Shown piece by piece: positions 1 to 64,000 of a DNA stretch of 64,000 bases. The notes under the pieces are model-generated. The model saw nothing but the letters and a program-made list of their open reading frames with translations. It was not told where the DNA came from and searched no databases. Numbering within the stretch: the stretch's first letter is position 1; each line of letters opens with the position of its first letter. This DNA is from a bacterium (GTDB lineage Bacteria > Electryoneota > RPQS01), in the NCBI GenBank assembly GCA_016703065.1, contig JADJCU010000003.1, forward strand, positions 457,045-521,044, in the 5' to 3' direction. The translations under genes and the position numbers were made by a program.

Positions 1-1
1 A

Positions 2-895
2 TACGGAACGTTCAGCGCGGCGTCGAATGTGACGGGGATATTGAACGACTGTCACGCGCTGGCGAGGGTGCTGCACGAAAACGGAGCGTACGCCTTTTTC
101 GATTATGCGGCGGCGGGGCCGTACGTCGAAATTGACATGCATCCGGCGGACGATCCGCTGGGTTATTTCGACGCGGTGTTTTTGTCGGTGCACAAGTTTC
201 TGGGCGGGCCGAGAACACCGGGCGTGTTGGTGGCCAACAAGCACTTGTTTACGAATCGGGTTCCGGCAGAGCCGGGCGGCGGGACGGTGCTCTACACGTC
301 ACCGTGGGATCATCGCTATTTGGCGTCGATTGCGCACCGTGAAACGGGCGGTACGCCGCCGATTGTGCAGAGTATTCAGGCAGGGCTGGCGTTTGATTTG
401 AAGGCGGCAATTGGAACGGAACGGATTGCGCGGATAGAGCACGATTACATGACGCGCGCGCTGAAGGAGTGGATGAAGAACGACAGGATTTTGATTCTCG
501 GGCTGACGGATGCGCAGCGGCTCGGAGTATTCAGTGTGATATTCAAGGACCTGCATCACAATCTCGCGGCGGCGCTGTTCAACGATTTGTTTGGCATACA
601 GGTGCGCGGCGGGTGTATGTGCGCGGGACCATACGGGCATCTCTTGCTGCATATCGAGCAGTCGCATTCGAGTGAAATACGCGAGCGGCTCGACCACGGG
701 CATATCGGTGAGAAGCCGGGCTGGGTGAGAATCAGTTTATCGCCGACGGTGAGTGAAGAGGAGTTTCAGGCGTTGCTGGAGGCGGTGGATCACATCAGCA
801 AGCACGGGAAGAAATACGAGTCGCAGTACAAGTTGGTGGACGATACGGGAGAATGGGAGTGCGCGGATTGTGGGCAGGTTGTTAACCTGCACTGA
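2..895 (+). CDS. Class V-fold PLP-dependent aminotransferase / cysteine-desulfurase-like enzyme, C-terminal part (5' end outside window)
   Basis: Frame is open from the window edge (YGTFSAASNVTGI precedes the listed 29..895 ORF). The SVHKFLGGP lysine context and overall pattern are typical of the aminotransferase class V fold. Confidence 0.7.
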   Translation, partial: YGTFSAASNVTGILNDCHALARVLHENGAYAFFDYAAAGPYVEIDMHPADDPLGYFDAVFLSVHKFLGGPRTPGVLVANKHLFTNRVPAEPGGGTVLYTSPWDHRYLASIAHRETGGTPPIVQSIQAGLAFDLKAAIGTERIARIEHDYMTRALKEWMKNDRILILGLTDAQRLGVFSVIFKDLHHNLAAALFNDLFGIQVRGGCMCAGPYGHLLLHIEQSHSSEIRERLDHGHIGEKPGWVRISLSPTVSEEEFQALLEAVDHISKHGKKYESQYKLVDDTGEWECADCGQVVNLH

Positions 896-1606
896 TGGCG
901 CTGGCGCGTATGCGCTTTGGGAAGGGAGTTACCTATGCGGACGCCTGTTGTAGAGGTGGTCTTTTCACCCGTTCTGAGTTACTTGAGTACGTGCCAGTCG
1001 CGTCAATTTCATGTCTGACCTTCCGAGTCTACTCCGTTCAGGCCGTTCGGTTGGCCTCTTCCGCCGGGTTCCTCCGGGAGAGGGCTGGTCGGTTAGATGT
1101 TGCTAATATAACACATAATTTACGATTTGTCAAGTCCGGGCGGACTTTATAAATCAAATAGTTGGAAATTGGGGGGGGGTGGAGGAGAGGCGAGACCCGC
1201 ATCCCCCGGCCCGTTCTCCATGAATGGAGAAGGGGAGAGCGGTAGCGGATTCCGGCGGGGAAAGTTTCGGCAAGCGGGGCAGGTGAAGACACCTGCCGCC
1301 GCGAATCATGGGCGCAACGAGCTATTTTGGGATAGGCCCTTAGTCCCCCCAAATCCGCAGGCGAATTTGGGGGGAGAGCGGAGGGATGCTTCACTGCGTT
1401 CAGCATGACAATGGGTTCACCGCTTTGCGAAGACGGGGCACCCGCAGCGGGTGCCGCCGGGAAAATGTTATTCAGAGGCCCGCCTTTGTCCCCCCAAAGT
1501 TGCGGACAACTTTGGCGGGAAAGCCGGAGGGACAATGTTGTGACAATTTGGGGGATGAAGTGTTGTATATTTAGGGTGGAATCAGGATTAGTTTATCCAA
1601 AATAGA

Positions 1607-2680
1607 TTGAATGCTATGGATATTGTAGAGTTAGCTCGGATTCCCAAGAAGCCTCTCCCGGGGACGGCTAAGGGGAAGATGTACAAGGGATTTTGGACGG
1701 CGAGGCATGTGGTGCAGATTTCGTTTGCACTACTGAATGTCGTGCTGGGGATTCAGTTCTGGTTTTTTGTGCGCGCATTGGAAGACGGGGGCACGGGGCC
1801 GCTTCCCCCCCGCCCTGCCGGAGTCGAGGGGTGGCTGCCGATTTCGGGGTTGATGGGAGTGATTGACTGGTTCGCGCGCGGCGACTTGAATCTAATCCAC
1901 CCGGCCTCGGCGATTCTGACGCTGTGTTTCATTGCGGTCGCGTTTCTGATGCGCAAGTCGTTCTGTTCGTGGCTGTGTCCTGTAGGGACTATCAGTGAGG
2001 GGCTGGCACTATTGGGAAGAAAGCTGTTTGGCAAGACGTGGCTGCTGCCGCGCTGGCTGGACTACTCGCTGATGACCATTAAGTACATTTTGCTTGGGCT
2101 GTTTCTGTTCGCGTTTTTTGTGATGGGTGCGGCCGGAATTGCGAGCTTCATGAGCAGTCCATACAATCAGCTTGCTGATGTGAAGATGCTACTGTTCTTC
2201 GTGGAAATCGGAATCGTGGGGATTGTTGTCATCGCGATTCTGATGATTGGCAGCGTGTTTGTCGAGGGGTTCTGGTGCAGGTATTTGTGTCCCTACGGCG
2301 CGATGCTGGGGCTGGTGTCGTGGGCAAGTCCGCTGAAGATCCGGCGGAATGTCGAGACGTGTATTGATTGCGACCGCTGTACGAAGGCGTGTCCGTCGCG
2401 CTTGCCGGTTGCCACAAAGCTCAGGATTGTTTCACCGGAGTGTACGGGCTGTTTGAAGTGCGAGAACGTGTGCCCGATTCAGGATTGCATCACGATAGCC
2501 CCTACGCCGCGCACGAAGTTTAATGCGAAGCAGTTTGCGCTGACCGTGCTGGGAATTTGGCTGGCGTTTGTGCTGGTGGCGAAAGTCGCAGGTGTATGGA
2601 ACACCACGATTACGGATGAGGAGTATCGTTATCACTACGAACGGCGGGATCAGCCGCAATACGGGCATCCGGGTCAGTGA
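1607..2680 (+). CDS. Membrane-bound polyferredoxin-type 4Fe-4S protein (NapH/MauN/YccM-like)
   Basis: 357-aa ORF with several hydrophobic helices. Carries CSWLCPVG and CRYLCPYG motifs plus two ferredoxin clusters, CIDCDRCTKACP and CTGCLKCENVCP. Confidence 0.75.
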   Translation: MNAMDIVELARIPKKPLPGTAKGKMYKGFWTARHVVQISFALLNVVLGIQFWFFVRALEDGGTGPLPPRPAGVEGWLPISGLMGVIDWFARGDLNLIHPASAILTLCFIAVAFLMRKSFCSWLCPVGTISEGLALLGRKLFGKTWLLPRWLDYSLMTIKYILLGLFLFAFFVMGAAGIASFMSSPYNQLADVKMLLFFVEIGIVGIVVIAILMIGSVFVEGFWCRYLCPYGAMLGLVSWASPLKIRRNVETCIDCDRCTKACPSRLPVATKLRIVSPECTGCLKCENVCPIQDCITIAPTPRTKFNAKQFALTVLGIWLAFVLVAKVAGVWNTTITDEEYRYHYERRDQPQYGHPGQ

Positions 2681-2966
2681 GTGTTGGCGGGCGGCCTGCG
2701 ATGGGTCCGAAAAGAGAGGCATGTGGCCTCAGGAGAACACGCTACCGACCCCGATTCGGCACACGGCCCGACGAACCGCAGCGTTAGGATATAGTTAGGG
2801 TAGTGCTGGACGATTTTGGACCTCGGAGTCATGATCAAGCATCGGCTTGAGTCCCTTGACAACGGTGGACTTGTAGGCTATATTACCGGAGTAAAAAGTC
2901 CATAATTTCATTTTGCTTCGATATGCAGGCCCAATGGGGTGAGGTCCAGACAAGAAGGAGACGCAC

Positions 2967-3905
2967 ATGCGGAAGTTACTATTAGTTTTAGCAGTTGTAG
3001 TCTGCGTAGGGGTGGGGCGCGTGACGGCCCAGCCGTGTAATGCCAGTACGTATGTGAATCCGGCACCGGGGTCGAGCACATGTGTCATCATCTGCCCGGG
3101 TTCGATATTGCAGATTCATGTATTCGGGCCTCTGGGTCCAAACCAGACGCCGGTTTTTGGCGCGATGATGACCTGCAATCCATGGCCGGCCTCATTGTGC
3201 GACTTTGAGTGTCCGTTTCCTCCGAATCCGGTGTTCTTCACGTATGACCCTGTCGCGTGGACCTACAATTCAGCGGACGGTAGTTTTGATAACTTCATCT
3301 ACGGTACGGGCGAAGGTTGTTTGTGTTTGACGTTTGAGGGGATTCTCGGCGCGGAGCTTCTGGGGTTCGATGCATCTGCGGGCGACAACACGGTCATGCT
3401 GACGTGGCGCACGGCGAGTGAAACGGACAACGAGGCGTTTGAGATTCACCGTGACGGCGCAAAGATCGGCGAAGTTTCGTCGAGCGGGAACACGACATCC
3501 GGTCACAGCTACTCGTGGATCGACGATGCTGCGACAAACGGCGTTCCTTATACGTATCGTCTGCTTGCCCGAGATGTCCACGGGACACTTGAAGAGCTGG
3601 GCGTCGCTTCTGCCACGCCGCAGTCGGGCGCAGGCTTGGTGACGGGTTATGCACTGCACGGTAACTACCCAAATCCTTTCAACCCGACGACGACAATTTC
3701 GTTTGACTTGGCGGCCGCAGGCCATGCAACGCTGAAGGTATTAAACATTCAGGGTCAGGAGATCGCAACGCTTGTGAACGGCCAACTGCTGGCCGGAAGT
3801 CACGTGTCCGCCTTTGACGCCACGGGCCTTCCATCGGGCATGTATTTCACGCGGTTGGAAGTCAACGGATTCACGGCAACGGAGAAGATGCTGTTGCTTA
3901 AGTGA
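2967..3905 (+). CDS. Secreted protein with T9SS (Por_Secre_tail) C-terminal sorting domain
   Basis: N-terminal signal peptide MRKLLLVLAVVVCVGVG. The C-terminal ~80 aa (NYPNPFNPTTTISFDL...GMYFTRLEVNGFTATEKMLLLK) match the T9SS type A sorting-domain pattern. Confidence 0.8.
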   Translation: MRKLLLVLAVVVCVGVGRVTAQPCNASTYVNPAPGSSTCVIICPGSILQIHVFGPLGPNQTPVFGAMMTCNPWPASLCDFECPFPPNPVFFTYDPVAWTYNSADGSFDNFIYGTGEGCLCLTFEGILGAELLGFDASAGDNTVMLTWRTASETDNEAFEIHRDGAKIGEVSSSGNTTSGHSYSWIDDAATNGVPYTYRLLARDVHGTLEELGVASATPQSGAGLVTGYALHGNYPNPFNPTTTISFDLAAAGHATLKVLNIQGQEIATLVNGQLLAGSHVSAFDATGLPSGMYFTRLEVNGFTATEKMLLLK

Positions 3906-3943
3906 CAGGCATAAGAGCATTCGGATCGGTAGGCATTATAGAG

Positions 3944-3973
3944 GTCGCTCAGCAATGAGCGGCTTCTTTTTTT
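3944..3973 (+). terminator. Rho-independent terminator after the T9SS-cargo gene
   Basis: 8-bp stem GTCGCTCA/TGAGCGGC with a GCAA loop, followed by TTCTTTTTTT. Confidence 0.7.
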
Positions 3974-4118
3974 CCGGGGGGGTGCAATTCGTCGGCGGGG
4001 CATGGCAAGTTGTGAAGGGGAACGTGCTACGCGCCGCAGGGCAGGGGTTAGGGGGATTGGACAATAGGGGAGAAAATGAGTATATTTAGAGGTTTGGCTT
4101 TTTTCACACACGGGATAC

Positions 4119-5231
4119 ATGGGAATCGAGGAGTTGAGCACAAATAAGCTGAGTTCATTGTCGCTGGGGGATTTGATTTCGCGGTTGCCGATCATCCAAG
4201 GCGGGATGGGGGTTGGGATTTCTCTCTCGGGGCTATCGGCTGCCGTGGCAAATGCCGGGGGCATCGGGGTCATCGCGACAGCGGGCATCGGCATGGATGA
4301 GCCGGACTACTTCAAGAGCTTCTTGGAGGCGAATCTGCGGGCGCTGCGCGAAGAGATCCGCAAGGCGCGAGCGGCAACCCGGGGCGTGCTTGGTGTGAAC
4401 ATCATGGTCGCGCTGTCGAACTACGCCGAGATGGTGCGGGCGGCGATCGAAGAGAAGATTGACATCGTATTTTCTGGAGCAGGCATGCCGATGAACTTGC
4501 CGGAGTATCGTCCGGAGGGTTCGTCGACGAAGCTGGTTCCGATCGTATCATCGGGGCGGGCTGCGGGAATTTTGTGTAAGCGGTGGCTGACGAAGTATTC
4601 GACCTTGCCCGACGCATTCGTGGTAGAAGGTCCGATGGCTGGCGGGCACCTGGGATTCAAGTCCGAACAGCTTGGCGACAGCGAGTATAAGCTCGAAAAG
4701 CTGGTCGTGGATGTCATTGAGACGGTGAAGCCGTTTGCCGAGGAAGCAGGACGGCCAATCCCGGTGATTGCGGCAGGCGGAATCTACACGGGCGAAGATA
4801 TTCTGCGATTCATGAAGCTGGGCGCAGCGGGAGTGCAGATGGGCACACGGTTCGTGGCGACACATGAGTGTGATGCTTCGGCGGCGTTCAAGCAGATGTA
4901 CATCGACGCAAAGCAAGAGGACTTGACGATCATCTCGAGTCCGGTGGGGATGCCGGGGCGGGCATTGAAGAATCCTTTCTTGGACGCGGTGGAACGCGGG
5001 GAGAAGGTGCCGATCAAATGTCCATACCATTGCATCATCACGTGCAACTACCCGAACACGCCCTACTGTATAGCGAACGCTCTAATGAACGCGAAACGCG
5101 GAAACCTGAAACATGGGTTCGCGTTTGCCGGGAGCAACGCCTATCGGGTCAAAGAGTTGATGTCGGTGAAGGAGCTGATGGAGTCTCTTGTGGAGTCGTA
5201 TGAGGCGGCAGCGCAAGCGGATGAGACATGA
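4119..5231 (+). CDS. Nitronate monooxygenase family / NAD(P)H-dependent flavin oxidoreductase (FabK-like TIM barrel)
   Basis: 370-aa ORF with PIIQGGMGVGIS, VEGPMAGGHLGF and IPVIAAGGIYTGEDI motifs characteristic of the NMO/2-nitropropane dioxygenase family. Confidence 0.8.
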   Translation: MGIEELSTNKLSSLSLGDLISRLPIIQGGMGVGISLSGLSAAVANAGGIGVIATAGIGMDEPDYFKSFLEANLRALREEIRKARAATRGVLGVNIMVALSNYAEMVRAAIEEKIDIVFSGAGMPMNLPEYRPEGSSTKLVPIVSSGRAAGILCKRWLTKYSTLPDAFVVEGPMAGGHLGFKSEQLGDSEYKLEKLVVDVIETVKPFAEEAGRPIPVIAAGGIYTGEDILRFMKLGAAGVQMGTRFVATHECDASAAFKQMYIDAKQEDLTIISSPVGMPGRALKNPFLDAVERGEKVPIKCPYHCIITCNYPNTPYCIANALMNAKRGNLKHGFAFAGSNAYRVKELMSVKELMESLVESYEAAAQADET

Positions 5232-5264
5232 TTGGTAACCAGCAATGGTATCTCAGGAACATGC

Positions 5265-5296
5265 AAAGCCCTCCCGGAAATCGAGAGGGCTTTTTG
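5265..5296 (+). terminator. Rho-independent terminator
   Basis: Stem AAAGCCCTC/GAGGGCTTT followed by a T run. Confidence 0.7.
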
Positions 5297-5734
5297 TATA
5301 TCACTTTTCGGGATGTGGCCACGGATGTTCCGTTGGTGACGGTTGCGAGCAGCAGAGCCGCACGATACTCGGCACACTCCAACCGGTTCAAAGGTAGGAT
5401 TTGAAAAAGATGACACAGGTGTTGCCGGACGGCAAAGGCCGGAGGGAGTCTGCACAATGCGATGATATGCGGGCGCCGCAAGGCGTAGGCGGGTTGGCGT
5501 GTGATCATAGAACTTGACATAGAATATCGTTTTCCATTGCCTAACGTGACAGAAATCACTATCTTTGTGCCGGATTTCGCAAGGCTGTAGTGAATTTCCC
5601 TGCCTGACTCCGCAGACCCTGTTGCCCCGAAACGTAGGAAACGCGCTTTGGGGTTCTTTCTTCCTGCCCTCCGCCCGGTTTCTGTAATTCTTTCTTTTCA
5701 TATAGTTAGCTATTCACAACCCAAAAGGGTGTCC

Positions 5735-8219
5735 ATGAAGAACAAGCAGAACTTCGGACGACGCCGGCGTCTTCCCATGTGGTTGATCGCTGGAGTAGTC
5801 GTAGTCAGTGCAGCGTTTTTGGCGGTCGGTCCGTCGTTATTGGCCTCTCCGTCGGCTCCAGTTGCGCAGAGCGCACCGGTTCTGGCACCGGCTCATGAGC
5901 ATGGCGGCGGAGGCGGCCATGGCGAGGCGATTCAATTGCCGTTCGGTCCGGATGCATGGCTGCCGCTATACATCGTGCTGGGCGGCGCAATTCTGGCTCT
6001 TTGCTTTGGTTATTATTGGTCGCGCAAGACCGACAAGGAAAGTCCGGGCAGCGAGCGCATGCAGAGCGTAGGCAGGGCGATCCAGGAAGGCGCATTTGCG
6101 TATCTTGCGCGCCAAGTGCGCACGATGATTCCGCTTGTGATTCTGATTACGATCGGTCTGTTCTTCCTCTACAAGTCGCAGTATCAATCGATACTGCCGG
6201 AAGAGGCAACGAAGTTGGGTATCGGCGTGGCGCTGGCGTTCCTGTTGGGTGTGACGGCTTCCTATTTGGCCGGATACGTTGGCATGGGCGTGGCGGTAAA
6301 AGCAAATATGCGTGTCGCGCATGCGGCGCTGACGAGCTTCAAGCGTTCGCTTGAGATCGCGTTCACAGCGGGTGCTGTGTCTTCAGGAAAACGCGATGTT
6401 CGTGCTGGTGGGCTTCGGCTTTGGTGGATCGCTGGCAGCGTTGTTCATGCGTGTCGGCGGCGGTATTTTCACCAAGGCAGCTGACGTTGGCGCGGACTTA
6501 GTGGGCAAGGTTGAAGCGGGAATTCCCGAAGACGATCCGCGTAATGCGGCGACGATAGCGGATAACGTGGGTGATAACGTCGGCGACTGCGCGGGTATGG
6601 CGGCTGACGTGTTTGAATCGTACGAAGTGACGCTGGTGGCCGCGATTATTCTTGCGGCGGCTGTGGGCGGCACCTTAGCCGCGAACGGATTCGGCGGTTT
6701 GATGACAGCGGGGTCGTTCACATCGGTCTTTACTTTGAAGCTGGTTATTTACGCGCTGCTCGTGCGCGCAGTCGGTGTGGTCGCATCGATTATCGGGATC
6801 ATGGCCGTTAAGGGCAAAGATGATCCGAATATGAATCCGATGGACCCGATCAACCGCGGCGCTACAGTTTCGATCGTAGCGGCGTCGCTCGGTTTTCTCG
6901 GAGTTGCGTATTGGGTATTCGGTTCGGGTTTACCGGCGGTACCTGCTGGTGCGGACCGAGGTCTGGCCGATATCGTTGGAGACTTTTGGTTCTACGCGTT
7001 CCTTGCGACGTTCTTCGGCATCGTGCTGACGTACGTGATCGGGAAGTTGACGGAGTACTTCACTGCGGCCGAGAAGAAACCGGTGACGGAAATTGCGACG
7101 GCAGCGAAGACCGGTCCGGCGACATTGATTCTGTCGGGTTTGGCGGAAGGTCTGGAATCGTCGGTGTGGTCGGCGGTTTCAATTGCGGCGACGATTTACG
7201 GCGCCTACGCGCTGTTCCACGATCCGGCGATGGCGGCTTATGCGATAGCCTTGGCAGGTCTGGGCCTGTTGGCGACGACGGGTTACGTGCTGGCAGAAGA
7301 TACGTTCGGTCCGATTTCGGACAACGCGAACGGGGTATTTGAAATGTCCGGCGCTTTGATAAATGCAGACGGATCAAAGAACCACGCGGCGCATAACATC
7401 GTGGCACGTTTGGATATGGTTGGCAACACGACGAAAGCGTTGACGAAGGGGTTTGCGATAGCGACGGCGGTAATCGCGGCGGTGGCGCTCTACCGGTCTT
7501 ACATCGACACGGTTGCGGTGAAGGATCCGGATATTCTTACGAAGGGTATTCAGGTAAACCTGCCGGAGATCTTCATTGGTCTGTTGATCGGCGGCGCGGT
7601 GCCGTTCCTGTTTTCAAGTTTTGCGATTCGGGCGGTCTCGCGCGCGGCGGTGCTTCTCGTTGAAGAAGTGCGCCGTCAATTCCGTGAGATTCCCGGAATC
7701 ATGGAGTACAGGGGTGTGGGCGAAAAGGGCAAGCCGGATTACGCGCGCTGCGTGGAGATTTCGACTGCCGCGGCACAGAAGGAACTTCTGGGACCTGGCC
7801 TGTTGGCGATTTTCGCACCGGTGTTGTGCGGCTTCTGGCTTGGACCGTACGCGTTGGGTGGATTCTCGCCGGTTGTATCCTGACGGGACAGTTGATGGCA
7901 GTGTTCATGTCGAACGCGGGCGGCGTGGGACAATGCCAAGAAGAAGATTGAAGACGGCTACTTGGGCGGCAAGGGTACGGAAGCGCACAAGGCCGGTGTG
8001 ATCGGTGATACGGTTGGTGATCCGCTGAAGGATACGGCAGGTCCGGCGTTGAACCCGATGATCAAGGTGATGAATCTTGTATCGATCTTGATTGCCCCAA
8101 GCACGGTCGTGATGTACGGGACGGGAAGCGGAATCGCGGTGGTCGTGGTTTCGGTGGCTGTTCTGGCTGGCGCGATCATGTTCTCGAAGCGCGGCGGGTT
8201 GGCAGTAGACGCGAAATAA
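5735..8219 (+). pseudogene. hppA: Membrane-integral H+/Na+-translocating pyrophosphatase, reading frame disrupted
   Basis: Three ORF pieces in different frames (5735-6484, 6351-7883, 7962-8219). Diagnostic motifs are GGGIFTKAADVGADLVGKVEAGIPEDDPRNAATIADNVGDNVGDCAGMAADVFESY and [22 protein letters not shown]. Frame breaks lie near 6385, 7865 and 7925. About one TM helix seems to be missing between AGAVS and VGFGFGGSL. Confidence 0.85.
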
Positions 8220-8223
8220 CCAG

Positions 8224-8750
8224 CGTGCCGCTGGACTGATTGCGCTGGCGCGGACGAACACATTGGGCGAGTTGCCGAAGAGCCGGTCATTGAGACCGGC
8301 TCTTCTCGATTCCGGCTTTGACACACTCTGCGTGCCGCTGGACTGATTGCGCTGGCGCGGACGAACACATTGGGCGAGTTGCCGAAGAGCCGGTCATTGA
8401 GACCGGCTCTTCTCGATTCCGGCTTTGACACACTCTGCGTGCCGCTGGGCTGATTGCGCTGGCGCGGACGAACACGTTGGGTGAGTTGCCGAAGAGCCGG
8501 TCATTGAGACCGGCTCTTCCCGATTCCCGCTTTGACACACTCTGCGTGCCGCTGGACTGATTGCGCTGGCGCGGACGAACACGTTGGGTGAGTTGCCGAA
8601 GAGCCGGTCATTGAGACCGGCTCTTCTCCCGATTCCCGCTTTGACACACTCTGCCCGGCGGCGCGGGCGGGCGGGCGGGGGGGGGGGGCCCGTGCCGCTG
8701 GACTGATTGCGCTGGCGCGGACGAACACATTGGGCGAGTTGCCGAAGAGC
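8224..8750. repeat. Head-to-tail tandem array of a 107-bp unit (4 full copies and 1 partial)
   Basis: Unit starts CGTGCCGCTGG at 8224, 8331, 8438, 8545 and 8691. Each unit contains a perfect hairpin GAAGAGCCGGTC-ATTGA-GACCGGCTCTTC (for example 8277-8305). A 37-nt pure G/C insert sits at 8654-8690, exactly at a unit junction. Confidence 0.95.
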
Positions 8751-8843
8751 CGCTCGCGGCGCTCTGCAAAATCGAGATGATCCCGGTAAACGAGAAAACG
8801 GGCACCTTGCGGGCGCCCGTTTCGCATTGCAGGAATCTGGTGA

Positions 8844-9830
8844 TTAGACGAAGAGGTGGATGACGTAAGAGACAATCGCACCGACCAAGGCCGAAGCGGG
8901 AATCGTGAGAATCCAGGCAATGACGATATTTCCGGCAAGACCCCAGCGGACGGCAGAGGCGCGGCGCGTTGCGCCGACGCCCATGATTGCGCCGCTAATG
9001 GTGTGCGTTGTGCTGACGGCGATTCCAGAAAAGGCCGTGACGAGCAAGGTAATTGCGCCGGCGGTTTCGGCGCAGAAACCACCTGATGGTTTCAGTTTGC
9101 AATTTTCGAGCCCATGGTCTTCACGATGCGCCACCCGCCGAAGAGCGTGCCGAGCGCGATGGCGAGATGTGAACCGATAATGACCAGATACGGGACTTGA
9201 AAGGAGTCGAGGACTTTGGCGGTCACGAGGAGTCCGGTGATGACACCCATCGTTTTCTGGGCATCATTTGTACCGTGTCCGATGCTGTATGCGGCAGCGG
9301 AGACGAGCTGCAAGCGGCGGAAGCCGCGATTGACACTTGAGCCGCGCCGCTTATGAAACATCCACATGACAATGGCCATCAAGATGAACCCCATGACCAT
9401 GCCCATCAAAGGGGGCAACGGCGATGAAGATGAGGGTTTTTGTCCAGCCGGAGTAGAGAATTGACTCGAACCCGGCGTGGGCAATGGCCGCTCCGGCATA
9501 GCCACCCATGAGGGCATGGGACGAGCTGGAGGGGATTCCGTAGTACCACGTGATCAGGTTCCAGGCAATCGCGCCGAGCAGACCGGAGAGAATGACGTAC
9601 TCATTGATCGCGGCGAGTTCGACGAGTCCTTTTCCGATGGTTTTGGCGACGTGCACATCGAAGAAGAAGGCCGCAACAAGATTGAAAAAGGCCGCCCAGA
9701 GGACAGCCTTGCGCGGAGTGAGCACGCGGGTCGAAACGATGGTGGCGATGGAATTGGCGGAGTCATGGAAGCCATTCAGGAAGTCGAACACCAGCGCGAC
9801 GAGAATGATGGTGATGACGAGCATCGTCAT
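8844..9830 (-). pseudogene. pit: Inorganic phosphate transporter, PiT family, reading frame disrupted
   Basis: Three pieces (9351-9830, 9092-9517, 8844-9134). Both PiT signature repeats are present: NGFHDSANSIAT and GHGTNDAQKTMG. The frame break near 9425 is at a C/T homopolymer. Confidence 0.85.
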
Positions 9831-9840
9831 GATATCACCG

Positions 9841-10485
9841 TCAGGCGTGTTTGATCAGAATGGTCTCGAGCACGTTAGCCGCGTCTTCGCAACGATCGGT
9901 AGCGGTCTCGAAGGCGACGAATATTTCTTTGAGTTTGATGACTTCAATCGGGTCATTGACCTGTTCGAACAGATTGGCGATGGCGCGCTCAAAGATATTA
10001 TCGGCGAGGTTCTCCAGTTCGTTGACGCGTTCGATAACGGACCGCAGTTCGGTGGGATTATTCATCCGGCGCAGCAGATGGACGCCGCGCTCGAGCTCGG
10101 TGACCGAGGAGTGCAGGCACTCGATCAGCTTGGTCATTTCGGGCGGGCACTCTTTGATCTTGTAGAGGACCATCCTCCCTGCTCCGCCGTCCATGTTGTC
10201 GAGAATGTCATCCAGCGCTGAGGCGAGGACATGGATGTCTTCGGGGTCGATGGGAGTGACGAAAGTGCCATTCAGCTCGGAGAAGATCCGATGGGTCACG
10301 GAGTCGCCGATGTGCTCGAGGCTTTTGATGTGTTCAACGACATCAATGCGGGCTTCGGGGGAGGCGGCGGGGAGTTTGAGGAGCGTTTCGGCTGCAAGGA
10401 CGATGTTACGGGCCGATTCTTCGAAGAGGGCAAAGAACTGATCATCGTGAGGGAGCAGGGCCTGGAGGATTCGATCAAGTCGCAT
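9841..10485 (-). CDS. DUF47 (PhoU-like) phosphate-transport regulator, Pit accessory protein
   Basis: 214-aa helical protein starting MRLDRILQALLPHDDQFFALFEE, directly upstream of and co-directional with pit. This is the standard DUF47-Pit pairing. Confidence 0.8.
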   Translation of the reverse strand: MRLDRILQALLPHDDQFFALFEESARNIVLAAETLLKLPAASPEARIDVVEHIKSLEHIGDSVTHRIFSELNGTFVTPIDPEDIHVLASALDDILDNMDGGAGRMVLYKIKECPPEMTKLIECLHSSVTELERGVHLLRRMNNPTELRSVIERVNELENLADNIFERAIANLFEQVNDPIEVIKLKEIFVAFETATDRCEDAANVLETILIKHA

Positions 10486-10710
10486 GGGTTTCCGATGCCA
10501 TTTCGGCAGTAGGCTGGCGTAGTGCTGGCAGATGGGGTAAATAGGGAGGGCCGCTTCAATGAACGCTCATACAATCTAAACAATATTGATGAGTTCGGCA
10601 ACTATGGAGTTTAGGCCTTACGTGCGGGTACAATAGGATTAAATCAATAAATAACAATTTTTTAGTCTGGCATCCTTGCATGTGTCGGCGGTGTTGCAGG
10701 GGTCGGAACA

Positions 10711-10743
10711 AAGCACAGCCGGTCTTGTCGACCGGCTGTGCTT
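10711..10743 (-). terminator. Strong hairpin downstream of the catalase gene
   Basis: 14-bp perfect stem AAGCACAGCCGGTC/GACCGGCTGTGCTT with a 5-nt loop. T-rich on the minus-strand side. Confidence 0.65.
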
Positions 10744-10766
10744 ATTTGACGTGGCGGATCCAGCGA

Positions 10767-12275
10767 CTACGCAGTTGCTTTGACGCGATCTTCCTGAGTC
10801 ATGGCCGCGAGCTTGGCAATTTCATCTACGGGCAGGCCGAGACCTTTGGCCACGCGTTCGCCGTAGTCCTTGTCTACTTTATAGAAGAGCGCAGTTTGGC
10901 GCTTCTGCAAACGGAGCTGTGCATTTTTGAGATGGGCGACGATATTGGAGACCAGGTTGGCGCGATCGGTGTCGGTCATGACTTCACGATACAACGCAGC
11001 GGGCTGTACGAAGTCATCATCTGTGAGGTCGAAGCTGAATCGGTCGATTACGCCGGTGAGCGGAACGGGCGGCTCAGCATAGGACGCATCCGGAGCGGGT
11101 CCGCTGAAACTGTTTGGCCAGTAGTTCGGTCCGCCTGCACCGTTGTCATCAGTCCGCATGGCTCCATCGCGATGGTAGCTGTGCTCGCCGCTGACGCGGG
11201 GCGCATTGACGGGAATCAGGTGATAGTTGCCGCCCAAGCGATGGCGATGCGTGTCGTGGTAGCTGAAGAGACGGCCTTGCAGCATCTTGTCGGGCGACGG
11301 AGCGATGCCGGGAACGACCGTGCCGGGTGAAAACGCCGCCTGCTCGGTGTCGGCGAAGTAGTTCTTCGGGTTGCGATTCAGGACCATTCTTCCAACAGGA
11401 ATAAGCGGGGCGTCCTTATGCGGCCAGACTTTGGTGATGTCAAAAGAGTTGAAGCGGTATTTCTCAACCTGCTCAGGAGTCATGATCTGGACATAGACTT
11501 TCCAAGCCGGGGAATTGCCATCTTTGATTGAATTATAGAGATCGCGCGTTGCGAAATCCGGATCATCACCCGCGAGTTTTCCGGCCTCGTCGCGGGTGAA
11601 GGTCTTCGATCCCTGCTCGGTTTTGAAGTGAATCTTGACCCAGACGTATTCGTTTTTCTCATTGTACCACATGAATGTGTGGCCGCTGTATCCGTTCATG
11701 TTGCGGTAGCCATTGGGCGTACCGCGATCGGAGAAGAGCACCGTAACCTGATGAATGGACTCCGGCGTGAGGGACAGGAAATCCCAGAACATATCCGGGT
11801 CTTTCAGATTGGTGGCCGGATTGCGCTTTTGCGTGTGGATGAAGTCGGGGAACTTCAGCGGGTCGCGCACGAAGAACACCGGCGTGTTGTTGCCGACCAG
11901 GTCATAGTTGCCTTCTTCGGTATAGAATTTCACCGCGAAACCGCGCGGATCGCGCTCGGTGTCAGCTGAACCTTTCTCGCCGCCGACGGTAGAGAATCGC
12001 GCGAAAACTTCCGTGCGCTTGCCGACTTCGGAGAGGAATTTTGCGCGCGTGTATTTCGTCACATCGTGCGTCACTTCAAAGTAGCCCCATGCGCCGGCAC
12101 CTTTGGCATGTACGACGCGCTCGGGGATACGCTCGCGGTCGAAGTGGGCAAGTTTGTCGAACAGGTGAATGTCCTGCATCAGGGCAGGGCCATTCTTGCC
12201 TGCAGTCATAGTATTCAGATCATTGGGCACCGGAGTGCCCTGACTTGTGGTCAATTTATTGTTGGAATCGGACAT
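10767..12275 (-). CDS. katA: Monofunctional heme catalase (small-subunit type)
   Basis: 502 aa with [61 protein letters not shown] and [14 protein letters not shown] (proximal Tyr region). Confidence 0.95.
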
Positions 12276-12322
12276 TGTTCTTTCCTCGGTGAATGGAATA
12301 TAGACGATTTGTTATGGTTTGG

Positions 12323-12760
12323 TTAGGTCTTCCGGGCACAGGCCGCACAGATGCCGCGAAGTTCGACGTGTGACTGGATCACCGTGCCGAAGTTGCTGAC
12401 TTCCTGCGGGACGGGCAGGCGGTTAAATTCGTCATAGAAGAAATCTTCGGCGCGACCGCACTCGGTACAGACGAAATGATGATGCGGCGCGAGGTTGGCG
12501 TCGAAGCGCTGGCGCTCGTGCACGGGTCCCATGGTCGTGATGAGGCCGGCCTCTTTCAGAGCAGCGAGCGTGCGGTAGACGGTATCCAGAGAGATGGTCG
12601 GAACGCGAGTTTTCACGCGCTCGTAGACGCTTGCAGCATCGGGGTGGTCAGTGCGCGCCGCCACATCCATGAAGACCTCCATGCGTTGGTGCGTCAGTTT
12701 GAGTCCCGAGTCGCGGAGTTTCTTGAGCATGGATTCAAGCGGCGGAGTGCGATCGTCCAT
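12323..12760 (-). CDS. perR: Fur-family transcriptional regulator, PerR-like
   Basis: 145 aa with a winged-helix N-terminus, HHHFVCTECG and CAACARK CxxC pairs. Directly upstream of katA on the same strand. Confidence 0.8.
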   Translation of the reverse strand: MDDRTPPLESMLKKLRDSGLKLTHQRMEVFMDVAARTDHPDAASVYERVKTRVPTISLDTVYRTLAALKEAGLITTMGPVHERQRFDANLAPHHHFVCTECGRAEDFFYDEFNRLPVPQEVSNFGTVIQSHVELRGICAACARKT

Positions 12761-12789
12761 TTGTGCGAGAGTCTATTAGATAGGAATAG

Positions 12790-12803
12790 TTCTTATTTAA
12801 GAA
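12790..12803. promoter_or_regulatory. Candidate Fur/PerR-type operator
   Basis: 6-2-6 palindrome TTCTTA-tt-TAAGAA, 30 nt upstream of the perR start, in an AT-rich leader. A TTAAGAA half-site recurs about 80 nt further upstream. Confidence 0.3.
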
Positions 12804-13042
12804 TATACATCGAACTGAGATAAGATGCAACTTCCCTAAGTTCTCATATTTTCTGATCTAAATTAAAAACAAATAATATATTAAGAATCGCGATCAGGCG
12901 AGAGGCCGCCTTTGGGGAATTAGTTCATGTCAGCGACTAACGGGTCAGCGACACTTGGCCTGACTTGCCGGAGTTTGTACCGGAGCGTCGCGCAACTCGT
13001 GCTTGACTTAAAGCGAGCATAGTCTTATCTTCACGTTCCTCT

Positions 13043-13118
13043 GGCGCGTTCGTCTAGGGGTCTAGGACGCTGGCCTCTCACGCCGGTAACACGGGTTCGA
13101 ATCCCGTACGCGCTACCA
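13043..13118 (+). tRNA. tRNA-Glu (anticodon CUC), CCA encoded
   Basis: Manual cloverleaf: acceptor GGCGCGT/ACGCGCT (G1-U72 wobble), D arm GTCT/GGAC, anticodon stem CTGGC/GCCGG with loop CTCTCAC, and T arm ACGGG-TTCGAAT-CCCGT. 76 nt. Closely resembles canonical bacterial tRNA-Glu. Confidence 0.9.
13104..13116 (+). repeat. attL-like core (tRNA 3' end) CCGTACGCGCTAC
   Basis: Identical 13-mer recurs at 59379-59391. Confidence 0.6.
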
Positions 13119-14689
13119 TGCGCAACAATGTTGCGAACTTGATCGTCAGAACCTCCACCCAGTCCGGTGGAGGTTTTTATTTTTACGTTACTTATCAATT
13201 CAAATTGAATCAGGATGCGATCATCTTTTTGCTTGGTCAGCCGCACTTCCTTCACAAGCACCCGTATCGCCTTCCTACGGTCTTCAGGAGACATTCCTAG
13301 CCACAATGTCCAAAAGTACTGGTAAGAGTCCCGCAAGTCGTCTAGGTTGCTTGAAGGCTGCTTCAATGCCTCTATCGTGACATCCATATCTTGGATTCGT
13401 TGATCCATGCCCTGAATTGCACTGTTGACATCGCGAATCCGGCCAAAGATATTGTCCCGAACATCGTTAGAGGTCGGACTTTCGAGTGCAACCATCAAAT
13501 TTTCAAGTTTGCGCCGTTCTTCAGCGACGTTTCGAACCACTTGGTCACGCTGTTCCTTCAACGCGTTAACTTCTTCATCGCGATTCCCACTAGACTTGTC
13601 CAGAACTGATTTCAATAGTGTTTGATTCACTGACAATAAACGGAGCAGTGCCACACCAATTGCTTCAACATCAACACTACTGACCTGCTTCAATGGGCAT
13701 ACCGATGACGTACGTTTCAATGCATTTGGCATCGATAATAGGTGTGTGCCTTGCCATTCTTGTGTGCCCTGTACGGCGTCATTACTGCATTGCAATGCCC
13801 ACATCGAATGAACGATGAAAACAATGCCTCGTTAGGCAGTGTTTTGTTGAAGTAGTGGTTGACTCCGCGTGTTCTCAGCAATGCTTTCCACCCTCTGGAA
13901 CGTCGATACATCTATTATCGCAGTGTGAACACCGGGAACGAACTTCTTAGCATCAATCGGGTCACGAAATTTCCCAATATAAGCTGGGTTTTGAAGAATC
14001 CGTAGAATTCCTTGTGCTGACCACGGATTGCTCTTTCGTGACCGCAGTCCTTCGCGATTGAATACTGCCGTGATTTCATAGCTGGATTTCCCACCAAGGT
14101 ATTCATCGAAGATTCGCTTGACTACAGTCGCTTCTTGGTCGTCAACACAGCCTTCCGTTTTCACTCTTGTATCCAAACGGAGTAGGCCCACCACGCCACT
14201 CACCACGTGCGATTTTTGCACGCATCCCTTCGGTTGTACGTTTTCGGGTCATCTCGCGCTCAAACTGTGCAAAGGCAAGCAATATGTTTCGCATTAACTC
14301 ACCTTCCGGCCCCTTGGTCCCAAAGATACCTTGATCTACAGGGTAGAATTCGATCCCAAGATCAACCAGCGTCTGATTCGTATTCAGAAAATCAACGATG
14401 CTGCGGCTGAAGCGGTCCACTTTCGTCACCACGATCAACTCGAATTTCCTTCCTTCGCATCTGCAAACAGTCGTTGTAGGCTGGGTCTTTCCATTGTGCC
14501 ACCGCTTGCGACATCTTTATAGATTTCGACAATGTCATGGCTTTCAAACTTACAATACTCTCGGCATCGAATCTCTTGGGTATCTAAGCTTCCCCCTTCC
14601 TCCCTATCCTGTTGATCCGTACTGACGCGGCAGTAGATTGCGACCCTGCGATTCTTTCGTTCTTCTGATAGCTTATTGCGCTGCTTCAT
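13119..14689 (-). pseudogene. Large serine recombinase (resolvase/invertase N-terminus, recombinase domain, zinc ribbon, coiled coil), fragmented
   Basis: Five consecutive ORF pieces (14435-14689, 14142-14438, 13832-14221, 13717-13911, 13031-13804). Motifs: VAIYCRVSTDQQ (catalytic Ser), VTKVDRFSRS, GGPTPFGYK, CGHCNAVM...YYRC. The break at about 14445 is an A-run indel. The last piece runs antisense through the tRNA, so the true 3' end is uncertain. Confidence 0.85.
13150..13185 (+). terminator. Rho-independent terminator immediately after tRNA-Glu
   Basis: 10-bp stem AACCTCCACC/GGTGGAGGTT with loop CAGTCC, followed by TTTATTTTT. Confidence 0.75.
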
Positions 14690-14875
14690 GACTTTCTCGC
14701 TTCGTGCGGGACGGATAACGGCTTCTTAATGCTCACTAATTTAGTGGTTCGGGAAGACTACTGCAAGGGCTTCCGCTTGTTTCTTATGCCGTGATTCTGG
14801 CATAAGAATTTACAGAAGCAAGAGCTCTGCATTGTGCGGGGCTCTTTTCGTTTACAACCCCCTAAGGAGTCTCCC

Positions 14876-15088
14876 ATGAAAGTCAAAGTCCTCTGCCTTG
14901 GCCGCTCGGCTAAGGAAATCAACGTCAGTGACGGCACCACCGTCGAACAGGCCATCGCGGAAGCTGGGTTCCCGAAGGATTCCAGTTACACCCGGCACCT
15001 GAACGGCAGTCCGTGTTTCGATACGGATATCTTGGTCGAAGGCGCGGTGCTCACCCTGGTGCCACAAGTGAAAGGCGGGGGTTGTTAG
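14876..15088 (+). CDS. Ubiquitin-like beta-grasp protein (ThiS/MoaD-like), C-terminus ...VKGGGC
   Basis: ATG at 14876, 6 nt after AAGGAG. 70 aa with a ThiS-like pattern (MKVKVL...DGTTVEQAI...ILVEGAVLTLVPQVKGG). First gene of the Ubl/E2/JAB/E1 cassette. Confidence 0.75.
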   Translation: MKVKVLCLGRSAKEINVSDGTTVEQAIAEAGFPKDSSYTRHLNGSPCFDTDILVEGAVLTLVPQVKGGGC

Positions 15089-15166
15089 ACAGCGTTCCTG
15101 ACTGTCTACCAATTCAGGGGAGGGCTGCGGTTCAAGTAACCGTGGCCCTCTCTTTCCTCCGGTGGA

Positions 15167-16273
15167 ATGCATATGATTGAACAAATCAGAACCCTGATCA
15201 GGTTCTACGAACAGAAGTGGCATGTGCCGATTACCTTGATGAATCAAGACATGGACCTGCATTGTTGGCACGAAGTTGGAATTGCTGTCCGCGTTAATGC
15301 GGATCCTGATTCAGCATTCTCCAAGAACATCGCAGGTGATCCACTTGTGATGGAATCAGTGCTTGTAGGCAAGGTCAACGCAAGTTGGCTTGTGTTGTAC
15401 GGTGCGCCACATATAGATGTAACTTCAAACATCCTTGACGCACATCTTCCGCGTATGTGCCGCGCGTTTAGAAAACGTCAAAGGGAAACCTTGATTGACA
15501 CCATGCAGACTGTTGCTGCCGAACGAAAGCATGAACTCGCAGTTTCGCTGCGTGATGACAAGTATGAACTCGAACGACTGTGTATGCAAGTGATGACACT
15601 GTCGCGGAAGATTGAAGGTGACCGCGAGATACTGAATATGTTCAGTAGAGCGCCAGAATTCATTAAGGGCAAGGCGACGCGGACATTCGTGGAGATGATG
15701 AAGCTGGTGCCAAGTTGCTATTCACATATCAACGTCGTCGACAAGTCTGTGCTCGCCGAAACGTATCCGATTACATTGGAACACGATGGACGAAGTTACG
15801 ACTTTGATCCGTATGTGGTTGAAGTAGATCTTGATAAGGGCAAGGTGTTAATAAGCGGCGGCACCGAATGCAACGGATACATTCATCCACACTGCACCGA
15901 TGATCCGAATAACATCTGTTGGGGAAATGTCGGTCATCTTGTTTCACGATTGACAGGCGAACTTGATTTGCATGGATTGCTTCAGCTGGTGCATCAGTTT
16001 CTGCACTCCTACAACAACAGCGACCCATTCCAGAAGATCGAGAAGTGGGATCCTGACTTCGTTGAGGACAACGAAGACGATGACCCGTACTGTTCCTGGT
16101 GCGATGACTACGGACACGACATTTCAGATTGTGAATCCTGTTGGTGGTGTGAACACTGTCAGCAATACGATGATCACGATGCCGATGAATGCCCTAATCA
16201 CCCAAAAGATGAAGACGAAGAAGAGGAGGATGCCGATGCAGAACTTGCAGAGGACACAGCGTCAGCCGGTTGA
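15167..16273 (+). CDS. E2 (UBC)-like protein with a long N-terminal extension and a Cys/His-rich, poly-acidic C-terminal tail
   Basis: 368 aa. YIHPHCTDDPNNICWGNVGHL resembles the E2 HPN...Cys catalytic loop. The tail is DPYCSWCDDYGHDISDCESCWWCEHCQQYDDHDADECPNH followed by DEDEEEEDADAE. Sits between the Ubl and JAB genes. Confidence 0.55.
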   Translation: MHMIEQIRTLIRFYEQKWHVPITLMNQDMDLHCWHEVGIAVRVNADPDSAFSKNIAGDPLVMESVLVGKVNASWLVLYGAPHIDVTSNILDAHLPRMCRAFRKRQRETLIDTMQTVAAERKHELAVSLRDDKYELERLCMQVMTLSRKIEGDREILNMFSRAPEFIKGKATRTFVEMMKLVPSCYSHINVVDKSVLAETYPITLEHDGRSYDFDPYVVEVDLDKGKVLISGGTECNGYIHPHCTDDPNNICWGNVGHLVSRLTGELDLHGLLQLVHQFLHSYNNSDPFQKIEKWDPDFVEDNEDDDPYCSWCDDYGHDISDCESCWWCEHCQQYDDHDADECPNHPKDEDEEEEDADAELAEDTASAG

Positions 16274-16952
16274 TGCTGGCGTGAAGATTCAAGTTGAGGC
16301 TGAGGCCATGCAGAAGCTTTGGTTGTGGACTGATTTTGCCAAGGGTGAAGTCAGTTGCCTTGGCCTTGTCGATGAAGTAGTTAGCTCGGAAACTGGCCGG
16401 ACAACGGCATTAATTGTAACTGACTTCTTTCTCGTGAAACAGCAGTGCACCTATGAAGAAACGGACATGGACGTAGCTGATATTGCGCGGCTGATTGCTG
16501 AACTTGAATCAAAAGGAATTGACTCGCGTAAGCTTCGTTGTTGGGCTCACTCGCATGGCAGCATGTCAGTCTTCTGGAGTGGTCAAGATGAATCATGTAT
16601 CAGCGGGCTCGCCAACAACGAATGGTTGCTTTCCCTCGTTGTCAACAAGCGTCGTGATACACAGATGCGTCTGGATCAGTTCCATCCCAGTCACATGTAC
16701 ATTCCTGATGTTCAGTGGGAGGTGAAATATCCACTGGTGGACGGTCTCGCAGTAGCATGCTTTGATGAATTCAAAACCAAAGTGCGCGAGACAACGTTTC
16801 TAAAGCGAACTCGCGAGGATCAATTGGTCAGGCGCGACATGATTCTCGATGAACTTGACGAAGCCAGCGCACGCGGCGCTTTGACCATGGAGGAACTTGA
16901 TGACGAACTGAATTGGCTGGGGATTGAACGTGACGACTTTGAACAATATTAG
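16236..16952 (+). CDS. JAB/MPN+ (JAMM) metallopeptidase, putative Ubl-processing or deconjugating enzyme
   Basis: HSHGSMSVFWSGQD equals the JAMM motif H-x-H-x7-S-x2-D. Start reassigned to ATG 16236 (GGAGGA 6 nt upstream), which overlaps the E2-like gene by 38 nt. Confidence 0.8.
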   Translation: MQNLQRTQRQPVDAGVKIQVEAEAMQKLWLWTDFAKGEVSCLGLVDEVVSSETGRTTALIVTDFFLVKQQCTYEETDMDVADIARLIAELESKGIDSRKLRCWAHSHGSMSVFWSGQDESCISGLANNEWLLSLVVNKRRDTQMRLDQFHPSHMYIPDVQWEVKYPLVDGLAVACFDEFKTKVRETTFLKRTREDQLVRRDMILDELDEASARGALTMEELDDELNWLGIERDDFEQY

Positions 16953-16960
16953 GAGACCGA

Positions 16961-17617
16961 ATGAACGACATGCGATTTCTAAGACAGCAAGATGTTGTCG
17001 ATGCAGACAAGTTAGCCAACTTGTTTGTAACGTTGATCGGTCTCGGGAGCATCGGTTCGGTCTCGGGATTGTATCTCGCCAAGATGGGCGTCGGCAAGCT
17101 GACCTGTTTCGATGCCGATTTTGTGGACATCCACAATGTCAGCAATCAGGCGTATGGGATGTCTGATGTAGGTCTGATGAAGGCAGATGCATTTGCAAAT
17201 CTGGTTGAACTACAGACAGGCGTGCTGCCAAACACCGTTGGTCTGCAATACGATGGCCGTGAACTATCAGGTGTCGTCATCAGCGCAGTTGACAGCATGG
17301 CAAGTCGCTTGGCAATCTGGAAGGGAATTCGAGAGCAGGCTGCGGTGCAGCTCTACATCGATTCGCGCATGGCGCTGAACACTATGGATGTGCACATCGT
17401 GCGGCCACAAGTTCGAACTGAGAGAATCAGCTACGCGCAGACACTTGTTTCAGACGATCAGACGTTGCAAGAACCATGCACCGCACGGACGATTTGTTAC
17501 TCGCCTTTGATGGCTGGGAGTGTAATCTGTTCTCTCGTGAAGCGGTTTATTTGCGACGAACAGGTGCCATCGCGTGTCATTCTCGATCTGGCAACGATGA
17601 CTTTGCTGGCAAGTTAG
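16961..17617 (+). CDS. ThiF/MoeB-family E1-like adenylyltransferase (short form)
   Basis: 218 aa with LIGLGSIGS (GxGxxG), CFDADFVDIHNVSNQ and ISAVDSMASR. AGGAG RBS upstream. Confidence 0.8.
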   Translation: MNDMRFLRQQDVVDADKLANLFVTLIGLGSIGSVSGLYLAKMGVGKLTCFDADFVDIHNVSNQAYGMSDVGLMKADAFANLVELQTGVLPNTVGLQYDGRELSGVVISAVDSMASRLAIWKGIREQAAVQLYIDSRMALNTMDVHIVRPQVRTERISYAQTLVSDDQTLQEPCTARTICYSPLMAGSVICSLVKRFICDEQVPSRVILDLATMTLLAS

Positions 17618-17625
17618 CCAGCACT

Positions 17626-17648
17626 AGATAGGGGCAGCCCTATCTTTT
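17626..17648 (+). terminator. Terminator closing the Ubl cassette
   Basis: Stem AGATAGGG/CCCTATCT with loop GCAG, followed by TTT. Confidence 0.6.
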
Positions 17649-17781
17649 AGCCGTGAGGTGGCCGCCGTTGCCTTCCGTAAGCATCCTTGTAAAAAGCTTC
17701 TTTCAATATGAATTGTTACATTCTTTCACAATTTGTCATTTCTCGTTAGTGTAAGCAATTGATTCTTATTGTCTTAGAATT

Positions 17782-17796
17782 TGGACCAAAGATTGC
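17782..17796 (+). promoter_or_regulatory. Candidate sigma-54 promoter (-24/-12) upstream of cusC
   Basis: TGGACCAAAGATTGC has correct GG-N10-GC spacing and a TTGC -12 element, about 30 nt upstream of the cusC ATG. A sigma-54-dependent activator is encoded in the same cluster. Confidence 0.45.
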
Positions 17797-17825
17797 CTTA
17801 ACCGTTATCAATTATACTCAACGCT

Positions 17826-19183
17826 ATGTCATCATTACACTCAAAGTGGAATAAACAAGCTATGCTGGTCCGTGCCGTCCTGTTGCCAACTCTAACTGTG
17901 CTTTGCGCGATGAGTTCATTTGCACAAGGGGTTGACAGCGATAGCCTGCTTGCCAGCTATGTTGCTGAATCGTGGAAGACTCATCCCAACATCGATCGCA
18001 TGCGAGCCATGATTGCTGTGGAAAGTAGCCGTGCTACCATGAACAACTCGTGGATGAATCCGGAATTGCGCGCCGGACTGATGAATATTCCAGAAAGCTT
18101 TGATGCCCATGCGGATCCGATGACTATGTTTCAGATTGGCGCAATGCAACAGATTCCTTTCCGGGAAAACTTAAAGCTGCAAGGCGAGCAGGTGAAGCTC
18201 GGGTCAACGCCGCAACGGCCACTCTTGACCAAGAGCGATTTCGGATGGCAGCGATGGTCGCGATGACTTATTACGACTTAGCCGCCGCGCTGGAAACGCG
18301 CCAAACGCTGGAACAAGGACTCGTGCTGACAAAACAGGCTGTTGACGCTGCAACATCGTTGCTTTCCACAGGCAAGGGATCACAGGCAGAAGTGTTGCGG
18401 GCAGGCCTTGAGCAAGAAGAGTGGAATCTCAAATTGCTTGCGAACGCATCGGAGACCGACCAAAAACGCGCAGCGCTAGCCTATGCGATCGGACGGACCG
18501 AGGTCAGTACACTTACAGACCCTGTTCTTCCGAGTAGCTTGCCACCAATGATTGACCTTGACGCAGGACTTGCCTTGGCTGAAAATGCATTAACTCCGCA
18601 AGTCAAAATCGCACTGGCGCAATCACAAGCTGCCGAATTTGAACTTCGAAGAGCCAAGCTTGAGTATTGGCCCGACATCAAGTTAGAGCTTGCCTATGGA
18701 ATAAGAGGGGCGTTGAACGGTACGGGAGCAGATCCCCATACAGGCGAACCGATTTCACAGTCACTCAAGCAAGATAACATGGTCACTTTTGAGGTGTCCG
18801 CTCCTGTCCCGCTGTTTTCCCGCGGCAATCAACAAGCAAAGATAAACGAAGCTCGTGCTATGAATCGTAGCCGACAAAGTGAGCAAATAGAATCAGTGCT
18901 CAACCTGCAGCAGGAATTGCGGTTCGTTCACGCGGAATTCACGGAAACGATTAATCAGTCCGAAGTGAATAGCCGAGTTTTGCAACAAGGAGAGGCAGCC
19001 TGGCGTTCTGCGCTTGTGGACTATCAAGCCGGGATTTATCCCTACATGGGACTCTCAGAAGCGCGCATGATTTTGGTCATGGCTCAGATTGAATCTGTTA
19101 TGTATCGCGCAAAAGCCTGGGCAACGTATCAACAGTGGCAAAGCCTGCTTGGAAATTACACCGTTGACGCAACGGAACAATAG
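17826..19183 (+). pseudogene. cusC: TolC/CusC-family outer-membrane efflux protein, one frameshift
   Basis: Pieces 17826-18266 and 18245-19183. The join at about 18165 (CCTTTCCGGG) restores ...QQIPFPGKLKAARRAGEARVNAA...; a C-run indel. Confidence 0.8.
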
Positions 19184-19192
19184 GAAGTCAAC

Positions 19193-20749
19193 ATGAAGAC
19201 AGCATCAACAAAATGGCTTCCATGGTTAGCGCTTGTTATCATTGCGAGTGTCGGCCTTTACATCTGGTTATTTTGGGGCAACAGCGACCATACCGGAACC
19301 GACTCAACGCAATCATTGACTACCGAAATTTACACATGTCCCATGGATCCGCAGGTTCAAGAGGATAAGCCCGGAAAGTGCCCAATTTGCGGCATGAACC
19401 TCGTTCTTAGGAAAGCCGATTTGACTCAACCAAAGAGTGATAAGTCGGAGAGCCCCGAGAAGGAAACGAATTCTGAAAGCACTGAAAAATATCAGTGTCC
19501 GATGCACCCGGCCATCGTTCAGGATCATCCGGGTGATTGCCCAATCTGCGGAATGAAGCTTGTTAAGATGAAGGGGTCGGCATCTGACCAATCGAAGCCG
19601 AGTTCGTCATCGTCACACAAAGTGGCCTTCTATCGCTCGCCGATGGACCCAAACCAGACATCTCCAGTACCCCGCAAGGATGAGATGGGTATGGACTATC
19701 TTCCCGTATATGAAGAGGATTCAAGTGGCGACACTGATGTTAAAGACCGTGCAGCGGTTGAGATTGACCCGACACGACAGCAATTGATCGGACTGCGAAC
19801 GGCGAAGGCCGAGCGAGCGGGCATTGCTGGAGGCTGGCGAACTGTCGGGCGCGTCGAAATTGACCCGACAAGAGTTAGCCGCATCAATGTCAAAGTAACA
19901 GGATTCGTTGAGCACGTATTTGTAGATTTCGTAGGTCGTGCTGTGAAGCGGGGAGAGCCATTATTCACACTTTATAGCCCTGATTTGCTTGCTGCACAAC
20001 AAGAGTATGTCCTTGCATTAGAGAATCGCAAGAACAACACGTATGACGGTCAGGCAGCTATGTATGACGCCGTTATATCTGCAGTGCGAAAGAAGCTCAA
20101 GAATTGGGACGTGCCCGAGTCCGCAATCGCTCGATTGGAGGAGACAAGGGAAACAACTAAGGCATTGACTTTCACCTCTCCGGTCAGTGGAGTTGTAACT
20201 TCGAAAGATGTAGTCGAGGGGGCAACACTTGAACCTGGTGCTGTTCCGTACGAGATAACTGATTTGAACGTAGCTTGGGTTATGGCGGATGCGTACCAGC
20301 TTGATCTCGCACAAGTACATATGGGAACACGAGCATCCATGTCATTCGACGCTTTGCCTGATCGTGTGATTATCGGCACAGTGGCATTTGTTGATCCGAT
20401 TCTGGACGTGCAAAGCAGGACGGCCAAAGTTAGGCTTGAAGTACAAAATGAAGACGGTGAACTGAAGCCAGGCATGTTTGGAGAAGTGCTGTTTAGAGGA
20501 GAAAGCCGCGAGTCATTGACGATTCCGTCTGATGCCTTGATTCCGACTGGAAGGGGATTCTATGTCTTTGTCGCATTGGGCGAGGGTAGGTTTGAACCAC
20601 GTTCCGTCAAGCTTGGAGAGAAGTCGAGCGACAGAGTTGAAATTATAGAGGGTCTTAGCGAAGGAGAATCAGTTGTAACGCGTGCCAACTTCCTCGTAGA
20701 CTCAGAATCGTCTTTGCGCGCTGCGCTATCAGCGGTGGAAGGCAACTAG
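19193..20749 (+). CDS. cusB: RND efflux periplasmic adaptor (CusB-like) with two N-terminal CPxCGM heavy-metal-binding domains
   Basis: YTCPMDPQVQEDKPGKCPICGMNL and YQCPMHPAIVQDHPGDCPICGMKL, followed by an MFP/HlyD-type barrel-sandwich region. Confidence 0.85.
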   Translation: MKTASTKWLPWLALVIIASVGLYIWLFWGNSDHTGTDSTQSLTTEIYTCPMDPQVQEDKPGKCPICGMNLVLRKADLTQPKSDKSESPEKETNSESTEKYQCPMHPAIVQDHPGDCPICGMKLVKMKGSASDQSKPSSSSSHKVAFYRSPMDPNQTSPVPRKDEMGMDYLPVYEEDSSGDTDVKDRAAVEIDPTRQQLIGLRTAKAERAGIAGGWRTVGRVEIDPTRVSRINVKVTGFVEHVFVDFVGRAVKRGEPLFTLYSPDLLAAQQEYVLALENRKNNTYDGQAAMYDAVISAVRKKLKNWDVPESAIARLEETRETTKALTFTSPVSGVVTSKDVVEGATLEPGAVPYEITDLNVAWVMADAYQLDLAQVHMGTRASMSFDALPDRVIIGTVAFVDPILDVQSRTAKVRLEVQNEDGELKPGMFGEVLFRGESRESLTIPSDALIPTGRGFYVFVALGEGRFEPRSVKLGEKSSDRVEIIEGLSEGESVVTRANFLVDSESSLRAALSAVEGN

Positions 20750-20751
20750 CG

Positions 20752-23700
20752 ATGCAGGAAAACTTAACAGTTCTCCAGCGCATCATCCGTTTCTCTGCTG
20801 AGAATCGCTGGCTTGTCATTGCGGCGACGCTTGTGGCAATCGTGATTGCTGCCTGGACCATGCAGAATATTCCATTGGACGCGTTGCCCGACTTGTCTGA
20901 CACACAAGTAATCGTTTATTCACGTTGGGACCGGAGCCCGGATATCATTGAGGATCAGGTCACATACCCGATCGTCAGTTCGCTGCTTGGTGCGCCGAAG
21001 GTCAAAGCCATCCGTGGATACTCGGATTTCGGGTACAGCTTTGTCTATGTTATCTTCGAAGACGGAACAGACATTTACTGGGCGCGAACACGGGTACTGG
21101 AGTATCTTTCCAAGATCACAGCACAGCTGCCAGCCGGTGTAAAAACGGAGTTAGGGCCGGATGCGACTAGTCTCGGCTGGGTCTTTCAATACGCGCTCAT
21201 TGACCGCTCGGGCAAGAACACAAGCGACGAGTTACGCAGCTACCAGGACTGGTATCTTCGTTATGCGATCTCGTCTGTTCCCGGCGTTGCAGAAGTTGCC
21301 GCAGTTGGGGGTCAGGTCAGACAGTATCAGATTACCGTTGATCCCAATGCCTTGGCTGCTTACAACCTACCGCTTGAAGCTGTCATACAAGCGGTACGCA
21401 AGGGCAACAATGATGTCGGCGGAAGGTTAGTTGAAATTTCAGGCCGTGAATACATGGTCCGAGGACGTGGGTATGTGGAGTCCATCGCGGATCTGGAACA
21501 GCTCGTTCTAATGTCCGAAGGCGGGACGCCGGTTACAGTCAAAGATGTCGCGACGGTTGCACTCGGTCCGGAGTTGCGACGGGGTATTACTGATTACAAT
21601 GGTGAAGGCGACGTTGTAGGCGGAATTGTCGTCATGCGGCAGGGCGAGAACGCGCTAAATGTTATCGAACGAATCAAGGCTAAGATTGAAGAGCTAAAGC
21701 CTTCGCTTCCCGAAGGTGTCGAAATCGTCACGACCTATGATCGTTCAGAATTGATCGGACGCGCAATCGATACAGTCAAAGGCAAGTTGATCGAAGAGCT
21801 CATCATTGTCTCGATTATCATCCTGATCTTCCTTTGGCATATCCCATCTGCTGTTGTTCCGATTGTCACAATTCCGATTAGTGTGATCTTGGCATTTATT
21901 CCCATGTACATGATGGGTTTGACTGCGAACATTATGTCTCTGGCAGGAATTGCGATTTCAGTTGGTGTATTGGTTGACGGGGCGATTGTTGAAGTCGAGA
22001 ACGCGTACAACAAGATTTACCATTGGCAAGCCGGAGGTATGAAAGGGGACTTCCACAAAGTGCGACTCGACGCGTTGATGGAAGTGGGGCCGACTGTCTT
22101 CTTTTCACTATTAGTAATTGCGGTCGCGTTCATCCCGGTGTTTACGTTGGTAGATCAGGAAGGCCGGTTGTTCAAGCCACTCGCCTTTTCCAAGAACATT
22201 GCGATGGCGATTGCAGCGGTGCTGGCCATCACACTTGATCCGGCGCTGCGAATGATGTTTGCACGGATTGAGCCATTCAAGTTTCGACCCAGATTTCTGG
22301 CCTGGACTGCGACGAAGTTTGCGGTTGGGACTTACTACTCAGAGGAAAAGCACCCTATCAGCAGGTTCTTGCATAGGATTTATGAGCCTCCCTGTCGCTT
22401 TGTTCTTCGCCACCCCAAAGCAACGATCTTTGCGAGTTTTCTGTTAGTCGCGTTGACCATCCCAGTCTATCTGCAGCTTGGTCATGAATTCATGCCGCCC
22501 TTGCGTGAAGGCAGCTTGCTTTACATGCCTTCTGCAGTTCAGCCCGGAATGTCAGTCGCTGAAGCGCAGAAGGCATTGCAGGTGCAGGATAAGCTGCTCA
22601 TGACGTTCCCTGAAGTTGATCGCGTATTTGGAAAAGCCGGTCGTGCCGAAACATCTACCGATCCGGCTCCATTCACGATGATGGAAACAACAATCTTGTT
22701 GAAACCCGAATCTGAATGGCGGGAAAACCCACGCTGGTATTCAAATTGGTCGCCAGAATGGCTGAAATCAATCCTTCGAACCGTATGGCGTGACCGGATT
22801 ACTGAGGCCAAACTTGTCAGCGAAATGGACGAACGTCTGCAACTTCCCGGGATTAGCAACGCATGGACAATGCCGATCAAGGCTCGCCTTGACATGTTAT
22901 CGACCGGAATTCGCACACCCGTAGGCATCAAGATATCTGGAAGTGATCTCACTGTAGTGCAGCAAATCGCAGTCGAGATGGAATCGGCGTTGCAGGGAGT
23001 TCCGGATACACGAAGTGTGTATGCAGAGCGCGTTGCAGGGGGGTATTTTCTTGACTTTGATTTGCGCCGCGACCAACTTGCCCGCTATGGGCTAACTGTT
23101 GATGACGCAAACATGATGGTGATGACTGCGGTGGGCGGAGATAATCAGACGACGACCGTAGAAGGTCGGGCACGGTATGGTGTCAATGTGCGTTATGCCC
23201 GTGACTACCGCGACAATCTCGACGCGCTTCAGCGCGTGCTCATATCGCTGCCGAATGGTCAAGGGCAAATTCCGATGTCTGAAATCGCAGACATAAAGCT
23301 CGTCGAAGGGCCGGCAATGATCCGCGATGAGAATGGCTTACTTGCGGGTTACGTCTATGTCGACTTTGATCCGTCTAAGGTTGATGTGGGTGGTTATGTT
23401 GAGCATGCCAAGCAAGCCGTAGCAGCATTAGTAAAGATTCCCACAGGTTATTCCGTGGTATGGAGTGGTTAGTACGAAAATATGCTGCGAGTTAAGGAAC
23501 GCCTCAAGCTCATTATTCCGTTGACGCTGATTTTGATCTTCGGACTTTTGTACATGAACACGAGGTCGAGCTTAAAGTCGCTTGTGGTTATGCTGGCAGT
23601 CCCGTTCTCTGCCATCGGTGCTGTTTGGCTGATGTACTTGCTCGGTTACAACGTCTCTATCGCTGCGTGGGTAGGCATGATCGCATTGCTTGGACTCGAT

Positions 23701-24078
23701 GCTGAGACGGGCGTTTTCATGTTGTTATTCCTTGATCTTTCGCACAACGAAGCAAAGGCGCGAGGGCAATTGCGAACCACGGGAGACTTAGTTGAAGCGA
23801 TTGTACACGGAGCCGTCAAGCGTGTTCGTCCGAAAGCCATGACCGTATGCGCCGCTTTTATTGGACTACTCCCCATTATGTGGTCTACCGGGGCAGGTTC
23901 AGACCTGATGAAACGTGTGGCAGCGCCAATGGTAGGAGGATTGGTTACCTCTTTTGCCTTGGAATTGCTGGTCTATCCAGCGATCTACTATCTTTGGAAA
24001 CGCAAATCAGTCGTTCCCGGCCCGGAATCGCCTGCTGACAACGGCGAGAATTCCGCGACAACACTTGCTCCATGCTAA
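20752..24078 (+). pseudogene. cusA: CusA/CzcA-family heavy-metal RND transporter interrupted by an in-frame TAG
   Basis: 906-aa and 198-aa ORFs are in the same frame, separated by TAG at 23470-23472 in the context WSG*YENMLRVKERLK, where the family has WSGQ(F/Y)E. Confidence 0.9.
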
Positions 24079-24140
24079 GATTCCAATCATAACAAAAATT
24101 CACTTCGCCACACAACGACCTAACGTCAAAGGGCTCCCCT

Positions 24141-25628
24141 ATGTCTAGGACTTTTTACATTCTCCTGATGTCGGCAATTTTTGCTGTCGCCATTTTTATC
24201 GGTTGCAAGAGCAGCGATGATGACAACACGCAGGTTGTCGACGACCAAGTGCTCGTAACTATTACGCCAGCGGACAACGTCGTCAATGTGCCGACTCAAT
24301 CTGTCATTACGGTAAACTTTAGTCACGCGATGATGGCCATGGACCACATGGACGAGATGTTCATGTTGCACCAAGGATGGGGAATCGGCGCGGCGGAAAT
24401 TGCCGTTTCATATTCGTGGAATAGCGACAACACTATTTTGACCATGCAGCCTACTGTAGAACTGCAAGAAAACATGACCTACACTGTTCACCTTATGGGC
24501 ATGATGATGGGTATGGACGGCATGATGTACCATATGATGATGGACACAATGGGAATGGGCGGCATGGGCAACGGGATGATGATGGGTGGCATGGGTGATG
24601 AGGAAGTTCGGACGGCGTTTTCTACTGGACCCGCAATCGTCCATCAAATCACCTTGGACATTTCGCAAGACGTTATCTTTGTAGCAGACGGCGGGTCAGG
24701 TGATATCGCGGTGATTGACCCAGCAACTAACACTTTAATTGGAATCCAACCCATTGATACGGTAGGCTATCTACACCATCTCTATCTTTCGGCAGATCGC
24801 ACGAAGCTGATTGTATCAGACCCGAACGAGGATTTGAGCGCTGGACATGAATCGAGTGGAGGTCATGGTGGTCACGGCGGGGGAAATGAAACAGTGATGT
24901 CCAGGATTATCCTGCTGGATTCACGTACGTTGCTTGAAACAAATCGGATTGTCTTTGAGGGTATGACTCACAATGCGACTATGACACCCGACGGTGAATT
25001 TATCATTGCAGCCAATACGATCCACAATATGGTACACAAATACTCTGCATCGACTTTCGTTGAAGTTGGAAGTTACATGGTCGGTGCATCTCCACTTGAG
25101 GTGACACTGACGCCAGATGGCGAACACGCCTTGACTGCGAACAACGGTTCAGGGACCGTTTCCAAGGTGCACTTCGAGGAATCTGCCGCTGTTCAGCAAG
25201 TCAATGTAGGTAGCGGCCCCGTGGGCGCCTGGATCACACCAGACGGCACACAAGCATGGGTGACCAACGAAGTGTCAAAGACAATTTCTGTTATCACAAT
25301 TGATCCGTTTGCGGTGGATACGACTTTAGCGCTCGGTTACACCCCCGGCCAGGCGATCCAGAATCCGACCCGCAGTGAAGTGTACGTAGCAGATGAAGAC
25401 AACGGATCCGTGCATGTCTTTGATCTGGCGACACGTATATGGGTAGCAAATATTACCACTGGAGCGCGTGCACACGGAATCGCTTTCAAACCGGACGGCA
25501 GCCGGGCTTATGTAATGAACGAAATGGACGGATCTGTCTCTGTGATTGACTGTGAATCAAGAACAGTCGTAGCAACTGTCAGTGTAGGTGTTCTTCCAAA
25601 TGGGATTATCTACCGATCAGCTTTGTAG
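24141..25628 (+). CDS. Lipoprotein with Ig-like N-domain, Met/His-rich segment and YVTN-type beta-propeller repeats
   Basis: Lipobox AIFIGC. Met-rich run MGMMMGMDGMMYHMMMDTMGMGGMGNGMMMGGMG and HESSGGHGGHGG. Repeated ...D(G/N)GS..V(I/F)D... propeller blades. Confidence 0.7.
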   Translation: MSRTFYILLMSAIFAVAIFIGCKSSDDDNTQVVDDQVLVTITPADNVVNVPTQSVITVNFSHAMMAMDHMDEMFMLHQGWGIGAAEIAVSYSWNSDNTILTMQPTVELQENMTYTVHLMGMMMGMDGMMYHMMMDTMGMGGMGNGMMMGGMGDEEVRTAFSTGPAIVHQITLDISQDVIFVADGGSGDIAVIDPATNTLIGIQPIDTVGYLHHLYLSADRTKLIVSDPNEDLSAGHESSGGHGGHGGGNETVMSRIILLDSRTLLETNRIVFEGMTHNATMTPDGEFIIAANTIHNMVHKYSASTFVEVGSYMVGASPLEVTLTPDGEHALTANNGSGTVSKVHFEESAAVQQVNVGSGPVGAWITPDGTQAWVTNEVSKTISVITIDPFAVDTTLALGYTPGQAIQNPTRSEVYVADEDNGSVHVFDLATRIWVANITTGARAHGIAFKPDGSRAYVMNEMDGSVSVIDCESRTVVATVSVGVLPNGIIYRSAL

Positions 25629-25692
25629 CATAGCGATATGGAACATTCTATAACGGTCTCTGGTCTAATAAACAACAGAAAGAGAAACGACA

Positions 25693-26373
25693 ATGGGAAT
25701 CACAATGATCATCGCGATGGGCGCAATGATGGCTGCCATGGCTGTAGGTGCAATAGTTACTCGGGACTCAGGACATCATCAGACTGCTTACTACCAGGCA
25801 ACGACAGAGAGCTGTTGCGCCGACCAGGCAGCAATACTTTCTGGTGGTAATGAGCAATCGGGAGTGCTGCTCGCTTCTGCCGATCAAATGGACACCAAGG
25901 CTGCCTCACCCGACGCACACTCTGAGGCTAAACTGTCTTATCCGATTGACTACTGCATCGTGTCGGGCGAGAAGCTGGGCGAAATGGGTGACCCGGTGAC
26001 GAAGGTATACGAGGGACGCGAAGTTAAGTTCTGCTGTAATATGTGCCCTGAGAAGTTTGAAAAAGATCAGGCAAAATTCATGAAGAAACTTGATGACGCG
26101 ATCATCGCCAAGCAGAAACCCGGCTATCCGCTCCAAACCTGTATTGTAAGCGGAGAGGAATTCGGCGGAGAAATGGGCGATCCTGTTAACTTCGTTTATG
26201 ACAACCAATACTTCAAACTATGTTGCAAGGCTTGCATCAAAGATATCAAGAACGACCCCGCCAAATACATGCAGAAGCTCGAGACCGCATACAAGTCAGG
26301 TGCTGTTCCGACTTCATCTGAAACAGACGAGAAGGCCACCGACCAGAAGGACGGTCATGAAGGTCATCACTAA
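25693..26373 (+). CDS. Protein with two tandem YHS/TRASH-like Cys modules, putative metal-binding
   Basis: Two internal repeats: YPIDYCIVSGEKLGEMGDPVTKVYEGREVKFCCNMCPEKFEKDQAKFMKKL and YPLQTCIVSGEEFGGEMGDPVNFVYDNQYFKLCCKACIKDIKNDPAKYMQKL. His-rich C-terminus. Confidence 0.6.
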   Translation: MGITMIIAMGAMMAAMAVGAIVTRDSGHHQTAYYQATTESCCADQAAILSGGNEQSGVLLASADQMDTKAASPDAHSEAKLSYPIDYCIVSGEKLGEMGDPVTKVYEGREVKFCCNMCPEKFEKDQAKFMKKLDDAIIAKQKPGYPLQTCIVSGEEFGGEMGDPVNFVYDNQYFKLCCKACIKDIKNDPAKYMQKLETAYKSGAVPTSSETDEKATDQKDGHEGHH

Positions 26374-27229
26374 GTTGCGTAGGCTTGGATTGGCTCTTAT
26401 AGTAATAGTGGGGCTCACCGGAGCCCCGCTTACCCTTTCGCAGTCTGCCGTTGTCGAACCGGTCCGCAACGATTTCTGTCCCGTGTTGCCAGACGAGAAG
26501 ATAGATTCGACAATCTACACAGACTATGAGGGACAGCGGGTGTATTTCTGTTGTACTCGTTGTCGCCGCGACTTCATTCGAAATCCTGAACTTTACTTGG
26601 CGAACCTTCCGCAATCTGGTTCGGTGAAGTCTACAATCCCGAACTCTGAAGGACACCAGGACAGCGTTGCACATTTCATGGAGGAAAGTTCTGATCTGGA
26701 ACACAAACACCCAGGAGATGAGCACGCCTCGACGCATGAAGGCCAGCATGACCATGCAATAGATCATGGTCGAGATGACGATTCCACAGCGAAATTGATC
26801 AATTTTGCAGGAAAATTTCACCCGCTTGTGGTCCACTTTCCAATCGCGTTGCTCATTACTGCGGCGCTTGCGGAATTGTCTTCGTGGATTACTCGCAAGA
26901 AGAGATTGCAAGCGCTTAGCCGACACTTCATTTACTTCACAGCAATCTGCACTGTCGTAGCTGCCACGCTGGGTTGGGCCGCCGCATGGAACGCACGCTA
27001 TCCGACCGAAGTCGCGCAGTACTTAACCTTCCATCGCTGGGTCGGTATTTCGGTTGCCGGGCTATCCGTGGTTGCAGCATGTTTAGCATGGGCAGCAGAG
27101 CGACCAGTGTCACCTTCATGGCAAAAGTGAGCATTTCGTGGAGCACTCTTGCTTGCTGCTGTCGGAGCAGGGTTCTCGGGACATCTCGGCTCTATACTGG
27201 TGTTTGGTCCCGACCACTTCGCATTCTAA
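26357..27229 (+). pseudogene. YHS-like domain, His-rich linker and DUF2231 membrane domain protein, interrupted by an in-frame TGA
   Basis: Start reassigned to ATG 26357 (signal-like MKVITKLRRLGLALIVIVGL). DFCPVL...YFCCTRCRRDFIRNPELY module. HPLVVHFPIALL is DUF2231-like. TGA at 27128-27130 is followed in frame by AFRGALLLAAVGAGFSGHLGSILVFGPDHFAF*. Confidence 0.65.
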
Positions 27230-27309
27230 GCATCAATTTCTGCCCGGAATGGTGCGTGTAGACGAACTCAGCAACGAGCGAGAGACGACTTTACCCTTAC
27301 CTACAACTT

Positions 27310-29103
27310 TTGTATATTCCCACCATGGTTGTTTTTGGCAAAATCGGCAGGCGCCTTCTCGGATGGTTTATGCTTGTGGCCTTGATTCCATTGCTCTTTA
27401 TGGGCTATCAGGGCTACTATTTCGCGCGCCTTGCTGTTAAGAAAGAGGCTTATCTTCATATTCAAGCAATCTCGCAGCAGAAAAAGAGTCAGATAGAACA
27501 GTGGTTTACCGAGCGGAGAGCAGACACTGAAGTCCTGTCGGCAAATCCCTCAATTCTGGAGGCCTGTCAATCAGAATCAGTTTCGGCAGACAAACGGCAG
27601 AGTCTTGAGAGACTGCTGGATTCCTATAAAGCACAATCACAAGCTTACGAGTTCATTTGTGTTTACTCTTTATCTGGAGCAATGCTAGCTTGCACAAAGC
27701 ACACTGATGAAACTTTGGCAGAGATGCATGACTTTGTCCTTGAAGCTACAAATTCAAGTCAGGCGGTGACAAGTCCTATTCACCTTCACGACGAGTTTGG
27801 GCTAACGATTCATCTTAGCGACCGCGTTACTAATGAGTCCGGGGAATCAGTGGGTGTCGTCATCACGACGCTTGGGTTGGATTACACCTTGAATCCGATT
27901 ATTCTCGACACGACAGGACTTGGGTTCTCCGGACAAGCCTACTTGGTTGACAAGAACAAAGTAATGCTCACACCATCGCGTTTCATGAACCACCCAAAGC
28001 CACTGACTCATACAATGGATTCGCAGGGAATTCAACGGGCTCTGCAGGGTTTAAGCGGTGTAGATCTATATCACGACTTTGAAGGCCGCGACGTTATTGG
28101 AGCGTGGGAGTATTTGCCGGATGAAGGTTGGGCACTTATTACTGAGATTGACGCAAACGAAGCATTTGCGTCATTACAGATGCTACGCCGGAACGCAATG
28201 TTGGTTGCCCTTGGGACGATTGGATTGATTCTCATCGTGGTCGCGTTTATCTCGCGGTCATTAAGCAAGCCAATCAGGCAATTGGCAAACGCGAGCTCCG
28301 CTGTTTCAAAGGGTGACTTGGACAGGAGAGTTGTCATTCAGTTGAAGGACGAGTTGGGCGATTTGGCCACGAGTTTTAATCAGATGGTTCAGTCGCTAAA
28401 GGATTCGCAAAAGCAGCTTGTACTATCGGAGCGACTCGCTGCAATCGGCGAGCTTGTTGCCAGCGTTGTCCATGAGATCCGAAATCCGCTTTCTGCCATC
28501 AAAATGAATCTGCGAATATTGGAAACGAAGGATATCCGAGGCGAGCTGGTTCATTCAGAGCATTTCCAATTGGCAAAGAATCAAACCGAGCGCATTGAAA
28601 CCATGCTGACGGAACTCTTAGATTACTCAAGAACAGTCACAATCCAGAAACGTAAAATAACAGTTCAGGAGATATCCGACCGTGTAACAAAAGAGTTTTC
28701 AACGCTGCTCGATGGGCACAAAATAGAGATGCATACGAGACTTCACAACCCGTTGGACGTTGTTAGCATTGATGACGAGAGATTCATGCAAGTATTCTGG
28801 AATTTAATCATGAATTCCGTGCAGGCAATTGAAGTTTCAGGTCGGTCGGTCGGAAAGATTGAATTGGTTACAGAATCAAATCCAGATGAGATTATTCTTA
28901 TCCTCAAAGACAATGGCAATGGTATTCAGGGCGATGCAATGAAGCACGTCTTTGAACCATTCTTTACAACAAGGAAGAGCGGTACGGGACTTGGTTTATC
29001 TATTGTTAAAAAGATTATCGACTCGCACGGAGGACATGTCACGTGCATGAGCCAGCTAAACAAAGGAACCGAGATTATCATTTCACTGCCACGGCCAACG
29101 TAG
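27310..29103 (+). CDS. Sensor histidine kinase (periplasmic Cache-like domain, HAMP, HisKA, HATPase)
   Basis: Two TM segments flank a ~270-aa extracytoplasmic region. H-box VASVVHEIRNPLSAI. N/G boxes NLIMNSVQA, DNGNGI, GTGLGLSIV. Confidence 0.9.
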   Translation: MYIPTMVVFGKIGRRLLGWFMLVALIPLLFMGYQGYYFARLAVKKEAYLHIQAISQQKKSQIEQWFTERRADTEVLSANPSILEACQSESVSADKRQSLERLLDSYKAQSQAYEFICVYSLSGAMLACTKHTDETLAEMHDFVLEATNSSQAVTSPIHLHDEFGLTIHLSDRVTNESGESVGVVITTLGLDYTLNPIILDTTGLGFSGQAYLVDKNKVMLTPSRFMNHPKPLTHTMDSQGIQRALQGLSGVDLYHDFEGRDVIGAWEYLPDEGWALITEIDANEAFASLQMLRRNAMLVALGTIGLILIVVAFISRSLSKPIRQLANASSAVSKGDLDRRVVIQLKDELGDLATSFNQMVQSLKDSQKQLVLSERLAAIGELVASVVHEIRNPLSAIKMNLRILETKDIRGELVHSEHFQLAKNQTERIETMLTELLDYSRTVTIQKRKITVQEISDRVTKEFSTLLDGHKIEMHTRLHNPLDVVSIDDERFMQVFWNLIMNSVQAIEVSGRSVGKIELVTESNPDEIILILKDNGNGIQGDAMKHVFEPFFTTRKSGTGLGLSIVKKIIDSHGGHVTCMSQLNKGTEIIISLPRPT

Positions 29104-29104
29104 T

Positions 29105-30427
29105 ATGGAAAAAATTCTAATCATTGATGACGATGCCGCCATTCGCCGAACAATGGAACTTCACTTGGCCGACAAAGGATTCCGTGTAGTTTGCGGCGAT
29201 AGCCTCAAGGCAGGCAAAGAGCTCTGGAATCGCCACAATCCTGAAATTGTGCTCTTGGATTTGAAACTGCCGGACGGCGAGGGCACTACGCTTCTGAAGG
29301 AACAAGTGGAAGCCGGTAGCCGGGCGATAGTATTGATGATTACAGGTCACCAGGATATGGACTATGCTATCCGAGCGATGAAACACGGTGCCTTTAATTA
29401 TCTCCACAAACCGTTGAACATCGACGAATTGGACCTGTCTCTTGAAGGAGCGGTCCGAGAGCTTCGCGTAAGTCGAAGAACCATTGCGACGAATCGACCT
29501 GAAGATGAGTTCAAGCCAGGACGAATTGCCGGTGTCAGCGCGTCTATCCTTGATACACACAAGCAAATCGGGATGGCGGCTAAATCGAAAGTAAATGTGC
29601 TTATTAACGGAGAAAGTGGTACGGGGAAAGAACTTGTTGCGAGGGCAATCCATCAGAACTCGACACCTGAAGAACCATTTGTGGCCGTGAACTGCTCTGC
29701 GATTGTTTCACAGCTCATGGAGTCGGAAATGTTTGGCCATGAGAGAGGTGCATTTACCGGAGCTGTCGACCGGAAACTGGGGAAATGCGAATACGCTGGG
29801 CATGGCACACTATTCCTGGATGAGATTGGCGATTTGTCTTTTGAGCTACAGGCAAAACTGCTGCGAGTCCTGCAGGAGCGATATTTTGAACGGGTCGGAG
29901 GAACCTCACAAATTCCGTTTCGGGCTCGTGTCATCGCAGCTACGCACCAACGCCTCGAAAGCATGATAGAGACTCACGAGTTTCGTGAAGATTTGTACTT
30001 CCGGCTGAAGGTGTTTCAAATCAACTTGCTTCCGCTCCGTGAGCGAAAAGAAGACATACCGCCACTTGTGCATCATCTGCTTGAAAAAATCAATTTAGAG
30101 CTGCATAGAAAGGTGAACAAAGTCCCAGATCTAGTAGTGAAGCGGCTTATGAACTATTCATGGCCGGGCAATGTTCGTGAACTGGAGAACGTGTTGACAC
30201 AGGCGGTCGTTCGAAGCACAGGCGATACGTTGTCTGTGGATTTTCTGGAACCAGCGGCGTACTCAGCTGCAGCTAAAAGAGAACTTAGAACCATGGCAGA
30301 AGTCGAAAAAGAGCATATCGAATGGGTATTAGGACAAGTTGGCGGGAACTTGGGAAAAGCTTGCGAAGTATTGGGGATTACACGTCCGACTTTACGAAAG
30401 AAGATGGACGATTACGGAATTAGTTAG
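29105..30427 (+). CDS. Sigma-54-dependent response regulator (NtrC/ZraR-like)
   Basis: REC domain (VLLDLKLPDGEG), AAA+ activator motifs GESGTGKE and ERGAFTGA (GAFTGA), and a C-terminal Fis-type HTH. Confidence 0.9.
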   Translation: MEKILIIDDDAAIRRTMELHLADKGFRVVCGDSLKAGKELWNRHNPEIVLLDLKLPDGEGTTLLKEQVEAGSRAIVLMITGHQDMDYAIRAMKHGAFNYLHKPLNIDELDLSLEGAVRELRVSRRTIATNRPEDEFKPGRIAGVSASILDTHKQIGMAAKSKVNVLINGESGTGKELVARAIHQNSTPEEPFVAVNCSAIVSQLMESEMFGHERGAFTGAVDRKLGKCEYAGHGTLFLDEIGDLSFELQAKLLRVLQERYFERVGGTSQIPFRARVIAATHQRLESMIETHEFREDLYFRLKVFQINLLPLRERKEDIPPLVHHLLEKINLELHRKVNKVPDLVVKRLMNYSWPGNVRELENVLTQAVVRSTGDTLSVDFLEPAAYSAAAKRELRTMAEVEKEHIEWVLGQVGGNLGKACEVLGITRPTLRKKMDDYGIS

Positions 30428-30482
30428 TGCTGTCGGCAAGCAGTGTTAACTGGGGAATGTGAATTAATCGAAAGGAGAGATC

Positions 30483-32891
30483 TTGATCATGGATCACTCA
30501 AGTCATCAAGAACGCCTAAGAACAATAGTGTCTTCTCAAAGCCAGACGCTGGTCACGGATCCAGTCTGCGGGATGAAGGTTGACCCAGCCCGTGCGCGTT
30601 TTTCGCACCATCACGAACACAACACCTACTACTTTTGCAGTCAGGGATGCTTGAACAAATTCCAGGCAAATCCCTTGACGTATCTCAGCAAAAGCGAGGC
30701 AGCAGCCGGTTCCAAAGATCCTCATGCCACCGTTAAGCCATTGCCTATCGCAAAGAAAGGCATTTCGGATGAGAATATTTATACATGCCCGATGCACCCA
30801 GAAGTAAGACAGGCGGGACCTGGTTCCTGCCCAATCTGCGGTATGGCCTTGGAACCGCTTGTTGCGACTTTATCGGAGCTCGAAAGTAATTCTGAGCTTG
30901 AAGATATGACACGCAGGTTTTGGATTAGCAGCGTGCTCTCGCTGATGGTGATGGGACTCGCAATGTGGGGTATGGGAATTCATTCTGTGCTCCTTGGTTC
31001 GTTGCCGATCTCTTCGCTTTTGTGGCTCCAAGCACTGCTTGCTACGCCTGTCGTTATTTGGGGCGGCTGGCCTTTCTTTGTGCGTGGTTGGAATTCGATT
31101 GTCAGCTTCAATCTAAATATGTTCACGCTGATATCAATAGGTGTGGGGACGGCATACCTATACAGTATTATTGCAGTCGTTCTGCCAAGTGTCTTCCCAG
31201 TTGCAATGCACGATGAGATGGGTATGATCCCTGTTTACTTTGAAGCTGCGGCGATTATAGTTTCTCTCGTTTTGTTAGGTCAAGTGCTTGAGCTCCGTGC
31301 CCGCAGCAAGACTTCCAGCGCAATTAAGGCACTCTTAGGTTTAGCACCCAAAACGGCACGAGTTGTTCAAGAGAACGGCGAAGAGATTGACATCCTTTTG
31401 GAGAATGTGAATGCCGGCGACCTGCTCAGGGTACGCCCCGGCGAAAAAGTTCCTGTTGACGGCACAATTGAATCAGGTTCAAGCAGTGTGGACGAGTCCA
31501 TGATTACCGGTGAACCCATACCCGCGGCAAAGGCCGGTGGCGACCGTGTGATCGGGGGAACCGTGAATGGTACAGGCAGCTTTGTAATGCGTGCAGAGCA
31601 TGTCGGTTCCGAGACGGTACTTGCGCAGATTGTTCAAATGGTAAGTGAAGCACAGCGGAGCAGGGCACCAATACAGAGACTTGCTGATATTGTGTCAGCG
31701 TGGTTCGTGCCTGCCGTTGTAGTTACGGCTGTCCTCACATTTGTTGTTTGGTTGGTTTGGGGACCGGATCCGGCACTTGCTTATGCAATGGTGAATGCTG
31801 TCGCGGTATTGATTATCGCTTGTCCGTGTGCTCTGGGACTGGCAACGCCAATGTCCATCATGGTCGGAACGGGACAGGGCGCTCGCTCTGGTGTGCTTAT
31901 CAGAAGTGCGGAAGTCCTTGAAACAATGATCAAGATTGATACTTTGGTCGTCGACAAAACTGGCACCCTTACTGAAGGCAAATCTCAAGTTGTGAGCATT
32001 GAGCCAACAGGAGAGTTGAGCGACAAAGATCTCTTGAAACTTGCAGCAAGCTTAGAACAAGGCAGCGAGCATCCTCTCGCAGACGCAATTGTGAAGGCTG
32101 CCAAAGAGCGCAAACTCGAACTAAGTGCAGTCGTGGATTTTCAATCGAAGACGGGGCAAGGCGTGATCGGTACAATTAATGGACAAGTGGTCGCCCTTGG
32201 TAACAAAAACCTTTTGATAAGTCTGGGCATTACGAACGATGAGCTACTTGGGCGCGCTGAAGCTTTAAGAACTGAAGGTCAGACTGTCATGTATGTGGTA
32301 GTCAACAATGGTCTCGCAGGCTTGATCGGAGTCGCTGATCCAGTAAAAGCGTCAACACCGAACGCGATTGCACAATTGCGTGAAGCTGGAATCGATCTGA
32401 TCATGTTGACAGGGGATAATCTTACCACGGCGAAAGCAGTCGCCGCGAAGCTTGGCATTGATAACGTCGAAGCAGATGTACTTCCTGAAGGAAAGATTGA
32501 GGTCATCAAGCGCTTGCAGAAGGAGGGCCGGAAAGTCGCGATGGCCGGAGACGGAGTCAATGATGCCCCGGCATTGGCCCAGGCCGACGTTGGAATTGCA
32601 ATGGGAACAGGGACCGATGTGGCGATGGAAAGCGCTGGCATAACTTTGGTAAAGGGTGATCTACGTGGGATTGTTAAGGCACGGAATCTAAGTGGCGCCA
32701 CGATGCGAAACATCAAGCAAAATCTGTTTTTCGCTTTCATCTACAACGTTCTCGGTGTTCCGATTGCCGCAGGTATTCTGTATCCGTTTTTCGGCTTGCT
32801 TCTAAGCCCGGTCATTGCGAGCGCTGCTATGACTTTCAGCTCCGTCTCAGTTATCTTAAACGCGCTTCGATTGAACCGAGTTAAATTGTAA
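30483..32891 (+). CDS. copA: Heavy-metal (Cu+/Ag+-type) translocating P1B-type ATPase
   Basis: N-terminal YHS-like [10 protein letters not shown]...[12 protein letters not shown] and YTCPMHPEV...CPICGM. TM CPC motif [18 protein letters not shown] and [10 protein letters not shown]. Confidence 0.9.
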
Positions 32892-33022
32892 ATGAATTCG
32901 AGTCATTTGTTCGAATCCTGACGGCAACACCTATACAAATCACCCTGGTTTGGAGCTGACGAGAATCGCCTTGAGATGCCAAGAAAATGGTGTTGATAAG
33001 CTAGTTGATTTGATACGAGCGC

Positions 33023-33054
33023 AAAGAGCCTAACAATCGTGGGGCTCTTTTTTC
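33023..33054 (+). terminator. Terminator after copA
   Basis: Stem AAAGAGCC/GGCTCTTT followed by a T run. Confidence 0.65.
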
Positions 33055-33073
33055 TGGCATAAGAACTTGTCCA
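33051..33073 (+). repeat. 23-bp box TTTCTGGCATAAGAACTTGTCCA, copy A
   Basis: Identical to 33581-33603. Followed about 50 nt later by a short ORF (33102-33179) and a terminator (33217-33249). Confidence 0.9.
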
Positions 33074-33580
33074 TGGGCAATTTTCACCAGAAAGGAAATG
33101 TATGACAAATATACTATGCGAGTTGATTCGAAGCATCAGCGAAGCTGCCAAGGCTGCTTGTAGCGTGATTCGAAAATAAATAGCTCCAATGTGTCAAGCA
33201 GGAGCTTATAAGAGTGAAAGAGGTCCAAGTTGTGGGCCTCTTTTCTTTTACTTACCATAGGCAAGTTTGGACTAACAATGGTGCTTTGCAGCGCCCAATT
33301 TGCGGTGACCCAGCATTCTTGATAACTCACAAGGCTGATACGAATTCTACTCGTCAACCAGCGTGCAGAAAGCCAAGAAGTGCCCTACAAGCACGCGGGG
33401 GACGTTCAAAGCACAGCGGACGAGAATTCCTTCGTGTTGAGGCTGTTGCAACCCTTAGAGGGCTTCTAGACGTGATTTTCTAGCCAGAGAATTTATGCAA
33501 TGGTGACTAAGCGGGATGCCATGTAACTAACTTTCGAGTTAGTCAACAGCGATGGCGCAAGGTAAAGGGATTGAATTGGA

Positions 33581-33603
33581 TTTCTGGCATAAGAACTTGT
33601 CCA
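33581..33603 (+). repeat. 23-bp box TTTCTGGCATAAGAACTTGTCCA, copy B
   Basis: Identical to 33051-33073. Followed by a short ORF (33629-33715) and a terminator (33721-33748: AGGCCAGC/GCTGGCCT then a T run). Confidence 0.9.
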
Positions 33604-34222
33604 AGGACATTCACAAAGGGATTAACTGATGAAGAATAGACCAATCAGGTTTCTGGAGCGGCTACTAGACGGAGCAACATGGGCGCTGAAAGCGCTCACG
33701 CGGCATCGCCGTTAACATTTAGGCCAGCCGTCAGCTGGCCTTTCTTTTCGCTCTAAAAAGACAAAAGAGCACATCACGTGCTTCGACAATGATGGGGGAA
33801 TGTCATTTGGGCAACCCCCAATGTCCCTCTCGCATATGCTTATCAGCATATAACAAAACTCGCGATAATCAAGCAATTAGCAGTCCACCAAGACAAGATA
33901 AGATAACGCAAATGGGGTAGGTGATTAACCTACCCCGTCGAGTTTTAGGGAGTTAGCATATCAAGACAAGACAGACAAGAATAACTAATGGTAAAAATAA
34001 AATAGTATATAGTATACGATAATAATAACTTGTATATATAAGGGAATGCAGGCCAGTGCGTCTGTCTGTCTTCTTTGTCTTTGGTACATCGCGGCGTGAA
34101 AATTTCCCAAAAAATTTCTTGAAGTCGGTTTCGGTACCGGGTTCTATGGGAACCTATGGCTCCCGTTGTGGGAGATCCTGACGGGCTTAGATTGAATCCC
34201 CGGCTTCTGCAACAGCATGCTT

Positions 34223-34456
34223 TTATCCTTGGTTCCACCACGTCTTCGACATGCTTGATTCCATCGGTGAACCAAGTGGTTCCCGAATGTTGCCAAGATT
34301 GTTGAAGTGGTCGATCCACATTCCCGCGAAGTTTGGTGCTTGTGGCTCCCGTTCAGCATCAGGGTAGTAGTCTACATCCGGTTTGATTGGTTCACGTTTT
34401 CGAATGCCGAGTTGGCGAAGGCGTCGTCCTTCATGCATTAAGTCTGATAATTTCAT
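34223..34456 (-). CDS. Hypothetical small protein (77 aa from the internal ATG)
   Basis: ORF MKLSDLMHEGRRLRQLGIRK..., downstream of and co-directional with the primase-helicase gene. No recognisable motif. Confidence 0.35.
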   Translation of the reverse strand: MKLSDLMHEGRRLRQLGIRKREPIKPDVDYYPDAEREPQAPNFAGMWIDHFNNLGNIREPLGSPMESSMSKTWWNQG

Positions 34457-34483
34457 AGAGGGTTTTCTTTCTTTGATTTGATC

Positions 34484-34674
34484 TGCAGGTTTGCAGGTGC
34501 GGGCAGGCGCAAATAAATGCACCCCCTTCATAGGAGGGGGGGGTAACCCTCCCCGTTCCTATATACATTACATTTTTCTTTTTCTTCTTCCTGCATACCT
34601 GCAAACTACACTTAACATATAATATTTTTTATATACTTACGGTTGCAGGTTGCCCTGCAGGTGGGGTGCAGGAA
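34484..34674. repeat. Iteron cluster (TGCAGGT) flanking an AT-rich segment, candidate origin for module 1
   Basis: TGCAGGT at 34484, 34492, 34645 and 34657. TGCAGGA at 34668. Inverted copies at 34591-34596 and 34598-34604. The AT-rich core is about 34561-34640. Confidence 0.55.
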
Positions 34675-34677
34675 GCA

Positions 34678-37635
34678 CTATTCGTCACCTGCATCCGAAT
34701 CATCCGGTTTTCCGCCATCAAAATCGAAGGTGTAGATTGTTGTTTTGGTGCGGTCTTTTTCGGTCTTAAGCGAGAAGTTCGCAGTCAAAACAACACCATC
34801 CGCGGCTTCGCCTACAGCCAGCGTCCTTGCGGTATCAGCGATACGCATCGCCAACTGTCGCGCATCTTTGTATTCATACTTCAGATTCTTACGTTTGGCG
34901 ACTGTAGAAAACGTGTGGTGTAGTTGTGATGCAGTACCTGTCACTATTCTTCCAACAACATTCACTTCGTAGCCCCAATTCCGAATCGCATCGTCTCTAA
35001 ACAGCGGGCTTATCTTATAGTCTTCAAGAATTGCTTCTAAACAATCAACAATTTGATTAGATTCAATAGCCACTTCCTTGCCCTGCTGGTTTTGCACTTT
35101 CACCCAATCTGACAAGATGGCTTCAACTTCAAGAGTCGGATCTATCAAAGGCAGAAGTTCTTCCAGAATTAACGCCATCAATGAAATAAAGCTATTTGAA
35201 CGGTCTTTGGCGTGTCCAGGATGGTTCTTTTCCAAGTAGTCTTGCCACCATTCTAAACGGCCACTGGCGATCTTTGCCAGCACACGACTGACTAACAGCA
35301 TATGTGCGGAAACCATCTGTGGTCTGGCAGCAGCTATGCGTGTATAGACACGTTCAGACCAATGGGGCGATGGGTGCTTCCACCTGTCGAATCTGATTGC
35401 TAACGTACGGTTGATGTGTTCGGTCTTCCCCAGGTTTTCGATGCCGTTGGTCGCTACCAAACAATGAACCTTTTCCAATACGGTGTCACGGTCTGTGCCA
35501 ATGACCCGCTTTTCCTTCGTGATACCAGTGGCAGCGGTCAATACGAAGTCACCAAGGCCTTGATTGAAGTTGGCTACTTCGACGTTGTCCAGTAATACTA
35601 GCGGATTTCGAGCACCATCAGTGTAGTTAGCCGCTTCCGTTGCTTTCTTAAGGTGATTGTCACCGTAAATGAACTGTGATATTAATTCCATACCACGGGT
35701 CTTACCCGAAGATGAAACGCCATCAAAGCGCAAGTGCGGCAGTGTCTTGACATAACCCATCCATGGGTAAGTCATGGCCCAACATCCGACAAGAAGTTGG
35801 TTGTTTCTTGTCGTCGCTAGACTTTGAAGGACCAGGGAATCGAATTCAAGTAGTGCATCGCGGTACCCAGTGCCGTTCAATTGCACAAGCGCAACGGGAG
35901 ACATCTTTGGCGCAGGTGCCAACAGAATCGAATCCGCGTTCGACCCGTTTTCAACCAGTGCTGCACCCGACGGGTCAATCCGCAGAATGCGTTCGACATC
36001 AGAATTCAGATGAACATGAATCGTGTTTCTATTACCGTCCGTGTGAATCCAACTAAAGGAATTCAGATATGTGCCCTGTGTGTCCGTTTCGGCTTTCAGT
36101 GCTGCCCAGATCTTGCGACTTTCGATTCCTTCGTGCGTTAATCCAGTGATTCGCCAGACAAATGTATGAAAAGGTTGATTGTTGCCCAATTCATACACGG
36201 TTCCTTCCCAAATCCAATATCCCCGGTGTTCGCGGTCACGATACACTAAGCCACCATTGCTGATAAACCAGCGATAAATAATTTGGCCACGATCTTCCGG
36301 CGAAGCACCAAGTCCTACCGCGCCTTTCAGTACGTCTTTTAAGTCACGGCCTTCCAGATCTGCATCACTGATCGCATCACAGGCCATGCGTTCCAGCAGT
36401 TCTTTCCCAAGCTGAAGTACTTGGGATAACTTCGTTATCCATTCCGCTGCCCGTTGGTATGCAAGCAAGTGAAAGTCTTCAATGAAGTGAACGCGCAACG
36501 CGTCCATTCTTTCCTTGCCTTTCACTGACTTCAGTTTACCTAGGACCCCATCCAGGTCCACGTGGTAAGCCCATCCTGCTGGTGATGCTGGCCAGTCAGG
36601 TATTTCTCCATCCCAGCCTAAATCACGTATGGTAGCGTAGCGTTGTGGTCCACCGTTCTGAAGCGCGTTTGCTATCTTTGAATCGACAACGCCTTCGTCG
36701 TACTTGTTCTTGCGCCAATCACGTTTCAGGATGTCATGTATGGCTTCCCGACCACCTTGGAACCTCGCGAGGTTCGTTATCAAAGCGTATTTAAGCGGTT
36801 CGCGAATACGAACATCAGGATCATTAATGTGGTCAGACATCCACTTCACAAAGGGACAGTGAGCCAAGACTTTCAATAAGCCTGATTTTGGGCGCAGTTT
36901 GCCATCCCACTTGTAAGGTTTCGCTGCCGAACCCTTTACGTCATCAGCATCATCATCCGGCATATCACTGATGTCAATGCTATAGTAGTTTCCCGTAACA
37001 TGAACGTCCAGTAAGAATGGTGTGTTCAATTCACGTGTACTGGGAAAGAACTTACGCCCTGGGTTCGTGCACGACTTGTCGGCCTGCGGATAGAGTTCCA
37101 TCATCTTGCTGTAGACCTTGCGCGCCTCACTGCCCGAAGTGTAGTACAAACCACTGGGTTCGAAGGGTAGTATCACTCGAAAGCGATCCTCGGCGGGCAT
37201 TCCATCTTCGGAATGCCCGTGTGTTCTGCTGGTGTGCAGGATATAGTTGAAATCTTGAAAAGCATCCTGTGCTTCACCTATGGTGAACCCATGATCGAAA
37301 TCCAAGGTGACGCCTGTCATGCCGGCATAGGCATCGTTGTTACATCCAGTAGTCCATGTGTTTGTAGAATACAAGCGGGTCTGAAACAAACTTGCCAGTT
37401 CGTCAGAATCAGGGCTCGCGACAAAGGTATGTTGCGTAAAGTCAAGGACCTTTTTTGCTTCTTCTTTCGTCTCTACGGTTCTTGTCGAAACGGATAACGT
37501 AACTTCAAATCTATCGTCATTAGTAGAATCATTAATATAGTCTGCATGCACGCCGTTAATTTGCGTGGTATGTATTGGCAATTCTATTGCCTGTAAATCT
37601 ATTCGCATTCGCGTCGACCTTTCTACGTATATCAA
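34678..37635 (-). CDS. Primase-polymerase (AEP-like) fused to a P-loop (SF3/D5-like) helicase; replication protein, module 1
   Basis: 985 aa. N-terminal GVTLDFDHG ... ILHTSRTHG ... FRVILPF (AEP-like motifs). Walker A DGVSSSGKT and Walker B LVLLDNVE. Paralogous to 39103-41973. Confidence 0.7.
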   Translation of the reverse strand: MIYVERSTRMRIDLQAIELPIHTTQINGVHADYINDSTNDDRFEVTLSVSTRTVETKEEAKKVLDFTQHTFVASPDSDELASLFQTRLYSTNTWTTGCNNDAYAGMTGVTLDFDHGFTIGEAQDAFQDFNYILHTSRTHGHSEDGMPAEDRFRVILPFEPSGLYYTSGSEARKVYSKMMELYPQADKSCTNPGRKFFPSTRELNTPFLLDVHVTGNYYSIDISDMPDDDADDVKGSAAKPYKWDGKLRPKSGLLKVLAHCPFVKWMSDHINDPDVRIREPLKYALITNLARFQGGREAIHDILKRDWRKNKYDEGVVDSKIANALQNGGPQRYATIRDLGWDGEIPDWPASPAGWAYHVDLDGVLGKLKSVKGKERMDALRVHFIEDFHLLAYQRAAEWITKLSQVLQLGKELLERMACDAISDADLEGRDLKDVLKGAVGLGASPEDRGQIIYRWFISNGGLVYRDREHRGYWIWEGTVYELGNNQPFHTFVWRITGLTHEGIESRKIWAALKAETDTQGTYLNSFSWIHTDGNRNTIHVHLNSDVERILRIDPSGAALVENGSNADSILLAPAPKMSPVALVQLNGTGYRDALLEFDSLVLQSLATTRNNQLLVGCWAMTYPWMGYVKTLPHLRFDGVSSSGKTRGMELISQFIYGDNHLKKATEAANYTDGARNPLVLLDNVEVANFNQGLGDFVLTAATGITKEKRVIGTDRDTVLEKVHCLVATNGIENLGKTEHINRTLAIRFDRWKHPSPHWSERVYTRIAAARPQMVSAHMLLVSRVLAKIASGRLEWWQDYLEKNHPGHAKDRSNSFISLMALILEELLPLIDPTLEVEAILSDWVKVQNQQGKEVAIESNQIVDCLEAILEDYKISPLFRDDAIRNWGYEVNVVGRIVTGTASQLHHTFSTVAKRKNLKYEYKDARQLAMRIADTARTLAVGEAADGVVLTANFSLKTEKDRTKTTIYTFDFDGGKPDDSDAGDE

Positions 37636-37846
37636 ACACCAACGTTTTCATCGTTGTCTGCGCATTAATAAAATCTTGCACCTGCACAGTAATGCTGTTC
37701 TTGAAGAATCCGTCTTCAATTGCCTTTGTTTCAGGGCTGTCCTGAAAGCGGAAAAATATTCTGCCCAATTCATCAACTTGGTAATCCAAGAATCGATGGC
37801 CCTTGGCAGTTAGGGTTGTTACCAGTCCAAAATCTTTAGTCTGCAT
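37556..37846 (-). CDS. DUF5659-like small protein
   Basis: MQTKDFGLVTTLTAKGHRFLDYQVDELGRIFFRFQDSPETKAIEDGFF... matches the pattern I recall for DUF5659 (common beside phage/plasmid primases). Confidence 0.5.
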   Translation of the reverse strand: MQTKDFGLVTTLTAKGHRFLDYQVDELGRIFFRFQDSPETKAIEDGFFKNSITVQVQDFINAQTTMKTLVFDIRRKVDANANRFTGNRIANTYHAN

Positions 37847-38120
37847 TCTTTATTCCTTTCTTAATTATACCGGCACTAACTAGTGCCAGCCTTGCATGTC
37901 CATCGGCTCTCGATGCCGAAGTGCTATCAGCGACAAAAGCATTCATGACACTCATAACTATATGGTCACGATGTTTCACCTTGGCTTCTATAAAGCCATT
38001 CATTACCAACATGTGACTGAATCTCTTGTGGTCGCGTGCGTCAATCAATAGTCTTCGCCATGAAATCCAAATAAAGTGCTTGTTGTTTCCAAAGAAGCAC
38101 TGCACGCCCTTCTTCGACAT
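37836..38120 (-). CDS. Hypothetical protein; 5' end abuts the G/C-only tract
   Basis: 94-aa ORF with no recognisable motif. Its start codon lies directly next to 38128-38533, so the 5' end is unreliable. Confidence 0.3.
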   Translation of the reverse strand: MSKKGVQCFFGNNKHFIWISWRRLLIDARDHKRFSHMLVMNGFIEAKVKHRDHIVMSVMNAFVADSTSASRADGHARLALVSAGIIKKGIKNAD

Positions 38121-38127
38121 ATCTTCT

Positions 38128-38533
<406 letters not shown>

Positions 38534-38610
38534 TTTATCCAGAGGGCGAGGTCACTCGCCACCTGAAATTCATACCTCTTTCTTTCGGTCATACACATTT
38601 CCTTTCGCAA
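38534..38610 (-). CDS. N-terminal fragment of a ribbon-helix-helix (Arc/CopG-like) protein, running into the G/C tract
   Basis: MTERKRYEFQVASDLALWIKAG resembles an RHH beta-strand plus helix 1. The remainder is replaced by the low-complexity tract. Confidence 0.3.
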
Positions 38611-38894
38611 AAAAAAACCGGATCATCAGATCCGGCGAGGAGTATGGGCATAGCAATTCTATGTCCAAAATGTTTGTGTCTCGCTTCGCCGATCTTAGTT
38701 CAATTGAGTACCTTTAGTATTCACTAGGTAAAATTCAATAGGCCGTGTTGGCCCATGCTTATAGTATACGCAAAATTCAGGATTTGTCAAGTCGCGGAGT
38801 TATCGAACACAATTTAGCATTCGCCGGACCGTTGTTCAGAAACGTCATATGGCTACGGTCATATCGTCGAAACAATCGCCACCATAGATCAAGG

Positions 38895-39097
38895 CACCTC
38901 CGCATATCAAACATATTATAAATAATATGTTATGTAAAAACTGCGGAGGTAGGTGAGCTAACATTAAGAGGGGTGGGATATGTCATCTTGCCTTTCGGAA
39001 TTCGAATTGTGGAGCTTTCAAGAACCTTCTTGACCGGACCTACCTCCGGAAAATCACTGCAAAATAATTTAAATAAGTAGTTTGCGTTGCGGAGGTG
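38895..39097. repeat. Iteron cluster (TGCGGAGGT) with an AT-rich perfect palindrome, candidate origin for module 2
   Basis: TGCGGAGGT(G) at 38942-38950 and 39088-39097. Inverted copies at 38895-38904 and 39039-39048. Palindrome AACATATTATAAATAATATGTT at 38910-38931. Confidence 0.55.
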
Positions 39098-39102
39098 CCC
39101 AC

Positions 39103-41973
39103 CTAGTTAGCATTCTTTTCTGACTTTGACTTCTGCCCGGTAGCCTTCTTCTTAGGTATTTGGGTCACTTTCGTTGACGCTTCGCGCTTTCGGCTAATCG
39201 TAAAAATGTCGTGCTTCCTGTTTTTGTCGCGCCCGACAAGTAGCACAAATCCAGCGTCATCTAGAACTCCTTGCGCATCTTTCAAGCGACGAGACAAAAG
39301 ATTGGGCATATTATACGGAAAGTGGATGCTTGCGCGCTTCGCTGCCGCTGTCAACATGGCTACCAGCTGCGCGGAGCCACCAACGAGAGTCTCGCCATCG
39401 CAAAGTAGTTCGTATGGCCACTTTGGCGGGCTTGCAATCGCACGCCATTTTCGTGCATCATCAAAGATCGTCTCGATTGCGACTACTATCGGATTCGATT
39501 CCCTGGCAATATTGCCGACGTATGATTCCTGTCCGATCATCCATTTGTCGACTACCTCATCAGATTTTGCTTTCGGCATTACGACCGGTACAAGTTCGTC
39601 TGCAATGAGGGCCATGATACATATGTACTCCAGCGATCTGCCCAGCACGTGTCTAGGGTACTTAGCTTGCAGTGCATCGCGCCATTGCTTCAGGCCACCA
39701 TTGGCGATTCGACGCACAACATTGCCGATAATGTGAACATGCGTAGATAATAGCCGATCACGGTCGCGACCGATCAAGTTAATAAAAGTCTGCGACCATA
39801 CCTTCTTGCCGTATTTGTCAACGTCAAAAACAATATGAATCGTCCGATTGATCAATTCCGGCCTGTTAAGATTGTCGATTCCGCTCGTGTTTATAATACA
39901 CCGAGCACGAAGGGAGACCATGCTGGTCGACGAATCGGCGCTCATCTTCTCTCTCTCTACGCCAGAAACCGCCGTCAATATAAACTGTGCGAGTTCCTTC
40001 GTCAACTGGGCCGTTTCAATATTGTCGATCAATAGCAATGGATTTTGCGCTGCGTCATTGTAGTTGGATGCTTCAGTGGGGTTCTTCAATCGGTTTTCGC
40101 CATAGACAAGCCGAGATACAACGTCCATTGCCCGTGACTTGCCCTTACTAGAAGGCCCCTCGCATCGGAGATGCGGTCGGCTTTCAACATATTCGAGAAA
40201 GGGATATGCCAAAACCCAACATGCATACAACAACCGATCCTCATCGCTACAAGCAAAAAGTTGAAGAATACGTTCATCAAACAACTTAATCGCTTCTCGA
40301 TATTCCTTGATTGACACTGCGGTGAAGGACCATTGATTAACCTTTGGGCTCGCCTTCAAGAACACGCGCTCGTCGTTGTAACCGTTATCAAGCGTCGTAA
40401 CGCCATTGACATCGAACTTGAATATTTTACCGTCCGAATTGTTCAAGTGTAAATAGAGGGTACCAGCCGCACGGCTAGATCTCACCCATGCGACTTTTCC
40501 AGCCGATTCCGAATTCAATGACGATTCTGCTTTAAACGCTTCGACGATACGCTTTACGCGCGGTGTTTCAAAAGTTACTTCACCTTCGGAATAGAGAAAG
40601 TCAGTGAAAGCCTGGTTTCGGCCCACAACAATATGCTTGCCTTTCCAAGCGATAAGAAGTCTGTCGTTTTCGTCTTTGTAAGCCACGCCCTTGTTTCCGC
40701 GAAACCAGCCAAACATCATTTTTCCAGTTGCTTCTGGCGTAACGTCATCCATTTCAGCCACCATAAAAACTTCTGCCAGTGACCAGCCCGGAAAATCCGA
40801 TTTAAACAAGGCCTTTGCAGCTGCTTTCCTCAAATCACTTGCTTTTAGGCCAAGGTCTGACGCAAGTCGAGTAATCCAATCGTTTTGCTCCTCAAATGAC
40901 AATCGCGCGAAATCGTGTTCAAAGTGGTTATCAAGCTCTAATTGAAGTTCTGCTTTGTCTAAGCCTTTAAACGCTTCCATTAGGCGGTCGAGGTCAAGGT
41001 AGATTCCCCATCCTGCGGGCGAATTGGGCCATTTGGGCACGATCCCGGGCCACCCAAGCCCCTTGATTGCTGCGTATGACGTAGGTGCATGCTCCCGATC
41101 ATTGAAGCAACCCGGTCTTTGTATTCGACTATGTTGAAATTCTCCGGTCCTTTCTTGGCAATTTCTACCAAGAACGCAAAACTTTCTTTGCCGAATCGGC
41201 ACAAATTGGTGATAAGCGCCGTAATCAAGGGTTCAGATATCCCAATTGTTGCATTGTCTTCGCACCACTTCACGAATGGACAGTTGTCTTTTACTTTCTG
41301 AAATCCAGCGGGTGTACCCATGTGGTTCGCACGGTCATCTTGCATGCTGTGCACTAACGGGCTTATGGCTCTTTCGAGAGATTCAAACTCGGAAACTGAC
41401 GCTCGTTTCACATTGTCCACGAATACATTTGCATCAGTGAACAGGTTACCATCTTGGTCAACAAGCGAGCTTGATGTGGATTCGCCAAAGTACGGCAAGA
41501 AGACGTATTGGGATTCTCCCGTCATCAATTCCAATCCGCCAGGCACAGAGGGGATGTGCTCTTCAAGTCTTGACTGCGAAATCAAGCCGCGTATCGTGCG
41601 CACGACTCGGTCGACTTGTAAGGGCGTGTCAAAGAAAATCCATACTTGATACTCTTCCACACTTTTGAACGTCAGAAGTCGATTGTAAGTATGACGGGAT
41701 ACCGTAAGTTGCCAGTGCTTTTTGATAGGTGCTGGCAGCACTTCCCGGCCCAGCAATCTCACGCCAATCAAACTGCACGATAGCCCAGTTGACGGTCGAA
41801 TCCTCACGGAGTACAAAGATTCCGACCTTGGCTTTGCCATTTAGGTGGTCATTGACGTGTCCGAGCAGGTCTAACTCGTCACCTATAAGGGTGGGGTTCG
41901 CACTTGATTCGACCACTACTCGGTCAGTGGCACCTGCAAAGGTATCAAGGAATTTCTTGGGATCTACGAGCAT
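39103..41973 (-). pseudogene. Primase-helicase paralogue (module 2), frame disrupted, with a different N-terminal AEP-type domain
   Basis: Pieces 41629-41973, 40980-41840 and 39103-41202. CEGPSSKGKSRAMDVVSRLVYGENRLKNPTEASNYNDAAQNPLLLIDNIE aligns with module 1 DGVSSSGKTRGMELISQFIYGDNHLKKATEAANYTDGARNPLVLLDNVE. The two also share CPFVKW and LGW.G..P.WP.SPAGW blocks. The N-terminus has YQVWIFFDTP (prim-pol-like). Confidence 0.7.
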
Positions 41974-42140
41974 GGAACGACTATTCTTTTTTGCGAGTTA
42001 GTTCGGACTAAACAGCAATTTGCAATACTTTTTCCCTAGAGTCAATATCAAAAAAAGGCTTGGACAATTTGGCAATTAGGGTGTTGAGATGACCCTTAAT
42101 TGTCCCCTTGACAAACCCAAATGAACAAAGAGACACTCTA

Positions 42141-42173
42141 CGTAAAAACGAAAAAGCAGGTCGAGCCTGCTTT
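42141..42173 (-). terminator. Terminator after the hicA-hicB-secB-like operon
   Basis: Stem AAAGCAGG/CCTGCTTT. On the minus strand it is followed by TTTTTCGTTTTT. Confidence 0.7.
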
Positions 42174-42197
42174 AAAACGGAAGCATTCTATTGCAAA

Positions 42198-42644
42198 CTA
42201 ATTCTTAGTTTTTGGATCAGGTACAAATGTATTTATGACCATTGGTAGAGTAAAAACAGGCATGCCCATTTTGGCTAATGTTCCACTGACCAGCTCCCTG
42301 AAGTATGGCCACGCTATGACCTTCAAAGTAGTACTCTTAAATATTTCAAAAAATTCGTCCGTGAGAACATTTGGGCTGACAAATGTTGACACATAATCAG
42401 CCTTAATATCGACAATTATTTCAGACTCAGTTGCACCAAAGGCAAGAAACGAGCACTTGGTTGTGACCAAATAATCGTTTTCACCGACTTTGTCACTCCT
42501 AACGTAATCTAAATCGAACTTGGCACTCATTTGTGCGGGGAGGTTTTGCTCCACAAGTTTTGATTCGACAGCTGACAGGCGAAAACCTGTTAAGTCAACC
42601 GTTTTGATGATCTCGTTATAGTCTTTGGGTTCCATTCTTAACAT
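42198..42644 (-). CDS. SecB-like chaperone (TAC-type)
   Basis: 148 aa. IAWPYFRELVSGTLAKMGMPVFTLPMVINTF matches the conserved SecB segment (L)FPYARE...GFP.L.L.P.NF. Overlaps the hicB stop. Confidence 0.65.
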   Translation of the reverse strand: MLRMEPKDYNEIIKTVDLTGFRLSAVESKLVEQNLPAQMSAKFDLDYVRSDKVGENDYLVTTKCSFLAFGATESEIIVDIKADYVSTFVSPNVLTDEFFEIFKSTTLKVIAWPYFRELVSGTLAKMGMPVFTLPMVINTFVPDPKTKN

Positions 42645-43246
42645 TCTGTATTGATTAGGGCTTTGAAAGCATGAGGTAGGTAGGTGGTGGTAACAATCGG
42701 CCTGGACTTGCTCGGAGTGGGATAACTTACAAGATTTTGGAACTCTCGCGGCTCTGGCATTACAAGTGTCAGATGCGAAATATTAACGATGTTATCCGCT
42801 CGAATCTGTGTTATCGGATTCCGCATATCGCAGAATCTTTGAAACTCTCTGAGAATGTGGTTTGAACGTCCTGTATCTGATAGTACAGAAAGAACATAGC
42901 TATTGAGCGACATCCCCTCCAAATCTGCTTCATGATCTAATCGTGCATGAAGACTCTTGGGAAGTCGCACAACAAATTTCCCGCTAAAAGCTGTTTGTTT
43001 TTGTCGTGGTGGATCAGGCAAATCAACGTTTTTGTTGATGTGCCCTTCAATCATAATTGCGGCTACTTCGCTTAAATCTTGCAAGGCATCCGCTTTAGTT
43101 TTTCCCATCCCACAAAACGCAATTCTTCCTAAATGAGGATAGTAGGCTTTATATCCACCGCCATCCTCTTCACTAACTTTTGCAATCTCAATCGGATAGT
43201 GGTCTAAGGCTTCAATCGATGGCTTCACTGTCTTCCCTTTCATCAT
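42638..43246 (-). CDS. hicB: HicB-family antitoxin (HicB N-domain plus RHH) with a C-terminal extension
   Basis: YPIEIAKVSEEDGGGYKAYYPHLGRIAFCGMGKTKADALQDL (HicB fold pattern). FSGKFVVRLPKSLHARLDHEADLEGMSLNSYVLSVLS (RHH). About 70 further residues follow the RHH. Confidence 0.8.
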   Translation of the reverse strand: MMKGKTVKPSIEALDHYPIEIAKVSEEDGGGYKAYYPHLGRIAFCGMGKTKADALQDLSEVAAIMIEGHINKNVDLPDPPRQKQTAFSGKFVVRLPKSLHARLDHEADLEGMSLNSYVLSVLSDTGRSNHILREFQRFCDMRNPITQIRADNIVNISHLTLVMPEPREFQNLVSYPTPSKSRPIVTTTYLPHAFKALINTEC

Positions 43247-43568
43247 CACAATCCCACTCTTGCGGTGATTCTTCATAACGTTCTATCACAAGACGAACAG
43301 ATGGAACAACCTTGTTTTTGAATGCTCCCTTGTCAACTGGTTCGCCCTTGGAATGCGGCTTGTCTATAGTATACTGCCCGATCCCAGAAAAGTCGGCGGG
43401 AGAATCAACCAAAAACGGGTGAGAAATAGTGTTTCTGGTTCCACGCCCTGTTGTCTCGTCAACATCGAATTTCAATTTTTTCAAGAAGTTCACTAACAAT
43501 CGCCATTTAGGAGGATTTTTAGAATTCTCCCATTCGGCGAACTGTTGTTTGAGCTTCTTGAGTTGCAA
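43212..43568 (-). CDS. hicA: HicA-like toxin (long form with acidic tail)
   Basis: 118 aa directly upstream of and overlapping hicB. WRLLVNFLKKLKFDVDETTGRGTRNTISHPF resembles the HicA/YcfA dsRBD-like core with a conserved His. Confidence 0.55.
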   Translation of the reverse strand: MQLKKLKQQFAEWENSKNPPKWRLLVNFLKKLKFDVDETTGRGTRNTISHPFLVDSPADFSGIGQYTIDKPHSKGEPVDKGAFKNKVVPSVRLVIERYEESPQEWDCDDEREDSEAID

Positions 43569-44294
43569 TATTAATTACCATAATTCATGTTAGAAGCTAA
43601 TGATACTAAAGTTGATACTAAAAAGCAATGGCTCTAGTTCCTTGAGCAAAAAACGAACCAAACATACAAATATTTGTTTTAATTTATTTTAGATAGAAAT
43701 TGATTTGCCCCTATGCATGCATTTGCTGTAAATAGAGGGTGCTTTCCGCACAGTTCAGGTGCTTTCGATATTCCCTCTGCGATACTCCTCCGCGTCGAAC
43801 AGTCGGATGTTGCGCCGACATTCCCGAATGAGTTCCCATCAATTGAACCTGGCTTCCTCGCGACCCTCAAGCAGTTCCTCCTACGCAGGAGTTACAACCA
43901 CCGACACCAGTAACAAACAGTCTAATTCTGCATCTGGTGCTGAAAATGGAGGCAGACCAAGCTCCCTTTGAAGCTGGAGGGTCGAGATTCGTTTTAGGAC
44001 GAGCACATGTTATGACAAGTTATAGGCCCACCAATTCAAGCCTAAAAGTACAATCGCCATGCATTTATGTGCTTACAACATATTTGTTGACTCTTGTATT
44101 CTATAGTGTTACATTCAGCATTATGCATTTTATCGTTGGTGGTGTACCGCAATGTCACTTACCAGCACAGGCGACTTTTTGGGTCGATGTCTTGAAATCA
44201 CGATGGTTGTTCCGTTTTTGAACTTGACAATGTACGTCGAAAGACAATCAGGACTGTTTCTATTGGGATCCCATTCAATTGGACAATCTGTTAG

Positions 44295-45012
44295 ATGAGC
44301 ACAAATCCACGCAAATATCTTGTCCACGGCCTGAGCCTAGCCGCCCAAAAGGAATGGCAGAGGGCTATTGACTGTCTCTCTATTGTCATAGACGACGGCG
44401 CTCGTGACGATGACAGTTTCGATGCAATCGTTTGTCGCGCAAACTGTTATATGCAGATCCGAGATTGGGACCGCGCATTAGAGGATTCCGAACGGATTAT
44501 GAACCAATGGCAGGATTTACAAGTGGGTTACTTACTACGTGCGAACATTCTATCGAAAAACCGATGAAGTGCTTGCAGCCATTGAAGCCCATTTAGCGGC
44601 AATCGGAGAAGAGCAGGAACCATCAGAAAAAGGTACAGTCAGAGACCGTTCCAACATTTTCAGCGACGATCCATTGCGAGAAACACTCGATGCGTATAAA
44701 GAAGCCATAGATAAGGATCCCACCCATCCCCAAGCGTGGGTTGATCGCGGCAAGTTTCACGAAATGCTATTGAATGACGCTGAGGCGTTGGCGGATGCAC
44801 GTTGCGCAACTACGATATCTCCGGATCATCCCGGAGCAAATCTCTTGTTATCCCACGCTCTAGAAAATCACGAACACTTTTCAGACGCGTTAAAGGCACT
44901 GTGGCGCTACATAGAAAATGCCCACGAAGAGCATATTGACGATGTCATTGAAGCTGCGCTGTATATTAGAATTCTACAAAGTGCGCTTTCGCTAGATGAG
45001 CATTCCGAATGA
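44295..45012 (+). pseudogene. TPR-repeat protein, one frameshift
   Basis: Pieces 44295-44567 and 44539-45012. Helical TPR-like repeats (AIDCLSIVID..., ANCYMQIRDWDRALEDSERIM, AWVDRGKFHEMLLNDAEALADARCA). Confidence 0.5.
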
Positions 45013-45264
45013 GCCAATATGACCATACTGCGATGTGGATGCCTGCAAACTGCAGCAATAAAACACAACGTGGCTAAACTCGATACAATTTCAAGTCGCG
45101 TTCCAAGCCCACTAGTGCCTAACCTCGGTTTTGACGAGAAGCCCTGACAGGCTGCGGACTGTTTTCCGTCAGCGCATCTTGAGGGATTTGTGTTAGAGGC
45201 ATACCATCCTATCCCCTATTGACTTTGTTTCCGGACTAACACACTAACGTTGACATTGCCGCCA

Positions 45265-46373
45265 ATGAATAGAGATTGGATTACCCATTTTTGGGTGGTT
45301 CCTGTTTGGCTGGGTTTGGGTTTGTTTGTTTGAGTTCGTATTCCGGGGCGTAGCCTAAGCTTGAGTGCAGCCGTTCTTGATTATAGACCAAGTTGATGAA
45401 GTGCTTGATCTGACGCTTCGCCTCTTCAGGCGTGCGGTAGTCGGACAGATAGACTTCTTCTTTCTTCAAAGTTTTGAAGAAGCTCTCGGCCACCGCATTG
45501 TCGTATGGATTGCCCTTGCGTGACATACTGATTTGAACGCCGTGCTGCCGGCAGATCGGTGTCGCGTGGCAGCATACTGCAGCCGATCCTGTGATGGATC
45601 AACCCCGGGGCTGGCGTTCAGCAGGGCCGTTCTGGCCTCGTCCCATCAGCTTCCAGGCTTTTGGACAGCGCCCAACCCACAACCTTGCGTGAGTACGCAT
45701 CGAGGATCACAGCCAGATAGACAAAGCCCAACGGCAAGCGGATGTAGGTGATATCCGCTACCCAGATGCGATCTGGCGCATCCGGCCACTGATTCTGATA
45801 GAGGTTCGGGTAGACAGGGAACGCATGCTTGCTGTCTGTTGTAATCGTAAACCCGCGCAGTGGCCTGACCAGCAGGTCTGACTCTTTCATGATCTTCAAG
45901 ACAAGCTTGCGGTTCACAATCACCCCCTGCCGACGCAGCTCGGCGGTGATGCGCCGATAACCATAGCCAGCCTTGTGAAACGCAGGTTTCAACCGGCCAA
46001 ATCAAGTCGTCGCGTCAGGCTTGCTGTGAACATAGTGTAGTGCTCGGGCAGTCATCAGCATCCTTCTTTCGCGTGGCGTGCCCGGAGAAGGGGGCTTGCG
46101 GCGTTCTGTGTTCCTAAGCCGGGCGGTTTGAAACTGATCTGTTCTTTCTTGCACTGCTGCTGTTCGGCCTCTGGGTGGGGGCGGTCGCTCAGGGGATTTG
46201 TGCCTTCTGCCAGAGCAGAATCGTGTTCGCAGCACCGGGTCGCGGACACTAAGCCTGACTCGCTCCTGCCAACACTTCCTGACCACCTGAAGCTTAAACT
46301 CGTCGAACTGGTCGCTGTCCGCCATCAAAGCTCTTCCTCTGTTCCCACAAACTTAACACTGGGGACTCTCTCA
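45265..46373 (-). mobile_element. Degenerate IS3-family element (copy 1)
   Basis: OrfB pieces 45281-45526 (SRKGNPYDNAVAESFFKTLKKEEV) and 45618-45992 (YGYRRITAELRRQG..., WVADITYIRL..., ILDAYSRKVVGW) are separated by several frame breaks. An OrfA remnant lies at 46002-46328. The ends start TGA.. and end ..TCA. Boundaries are approximate. Confidence 0.7.
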
Positions 46374-46750
46374 GTCCATGGGGTTGCAGGTCAGATCTTC
46401 ATTTACTTATCGACTACTACAACCTACCATTCACCACGCGGAGGCGAGGTATTCGCTATGTCATTGATTGCATACTTCATACCATTGGTCCACAAGGTTG
46501 ACTGGCACTCAACATATCCATGCTCGCCTCTATGCAGGTTGGCACATAGGCGCAACGCTTACAAAAGCCGCACAATCATTGACGGCTGAAGTGCAACATG
46601 TATTCCCAGCTATAGTGCATGTTAACGGGCCATCAAGCTCCTGTCTGGCTTTAATCTCGCGTGCCGGGCGCTGCTTTGGACATATCCTGAGGCGCATTAA
46701 CGTGTAAACTGTAAGCCTTCAGACCTTTTGGCACAAGATGCGCTATTGTA

Positions 46751-47797
46751 TTAAGGTGTAGTTTGGGTTTGTAAGTTGCGGAGCTTCAGTGGTTTTGGTG
46801 ATGTTGATGTATTGACCTGGCGACGGGTCTTTTTTGTTTGTGTTTGGAGCCGTTTTCGGCGTCTGAGAATGGTCTCGGCGCGGCCGTAATAGACATCTGC
46901 AGGATGCAGATTGTCGATGGATTTGTGGTAGTGTTCGGTGTTGTACCAGTTGCGGAACCGATCCAGTGCCTCTTGCAGCTCCGCCGGCGACGAGTAGACA
47001 ACCCAGGTTCAACCGTTCTTTGGCCGTGCGGTTCAAGCGCTCGATCTTCCCGTTCGTCTGTGGGTGATTACGCGCGGAGTAGATGTGGTGGATGCCGGAC
47101 TCATCGAGGAACCGGTTGAACGGTTTGGCGATGTAACCCGAGCCGTTGTCGCTTAAGAGCTTCGCACGTCGGTTCACCGGGACTTTCTTCATGCCGGTCG
47201 TGTTCAGCGCTTTGTCGATCAGATTCTGCGTGGCCGGTCCGTCCATTTTGTCCATCAGCTCGAAGCAGATCGAGTAACGGCTGTAGTCATCCAAGACACC
47301 GCCGGCAAAGTACCAGCCCCAGTTGACAATGTGGAAGTACGTGAAGTCCGTCTGCCACAGCTCATGCACATGCGTGGTCTTGCGATGATACTCCTTTGAC
47401 GCTTTCATCACCTGCGGCAGTTCGCGCTGCAACCCTTCACGCTTCAAGATGCGGTAGATCGTGCTTTCGCTGACCGAGAACCTGCCTTCATCCGTAATCA
47501 GAAAAGAAAGCTGCCGGGCACTGCGATCCGGATACGCTAAGGCGCGCGCGATAACCGTCTCTTCTTCCTGCGGAAGCAGTCTGTTCCAGATGCGTCTGGC
47601 CACGGGACGTTCATCTTCCAGCGTGCCGTTCTGCATCCAACGATGGTAGGTGCGTGTCGGAACGCCTAACTTGCGCAGCGTCTGGTTCACCGAAAGTTGT
47701 GACCGTTCGACAAGCCTAATCACTTCTTCCTTCTGCTGCGCACTCATGCGCTGATAGCGCTCGCGCTCTTTCGGTAATTTTAGAAGAGACTTTTTTT
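46751..47797 (-). CDS. IS3-family transposase OrfB (DDE/rve integrase core), one C-terminal frame break
   Basis: WQTDFTYFHIV, VLDDYSRY, LLSDNGSGY and HPQTNGKIERLN (DDE motifs). A frame change near 46990 restores ...SPAELQEALDRFRNWYNTEHYHKSIDNLHPADVYYGR. Confidence 0.8.
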
Positions 47798-48151
47798 GAG
47801 CGCGCGTACTTCCACGGTCAGGTCGGCCACCGCCTGCCGTAGTGCTTCGTTCTCCTGTTGCATCTTGCTCACATCGCCGCGGCTTGCGCCGCGTGTCTCT
47901 TCGCCTAACAGCCTGGCCTTCCCCGCTTCCATGAACTCCTTCAGCCACGTATAGTAGATGTTCTGATGCAGGTTCTCCTGACGGCACAGCGCCGCTACCG
48001 TTTGCTCGCCGCGCAGTCCGGCCAACACCACACGGATCTTGTCTTCCGCGCTGTACTTTCTGCGTGTGCGCTGCTTTACCGACTTGATCAGCTGACTCGC
48101 ACTCTCGGGCTTCGCTGCCGTCGTGCTCTTCTTCGCTTTTCCTCTGGGCAT
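47780..48151 (-). CDS. IS3-family transposase OrfA (HTH)
   Basis: RRKYSAEDKIRVVLAGLRGEQTVAALCRQENLHQNIYYTWLKEF plus a leucine-zipper-like C-terminus. Ends in the A7G slippery run. Confidence 0.85.
   Translation of the reverse strand: MPRGKAKKSTTAAKPESASQLIKSVKQRTRRKYSAEDKIRVVLAGLRGEQTVAALCRQENLHQNIYYTWLKEFMEAGKARLLGEETRGASRGDVSKMQQENEALRQAVADLTVEVRALKKSLF
47791..47798 (-). promoter_or_regulatory. A AAA AAG -1 ribosomal frameshift site joining orfA and orfB
   Basis: The minus strand reads CTC AAA AAA AGT CTC TTC TAA (orfA end). A -1 shift gives KKKSLLKLPKERERYQRM, which continues as OrfB. Confidence 0.75.
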
Positions 48152-48367
48152 AAAAAATCTTCCTTTCCGATGCGTTCATTATAGCACCTTCCCGGAAGCT
48201 CCGCAACCCCTAAACGGGTCGCCAACGCTAAGTTCAGTCCGGGCCGCCCGACTGAACTTACAACACTACATTACACCTAATAATACTGATCCTTTTGTGC
48301 CAAATGCGCTGACGGAAAACAGTGTAAACACCAGGGTGACCTTAACTGCGCCAACCTAAATTGCCCG

Positions 48368-48679
48368 ATGTCTACCGTGTTCCAGTTTGTGAACAACAAT
48401 AATTGTCCCGAGTCAAACTGTTCCTTAAAAGTAAACGATTTCTTACTTGTTGAAAAGCAGAAACTGGTTGATACAATGCTCACATCGGATGCTATTTTCC
48501 ACAGTTCTAAGGGATCGCGCATTTGTATAGTTTCATCCGATGATGACTTCTGGCCTGCAATTCTGCATTCAATTTCCTTGGGATCCAATGTGATTCATGT
48601 TCACACGCAACCTAGTACTAGAGTAAGCGACCAATACTCGGCTCGCTTGAACGCATTTTATGTAAGGCGAATGCTCTAA
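48368..48679 (+). pseudogene. NYN/LabA-like nuclease domain, C-terminal fragment (N-terminus missing, next to the IS end)
   Basis: VDTMLTSDAIFHSSKGSRICIVSSDDDFWPAILHSISLGSNVIHV resembles the NYN (LabA/DUF88) C-terminal half (..D..L..D.......LvSgDsDF.P....). There is no N-terminal DxxN part. Confidence 0.45.
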
Positions 48680-48705
48680 CGACCCAACAAAGATAGAAAA
48701 CGAAT

Positions 48706-50985
48706 ATGACACCTGAAGAACTTAAGAAAGTGCTGACTGCATTCGCTGATTCACCCGCAGACGTTGACCTTGACAAAGGTCAGCTATTGGTTAAGATTAG
48801 GGATGACATTCTTGTTGCCTCAGTCAGGATTCAGGAAGGTGAAGTTCACATTGTCGAGAATGGTATCGAATACAAAGCCCACGAGTGGGTTGTACAACGA
48901 TTGGCGCGCCTTTCTTCGCTAGCAGACAGAATAATCGCTTATGTTCAGCCTGAAAGTTGCTTCATTGAACCGTCAGGAAGCCTTTTAGATCAATTGGAAT
49001 TTGTCCCAGACGAATCCGAACGTTCTTTGCCGAATGTTTCATCAGAAGTACTCTCGTTGCTTGAGCGCCATCCAGCATTTACGACTAGCATTCTATATCT
49101 AACCTCTGACGCCGGTGAAGGCAAGACAACCGTAATTAATCATTTAGCTAGAATACAAGCTGAAAGATATAAGAAGAAAGAGACGAAGTGGCTGCTGATC
49201 CCGGTCTCGCTCGGCGGTCGTCCATTCCTGCGTTTAGATGATGTTGTAGTCGGAACTCTTACAAATCGATATCGTTTTCCCTTCCTATATTACGATGCAT
49301 TTCTTGAATTAACTCGCATGGGTGTAATCGTTCCAGCACTGGATGGATTCGAGGAAATGTTCATAGAAAACGCAGCAGGGGACGCGATTTCTTCCTTGGG
49401 CATGCTATTGTCCGAATTAGACGGGCAAGGCAGTCTACTAGTTGCCGCGAGGAAAGCCTACTTCGAATATCGCCGACTTCAAACACAAACAAAGCTCTTT
49501 GATGCCCTGCGAAACACTTCAGTCTCTTTTGCGCGCATTTCAATTGACCGTTGGGATCAAAGCCATTTCGCCAAATACTGTAGCATGAGGGGCATCGAGA
49601 ACGGCAATGCACTACATGACGAATTGTCGCGTTTGCTTGGAAGCCCAACACACCCAGCGCTTACGCGCGCCGTTTTTGTAAGAAAACTTGTTGACCTCAT
49701 CGAAGGGTGTGACCCTCAAATTGCCCTATTTGGCCATCTGCGAACCGACAGTCGACATTACGTAACAAGCCTAGTTGATTCAATTCTGCACAGAGAAGCC
49801 AGTGAAAAGTGGATCGATAAGAGTGGTGAAGTCGCAAAACCACTGATCAGTATCCTACAACATCGGCGTCTCCTCGCGGACCTTGCAACTGAAATGTTAA
49901 ATGTAAAGTCAGAGCAAGTACCCGGTGAACTTCTAGATGTCGTTGCACAATTATTCTGCGAATCGCAAAAGCTAGAGGCATCCATCGCAAGGCAGGTAGT
50001 TGACCGCTTCAAACAGCATGCATTGATCGTGGAGGCAACTGGCACAAACGGACGGTTTTCATTCGACCACGCAGAATTCTATTTCTATTTCATCGGAGAA
50101 GCTGTTGGTCGCGCGCTTTGTGAAGACAATATTTCTGATGTTCGGTACATTGCTCGTCAGACCATACTCCCTCCGCTGAGCATTGAACGTGCAGTTGAAA
50201 TGGTTCACGAACGATCAGGTGACTCTAAACTTGCGTCACTTAAGTCAATCGACATGCTGGTAGATGCAGCTGAAGGCGAAGGTGCACTTTCGTACTCACG
50301 CGAAAATTGTGGTGCTCTAATCATTGCTCTACTTGACGAATGCAACAATGAGAAGCGTATTGAGATTAAAGGAATAACGTTCGCTTCAGACGCACTGCTT
50401 GGGAAGTGCCTTACAAATACATCATTTGTCAATTGCTACTTTCGTCGTTCAAGCCTATCGCAAACAACATTTCGAAATGTTGCATTTGATCATTGTGCCA
50501 TCGAATGTTTGGAATTGTCGCAAGACACAGTTGTTGACCACTGCACGATGCATGATGTCAATTGCTCTTCAGTTGTCCGACCGGATGGAGAAGGGGAACT
50601 TTTCAATCCACCCTCGGTGGCAAACGCGCTTCAATCATCTGGATTTATTGTCACATTTGATGGCCACCCTGCCGATAAAGTCGTAGAGACAAGCATCCAT
50701 GACACACGTATTCAATCGACTGAGAAGCTACTCCGTGCATTCATGCGGACCACGGTTGTGTCCGAGTCAGTTTTAAGGCAGAAATTCGGCAACAAATCTA
50801 CCGCATTCTCTGATGGAGTCTTGAGTGAATTAATGGGTGCCGGGATCGTCATTGAAGAGCACAGTCGGGGAGGAAAACGACAGGGCCACTATCGTCTGGT
50901 GTCGCGATTTCAAGACGTGTGGCAAGGGTTTCAACAATGCGGCGGTTCATTCGAACGGTTCATCACGCTAATGAAATCCCATTAA
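48706..50985 (+). CDS. NACHT-like STAND P-loop NTPase with a pentapeptide-repeat-like C-terminal region
   Basis: 759 aa. Walker A LTSDAGEGKTTV, Walker B VIVPALDGFEEM (NACHT-type hhhhDGhDE), and LLVAARKAYF. C-terminal FVNCYFRRSSLSQTTFRNVAFDHCAIECLELSQDTVVDHCTMHDVNC. The N-terminal ~120 aa are unassigned. Confidence 0.6.
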   Translation: MTPEELKKVLTAFADSPADVDLDKGQLLVKIRDDILVASVRIQEGEVHIVENGIEYKAHEWVVQRLARLSSLADRIIAYVQPESCFIEPSGSLLDQLEFVPDESERSLPNVSSEVLSLLERHPAFTTSILYLTSDAGEGKTTVINHLARIQAERYKKKETKWLLIPVSLGGRPFLRLDDVVVGTLTNRYRFPFLYYDAFLELTRMGVIVPALDGFEEMFIENAAGDAISSLGMLLSELDGQGSLLVAARKAYFEYRRLQTQTKLFDALRNTSVSFARISIDRWDQSHFAKYCSMRGIENGNALHDELSRLLGSPTHPALTRAVFVRKLVDLIEGCDPQIALFGHLRTDSRHYVTSLVDSILHREASEKWIDKSGEVAKPLISILQHRRLLADLATEMLNVKSEQVPGELLDVVAQLFCESQKLEASIARQVVDRFKQHALIVEATGTNGRFSFDHAEFYFYFIGEAVGRALCEDNISDVRYIARQTILPPLSIERAVEMVHERSGDSKLASLKSIDMLVDAAEGEGALSYSRENCGALIIALLDECNNEKRIEIKGITFASDALLGKCLTNTSFVNCYFRRSSLSQTTFRNVAFDHCAIECLELSQDTVVDHCTMHDVNCSSVVRPDGEGELFNPPSVANALQSSGFIVTFDGHPADKVVETSIHDTRIQSTEKLLRAFMRTTVVSESVLRQKFGNKSTAFSDGVLSELMGAGIVIEEHSRGGKRQGHYRLVSRFQDVWQGFQQCGGSFERFITLMKSH

Positions 50986-51141
50986 CAAGAAACGGCGATA
51001 GCCACCTTCTTGCGCGGGCCAACCCACCACCCTGTTTCCTTTGTCGTCTAGATGCCTTTGGGCGTAGAGTTCTTATCGTCGAGCCTCGCCAAAGTTCGAC
51101 AAGTATGCAAAGAAAACGTTAGGAAAATCAAAACGCAACAC

Positions 51142-53658
51142 ATGGCAGAAAAAGAAGCTACAGCCCGAATCAAGATTAACAGGCTACTCGAAGAATCGGG
51201 TTGGCGTTTTTTTGCTGATGATAACGGACCGGCCAATGTTCAACTTGAACCAGCCGTAAAGCTGAAGTCACATGACTTGGATGCCCTTGGCGAAGATTTT
51301 GATAAGGTCGAAAGGGGTTTCGTTGACTTCCTACTTTTGAATGACCGTGGCTTTCCTTTCATCGTGCTCGAAGCGAAGTCCGAAAGTAAGGACCCGTTAG
51401 ATGGCAAGGAGCAAGCACGAAAATACGCGAAGTCGCTAAACTGCCGATTCGTTATCCTTTCTAACGGCAACTTACATTACCTGTGGGACTTGGAACGGGG
51501 TAACCCAAGCACAGTAACAGCGTTTCCGCGACCAGAATCTGCACAGGGTTATCAGAGAACGGTTCCAGATCCTAATAAACTCGTTAACGAGCTTGTTACC
51601 ACTGACTACATCGCAGTATCCCAGCGGCCCAACTATGCAAACGAAGTTGGGTGGAAGAATGAATCAGAACGCAATCGCTTCATAGAATCCAACAAGCTTC
51701 GATTCTTGCGCGAATATCAACTAAAAGCAATCCGAGAATTGCAGGATAACGTTGGGGAAGGCAAGGACAGATTCCTATTTGAAATGGCAACCGGTACGGG
51801 AAAAACTTTGACTGCTGCGGCAGTTATCAAGTTGTTCTTGCGAACGGGTAACGCACAACGTGTATTGTTCTTAGTGGACCGTCTTGAACTGGAGGACCAG
51901 GCATGGAAGAACTTCGTTGCTTACCTGTCTAATGACTACAAATCTGTTATCTACAAAGAGAATCGTGACGACTGGCGTCGCGCTGAAATTGTAGTTACAA
52001 CTGTTCAGTCGCTACTGTTCAACAACAAGTACCAGCGGTTGTTCTCACCAACTGATTTTGATTTGGTTATCTCGGACGAAGCACATCGATCCATCGGTGG
52101 GAACGCCAGGGCAGTATTTGATTATTTCATTGGCTATAAGCTTGGTCTTACAGCAACGCCCAGAGACTACTTAAGGAACTTCGACAACGCCGATCCAAAT
52201 GTACGCGATCCACGCGAATATGAACGGCGCGTTCTGCTCGACACTTATCGCACGTTTGGGTGTGAGGACCAGCTACCTACATTCCGGTACTCCTTACTTG
52301 ACGGTGTAAGAGACGGATTCTTGATCAATCCAACTGTTGTGGATGCAACGACTGGTGTTACAACCCAGTTACTAGCCGATCAAGGATTCGTTGTCACTTT
52401 CAAGGATGATGAAGGAGCAGACCAAGAAGAATCATTTGAGCATCGCGACTACGAAAAGAAGTTCTTTGCACCAGGAACAAATGAACTATTCTGCAAGACG
52501 TACCTTGAAAAAGCTCTACGCGACCCGATCAGCAATGAAATAGGGAAGTCAGTTATTTTTGCTGTCAGCCAGAATCACGCATCCAAACTGACGCAGATTC
52601 TGAATGTCATGGCTGACAAAATGTATCCGGGGAAGTATCAATCCAATTTTGCTGTTCAAGTTACATCAAGGATAACTGATGCCCAGCAGTTTACGATTAA
52701 CTTCACTAACAACAAACTTCTTGGCTCGGCGAACTTCATGGAAAGCTATCGCACGAGCAAGGCACGAGTTTGTGTGACTGTTGGTATGATGACAACGGGG
52801 TATGACTGTCCTGATATTCTCAACCTCGGTTTGTTCAGACCTATCTTCTCCCCGACCGATTTCATTCAGATCAAAGGACGAGGAACCCGTAAGCACGAAT
52901 TCACGGTTGACCTGTTGGATAACAATCTGAAAGCGACCATTGGGGAACAACCAAAATCAGCTTACAAACTGTTCGACTTCTTCCGTAATTGCAAATACTT
53001 TGAAGAAGATTTCAACTATGATGAAGTAATTGCGTTACCTGTGCCCTCGCCAAGTCCAAGAGGTGAAGATGTCGGACCGGTGGTGCATCTTGATGGTTAC
53101 GAACACGCTGGAGAAGACATCATTGCTTCAATCACCGAGCAGACTATTGGTCTTGAAGGAATGAAGATTGATTGGATGTTCTTCGAGAAGTTCGAAGACA
53201 AGGTTCGCGAGCATCGCGAGATTGCCAAGGCGGTTGAAGCTGGGCAATGGGATAGAGTAGTTGATATCGTGAATAAGGAAGTCTTGAATCAACCGGCAGA
53301 ATTTTACACGCTTGATAAACTGCGCCGAGCAGCAGCAGTAGACCGCCGCATTACGCTGCGAGAGATACTTGAAAAAGTGTTTGGCCTAATTCCAAAATTC
53401 AAGTCTAAAGATGAACTACTTGAAGAAGAGTTCGCGAAGTTTGTTGCCGACTACAAACCTGAAGAACCCACATCAATTCCTGCGATCAAGAATTACTTCA
53501 AAGCCTATGCTACGAGCAATCAGATCAGACATATTATCGACACGAAGCAACTGACTGACCTTGCAACAAATCCAACTTTTACAACCCGCGACTTCCGTGC
53601 GGTTCCTGATCGATATCGAATATTAGTCCGAGTTACATCAAGGACTATGTTTCCTTGA
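51142..53658 (+). CDS. hsdR: Type I restriction enzyme R subunit (HSDR_N plus SF2 DEAH helicase)
   Basis: Start ATG 51142 after AGGAAAA. EATARIKINRLLEESGWRF N-domain. MATGTGKT (motif I), VISDEAHRS (DEAH) and LGLTATP (III). The last ~10 codons are probably frame-shifted (an alternative frame reads ...LVPSYIKDYVSLNQFAS*). Confidence 0.85.
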   Translation: MAEKEATARIKINRLLEESGWRFFADDNGPANVQLEPAVKLKSHDLDALGEDFDKVERGFVDFLLLNDRGFPFIVLEAKSESKDPLDGKEQARKYAKSLNCRFVILSNGNLHYLWDLERGNPSTVTAFPRPESAQGYQRTVPDPNKLVNELVTTDYIAVSQRPNYANEVGWKNESERNRFIESNKLRFLREYQLKAIRELQDNVGEGKDRFLFEMATGTGKTLTAAAVIKLFLRTGNAQRVLFLVDRLELEDQAWKNFVAYLSNDYKSVIYKENRDDWRRAEIVVTTVQSLLFNNKYQRLFSPTDFDLVISDEAHRSIGGNARAVFDYFIGYKLGLTATPRDYLRNFDNADPNVRDPREYERRVLLDTYRTFGCEDQLPTFRYSLLDGVRDGFLINPTVVDATTGVTTQLLADQGFVVTFKDDEGADQEESFEHRDYEKKFFAPGTNELFCKTYLEKALRDPISNEIGKSVIFAVSQNHASKLTQILNVMADKMYPGKYQSNFAVQVTSRITDAQQFTINFTNNKLLGSANFMESYRTSKARVCVTVGMMTTGYDCPDILNLGLFRPIFSPTDFIQIKGRGTRKHEFTVDLLDNNLKATIGEQPKSAYKLFDFFRNCKYFEEDFNYDEVIALPVPSPSPRGEDVGPVVHLDGYEHAGEDIIASITEQTIGLEGMKIDWMFFEKFEDKVREHREIAKAVEAGQWDRVVDIVNKEVLNQPAEFYTLDKLRRAAAVDRRITLREILEKVFGLIPKFKSKDELLEEEFAKFVADYKPEEPTSIPAIKNYFKAYATSNQIRHIIDTKQLTDLATNPTFTTRDFRAVPDRYRILVRVTSRTMFP

Positions 53659-53684
53659 ACCAGTTCGCCTCCTAAAGGAATTGA

Positions 53685-55030
53685 ATGCTTGACACTGATA
53701 CAAAGCGTCGAATAGACTCGGCCCGAGATATTTTGGTAGGGAAGGTGCCCGACCCGAAGTCGCAGGTTGAACAGATTACTATTGCGCTGATCTACAAATT
53801 CATGGATGACATGGACGCCGAAGCCGAAGAGCTTGGTGGCAAGCGAAAGTTCTTCGAAGGCGAATATGCCCGATATGGCTGGGCGAAGTTGATGCGTTCA
53901 GGTTTGGGGGATTTGAAACGCTGAACCTGTATGCCGAAGCAATTGCAAAGATGCCCGAGAATCCAGGCATACCACCGCTTTTTCGTGACATCTTCAAGAA
54001 TGCATATCTGCCGTATCGCGATCCCGAAACACTAAAGAGCTTTCTGAAGATTATTGATGAATTCACGTATGACCATTCGGAGAAGCTGGGTGATGCCTTT
54101 GAATACTTGCTTTCGGTACTTGGGTCGCAAGGTGAGGCTGGGCAGTTTCGTACGCCGCGACATATTATTGATTTCATCGTCAGCATCGTTGACCCAAAGA
54201 AGAATGAAACCATTCTGGATCCTGCATGTGGAACCGCAGGTTTCTTAATTTCAGCTTACAAGCATATTGTTAGGAGCAACACAGATGCAAAGGGCAATGT
54301 GACCCTGACACCTGACGAGAAGGGCCGCATAGCCCAAAACTTAAAGGGTTATGACATCTCGCCGGACATGGTAAGGCTATCGCTTGTCAATCTTTACTTG
54401 CACGGTTTCACCGATCCACACATCGTTGAATATGACACGCTAACGTCCGAAGAAAAGTGGAACGAACTTGCTGATGTGATTCTCGCCAATCCACCCTTCA
54501 TGTCACCGAAGGGGGGCATCAAACCGCATAAGCGTTTTTCTGTGCAATCAAAGCGCAGTGAAGTTCTGTTCGTAGACTACATGGCTGAGCATCTTACTCC
54601 TACTGGTCGTGCCGGCATTATTGTGCCTGAAGGCGTAATTTTTCAAAGTGGTGGCGCCTACAAAGAACTTCGCAAAATGCTCGTCGAAAACAGTCTGGTC
54701 GCAGTCATCTCACTACCGGCGGGAGTGTTCAACCCATACTCCGGTGTCAAGACCTCGATTCTGATTCTTGACAAGTCACTTGCAAAACAAAGTGATAGCA
54801 TAGGCTTTTTCAAAATTGAAAATGATGGCTTTGGGCTTGGTGCCCAGCGACGTGCGCTCGACACATCCGACCTACACCCGTGCAAAAAAGAAATTTCAAA
54901 ATTCTTGCATAGTCTTCGGAACCGCGAAGACGATGGCACCATGTCATTTGACCACGGCGTCGTTATACTGAAGTCAAGAATTGCAGAGGATGCTGACTGC
55001 AATCTAAACAGCGAACGTTTCCGAACAAGT
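53685..55030 (+). pseudogene. hsdM: Type I R-M N6-adenine DNA methyltransferase (M subunit), one frameshift; reads through into the S subunit
   Basis: Pieces 53685-53924 and 53951 onward (G-run break near 53915). DPACGTAGFL (motif I) and LANPPFM (NPPF, motif IV). C-terminal ...DCNLNSERF. There is no stop before the S-type TRD. Confidence 0.85.
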
Positions 55031-56205
55031 GTTTCCGTTTCGTCTTCTTACCCACTTGTCCCCTTGTCCAGCGTTGCGCAAATAAGAAATGGTTTCGCCT
55101 TCAAAAGTGAGGAATACGTAGCACATGGCCTGCGTGTGATCCGAATAAAAAATGTGCAGAGAGGCGAGGTAATAGACGACGACCCAAAGTTCATTTCATC
55201 CGACCGAGCTTTAGAGTTTGCAGATTTTCAATTGAGGTCAGGGACATATTGATGTCGCTAACGGGGAACGTAGGTAGAGTAGGCAGGTTGAAACGAGAAC
55301 ATGAACCGGCAGTGTTGAATCAAAGAGTCGCACAAGTTCAGCTGATTGATCCGTTACTTTGCATGCCAGAATACACTTTTGCGGTATTGAATACCGACAA
55401 GTTTATCCATAATGCGGCGGCGGCGTCAAGCGGTGTTGCGCAAGCAAACTTAAGTTCCAATTGGGTGAGTTCCTACCAAATCCCCCTCCCCCCGCTTGAA
55501 GTCCAGAAGGAAATCGTAGCAGAGATTGAAGGCTATCAGAAAGTCATTGATGGGGCTCGTGCGATTGTAGAGAATTATCGGCCACGGATTGTGATTGATC
55601 CGGAGTGGCCGCTGGCACCGATTGGCGAAATCAGTACAAGAATTCAATACGGATTGTCGAATCCTCTAAACACTGAAAATGTGGGCTATAAGACTTTCCG
55701 AATGAACGAACTTGTAAATGGCCTGTGCGTTGACCGGGGCGATATGAAATGCTCCGATATTGGTGAAACAGAGTTTGAAAAGTATCAACTATTATCGGGA
55801 GACATTCTTTTCAATAGAACGAATAGTATTGAACACGTTGGGCGGACTGGCATTTTTAATCTCAGTGGAGATTATTGTTTCGCTTCCTATTTGATACGAC
55901 TTTCGGTTAACCACGCGAAGTCGAATCCGTTCTATGTAAATGCTTTCATGAATACCGAAGGTTTTCAGAAAGGTATCAAGCAGTATGCGAGCAGAGCAAT
56001 TGGCCAAGCCAATATAAACGCAAAGTCGCTCGCTGCTTATTCAATACCTCTACCTCCACTTGGACTCCAGGACGCAATCGTAGAAGAGATCGAAGCCGAG
56101 CAATCACTTGTAGCTGCGAATAAAGAATTGATCGAGCGCTTCGAGAAGAAGATTCAGGCAGCCATTGCACGTGTTTGGGGTGAAGATACGGCAAATACAA
56201 AGTAA
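55031..56205 (+). pseudogene. hsdS: Type I R-M specificity (S) subunit, fused in frame to hsdM and carrying one frameshift
   Basis: YPLVPLSSVAQIRNGF (TRD1 start). G-run break at about 55245 (SGDILMSLTGNVG). Conserved spacers LPPLEVQKEIVAEIEGYQKVID and LPPLGLQDAIVEEIEAEQSLV. Confidence 0.8.
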
Positions 56206-56221
56206 CGGGATATAAGAATCA

Positions 56222-56848
56222 ATGCGCAAATATGTAACCGATACTGAGTGGGCGACAAGACAGTTGATCGCACTTGTATACGATGAGAAGAAACGTTTAT
56301 CGCTTTTTCAGACACAGCTCGACCATATCAAAAAGACCCGAGACTTCCTTTACTGGGACTTTAGTAGTTCTGATCTGCAAGAGGATTTTATTGACTCGCA
56401 GGTGCAGTTCAAATATGTAAAGCTAGCAGAATACGTCAAGAATACACAGCCTTTGTACGAGGAAACGAAAGAGCAGGTAACCGAAATTGAAGAGCATATC
56501 GCGAACCTAGACCAATCTTATAGAGTTATTTGCGGCGCTATTCTTCAAATTGCGAAGCAAGGAATTTCCACGGTTCACGGACGACTTCACAAATGCCCTA
56601 CTGGACGGCCTATTGGGTCAACGGCTCTTAGCGTGGTTATTTGGCAGGCACGAAATCAGACGATGCACTACGAGATGAACAAATATGACCCACCAGTTTG
56701 TGACTGCTTCGCGATTCTGGAAAGAGAATGTGGCCCGCAATTCTCGCTCGCTTCCCACGGCGAGGAGAATCTGGCACATCACGTTATTGAGCTGCTTGGA
56801 TGGACCGATTACTCAGCCTTTGAAACAGACATGTTCTCTTTGGCATAA
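56222..56848 (+). CDS. Hypothetical protein, fourth gene of the R-M transcription unit
   Basis: 208-aa ORF beginning 16 nt after hsdS, with no terminator in between. No motif recognised. Confidence 0.5.
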   Translation: MRKYVTDTEWATRQLIALVYDEKKRLSLFQTQLDHIKKTRDFLYWDFSSSDLQEDFIDSQVQFKYVKLAEYVKNTQPLYEETKEQVTEIEEHIANLDQSYRVICGAILQIAKQGISTVHGRLHKCPTGRPIGSTALSVVIWQARNQTMHYEMNKYDPPVCDCFAILERECGPQFSLASHGEENLAHHVIELLGWTDYSAFETDMFSLA

Positions 56849-56874
56849 CAGAAGACTTTACAGTCTTCTGTTTC
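56848..56874 (+). terminator. Terminator after the hsdR-M-S-orf208 unit
   Basis: 10-bp stem ACAGAAGACT/AGTCTTCTGT with loop TTAC, followed by TTCG. Confidence 0.6.
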
Positions 56875-57284
56875 GTGCCAACCATTCCATAGGGGATTAA
56901 TCACGTCGTGAGCCCCCAAATCTGTCACAGGATTATGATGATAGGATCACAACAGGACTTATTGAAGCGTTGCTCGATGCGCTTACTCTGGAATGGTCTG
57001 ACAGAGGAGATATTACCGCCGATTCAGTGCGGGAGTCGTGTGTTGCAGAAGTCGCACAGGCATTGAACTGGAGTGTGGAGAAAACGAAAGCGTGCATCGA
57101 AGAGAGGATACGAGCAGAGTGAGAAACTCCCGCTGTGTTAACGCCGTGCATGCGGTGAATCAATTAAACGAAGGTGGGCAATACTTACAAATCATGCGAA
57201 AAGTCAACTGTGCTATCATGCTACTAATCGTTTAACTCATGGTGCAAATGAGTGAAATATTCAGCAAATTAGGCTGACCAACTG

Positions 57285-58712
57285 ATGGAAGATGTCATAT
57301 TCTTTCTTCTGCCAGACGTACCACTATTGGCGGCGTTTGCATTGCTCATGTGGATTGTGGATTGGTCGTTAAGAAGACAGCACAAACAAGCTATTATTGA
57401 GTGGATGCATAACGAAGAGCTTAGGCTAAAAAGCCTTCCCGTCAAGCACTGGCAAATAGGCTTAGCCACCGTCCTAGTCAATAACTGGGATAAGCTGATG
57501 AGTGCTGTGCCTACATTGGACACAGCAAAAGAAAGAAAGGGATCCCTTCATAAGAAAGGGGCATTGAGCAAGGCGGTTTTCATATTCAATTGCACATTTG
57601 CTATCGTTGTGCTTATGCCGTTCGTACCAGTTTTCTGGTTTGTGATGATTCTTATCAAGAACTGGGCTGCGCGCAACTCTGCGGATGAAAAACATAAACC
57701 AATTCCAGCGAAATCAATTCCTATTCGAACACTCGTTGCTACATTGAGAACACCGGCAATACTTCTAAAGGCAATGAAACAGCAAGTACAAGAGCAAACG
57801 GACGATAAGCCTGGTTGTGCATACTATATCGTCGGTCTTGTTCGCGTTGCGATGATTATCGGGTTCTACTTTCTTTTTGTTCCGTTACTAATTATCTATG
57901 TCTTTGAAGTGAAAGCAATTGCTGGGTGGTTCGGCAAAGTGGTTGCGGTAATACCAGTTGTGATGCTCGGAAGCCTCGGTTTGTTGTTAACCACTTTTGC
58001 TGTGTCTTTCGTCATTTGGTTACCCATGGTCTTCGTCAACAAACTCCGTAAACTGTCCGTGGTGCCTAGATTTCTTCTAATAGAGCTGAGCAAGAGAGCA
58101 GCACTAGTCTACAAGTTCGCGGTGGTCGCATGCCTTGTAAGCGTAGCACTTACCGCTCTCGGATTGATGATCGGCACAATCTTCTTCGAAAACTTTGGAC
58201 AAACGGGTTGGATGGTCAAGGACGGCCCAACCGCTTCGCCCGCTTATCCACTTTGGCTAACGACGATTAATTTCTTCTTTGACTATCTCGCTTGCGTGAT
58301 AACAATTGGGGCGGCACGAAAAGCAATTTCATGGAACGGCTATCTAGGATCGACAGGCGTAATCGTCGTCATTGTTTGTAGTTTAATTGCACTAGCGCAG
58401 GCCGCATTTCTTGCGGCAGTCGACATATACTTTTTGCTGCCCAAACACGCTGCTGCAAAATTCGACCTTGCTCACTGGCTAACGAACAACCAAACATTAC
58501 TGCCACTAATTTGTACAGCATTGGTTCCAATAACGCTTTACATGATGTCATGGATGTTTGTGGCTTGGGTTGCGAAGCCGCTAATCAGAGTTGCCGGTTA
58601 TACTGTTGGCCTTCTAAGCGAGAAAGAGAAAAGCCCGTTCCTTGAGCTTGGACTCGCGTTTTGTATGCTTTACCTGCTCGTAAAATGCGTCAATAGGATT
58701 CTCGTTAGCTGA
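57285..58712 (+). CDS. Polytopic membrane protein of unknown function
   Basis: 475-aa ORF with about ten long hydrophobic segments. No recognisable catalytic motif. Confidence 0.55.
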   Translation: MEDVIFFLLPDVPLLAAFALLMWIVDWSLRRQHKQAIIEWMHNEELRLKSLPVKHWQIGLATVLVNNWDKLMSAVPTLDTAKERKGSLHKKGALSKAVFIFNCTFAIVVLMPFVPVFWFVMILIKNWAARNSADEKHKPIPAKSIPIRTLVATLRTPAILLKAMKQQVQEQTDDKPGCAYYIVGLVRVAMIIGFYFLFVPLLIIYVFEVKAIAGWFGKVVAVIPVVMLGSLGLLLTTFAVSFVIWLPMVFVNKLRKLSVVPRFLLIELSKRAALVYKFAVVACLVSVALTALGLMIGTIFFENFGQTGWMVKDGPTASPAYPLWLTTINFFFDYLACVITIGAARKAISWNGYLGSTGVIVVIVCSLIALAQAAFLAAVDIYFLLPKHAAAKFDLAHWLTNNQTLLPLICTALVPITLYMMSWMFVAWVAKPLIRVAGYTVGLLSEKEKSPFLELGLAFCMLYLLVKCVNRILVS

Positions 58713-58737
58713 CTGCAAAATCTATCAATTTTACCAT

Positions 58738-59310
58738 ATGAGCTCGAAGCTATCTATTGATTCCGACGATGATGGTCAACGAATTCACCGTCTGGTCTTC
58801 GGCAAAACCTACGCCGATCTACGAGCGGATTTTGATATTGATTCAACGTTGGACGTTGAAGATGATTCTGGTCCCGTTAAGGCCGAGTATGGCCACACGT
58901 ACTATGTCCTACAGCGTCTGGAAACTTCGAATCCAGACGAGTTCACGCGCTTCATTGGCAAATTAGAGGCTGTAACTGGACTTGATGACCTTGATTTCAC
59001 GACTCGCTGTCGATTGGTCTACACGCTTCTGGCTAGCACAATCGACTGGAAGGACACCCGGGCTGGCAGATTGGCATCCCACGGAACGATTGCAGAGATG
59101 CCATATGGATCGGTTCCCCCTCTTGATCTTGATTTTCAGGCAATGACAGACAGCGTTAGGGCGTTCCGGCCATCGCCGGAGCAGGCGACGAATTGGGGAG
59201 AAGTCTTTTCCCACGGGCTAAGGCAGCCGAAAGCTCCTCCTCAAGCAGCTCAAGAAATTGTTCGCGGAGGAGGATCGAAGATAAGGACGCGGAAGAAACG
59301 AAGTAGTTGA
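58738..59310 (+). CDS. Hypothetical soluble protein (acidic N-terminus, basic tail)
   Basis: 190-aa ORF, 25 nt downstream of the membrane-protein gene. Ends GGGSKIRTRKKRSS. No motif recognised. Confidence 0.45.
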   Translation: MSSKLSIDSDDDGQRIHRLVFGKTYADLRADFDIDSTLDVEDDSGPVKAEYGHTYYVLQRLETSNPDEFTRFIGKLEAVTGLDDLDFTTRCRLVYTLLASTIDWKDTRAGRLASHGTIAEMPYGSVPPLDLDFQAMTDSVRAFRPSPEQATNWGEVFSHGLRQPKAPPQAAQEIVRGGGSKIRTRKKRSS

Positions 59311-59362
59311 TTGGCCGTCCGGCGGAACGCTTTGTTTTCTGAAGCTTTACCGTCCACCGGAA

Positions 59363-59391
59363 GGTTTGAATGTTCGTTCCGTACGCGCTAC
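59363..59391 (+). repeat. attR-like degenerate copy of the tRNA-Glu 3' portion
   Basis: GGTTTGAATgttcgtTCCGTACGCGCTAC compared with tRNA GGTTCGAATCCCGTACGCGCTAC. The exact 13-mer is at 59379-59391. Confidence 0.6.
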
Positions 59392-59400
59392 GAATAATTA

Positions 59401-59432
59401 ACGGGTTAGCCTTGCGGCTGACCCGTTTTTTC
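59401..59432 (+). terminator. Strong terminator directly after the attR-like repeat (probably the original tRNA terminator)
   Basis: 11-bp stem ACGGGTTAGCC/GGCTGACCCGT (1 mismatch) with loop TTGC, followed by TTTTTCG. Confidence 0.75.
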
Positions 59433-59497
59433 GTTGGTGTTCGGGGCACGGCAGTTGCAACCTGGATTGAATTGCAGTATTCGGGCGGGCACATTCT

Positions 59498-60145
59498 GTG
59501 AAGACTGGAAGGTTGATGAATATGTCGCTACATTTGGGTCAAAGCGGGTTACACTTATTTATGCCATTAGAGTATGCAGGACAGCCGGAGTTATCAACGG
59601 AACGCCTTTTACTGAGGCGATTCCGCTTGTCGGATGCGCCGGATATGTTTGCCTATGCCTCAGAAGAGGACGTTGCACGGTTCTTTCACTGGGAAGCGCA
59701 GCGCAGTATTGCGGAATCCGAAGCCTATATCCGTGAGATGGTTGCGGACTATGAGCAGGGATTGTGGCCGGGCTGGGCAATTGAATGGAAGGCCGATGGA
59801 CGGGTGGTAGGGGTGATTTCATTGCGAAAGTGGTATCCCGAGCATCGGCAGACGGAGCTCAGCTACGCCATGAATCCGGGCTACGGGGGAAAGGGGATTA
59901 TGACGGAAGCGGTGGAACGCGTCGTTGAGCTGTGCTTTCGCGATTTGGGCCTTGAGCGGATCGAGGCGCGGTGTTTGGGCTACAATTTCGCGTCGGAAAA
60001 GGTGATGCAAAAGGTTGGAATGACGTATGAAGGGACACTGCGGCATCATCAGTTTATCAAGGGTAAGTTCCACGATTTTAAGGTCTACTCGATCTTGCGC
60101 GGGGAGTGGGACGCCGCAGCGGCGCCCAAGTCTTCTGAAAAATAA
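59498..60145 (+). CDS. GNAT-family N-acetyltransferase (RimJ/RimL-like)
   Basis: TERLLLRRFRLSDAPDMFAYASEEDV..., GYGGKGIMTEAVERVVELCF and the RIEARCLGYNFASEKVMQKVGM pattern. The start codon is uncertain (GTG 59498 or ATG 59516/59522). Confidence 0.8.
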   Translation: MKTGRLMNMSLHLGQSGLHLFMPLEYAGQPELSTERLLLRRFRLSDAPDMFAYASEEDVARFFHWEAQRSIAESEAYIREMVADYEQGLWPGWAIEWKADGRVVGVISLRKWYPEHRQTELSYAMNPGYGGKGIMTEAVERVVELCFRDLGLERIEARCLGYNFASEKVMQKVGMTYEGTLRHHQFIKGKFHDFKVYSILRGEWDAAAAPKSSEK

Positions 60146-60312
60146 GAATTTAACAGGAGTTACGCGGCGCAGCATAGCCGCTTGGATCGGCGCACGACGT
60201 GGACTCTCATTTCACATAGTGCTATATTCGGTAGGACCATCGACTAGCTAACTGTTAGAGTTCCATTTCAAAGACAAACCGTGTCGGCCGCAAGGCCCGT
60301 CTAAATCGAGAG

Positions 60313-61044
60313 GTGAAAATGATCAGCCCGCAGGCGATAGTACAGACGACGAGCATAGGGAAGAACGTTCGCATTGACGAGTTTGCGATTATCCGGCCTG
60401 ACGTCGTTCTCGGCGACGGCGTGATTATTCACCCGTATGTTGTGATTGAATCCGGAGCGATCATCGGAGACAACGTTGAGATATTTCCAGGGGCCTATAT
60501 CGGTAAAGAGCCAAAGGGTGCAGGAGCGACGGCGCGGAAGATTGACTTCCGGCGCGTAGTGAAGATTGGCAAGGAGTCATCGATTGGACCGCACGCCGTA
60601 GTGTTTTACGACGTTGAGATTGGCGAGAACTGTCTGCTTGGTGACGGGGCATCGATCCGAGAGCAGTGCCGGATCGGGAATAAGGTCTTGCTCAGCCGCT
60701 ACGTGACGGTCAACTACAACACGAAGATTGGCGACCGCGTGAAGATCATGGACGCGACGCACATCACGGGGAATATGTCGATCGGGAACGACGTGTTTAT
60801 CAGCGACCTTGTTTCGACCGCTAACGATAACGTGATGGTTGGACAGCACTACGAAGAAGAGAAGATTATCGGACCGCAGATTGAAGACGGTGCGAATATT
60901 GGTTTGGGCGTTTCGCTGCTGCCGGCGGTGCGGATCGGCAAAGGTTCGCTTGTCGGGGCGGGATCGGTAGTCACGAAAGACGTGGCGCCGGGCGCATTGG
61001 TGATGGGAATACCGGCGAAGTTTATTCGAAACCTTGAACAGTAG
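60313..61044 (+). CDS. Left-handed beta-helix (hexapeptide-repeat) acyltransferase, FdtC/QdtC-like sugar N-acetyltransferase
   Basis: Repeated [LIV]-G-x4 hexapeptides throughout (IGDNVEIFPGAYIG, IGENCLLGDGASI, IGDRVKIMDATHI). Adjacent to FdtA/FdtB-like genes. Confidence 0.7.
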   Translation: MKMISPQAIVQTTSIGKNVRIDEFAIIRPDVVLGDGVIIHPYVVIESGAIIGDNVEIFPGAYIGKEPKGAGATARKIDFRRVVKIGKESSIGPHAVVFYDVEIGENCLLGDGASIREQCRIGNKVLLSRYVTVNYNTKIGDRVKIMDATHITGNMSIGNDVFISDLVSTANDNVMVGQHYEEEKIIGPQIEDGANIGLGVSLLPAVRIGKGSLVGAGSVVTKDVAPGALVMGIPAKFIRNLEQ

Positions 61045-61049
61045 GTCAC

Positions 61050-61462
61050 ATGTCACTCAGCGACTGCAAGATTATTGATTTGCCGAAGATTCCCGACGCG
61101 CGCGGAACCTGACATTTGTGGAAGGCGAGAAGCACATTCCGTTTCCGATTCAGCGGATATTTTATCTTTACGACGTTCCGGGCGGTGCGACCCGCGCGGG
61201 TCATGCGCTGAAGTCGTGCCACCAGTTCTTGATTGCGATATCCGGGGCGTTTGATGTAGTGCTGGACGACGGACATGAGAAGAAGCGCTATCACTTGAAC
61301 CGGTCGTACTACGGTCTGCATATTCCACCGCGGATTTGGCGGGAGATTGACAATTTCTCGTCGGGTTCGGTCTGTCTGGTGCTTGCTTCGGAGGGGTATC
61401 AAGAAGGGGCTTACTACCGCGAGTATGAGGAGTTCCTGCAGGCAATTCGGTCGGGGATTTGA
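61050..61462 (+). pseudogene. FdtA/QdtA (WxcM C-terminal)-like sugar 3,4-ketoisomerase, one frameshift
   Basis: MSLSDCKIIDLPKIPDARG then an A-run indel at about 61105, then NLTFVEGEKHIPFPIQRIFYLYDVPGGATRAGHA (cupin of the FdtA family). Confidence 0.75.
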
Positions 61463-62571
61463 TGAAGGTACCTTTTCTCGACTTGCATTCGACGTACGCC
61501 GAATTGCGCGGTGAGTTAACCGCTGCGTTTGAGCGCGTGATGGAGAGCGGCTGGTACATCCTTGGCGAAGAAGTCACGGCGTTTGAACGGGAGTATGCTG
61601 AGTACCTTGGCTGCAAGTACTGTCTTGGCGTCGGCAACGGACTCGAAGCGCTGCACCTTGTGTTGCGGGCGTACGGAATCGGGTCGGGCGACGAGGTGAT
61701 TGTTCCGTCGAACACGTACATCGCGACATGGCTGGCCGTCTCGCAGGCGGGCGGTCTGCCTGTGCCGGTGGAACCGGATGCGCGGACATTTAATATTGAT
61801 CCGGCGTTGATAGAAGCTGCGATCACACCGAAGACGAAAGCGATTCTGGTTGTGCATCTGTACGGGCAATCCGTGGACATGGATCCAATACTGGAGATCG
61901 CGCGCACGCATCGCTTGCGTGTGATCGAGGATACCGCGCAGTCACACGGCGCGACGTACAAGGGCAAACAGACCGGGGCGATGGGAAACGCGGCGGGATG
62001 CAGCTTTTATCCGGGGAAGAATCTCGGCGCCTACGGCGACGCAGGCTGCGTTACGACTAATGACGACGAGCTTGCGGACCGGGTGAAGGTGCTGCGGAAT
62101 TACGGTTCGCGAGTGAAGTATTACAATGAAGTGAAAGGGTACAACCCGCGGCTTGATCCGATGCAGGCGGGGCTGCTGCGCGTGCGGCTGACCAGAAACG
62201 ACGAATGGAACGCTCGCAGGCGACGGATCGCGGCGACGTACCACGCGGGCCTCGCAGGCGCCAAGAGCTTGACCTTGCCGCATGTGCCGGAGTGGACGGA
62301 CCCGGCATGGCATCTGTTTGTGGTGACGCATCCGCAGAGGGATGTCCTGCAGAGAAAGCTCGCAGACGAGGGAATCGGCACGCTGATTCACTATCCGGTG
62401 CCTCCGCATCTTTCAGGAGCATACGCAGAGTTCAATTCGCACAAGGGCCGTTATCCGCTGGCGGAACGGATGGCGGAGACGGTATTGAGTTTGCCGATCG
62501 GTCCGCACATGGCTGATGACGCGGTTGAGTACGTCATGGATCGCGTGCATAAGGCGTGCGCGGAGCTTTGA
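61459..62571 (+). CDS. DegT/DnrJ/EryC1/StrS-family PLP-dependent sugar aminotransferase (FdtB-like)
   Basis: 370 aa with [34 protein letters not shown] and [16 protein letters not shown] (PLP Lys). Confidence 0.9.
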
Positions 62572-62572
62572 G

Positions 62573-63496
62573 ATGAAGAAACTTTCGATTATCGTTCCGG
62601 TCTATTATAACGAAGGCTCGCTTCCGCATTTGTTCACGGAGGTATCGCGGCTCGAAGCGATGCTGCGTGAACGGGCGATTGAGTTAGAACTGATTCTTGT
62701 TGATGACGGGAGCAAAGACGGATCGTTTGCGGCACTGAAGAAGATTCAGGAGCAGCGGTCGGCGACGCGAGTTGTGAAGCTGGCGCGGAATTTTGGCGCC
62801 TACCACGCAATCAAAGCGGGCCTGGGTCTCGTGACGGGGGACTGTTTCACGTATCTTGCGGCGGATTTGCAGGATCCACCGGAGCTGATCCTTGAAATGG
62901 TAGAGCGGTGGCAGAAGGGCTCGAAGTATGTGGTCTGTACACGCAGCAACCGGCACGATCCGCCGGTGTCGAAGTTTTTTGCGGGCCTTTACTACAAGCT
63001 CCTAAGGGCGATGGTGATGAAGAATTACCCGGAGGGCGGCTTCGATCTCGCTTTGATGGATAAGGCCATGCTTCCATATTTGCTGGGGAGCGGCCGTAAC
63101 ATCAATCTGGCGTTGTTTGCCTATTGGCTGGGTTTCAAGCCGGATTTCATACCGTATGAACGACGGGAACGAAAGCACGGCAAATCGCGCTGGACGTTTT
63201 CGAAAAAGTTCACGCTCTTTCTCGATTCGCTACTGGGGTTTTCGATCATTCCGATACGCGCGATGTCTTTTATCGGAGTGCTGGTGTCACTCTTGAGTTT
63301 CGCGTATGGGATTTTTGTGGTCATCAACGCGGCGCTGGGACGGATACCGATCAAGGGGTTTTCGGCGACGATAGCGCTGACCTCGTTCCTGCTTGGACTC
63401 GTGATTCTGATGCTGGGAATCATCGGTGAATATGTCTGGCGAATTCACACGGAGGTGAATAATCGGCCTGAGTATGTGATTGAGGATATTTCGTGA
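62573..63496 (+). CDS. Family 2 glycosyltransferase, polyprenyl-phosphate sugar transferase type (ArnC/DPM1-like) with C-terminal TM helices
   Basis: Start ATG 62573 (MKKLSIIVPVYYNE). VDDGSKDGS and AADLQDPPE. Two C-terminal hydrophobic helices. Confidence 0.85.
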   Translation: MKKLSIIVPVYYNEGSLPHLFTEVSRLEAMLRERAIELELILVDDGSKDGSFAALKKIQEQRSATRVVKLARNFGAYHAIKAGLGLVTGDCFTYLAADLQDPPELILEMVERWQKGSKYVVCTRSNRHDPPVSKFFAGLYYKLLRAMVMKNYPEGGFDLALMDKAMLPYLLGSGRNINLALFAYWLGFKPDFIPYERRERKHGKSRWTFSKKFTLFLDSLLGFSIIPIRAMSFIGVLVSLLSFAYGIFVVINAALGRIPIKGFSATIALTSFLLGLVILMLGIIGEYVWRIHTEVNNRPEYVIEDIS

Positions 63497-64000
63497 GCGT
63501 TTCGTCGGAGCTACGCTCGGATCGCGGCCGTTGGCAGGATATTTTGCTGATGACCGGGTTATGGGCGCTGATGACGTATCTTGCTCATCCTGTGGGAGAT
63601 TTTCCGCTCAACGACGACTGGACTTACGGCGTGTCCGTTAAGGCTCTGGTTGAAGAGGGGCGGATGTTTTTTTTGACGGAATGGGCATGCAAGACGCTCG
63701 TCGCGCACGTATTCTGGGGCGCGTTGTTCTGCCTGCCGTTCGGGTTTTCGTACACGGCCTTGCGGGTGTCGCAACTGACGGCGGGGTTGATCGGCGGAAT
63801 TGCTACATATTACTTGTGTCTTGAGCTTGGCGCATCGCGGCGCACGGCGCTGCTTTGCTCGCTAACGCTCTTGGTGAATCCGCTCTATTTTCAATTGTCG
63901 AACTCATTCATGACGGACGTGGGGTTCACGGCGGGCGCGACGCTTGCGCTTTTGCTGTTGATCAAGGGCATGTTTCAGTCGTCAAGAGCGATCAGCGCGC
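63493..64000 (+). CDS. Membrane glycosyltransferase (ArnT/PMT-like, GT39/GT83-type), N-terminal part; runs off the window
   Basis: GTG 63493 overlaps the GT2 stop. The frame is open to the window end with several TM helices (LLMTGLWALMTYL, FWGALFCLPFGF, LIGGIATYYLCL). Context is next to the ArnC-like gene. Confidence 0.5.
   Translation, partial: MSVSSELRSDRGRWQDILLMTGLWALMTYLAHPVGDFPLNDDWTYGVSVKALVEEGRMFFLTEWACKTLVAHVFWGALFCLPFGFSYTALRVSQLTAGLIGGIATYYLCLELGASRRTALLCSLTLLVNPLYFQLSNSFMTDVGFTAGATLALLLLIKGMFQSSRAISA

Follow-up and report, generated by a model that had tools for sequence, protein, structure and literature searches.

The window (the whole 64,000-nucleotide stretch of DNA analysed) contains a tRNA-Glu(CUC) gene, a fragmented large serine recombinase gene lying against it, a series of cargo genes and, 46 kb away, a second copy of the tRNA tip. 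The features of the locus were as follows.

13043–13118, + strand: intact tRNA-Glu(CUC), anticodon CTC (ARAGORN; Rfam RF00005, 58.7 bits)
13104–13116, + strand: core repeat copy 1 (CCGTACGCGCTAC)
13117–13141, + strand: element-side arm of attL (P'), CATGCGCAACAATGTTGCGAACTTG, conserved in the sister species G001 and G007
13148–13187, + strand: element-borne tRNA terminator (hairpin and T-run), inside the antisense recombinase tail codons
13031–14689, − strand: body of the large serine recombinase, a pseudogene in five ORF pieces
14834–17617, + strand: four-gene ubiquitin-like cassette, conserved beside the recombinase
17826–32891, + strand: copper/silver resistance cargo, absent from the G001 element
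18245–19183, + strand: CusC-like
19193–20749, + strand: CusB
20752–24078, + strand: CusA, interrupted by an in-frame TAG at 23470–23472
24141–25628, + strand: beta-propeller
25693–27130, + strand: YHS/TRASH proteins
27310–29103, + strand: histidine kinase
29105–30427, + strand: sigma-54 response regulator
30483–32891, + strand: copper P-type ATPase
34678–37846, − strand: primase-helicase copy 1 (985 aa, intact; 34678–37635) and a DUF5659 gene
39103–41973, − strand: primase-helicase copy 2, fragmented (699-, 286- and 114-aa pieces)
42638–43276, − strand: protein with a HicB/Arc-like DNA-binding domain
45281–48322, − strand: IS debris and an IS copy
45281–46328, − strand: IS3-family fragments
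~46708–48322, − strand: IS481-family element (transposase 46743–48206)
48706–56205, + strand: defence cargo
51052–53658, + strand: type I restriction-modification hsdR
53951–55252, + strand: hsdM
55249–56205, + strand: hsdS
56222–59310, + strand: three function-unassigned genes (208, 475 and 190 aa)
59159–59377, − strand: displaced recombinase 3' end, 73 codons (stop 59156–59158)
59363–59391, + strand: right-junction element arm (P), GGTTTGAAT GTTCGTT, with core copy 2
59392–59432, + strand: original tRNA-downstream DNA (B' arm) and native terminator (hairpin/T-run 59400–59427)

A preliminary description of this DNA had placed a 46-kb island at tRNA-Glu(CUC) between 13-bp repeat ends, and this could be confirmed. 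Within the window the 13-mer had two exact occurrences, one at the tRNA 3' end and one at 59379–59391; in none of 100 shuffled sequences did it match at least twice. No internal copy was present in the window at ≤1 mismatch, and none at ≤2 substitutions. The first copy spans the 3' strands of the T-stem and acceptor stem, the discriminator and C74. The whole-genome count suggested earlier gave three copies in the 3.09-Mb assembly, the third in a tRNA-Glu of contig C4; the 13-mer is thus not a frequent word. The interior, previously judged A+T-richer by inspection, had a computed G+C of 0.42–0.51 compared to 0.55–0.60 in each flank, and sliding G+C analysis, also proposed earlier, revealed a compositional step at the island limits. 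G+C-richer patches were located inside the island at 37–40 kb and 45–48 kb, the latter taking in the IS copies.

Resolvase, Recombinase and Zn_ribbon_recom domains were recognised in the recombinase pieces, and comparison of the full-length sequence with SPbeta SprA/YokA structures gave a match to 9dxh (E 1.5e-19, residues 19–485). Four frameshifts, near 14452 (−1), 14148 (−2), 13868 (+1) and 13726 (−1), fall outside homopolymer runs. Indel noise was observed on contig C4, and some frameshifts could be assembly errors. As noted before, the last of the five pieces runs antisense across the tRNA: the ORF reads ...GSAYG and then IRTRVTGVRGQRPRPLDERARGT through the terminator and the tRNA, whose opposite strand supplies 23 codons to the integrated recombinase ORF. 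The earlier statement that only a serine recombinase is present holds for site-specific recombinases, of which it is the sole one, but DDE transposases (IS481 family and IS3 fragments) also lie inside. No tyrosine-integrase domain (PF00589) was detected in the window, including when stops were read through.

Intact recombinase orthologues (L020, 12871–14553, and L025) were found in two sister species, G001 and G007, with all three domains above the cut-off. Both lie at the same tRNA-Glu, and in both the ORF runs antisense through the tRNA; the gene upstream of the tRNA differs in G007. The G001 element, 25.7 kb long, has the same 13-mer at its two limits, and no tyrosine integrase was found in it or near it. 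The window and G001 agree in both ends and in backbone order. These relatives also bear on the possibility that nothing was inserted and that the locus is an old, vertically inherited variable region with a chance short repeat. The recombinase and the ubiquitin-like module show about 70% nucleotide identity to G001/G007, while core genes show 75–77%, which would suit such a history. However, the 13-mer is confined to tRNA-Glu-related places in 3.09 Mb, the G+C step is present, and the island is missing at tRNA-Glu in most of the sister species searched. Moreover, the recombinase genes of G001 and G007 are far more alike (90–94.5% nucleotide identity) than a core gene (76.7%), a similarity that points to a probable recent transfer. 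Vertical inheritance without insertion is hardly credible on this evidence.

At the left junction (attL), the tRNA forms the chromosomal arm. Its final two bases, the CA of CCA, are apparently element-derived; the native, unoccupied form is without CCA (...GCGCTAC followed by TAAAAA). The P' arm contains a small hairpin (CGCAAC-AAT-GTTGCG) and the motif TGCGAAC, a mirror of the tRNA T-loop GGTTCGA. A second ARAGORN "tRNA-Glu" at 6726–6816 was rejected, being inside a pyrophosphatase ORF and without Rfam support. At the right junction, the T-arm-like stretch reported before the second repeat copy was found as GGTTTGAAT at 59363–59371, with its T-loop-like motif separated from the core by 6 nt more than that of the tRNA. 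The right arm of G001 (GGTTTGAAGATTCGTC and the core) has the same arm and spacing. A terminator-like hairpin with a T-run follows each repeat copy (13148–13177 and 59400–59427), as had been seen, but the two are not duplicates of one terminator. The left one is part of the element, with a counterpart at the corresponding place in G001 and G007. The right one is native: at least eight relatives (G001, G003, G004, G005, G006, G008, G011 and C4) have AACGGGTTAGCC...GGCTGACCCGTTTTTT 3' of this tRNA or of its displaced fragment. The empty site was reconstructed from this conserved native terminator because the right flank was syntenic in no relative searched. Neither an excised circle nor a contig bearing attP was observed, nor was a simple empty site, and metagenome and viral scans gave no close relatives. 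The DNA right of the island (59.4–61 kb) is absent from relatives.

The displaced recombinase tail overlaps, in antisense, the 3' end of a + strand gene. Its length and stop position are equal in the window and G001, with 73% amino acid identity. In its non-overlapping part (59311–59378), 10 of 16 substitutions fall at third positions of the minus frame. The 73 displaced codons would continue ...GSAYG in the excised circle. The 190-aa gene is shared with the G001 element (61.6% amino acid identity over 185 aa), its substitutions being mostly at third codon positions.

The duplicated tRNA 3' end is the classic signature of tyrosine-integrase islands, and tRNA-Glu(CUC) is a hotspot for them in this genus and family: such islands occupy it in G003 and G004, and both G009 and contig C4 have tyrosine integrases next to it. 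The window could accordingly carry an island of that kind whose integrase was lost, as the preliminary description allowed, the serine recombinase being a passenger or multimer resolver beside the tRNA by chance. However, the islands in G003 and G004 have 42-nt repeats and other junction sequences, and the junctions in G009 and C4 also differ from those of the window. No PF00589 trace exists in the window or the G001 element, and these two share a conserved right-end arm along with the recombinase. Chance adjacency is excluded by distant homologues, since an overlap of fixed geometry recurs among them. In 117 homologues (28–37% identity, many phyla, complete C-terminus and enough flank), the recombinase ORF overlaps a convergent tRNA in 42, the tRNAs being Asn, Gln, His and Glu, and only one tRNA-adjacent homologue has its ORF stop before the tRNA. 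In 24 of 33 homologues, GTTCG and CGAAC delimit a span of exactly 44 nt, and most of the homologues lying beside a tRNA, in other phyla, have the mirror motif at an equal offset past its end. Loss of a tyrosine integrase is therefore very improbable. Counting against the serine-recombinase reading, no attP-like 50-nt spacing was found among homologues without a tRNA, and the far junction was looked for and not found in two Nitrospira homologues.

Gene content was previously taken, from two replication modules, to favour tandem accretion, in which two or more independent elements lie in series and the 13-mer pair bounds the array. Two primase-helicase genes are indeed present. Copy 1 matched PHROG phrog_47 DNA primase (1.3e-41), with a Pfam DUF5659 gene as its neighbour; copy 2 also matched phrog_47 (2.3e-38), its last piece carrying an AEP primase motif (AEP-TOTE). 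Yet a single G001 primase gene matches both: the N-terminal third of copy 1 and DUF5659 are matched in G001, and copy 2 matches G001rc 16217–18901. Patchy composition would also suit accretion, as would the finding that in relatives two kinds of element use the same tRNA, and the 59.4–61 kb DNA could be an older remnant. The ubiquitin-like cassette comprises a ThiS-like Ubl ending in GGGC, a 368-aa Cys/His-rich protein, a JAB-like protein (motif HSHxxxxxxxSxxD, read by eye from translations) and a ThiF/E1-like protein. It matched Pfam ThiS and ThiF and PADLOC E1-E2 models, with weak NCBIfam matches to ThiF, 6A-MBL cap2 and PRTRC ThiF. It is conserved in G001, G007 and G003, and the G003 copy is cargo of the tyrosine-integrase island; modules may thus move between co-resident islands. 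Against accretion, there is neither an internal 13-mer nor a second integrase, and the G001 element has the same end pair and backbone order. The roughly 20 kb by which the window exceeds G001 consists of the copper/silver cluster and IS copies, the latter present elsewhere in the genome (the IS481-family element has two further copies, 98.5% and 96.8% identical). Accretion is accordingly unlikely. The product of the first defence gene (759 aa) weakly matches AAA and pentapeptide entries; the 208-, 475- and 190-aa genes matched no family in Pfam, PADLOC, PHROG or NCBIfam. The window copy appears to be no longer autonomous, given the four frameshifts in the recombinase, the cusA nonsense codon, the fragmented second primase and the host IS insertion.

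The region 13117–59391 is thus very probably one integrative element of 46,275 bp, put at the tRNA-Glu tip by its serine recombinase. That this enzyme targets the tRNA 3' end, one of the options raised earlier, is supported by the sister orthologues, the shared ends, the split gene and the 42 overlaps. In the proposed mechanism, attP of the circular element would fall within the recombinase gene, some 30 codons past the last conserved domain, so that recombination with the tRNA tip would split the gene. The body would stay at the left end, running antisense into the element-supplied terminator and the tRNA, and the native last 73 codons would be moved 46 kb off to the right end. Integration would exchange them for the 23 tRNA-derived codons, and this tail swap may have a regulatory meaning. 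The element would restore the tRNA, contributing a terminator of its own and the last two bases (CA) of CCA. The crossover must be confined to the core repeat; a prediction from the symmetry of attP, as reconstructed, puts it close to CT at 13113–13114 (±2 nt). The 13-bp repeat is best read as an inner half-site common to the element P arm and the tRNA arm, not as a tyrosine-type scar. Both element arms mimic the tRNA T-loop (GGTTYGA / TCGCAACC), the domain–motif reading being putative, and arm lengths of about 25 nt (element) and 19 nt (tRNA) are suggested by a model based on two element copies.

The recombinase resembles SPbeta SprA, A118/LI, TP901-1, PhiC31 and Bxb1 in its Resolvase, Recombinase and zinc ribbon domains and long helical stretch. 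As in phage and island large serine integrases, the gene lies at the very edge of the element, adjoining the att site, and the arms are probably unequal, the element arm being longer than the chromosomal one. Unequal arm geometry of serine integrases is reportedly known from work on LI integrase and attP. Unlike these integrases, the target is a tRNA gene 3' end instead of a protein-coding gene, attP would lie within the recombinase ORF so that its C-terminal tail is swapped, and both element arms mimic the T-loop. The attP and attB share 13–15 bp, which is long for a serine integrase and is a point against the serine-integrase reading.

Two papers call serine-recombinase integration into tRNA genes rare (PMC3218068, PMC4471427), and Islander stated that no serine integrase was known to use a tRNA gene as its target (PMC4383910). 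Published cases are the actinomycete (Mycobacterium) ICEs of Ghinet et al. 2011 (PMC3218068), whose serine recombinases act at tRNA-Leu, and phage phiRSM, whose small resolvase-like serine recombinase uses the 3' 13 bp of tRNA-Ser (PMC4471427). The window element shares integration into a tRNA gene with both, the mycobacterial enzymes being compared by description, and a 13-bp core at the tRNA 3' end with phiRSM; however, the phiRSM enzyme is of the small resolvase/invertase type, and that of the window is a large serine recombinase. A recombinase ORF crossing att, as in the window, is not described for either system in the text consulted. An attP within the integrase coding sequence is known from myxophage Mx8 IntP/IntX and fusellovirus SSV, of the tyrosine family (PMC6070905, PMC4383910). 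There too, integration gives the integrase gene a new 3' end, but the enzymes are unrelated and of other chemistry, the likeness being one of layout and not of membership. Published precedent for the split-gene att layout seen here in a serine-type integrase was found only for these unrelated tyrosine integrases. The intact tRNA with its displaced 3' fragment as a direct repeat, the foreign composition, the resistance and defence cargo and the hotspot behaviour resemble classical tRNA-borne islands (P4-type tyrosine-integrase islands, the Islander signature), from which the window differs by lacking a tyrosine integrase and by a repeat of only 13 bp, versus 42 nt in the tyrosine-integrase islands at this same tRNA. 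The element family occurs within the source genus; one sister genome is labelled Calditrichaeota.

The stretch carried a genuine island with clear boundaries, generally of a familiar type, inserted at an intact tRNA-Glu(CUC) gene. The 13-mer CCGTACGCGCTAC at the tRNA 3' end (13104–13116) recurred at 59379–59391 with no third copy in the window, and two matches were obtained in 0/100 shuffles; the preliminary description of an island bounded by this pair was accurate. The intact tRNA and its displaced 3' fragment lay in direct orientation at the two ends, as in tRNA-integrated islands. The displaced fragment matched exactly over 13 nt in the window and 15 nt in a sister species (G001), with a degenerate T-loop in addition. 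A proposed genome-wide count of the 13-mer revealed a single extra copy in the 3.09-Mb assembly, within another copy of tRNA-Glu that lies on the small contig C4. The G+C content was 0.42–0.51 between the repeats and 0.55–0.60 in both flanks, a computed step in agreement with the lower G+C noted earlier. The foreign composition was accompanied by absence from the same site in relatives: five genomes (G002–G006) carried other sequence at tRNA-Glu, with neither a junction of, nor a match to, the element of the large serine recombinase (LSR) there. The recombinase domain itself was searched directly in G003, G004, G007, G009, and G011. The gene content, determined using Pfam, PHROGs, PADLOC, and NCBIfam scans, was as follows.

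Features of the island, from left to right
13043–13118: tRNA-Glu(CUC), intact, on which ARAGORN and Rfam agree
13031–14689, minus strand: LSR in five ORF pieces, the last one antisense across the tRNA
14834–17617: ubiquitin-like cassette of four genes (Ubl, Cys/His-rich protein, JAB-like protein, E1-like protein)
Next: copper/silver cluster (CusCBA, YHS/TRASH proteins, two-component system, copper P-type ATPase)
Next: two primase-helicase genes (one intact, the other fragmented)
Next: HicB-like protein
Next: IS3 fragments and an IS481-family copy (two more copies elsewhere in the genome)
Next: type I restriction-modification system
Last: three genes of unknown function

No tyrosine integrase (PF00589) could be detected in the window, even when reading through stops, which upheld the earlier statement that the serine recombinase was the sole site-specific recombinase; the island lacks the enzyme of the classical definition. 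No capsid, tail, terminase, relaxase, coupling-protein, or type IV secretion genes were found among approximately 45 Pfam-scanned ORFs or the ORFs scanned with PHROGs and NCBIfam; several ORFs had no match at all. None of the curated models reached its cut-off on the ubiquitin-like cassette, which resembles mobile-element Ubl/E1/JAB operons of the Bil, 6A, and PRTRC type and adjoins the recombinase in three species. In the copper/silver cluster, a TAG at 23470–23472, standing in place of a single codon, divides cusA into 906-aa and 198-aa ORFs (…VVWSG*YENM…).

Each copy of the 13-mer was followed by a terminator-like hairpin. The right-hand one, AACGGGTTAGCC...GGCTGACCCGTTTTTT, is the terminator that at least eight relatives carry behind tRNA-Glu or its displaced fragment, while the left one is peculiar to LSR elements. 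Therefore, the hairpins noted earlier are present at both ends, but they are not duplicates, the right being native and the left element-borne. The suggested search for an empty site in relatives yielded no simple one, and the right flank (59392–64000) adjoined tRNA-Glu in none of 24 relatives. Contig C4 was considered as an empty site, having the tRNA and the native terminator, and was rejected because a tyrosine-integrase element comes next and the contig is indel-noisy. Neither an attP-bearing contig nor closer relatives could be found in metagenome and viral collections, where only homologues of at most 39% identity occurred. The first two genes to the right of the island (59392–61050) encode a GNAT acetyltransferase and a hexapeptide transferase with no counterpart in the 24 relatives searched, and homology to G003 begins only at about 61075, elsewhere in the G003 genome. 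This segment could be the remnant of an older island at the same hotspot.

Domain analysis of the LSR revealed a resolvase catalytic domain with its serine nucleophile, including the motif VAIYCRVSTDQQ in the window copy (PF00239; 132.6 bits in the G001 orthologue, 51.5 and 68.2 bits in two window pieces). It was followed by the PF07508 Recombinase domain and the PF13408 zinc ribbon (67.9 and 38.0 bits in G001; 65.1 and 32.1 bits in the window pieces), all above cut-off, and the closest solved structures were those of SPbeta SprA. The predicted function is catalysis of attP × attB recombination. The fragmentation of the gene, with its last piece antisense through the tRNA, had been read correctly at the outset: the window lacks an intact frame owing to four indels (−1, −2, +1, −1) relative to the orthologues in the sister species G001 and G007, none of the four in a homopolymer run. 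Further, cusA is interrupted by an in-frame TAG at a position where Gln would be expected from relatives, the second primase gene is broken in three pieces, and a host IS has inserted in the island. These observations point to a decaying, immobile island copy. Some probability must be left to assembly error as the source of the LSR frameshifts, because contig C4 is full of indels.

The preliminary description had offered three explanations for the island and preferred a tandem accretion of elements. Comparison with the sister species argues against accretion. Both G001, which is a Calditrichaeota-labelled MAG, and G007 carry an intact LSR orthologue at the same tRNA-Glu, each followed by the same ubiquitin-like cassette, and both LSR ORFs read antisense across terminator and tRNA. 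A second, identically oriented copy of the 13-mer is found in G001 at a distance of 25.7 kb, and approximately 90 nt inside this second copy are homologous to the right end of the window, including GGAAGGTTTGAA..TTCGT. and the core; no tyrosine integrase was found in or near the G001 element. A translated comparison showed that the backbone common to G001 and the window consists of the LSR with its cassette, the primase region, the last gene, and, as a weak match, a type I restriction system, whereas the copper/silver cluster and the IS copies are extra in the window. Since both ends move with the LSR and the backbone is shared, the window holds one element of the family with more cargo and not an array. 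Another of the three explanations, that the LSR targets the tRNA 3' end, was supported by these travelling ends and by the recurrence of the layout across the clade. Between G001 and G007, nucleotide identity was 90–94.5% for the LSR genes, 76.7% for a core gene, and 55–84% for the adjacent cassette, and the gene upstream of the tRNA differs in G007. These values indicate that the LSR module was transferred recently.

When the G001 LSR was used as a query against genome, metagenome, and viral collections, only distant homologues (27–39% identity) were obtained. The analysed set comprised 159 loci, drawn from genomes and metagenomes; in 117 of them the C-terminus was matched completely and the flank was long enough. 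The LSR ORF ran into a convergent tRNA gene in 42/117 (Asn-GTT 27, Gln 12, His 1, and Glu 2), a count that includes the sister elements (L029 and L030), while only one tRNA-adjacent LSR ORF stopped before the tRNA. An integrase ORF crossing the att core in the integrated state was thus seen in the window, G001, G007, and 40 further homologues. In most tRNA-adjacent loci, [T/A]GCGAAC was located 14–20 nt past CCA on the element side, mirroring the T-loop GGTTCGA. The span from GTTCG to CGAAC was exactly 44 nt in 24/33 tRNA-adjacent loci, with no other span seen, and the window matches this arrangement (CA TGCGCAACAATGT TGCGAAC). Given the recurrent overlap and the fixed span, chance adjacency cannot account for the layout. 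No attP-like 50-nt spacing was found in homologues lacking a tRNA, and the search for the far junction of two Nitrospira homologues gave no convincing repeat over 100 kb upstream.

A second, more distant LSR is present in the same genome on contig C5 (230394–232008), antisense into a convergent tRNA-Gln(CTG). It is 24% identical over the matched part, carries one frameshift near C5:231500, and its ORF end ...WLGNRDSNPD is the tRNA 3' end read backwards. Separately, in six Planctomycetota loci (L052, L054, L072, L088, L096, and L106) a convergent tRNA-Arg lies at a constant distance of approximately 690 nt past the recombinase stop, which suggests that in this subfamily one small gene lies between recombinase and junction.

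The geometry of the attachment site was assessed with positions taken by hand, and each arm length was counted up to where the 13-mer ends. The tRNA arm measured 22 nt from GTTCG, the P' arm 22 nt to CGAAC, and the P arm 28 nt from GTTTG. If attP is taken to be symmetric, its centre falls within the 13-mer, 3 nt from the end, near CT at 13113–13114. In the attP reconstructed from two element copies, GTTTG and CGAAC then each lie 25 nt from the centre, and the tRNA arm is 19 nt. In attP, the outer motif would be displaced outward by roughly half a helical turn. Serine integrases use short att sites with partial dyad symmetry around a 2-bp crossover, and unequal arms of this kind, with attP longer than attB, have been described for them. 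The 13-bp identity may represent an inner half-site common to the P and B arms. An alternative P-arm mimic, GTTCG at 20 nt, was rejected because the centre would fall outside the shared core, and no clear mirror motif was seen on the B' arm.

Joining the ends on paper revealed that the LSR frame continues after ...GSAYG for 73 codons (59377 to 59159, minus strand) up to a stop at 59156–59158. The G001 tail has equal length, the same stop position, and 73% amino acid identity to the window tail. In the 68 nt free of overlap with the plus-strand gene, third positions of the minus frame take 10/16 substitutions. The overlapping 155 nt diverge by 28%, compared to 38% upstream, and within the overlap the minus frame is better conserved than the plus frame (approximately 68% vs. 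54%, hand count on the alignment). The continuation at the displaced 3' fragment is thus in frame and conserved in the two copies compared. Once the element is integrated, 23 residues translated from the opposite strand of the tRNA (31 in G001) stand in place of this tail, and the excised-form enzyme would be approximately 600 aa long. For G001, the integrated form would comprise 560 aa, and the excised form 529 aa plus the 73-aa tail. Such comparisons make a good but not conclusive case that integration splits the gene, because they come from two copies only. No recombinase tail elsewhere was found to be homologous to these 73 aa.

Taken jointly, and rather doubtfully, the tail swap might act as a built-in state sensor and the clade might read the tRNA T-loop on both arms. 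The full-length enzyme of approximately 600 aa expressed from the circle would integrate, and the integrated gene would give a tRNA-antisense-tailed form of altered directionality or stability. This idea is modelled on IntP/IntX of Mx8, of the unrelated tyrosine family, for which such an alteration has been shown. On the recognition side, the nearly universal T-loop sequence would be bound on both arms. If true, this would explain how members of the clade in different phyla came to use tRNA-Asn, Gln, His, or Glu by hopping from one to another, and the clade would be one of serine integrases with conserved natural landing sites.

Tyrosine-integrase islands also occupy the same tRNA. In G003 and G004, a distance of 24 or 42.5 kb separates the full gene from a 42-nt copy of the tRNA 3' end, and one of the junctions has a tyrosine integrase next to it; similar fragments of 42–43 nt occur in G009 and G011. 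A tyrosine integrase adjoins the tRNA in G009 and on contig C4, on the latter with no displaced repeat seen. The junction sequences of these islands differ from those of LSR elements. Modules evidently pass between islands at the tRNA-Glu hotspot, because the ubiquitin-like cassette of G003 belongs to the cargo of a tyrosine-integrase island in which no LSR remnant is present. Contig C4 (12.6 kb) is itself a near-duplicate of the left flank, homologous to window 4241–13116 and ending exactly at tRNA-Glu. Past the tRNA it continues with the native terminator and a tyrosine-integrase gene (C4:9133–9591). It departs from the main contig mostly by indels, with 21 gap openings against 9 mismatches in 1.5 kb, and it looks like a poorly polished alternative haplotype with a different island at the same tRNA.

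Enzymes of the type found here are rarely credited with tRNA targeting. Islander states that serine integrases are not known to target tRNA genes (PMC4383910). Ghinet et al. described eight conjugative elements of mycobacteria that occupy a tRNA-Leu gene and carry serine recombinases, a situation they called rare (PMC3218068). They also cited phage phiRSM, which has a small serine recombinase that uses the 3' 13 bp of tRNA-Ser (PMC4471427). Among tyrosine integrases, those of Mx8 and SSV have been described as having genes that span attP (PMC4383910, PMC6070905); the window enzyme is alike in layout only, its chemistry being that of serine and not tyrosine. No description of an LSR with an attP-spanning ORF, and of the gene-splitting layout it entails, was found in the literature searched. 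Tools that map tRNA islands have assumed tyrosine integrases, explicitly so in Islander (PMC4383910), and such islands can therefore be missed or credited to the wrong enzyme. Because the cargo comprises copper/silver efflux, a copper ATPase, type I restriction, and the ubiquitin-like cassette, the mechanism bears on the movement of resistance and defence genes in poorly known phyla. With the attachment site inside its own gene, a serine integrase would change its tail with its state, which could be a simple control of directionality or dosage. Genome engineering makes wide use of serine integrases. Judging from the geometry, a clade recognising conserved features of tRNAs would have landing sites already in place in many bacteria.

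Several minor observations were made in the left flank. ARAGORN called a second tRNA-Glu(CTC) of 91 nt at 6726–6816, within the pyrophosphatase ORF and with no Rfam support, which is probably a false call. The membrane pyrophosphatase gene (5648–7883) is present as two ORFs, and about 56 nt that both G002 and contig C4 possess are missing from the main contig near 6382; the split reflects either a broken core gene or an assembly fault. A 107-bp tandem repeat occurs in four copies at 8223–8654 (97% matches), and a 29–30-nt piece of its unit recurs on contig C2 (380892–381358) at a spacing of approximately 146 nt.

Follow-up and report, generated by a model that had tools for sequence, protein, structure and literature searches.

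Within the window, the stretch of 64,000 nucleotides analysed here, positions 14876–17617 of the plus strand carry a cassette of four intact ORFs, predicted to encode a ubiquitin-like protein (Ubl; ORF1, 14876..15088, 70 aa, with an AAGGAG ribosome-binding site 7 nt upstream of its start), an E2-like protein (ORF2, 15167..16273, 368 aa), a JAB/MPN+ metallopeptidase (ORF3, 16236..16952, 238 aa) and a minimal E1 (ORF4, 16961..17617, 218 aa). The Ubl and ORF2 lie 78 nt apart, ORF2 shares 38 nt with ORF3, and 8 nt separate ORF3 from E1. The original prediction of a Ubl/E2-like/JAB/E1 conjugation cassette was borne out, with all four component assignments upheld by profile and structure matches. 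The order Ubl, E2, JAB, E1 was kept in all related loci free of frameshifts and contig-end cuts, with synteny over at least 20 loci, and dN/dS values of 0.05–0.18 were determined for each of the four genes, verifying that they are under purifying selection.

The Ubl, more conserved than the other three genes, ends in ...PQVKGGGC in the window, and across 16 loci its C-terminus consists of an invariant VKGG plus 0–2 variable residues. In a profile search of the PDB, its best solved relatives were SAMP2 (5LDA_B, E = 1.9e-6), in a match that spans the full-length Ubl and ends on the Gly-Gly, and MoaD, as would be expected of the beta-grasp-like protein first described; the weak Pfam matches were to ThiS and SAMP2 (ThiS at Pfam E = 0.0015 and NCBIfam E = 4e-5). 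ORF1 is accordingly classed as a predicted SAMP2/ThiS-type beta-grasp modifier precursor ending in VKGG-GC.

ORF2 carries the motif NGYIHPH-x8-C-WGN, and its homologues begin at the second ATG (15173), the probable start, giving 366 aa. In the AF2 model (pLDDT 80), an N-terminal alpha/beta domain (residues 1–78) and a helical hairpin or coiled coil (residues 83–178) lead into the UBC core (residues about 160–295), which runs through helix, beta-meander, loop and helices and holds H240-P-H242 and C251 at the catalytic position; two CCHC-type zinc knuckles (C309–C342) and an acidic tail follow. The N-terminal extension of ~200 aa proposed earlier is thus present but not purely helical, and the proposed Zn-like, acidic tail agrees with the family alignment, in which C-x2-C-x4-H-x4-C is invariant, and with weak Pfam zinc-knuckle matches. 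Querying the PDB with a diverse profile of the core returned almost exclusively E2 enzymes (UBE2L3 at 1.4e-4), in line with the E2-type loop (YIHPH-x8-NICWGN) read from the sequence, and hhalign against manually entered canonical E2 sequences, a comparison with which the independent PDB profile search was concordant, gave 93.4% with E = 2.5e-7 over 119 columns, pairing HPH with HPN, C251 with the catalytic Cys and YN..P with PNP.DP. H240, P241, H242, C251 and G253 were the sole invariant columns among 61 diverse members of a superfamily that comprises 1,630 cluster representatives and has no Pfam model, and the same four-gene cassette surrounded the distant members sampled. Pfam, PADLOC, NCBIfam and PHROG left ORF2 itself unmatched, and a Foldseek search of the PDB with the full-length model gave nothing significant (best E = 0.2, Ube2W ranked 18th). 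The profile and alignment evidence identifies ORF2 as a true UBC/E2 homologue with HPH in place of HPN.

ORF3 contains HSHGSMSVFWSGQD, and its 238-aa start is also used by database entries of 100% and 94% identity. The JAMM residues are E38, H105-S-H107, S115 and D118, with E...HxH...S..D invariant in the family, and the protein ends in a helical, SHOCT-like tail. Foldseek with the AF2 model (pLDDT 69) yielded 138 PDB matches at E ≤ 1e-3, headed by CSN5, Rpn11 and BRCC36 with probability 1.0, and a weak Pfam Prok-JAB match was found in 30 of 38 family members. ORF3 therefore has an MPN/JAB fold with a complete JAMM signature, as its motif had indicated.

The E1 (ORF4) holds LIGLGSIGS, CFDADFVDIHNVSNQ and ISAVDSMASR, and RQxD, GxGxxGS, DxD, NxxNQ and VDsMxxR are its conserved motifs. 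Pfam ThiF matched residues 13–82 (2.2e-13), the best NCBIfam matches were ThiF and MoeB models, and the E1 profile retrieved UBA5 (3.9e-13), Uba1, MccB, ThiF, Cap2 (7.7e-9) and BubCD (1.3e-4) from the PDB. The single invariant Cys, C173, lies within PCT(A/E)(R/K), in a C-terminal half for which no solved relative was found by sequence and which aligned to no solved E1, and by motifs and alignment the protein contains no CxxC zinc pairs, inserted Cys domain or IAD. ORF4 is hence predicted to be a minimal E1 of one ThiF/UBA5-type adenylation domain, which matches the very short E1 with no separate catalytic-Cys domain of the original prediction.

Several conserved elements flank and interrupt the cassette. 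A 28-bp palindrome, TTCTTATGCC-N8-GGCATAAGAA (14781..14808; 10-nt arms, 100% complementary), lies with its left half facing the serine recombinase and its right half facing the Ubl and may act as a promoter or operator. In 17 of 17 close-family loci, TGG[CA]ATAAGA was found 43–93 nt ahead of the ATG of the Ubl, and four copies of the box were observed in the window versus 0.26 expected; the TGGCATAAGA box also stands before excisionase-like genes, before DUF932 and before a 28-aa micro-ORF that is conserved, so that the cassette and the xis/int genes have a promoter-like box in common. The terminator scan located a leader stem-loop followed by a U-run (14820..14846, plus strand), attenuator- or terminator-like and some 30 nt ahead of the Ubl start, which was kept in 11 of 12 loci with compensatory changes in seven of nine pairs and had no Rfam family match. 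Between Ubl and E2, two conserved hairpins (inverted repeats at 15086–15108 and 15120–15150, plus strand) precede a pyrimidine run and a palindrome, CCUCCGGUGG/CCUCCGGAGG, containing the E2 ribosome-binding site, and compensatory changes occurred in seven of the 13 RNAalifold-predicted pairs of the second hairpin and this palindrome (14-locus alignment); partial termination here might let the Ubl outnumber the enzymes. The terminator said to close the operon was confirmed in part: a weak terminator-like hairpin (17626..17648, plus strand; 8-bp stem and 4-nt loop at 17626–17645, then TTTT) starts 9 nt after the E1 stop, but falls below the criteria of the consensus terminator scan.

The cassette adjoins an island recombinase, as had been stated: a large, frame-broken serine recombinase (13031..14689, minus strand), with Pfam Resolvase and Recombinase matches on its fragments, adjoins a tRNA-Glu(CTC) gene (13043–13118) where a low-GC island has its left edge. 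Compared with the intact 601–656-aa orthologues of two other loci, this recombinase has at least four indels and aligns in three frames, and the TolC-like and CusA genes of the window are split as well. The contrast of intact cassette ORFs with frame-broken neighbours was therefore confirmed as an observation but is weak evidence for selection, and assembly error cannot be separated from real decay in these neighbours because another long-read MAG locus (L012) has frame breaks within the cassette itself. In many uncultured bacteria, the cassette was always found as the terminal module of integrative elements of 7–10 kb that comprise a recombinase, primase/MCM/PolA and the cassette.

Compared with known systems, the cassette combines features of several. 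As in archaeal SAMP/UbaA/JAMM sampylation, of which SAMP2 is the nearest solved relative of the Ubl (SAMP2-JAMM1 structure 5LDA), the E1 is small, MoeB/UBA5-like and devoid of a distinct Cys domain, and processing or deconjugation falls to a JAMM peptidase; sampylation, however, has no E2, whereas the cassette always has a conserved-Cys E2 and its genes form a mobile unit. The E2 core shares H-P-x ... Cys ... (P/Y)N..P with the eukaryotic and Caldiarchaeum-type E1/E2/(RING)/Rpn11 systems (PMC5654768, PMC3082918), it finds its closest sequence matches among eukaryotic E2s, UBE2L3 for example, and the JAB resembles Rpn11 and CSN5, C-terminal helices included; the cassette differs from those systems by HPH for HPN, by lacking the two C-terminal UBC helices and a separate RING protein, with zinc knuckles fused to the E2 instead, and by a minimal E1 and a ThiS/SAMP-like rather than ubiquitin-like Ubl sequence. 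Bacterial E1/E2/JAB conjugation machinery is likewise found in type II CBASS Cap2/Cap3 and in Bub (6E/DUF6527) (PMC10097602, PMC11601596), but Cap2 is an E2-E1 fusion conjugating the CD-NTase with no free Ubl (PMC10097602), in contrast to the separate genes here, and Bub relies on Ser/Tyr oxyesters together with a DUF6527 protease (PMC11601596), while the E1 and E2 of the cassette keep an invariant Cys. PRTRC and the Iyer–Burroughs–Aravind types 6a–6e are also Ubl/E1/E2-like/JAB sets borne on mobile elements, but none of types 6a–6e has separate Ubl/E2/JAB/E1 genes plus a classical upstream-His E2, type 6d E2s having no upstream His and type 6e E2s being inactive (PMC1779556).

The biochemical role of the cassette is well supported. 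The SAMP2-like Ubl would be made as a precursor ending in VKGG-GC, as seen in the sequence, and by analogy with the Bil and SAMP/JAMM families the JAB would trim the 0–2-residue tail to expose the Gly-Gly and later reverse conjugates. The E1, presumably a MoeB/UBA5-like homodimer, would use its adenylation motifs on the Ubl C-terminus and might form an E1~Ubl thioester on C173; judging by homology and the aligned position of the catalytic Cys, the Ubl would then be handed to C251 of the E2 core. No E3 is encoded; the N-terminal domain, coiled coil and CCHC knuckles of the E2 itself probably choose the targets, which may be nucleic-acid-bound proteins. Both the Ubl pre-processing and conjugation without an E3 have precedents in Bil and Bub (PMC10557695, PMC11601596, PMC11601603).

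A role in defence or in element biology is what we infer beyond the biochemistry. By analogy with Bil, a conflict function in which proteins of infecting phages or rival elements are tagged is the leading, still tentative, reading. The antiphage framing given at first was not matched by the context, which is that of small integrative elements and not of defence islands; integrases and replication genes were found among the cassette neighbours, and no known defence genes. The promoter-like box in common with xis/int is no less compatible with a role in element biology than with defence. In the less probable of these roles, the cassette would be a life-cycle module, co-induced with xis/int, that tags replication or recombination proteins of the element or host and so controls excision, replication or maintenance. 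Its constant terminal position would agree with this, one element (L020) being essentially integrase, MCM and cassette, as would the box, the palindrome between recombinase and cassette, the zinc knuckles, which suggest proximity to nucleic acid, and the constancy of the cassette type on differing backbones, where cargo is usually variable. Against it, the recombinases (Tyr or Ser) that accompany the cassette are not related to one another, nor are the replicases, with no constant partner protein evident among the loci, the recombinase of the window shows apparent decay next to an intact cassette, and the box may be a mere promoter type; to our knowledge, no Ubl system is known as a regulator of a bacterial mobile element.

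An improbable further role is anti-defence or establishment, Ubl conjugation or the JAB neutralising host immunity or rival Ubl defences on entry, as leading-region genes of plasmids and ICEs do. In one locus (L017), the gene immediately after E1 is ArdC-like (ArdcN plus zincin peptidase), and DUF932 and PD-(D/E)XK genes adjoin the cassette in two others (L003 and L020), but such neighbours occur in a minority of loci and the elements are without conjugation genes. The likeness of E1 and JAB to ICE- and plasmid-borne PRTRC components is weak, the NCBIfam PRTRC_ThiF and PRTRC_A scores lying far under the family cut-offs (31.5 versus 144.75 and 13.7 versus 101.8 bits), and no cassette relatives were found among 72,556 plasmid records.

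The layout of the cassette, as had been recognised, is that of the Bil operons, with separate genes ordered as bilA-bilB-bilC-bilD and no E3 (PMC10557695, PMC11601603), and the Ubl residues beyond the reactive Gly, implying pre-processing by the JAB, and the catalytic Cys of the E2 are further likenesses. The single minimal beta-grasp, taken at first as atypical, is also common in type II Bil, where 78% of the Ubls have it (PMC11601603). It is nevertheless very unlikely that the cassette is a divergent true type I or II Bil member beyond the reach of HMMs. BilD, at about 500 aa, joins tandem IAD and AAD to a mobile CYS domain and has a zinc site of four Cys, and BilB has a conserved His downstream of its Cys (the CEHH motif) (PMC10557695), whereas the cassette E1 is one 218-aa domain and its E2 carries a classical His-Pro-x upstream of the Cys, a roughly 160-aa alpha/beta and coiled-coil N-terminal extension and CCHC knuckles; Bil membership was rejected as both the tandem architecture and the Cys-plus-downstream-His are absent. 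PADLOC, the defence-system search suggested with the original prediction, left Ubl, E2 and JAB unmatched and placed E1 nearest to CBASS 'E1-E2' models, and capH/capP regulators were not found upstream. Least credible is a sulfur-carrier pathway, in which Ubl and E1 form a ThiS/ThiF-, MoaD/MoeB- or TtuB/TtuC-like thiocarboxylate path for cofactors or tRNA thiolation, as the weak ThiS matches, the MoaD match and the ThiF and MoeB models would allow, but these scores fall far under curated cut-offs (e.g. 53 versus 159 bits), the Ubl/E1 pair is invariably linked to JAB and conserved-Cys E2, ThiG/ThiH, MoaE, rhodanese and TtuA genes were absent from the elements examined, the tail after Gly-Gly needs peptidase processing, and the setting is a mobile element.

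No description of the cassette's protein family was found in database family models or the literature searched, and none of Pfam, NCBIfam, PADLOC and PHROG has a model for its protein families; the E1 and E2 differences from characterised Bil are real. We consider it probable that the region is a self-contained thioester-type Ubl conjugation and deconjugation cassette of Bil layout, representing an unmodelled family for which a Bil-like conflict function is the leading, if tentative, role.

Four co-directional genes on the forward strand make up the cassette, exactly as described in the original prediction: a 70-aa Ubl (14876-15088) with an AAGGAG ribosome-binding site (RBS) and the C-terminus PQVKGGGC; the 368-aa E2-like ORF2 (15167-16273), whose second ATG at 15173 is the start in its homologues; the 238-aa JAB, ORF3 (16236-16952), overlapping ORF2 by 38 nt; and the 218-aa E1, ORF4 (16961-17617), beginning 8 nt past ORF3. 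The terminator proposed to close the operon can be seen as an 8-bp hairpin followed by TTTT, 9 nt past the last stop, but it is weak and lies under the terminator-scan threshold. The gene order Ubl-E2-JAB-E1 was identical in the window and in all related loci without contig-end cuts or frameshifts, and across the 20 loci fetched from genomes and metagenomes (handles beginning with L) the four genes kept the same order wherever the contig was long enough. Pairwise comparison with ten loci yielded a dN/dS of 0.05-0.18 for each gene where dS was estimable. The Ubl is the most conserved component; at locus L003 its identity to the window was 79%, versus 36% for E2, 49% for JAB and 52% for E1. At locus L008 the E1 (11750-12418) was only 47% identical to that of the window, whereas Ubl, E2 and JAB were 76-84% identical, a contrast in sequence identity which suggests a past exchange of the E1 gene between cassette lineages. 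Several genomes carry two to four copies of the cassette. The homologues of ORF2 (46 clusters) and of ORF3 (139 proteins) are all unannotated proteins from uncultured bacteria, with source labels including Calditrichaeota, KSB1 and plain 'bacterium'; for the ORF3 of the window there is a 100% identical entry, IPG71_09245, located on a MAG contig of 546 kb.

As a single sequence, ORF2 matched nothing in Pfam, NCBIfam, PADLOC or the PDB sequences, and no E2 family was found when all 34 members of its family were compared with Pfam. Foldseek of its full-length model (pLDDT 80) against the PDB returned nothing significant, with Ube2W only at rank 18, and a profile of the narrow-family core gave an hhalign probability of just 2.5% against E2s. 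A superfamily search of the core (residues 160-300) against 1.84 billion cluster representatives yielded 1,630 matches at E <= 1e-3, counted as representatives at 50% clustering, with 236 at <= 1e-10. Across 61 diverse members the sole invariant columns were H240, P241, H242, C251 and G253, and none of the diverse members scanned had a Pfam domain covering the core. When a profile built from 42 diverse cores was compared with the PDB sequences, 56 of the 60 best matches were named ubiquitin(-like)-conjugating E2 enzymes, headed by UBE2L3 (1.4e-4) and followed by UBE2L6, UBE2A, UBE2N and UBE2D2/3, and the alignments spanned helix 1 and the meander, with HPH placed on HPN and Cys on Cys. An hhalign comparison with four canonical E2s (93.4%, E 2.5e-7, 119 columns), which also placed YNxxxP on the PNPxDP motif, is taken as a lead; it is corroborated independently by the PDB profile search. 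By profile comparison ORF2 belongs to the UBC/E2 superfamily, and the secondary structure of its model agrees with the UBC core (helix, four-strand meander, H-P-x loop, catalytic Cys and helix 2). A permuted papain-like thiol peptidase was considered and rejected, because a His-Cys spacing of 9-11 residues, like the profile matches, fits an E2 instead. ORF2 is, we conclude, a true E2 of the UBC fold, and C251 occupies its catalytic position.

In the model, an alpha/beta domain (residues 1-78) and a helical hairpin (83-178) precede a beta-meander (185-231), the HPH...C loop and two helices (253-280); the predicted N-terminal extension is therefore present, but it is not purely helical, since it includes the alpha/beta domain. 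Compared with a classical E2, ORF2 has HPH for HPN and lacks the two C-terminal UBC helices. Their place is taken by the Zn-like, acidic tail noted for this protein: in the close family it comprises a C-x2-C-x4-H-x4-C zinc knuckle that is invariant, another Cys/His cluster and an acidic stretch, while more distant members have longer Cys-rich tails. The ligand spacing would fit two sequential CCHC knuckles rather than a RING-like cross-brace, which was rejected on this sequence pattern (pLDDT of the tail ~50). It is possible that the E2 has a built-in E3, with its coiled coil and zinc knuckles as putative targeting modules. A search of BFVD gave three significant matches, all to uncharacterised phage proteins, and a weak one to a 'Type II CBASS E2 domain' protein.

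ORF3 likewise had no match as a single sequence in Pfam, NCBIfam, PADLOC or the PDB sequences, and its profile found nothing among the PDB sequences. Its AlphaFold model (pLDDT 69) nevertheless gave 138 Foldseek matches in the PDB at E <= 1e-3, with CSN5, Rpn11 and BRCC36 at the top (probability 1.0 each), and 30 of 38 family members showed a weak Pfam Prok-JAB match. E38, H105, S106, H107, S115 and D118 are invariant across the family. Both the MPN fold and the E...HxH...S...D zinc site of the JAB/MPN+ proteins are present; the C-terminal tail is helical, SHOCT-like and conserved. At the C-terminus of the Ubl family LVPxVKGG is invariant, with 0-2 variable residues after it (none, A, I, C, GC, GW, GQ, DR or LV), bearing out across the alignment the residues after the GG noted in the window, and such an ending is that of a modifier precursor. 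The Ubl family profile matched SAMP2, a protein modifier of archaea, along its whole length (5LDA_B, E 1.9e-6) and also MoaD, with Pfam giving sub-threshold ThiS and SAMP2 matches only. A single beta-grasp domain had been considered atypical, which does not hold, as it is not unusual among type II Bil systems.

For E1, Pfam ThiF matched residues 13-82 above the cut-off (2.2e-13), and the family profile found UBA5 (3.9e-13), Uba1, MccB, ThiF and Cap2 in the PDB, and BubCD more weakly, all within the first ~120 residues. The motifs RQxD, GxGxxGS, DxD, NxxNQ, K, VDsMxxR and DxRMG are invariant even in cassettes of ~35% identity, including R8, G27/G29/G32, D51/D53, N59, N62/Q63, K74, D111 and R116; the Rossmann-type domain, GxGxxG, Arg finger and Mg-binding Asp of E1-like adenylating enzymes are all present. 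In all loci the protein is 214-230 aa long and consists of a single adenylation domain, without CxxC zinc pairs or space for an inserted Cys domain, in agreement with the short E1 without a separate catalytic-Cys domain that had been proposed. The one invariant Cys, C173, lies within a PCT(A/E)(R/K) motif. E1-like enzymes carry a catalytic Cys in or after the crossover loop, and ThiF, MoeB and UBA5 have their catalytic or reactive Cys at the place equivalent to C173. C173 is accordingly the putative E1 catalytic cysteine; the assignment is provisional because the C-terminal half of the protein aligned to nothing solved: its profile gave no relevant match in the PDB, and hhalign against MoeB aligned only the N-terminal 82 columns.

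The genes of the P0185 family, distant E2-like proteins ~22% identical to ORF2, again have as neighbours a ThiS/SAMP2-like gene of 68-70 aa, a JAB-type gene of ~220 aa with an HSH...S..D motif and a ThiF gene of 214-223 aa. What is conserved across this broad family is therefore the four-gene unit. Viral contigs searched with single distant proteins yielded nothing, the close family was not found in IMG/VR, and tblastn against PLSDB plasmids and INPHARED phages detected no relatives. Beside one distant cassette, at L017, an ArdC-like protein (ArdcN plus zincin metallopeptidase; 10759-11607, +) is encoded 59 nt downstream of E1. Altogether, the overall interpretation of the original prediction is supported with five corrections, and a pathway in which a Ubl precursor is trimmed by the JAB, adenylated by the E1, passed to the E2 as a thioester and conjugated without an E3 is the well-supported predicted biochemistry.

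The cassette has the layout of Bil, sharing separate Ubl, E2, JAB and E1 genes in A-B-C-D order (PMC10557695, PMC11601603). BilD, however, is a ~500-aa E1 that combines an inactive and an active adenylation domain (IAD and AAD) with a mobile CYS domain and a zinc site of four Cys (PMC10557695), whereas the cassette E1 has neither the tandem domains nor the CYS domain nor the zinc site; and BilB has a conserved His downstream of the catalytic Cys (CEHH-type) without the classical upstream His (PMC10557695, PMC1779556), whereas the cassette E2 has H240-P-H242 upstream of C251 and no conserved His after the Cys was found across the E2 superfamily. Despite the Bil layout, two defining Bil features, the BilD-type E1 and the BilB-type His, fail. 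Searching PADLOC-DB v2.0.0 at E <= 1 left Ubl, E2 and JAB unmatched, in a release that may hold no Bil models, while the best 25 of 32 matches of E1 were all to CBASS 'E1-E2' models. Cap2 differs in being an E2-E1 fusion and sampylation in proceeding without an E2; Bub uses oxyester chemistry without catalytic cysteines (PMC11601596). A sulfur-carrier placement of the ThiS/ThiF or MoaD/MoeB kind, the alternative that the original prediction had set against itself, fails on scores and context: the ThiS/MoaD curated scores were far under their cut-offs (23.8 versus 80 bits; 53 versus 159 bits), and no ThiG/ThiH, MoaE or sulfurtransferase neighbours were found among 132 ORFs. The PRTRC system was rejected on NCBIfam scores far under the cut-offs (PRTRC_ThiF 31.5 versus 144.75 bits; PRTRC_A 13.7 versus 101.8 bits), with no match to PRTRC_B and PRTRC_C; the Iyer-Burroughs-Aravind types 6a-6e do not fit either (PMC1779556). 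The E2 family has no Pfam, NCBIfam, PADLOC or PHROG model, and no description of this cassette family was found in the literature.

A tyrosine integrase lies within a few kb of the cassette in 13 loci, and a large serine recombinase is the neighbour in three (the window, L006 and L008). The typical element is 7-10 kb long. It has an integrase, sometimes accompanied by an excisionase, a handful of small ORFs and a gene for a replication protein (AEP primase/DUF5906, MCM or PolA); the cassette comes after these as the last element module ahead of chromosomal genes. In the census of 132 neighbouring ORFs, Phage_integrase occurred in 13, along with Resolvase/Recombinase, DUF5906 and MCM, and no PADLOC defence family recurred. 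The window and L008 share a catalase-Fur insertion site, and the Cus cargo of the window is also carried by L004.

In the window the cassette stands at the left margin of an island of low GC (0.47-0.51 versus 0.55-0.59 in the flanks), immediately right of a large serine recombinase with Resolvase and Recombinase domains (13031-14689, -), as the proposed adjacency to an island recombinase had it. The left island boundary coincides with a tRNA-Glu(CTC) gene (13043-13118, +), which overlaps the oppositely oriented recombinase frame at the 3′ end of the latter; 6 kb upstream there is another tRNA-Glu(CTC) call (6726-6816, +), unusually long at 91 nt. A search for att direct repeats of the island found none. 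The recombinase is frame-broken, with at least four indels relative to its L006 and L008 orthologues, and the TolC-like and CusA-like genes (17826-19183 and 20752-24078) are split as well. The intactness of the cassette among broken neighbours, to which weight had been given, was seen but is not strong evidence, because L012, another long-read MAG, is broken inside both its cassette and its integrase; for the same reason the breaks in the window may be consensus errors rather than pseudogenes. Further into the island follow the split Cus-type copper/silver efflux genes, a sigma-54 two-component pair and a copper P-type ATPase, an rve-family transposase (46743-48206, -) and an HsdR-like type I restriction R subunit (51052-53658, +). 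A 985-aa primase-like ORF (34678-37635, -) has a Walker-A motif but no Pfam match; its weak similarity (E 3e-9) to the AEP-primase/DUF5906 protein encoded by the L001 element makes it the probable replication protein of the island, and a 15-kb copper-resistance block separates it from the cassette. A dense degenerate short-period tandem repeat (38084-38420; 21 overlapping copies spaced 8-15 nt) lies in a local GC-rich patch (0.57) within the island and overlaps ORFs of both strands.

A 28-bp palindrome, TTCTTATGCC-N8-GGCATAAGAA (14781-14808), lies between the recombinase and Ubl, and its right half, the box TGG[CA]ATAAGA, was found 43-93 nt upstream of Ubl in 17 of 17 close-family loci. The window holds four copies versus 0.26 expected, at 14781-14808, 33055-33064 and 33585-33594, and at both 33-kb sites the box lengthens to 22 nt (TTCTGGCATAAGAACTTGTCCA). 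In related loci it precedes excisionase-like genes that are themselves upstream of the integrase (L004 3765, -; L005 6004, -), a DUF932 gene (L003 9685, -) and a conserved 28-aa micro-ORF (L001 2034); elsewhere the fetched loci had no copies. The micro-ORF (MKNRPIRFLERLLDGATW..KALT..RR) lies 44-45 nt downstream of the box and is shared by the island of the window (33629-33715, +) and the L001/L002 element (L001, about 2079-2165), and another very small ORF comes after the 33055 copy. In distant cassettes a (C)ATAAG(A) box is retained at much the same distance. Between box and RBS lies a leader stem-loop followed by a U-run, with compensatory changes in 7 of 9 pairs; between Ubl and E2, two hairpins are followed by a palindrome containing the E2 RBS, with compensatory changes in 7 of 13 predicted pairs of the second hairpin and this palindrome. 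No Rfam match was found in the region. The box is a putative dedicated promoter/operator, with TGGCATAAGA as candidate promoter sequence, and the hairpins may be attenuator-type structures that would hold Ubl in excess over the enzymes. TGGCAT superficially resembles a -24 element, but a sigma-54 promoter was rejected, since the -12 element and spacing are not conserved and distant cassettes lack TGG. Genes for sigma-54-interaction AAA+ proteins occur directly upstream of, and divergent from, the L013 cassette (7155-8690, -) and about 2.7 kb upstream of that of L004 (5915-6946, -).

[quoted passage not shown] An antiphage role of the present cassette is an analogy, not a finding. For its biological role we prefer conflict or defence cargo over a function in the element's own life cycle. 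A further reading, which we hold to be rather unlikely, is a conjugation system of mobile elements rather than of host immunity: an E2/E3 hybrid, in which a UBC core of classical type is joined to a coiled coil and CCHC zinc knuckles, would be co-switched with the xis/int genes and tag proteins associated with nucleic acid, be they from the element, from the host or from a helper or rival phage, resulting in control of excision and replication or in phage hijack or interference. Were this so, the family, with ~1,600 representatives and a eukaryote-like HPx-Cys E2 signature, would amount to a major branch of prokaryotic ubiquitin-type signalling that has gone unrecognised.

The cassette adds a new large E2 family that has kept the classical His-Pro-x...Cys signature and is nearer by sequence to eukaryotic E2s than to other solved PDB proteins, and with a 70-aa Ubl and a 218-aa E1 it is, to our knowledge, the smallest complete four-gene set described so far. 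It has a consistent home at the end of small integrative elements, under a promoter-like box common to their recombination genes, and is compact and directly testable in vitro under either reading. Should it prove to be a defence system, the Bil paradigm would reach new phyla and kinds of element; should it act for the element instead, it would be the first of the ubiquitin-like systems to have a part in mobile-element biology.
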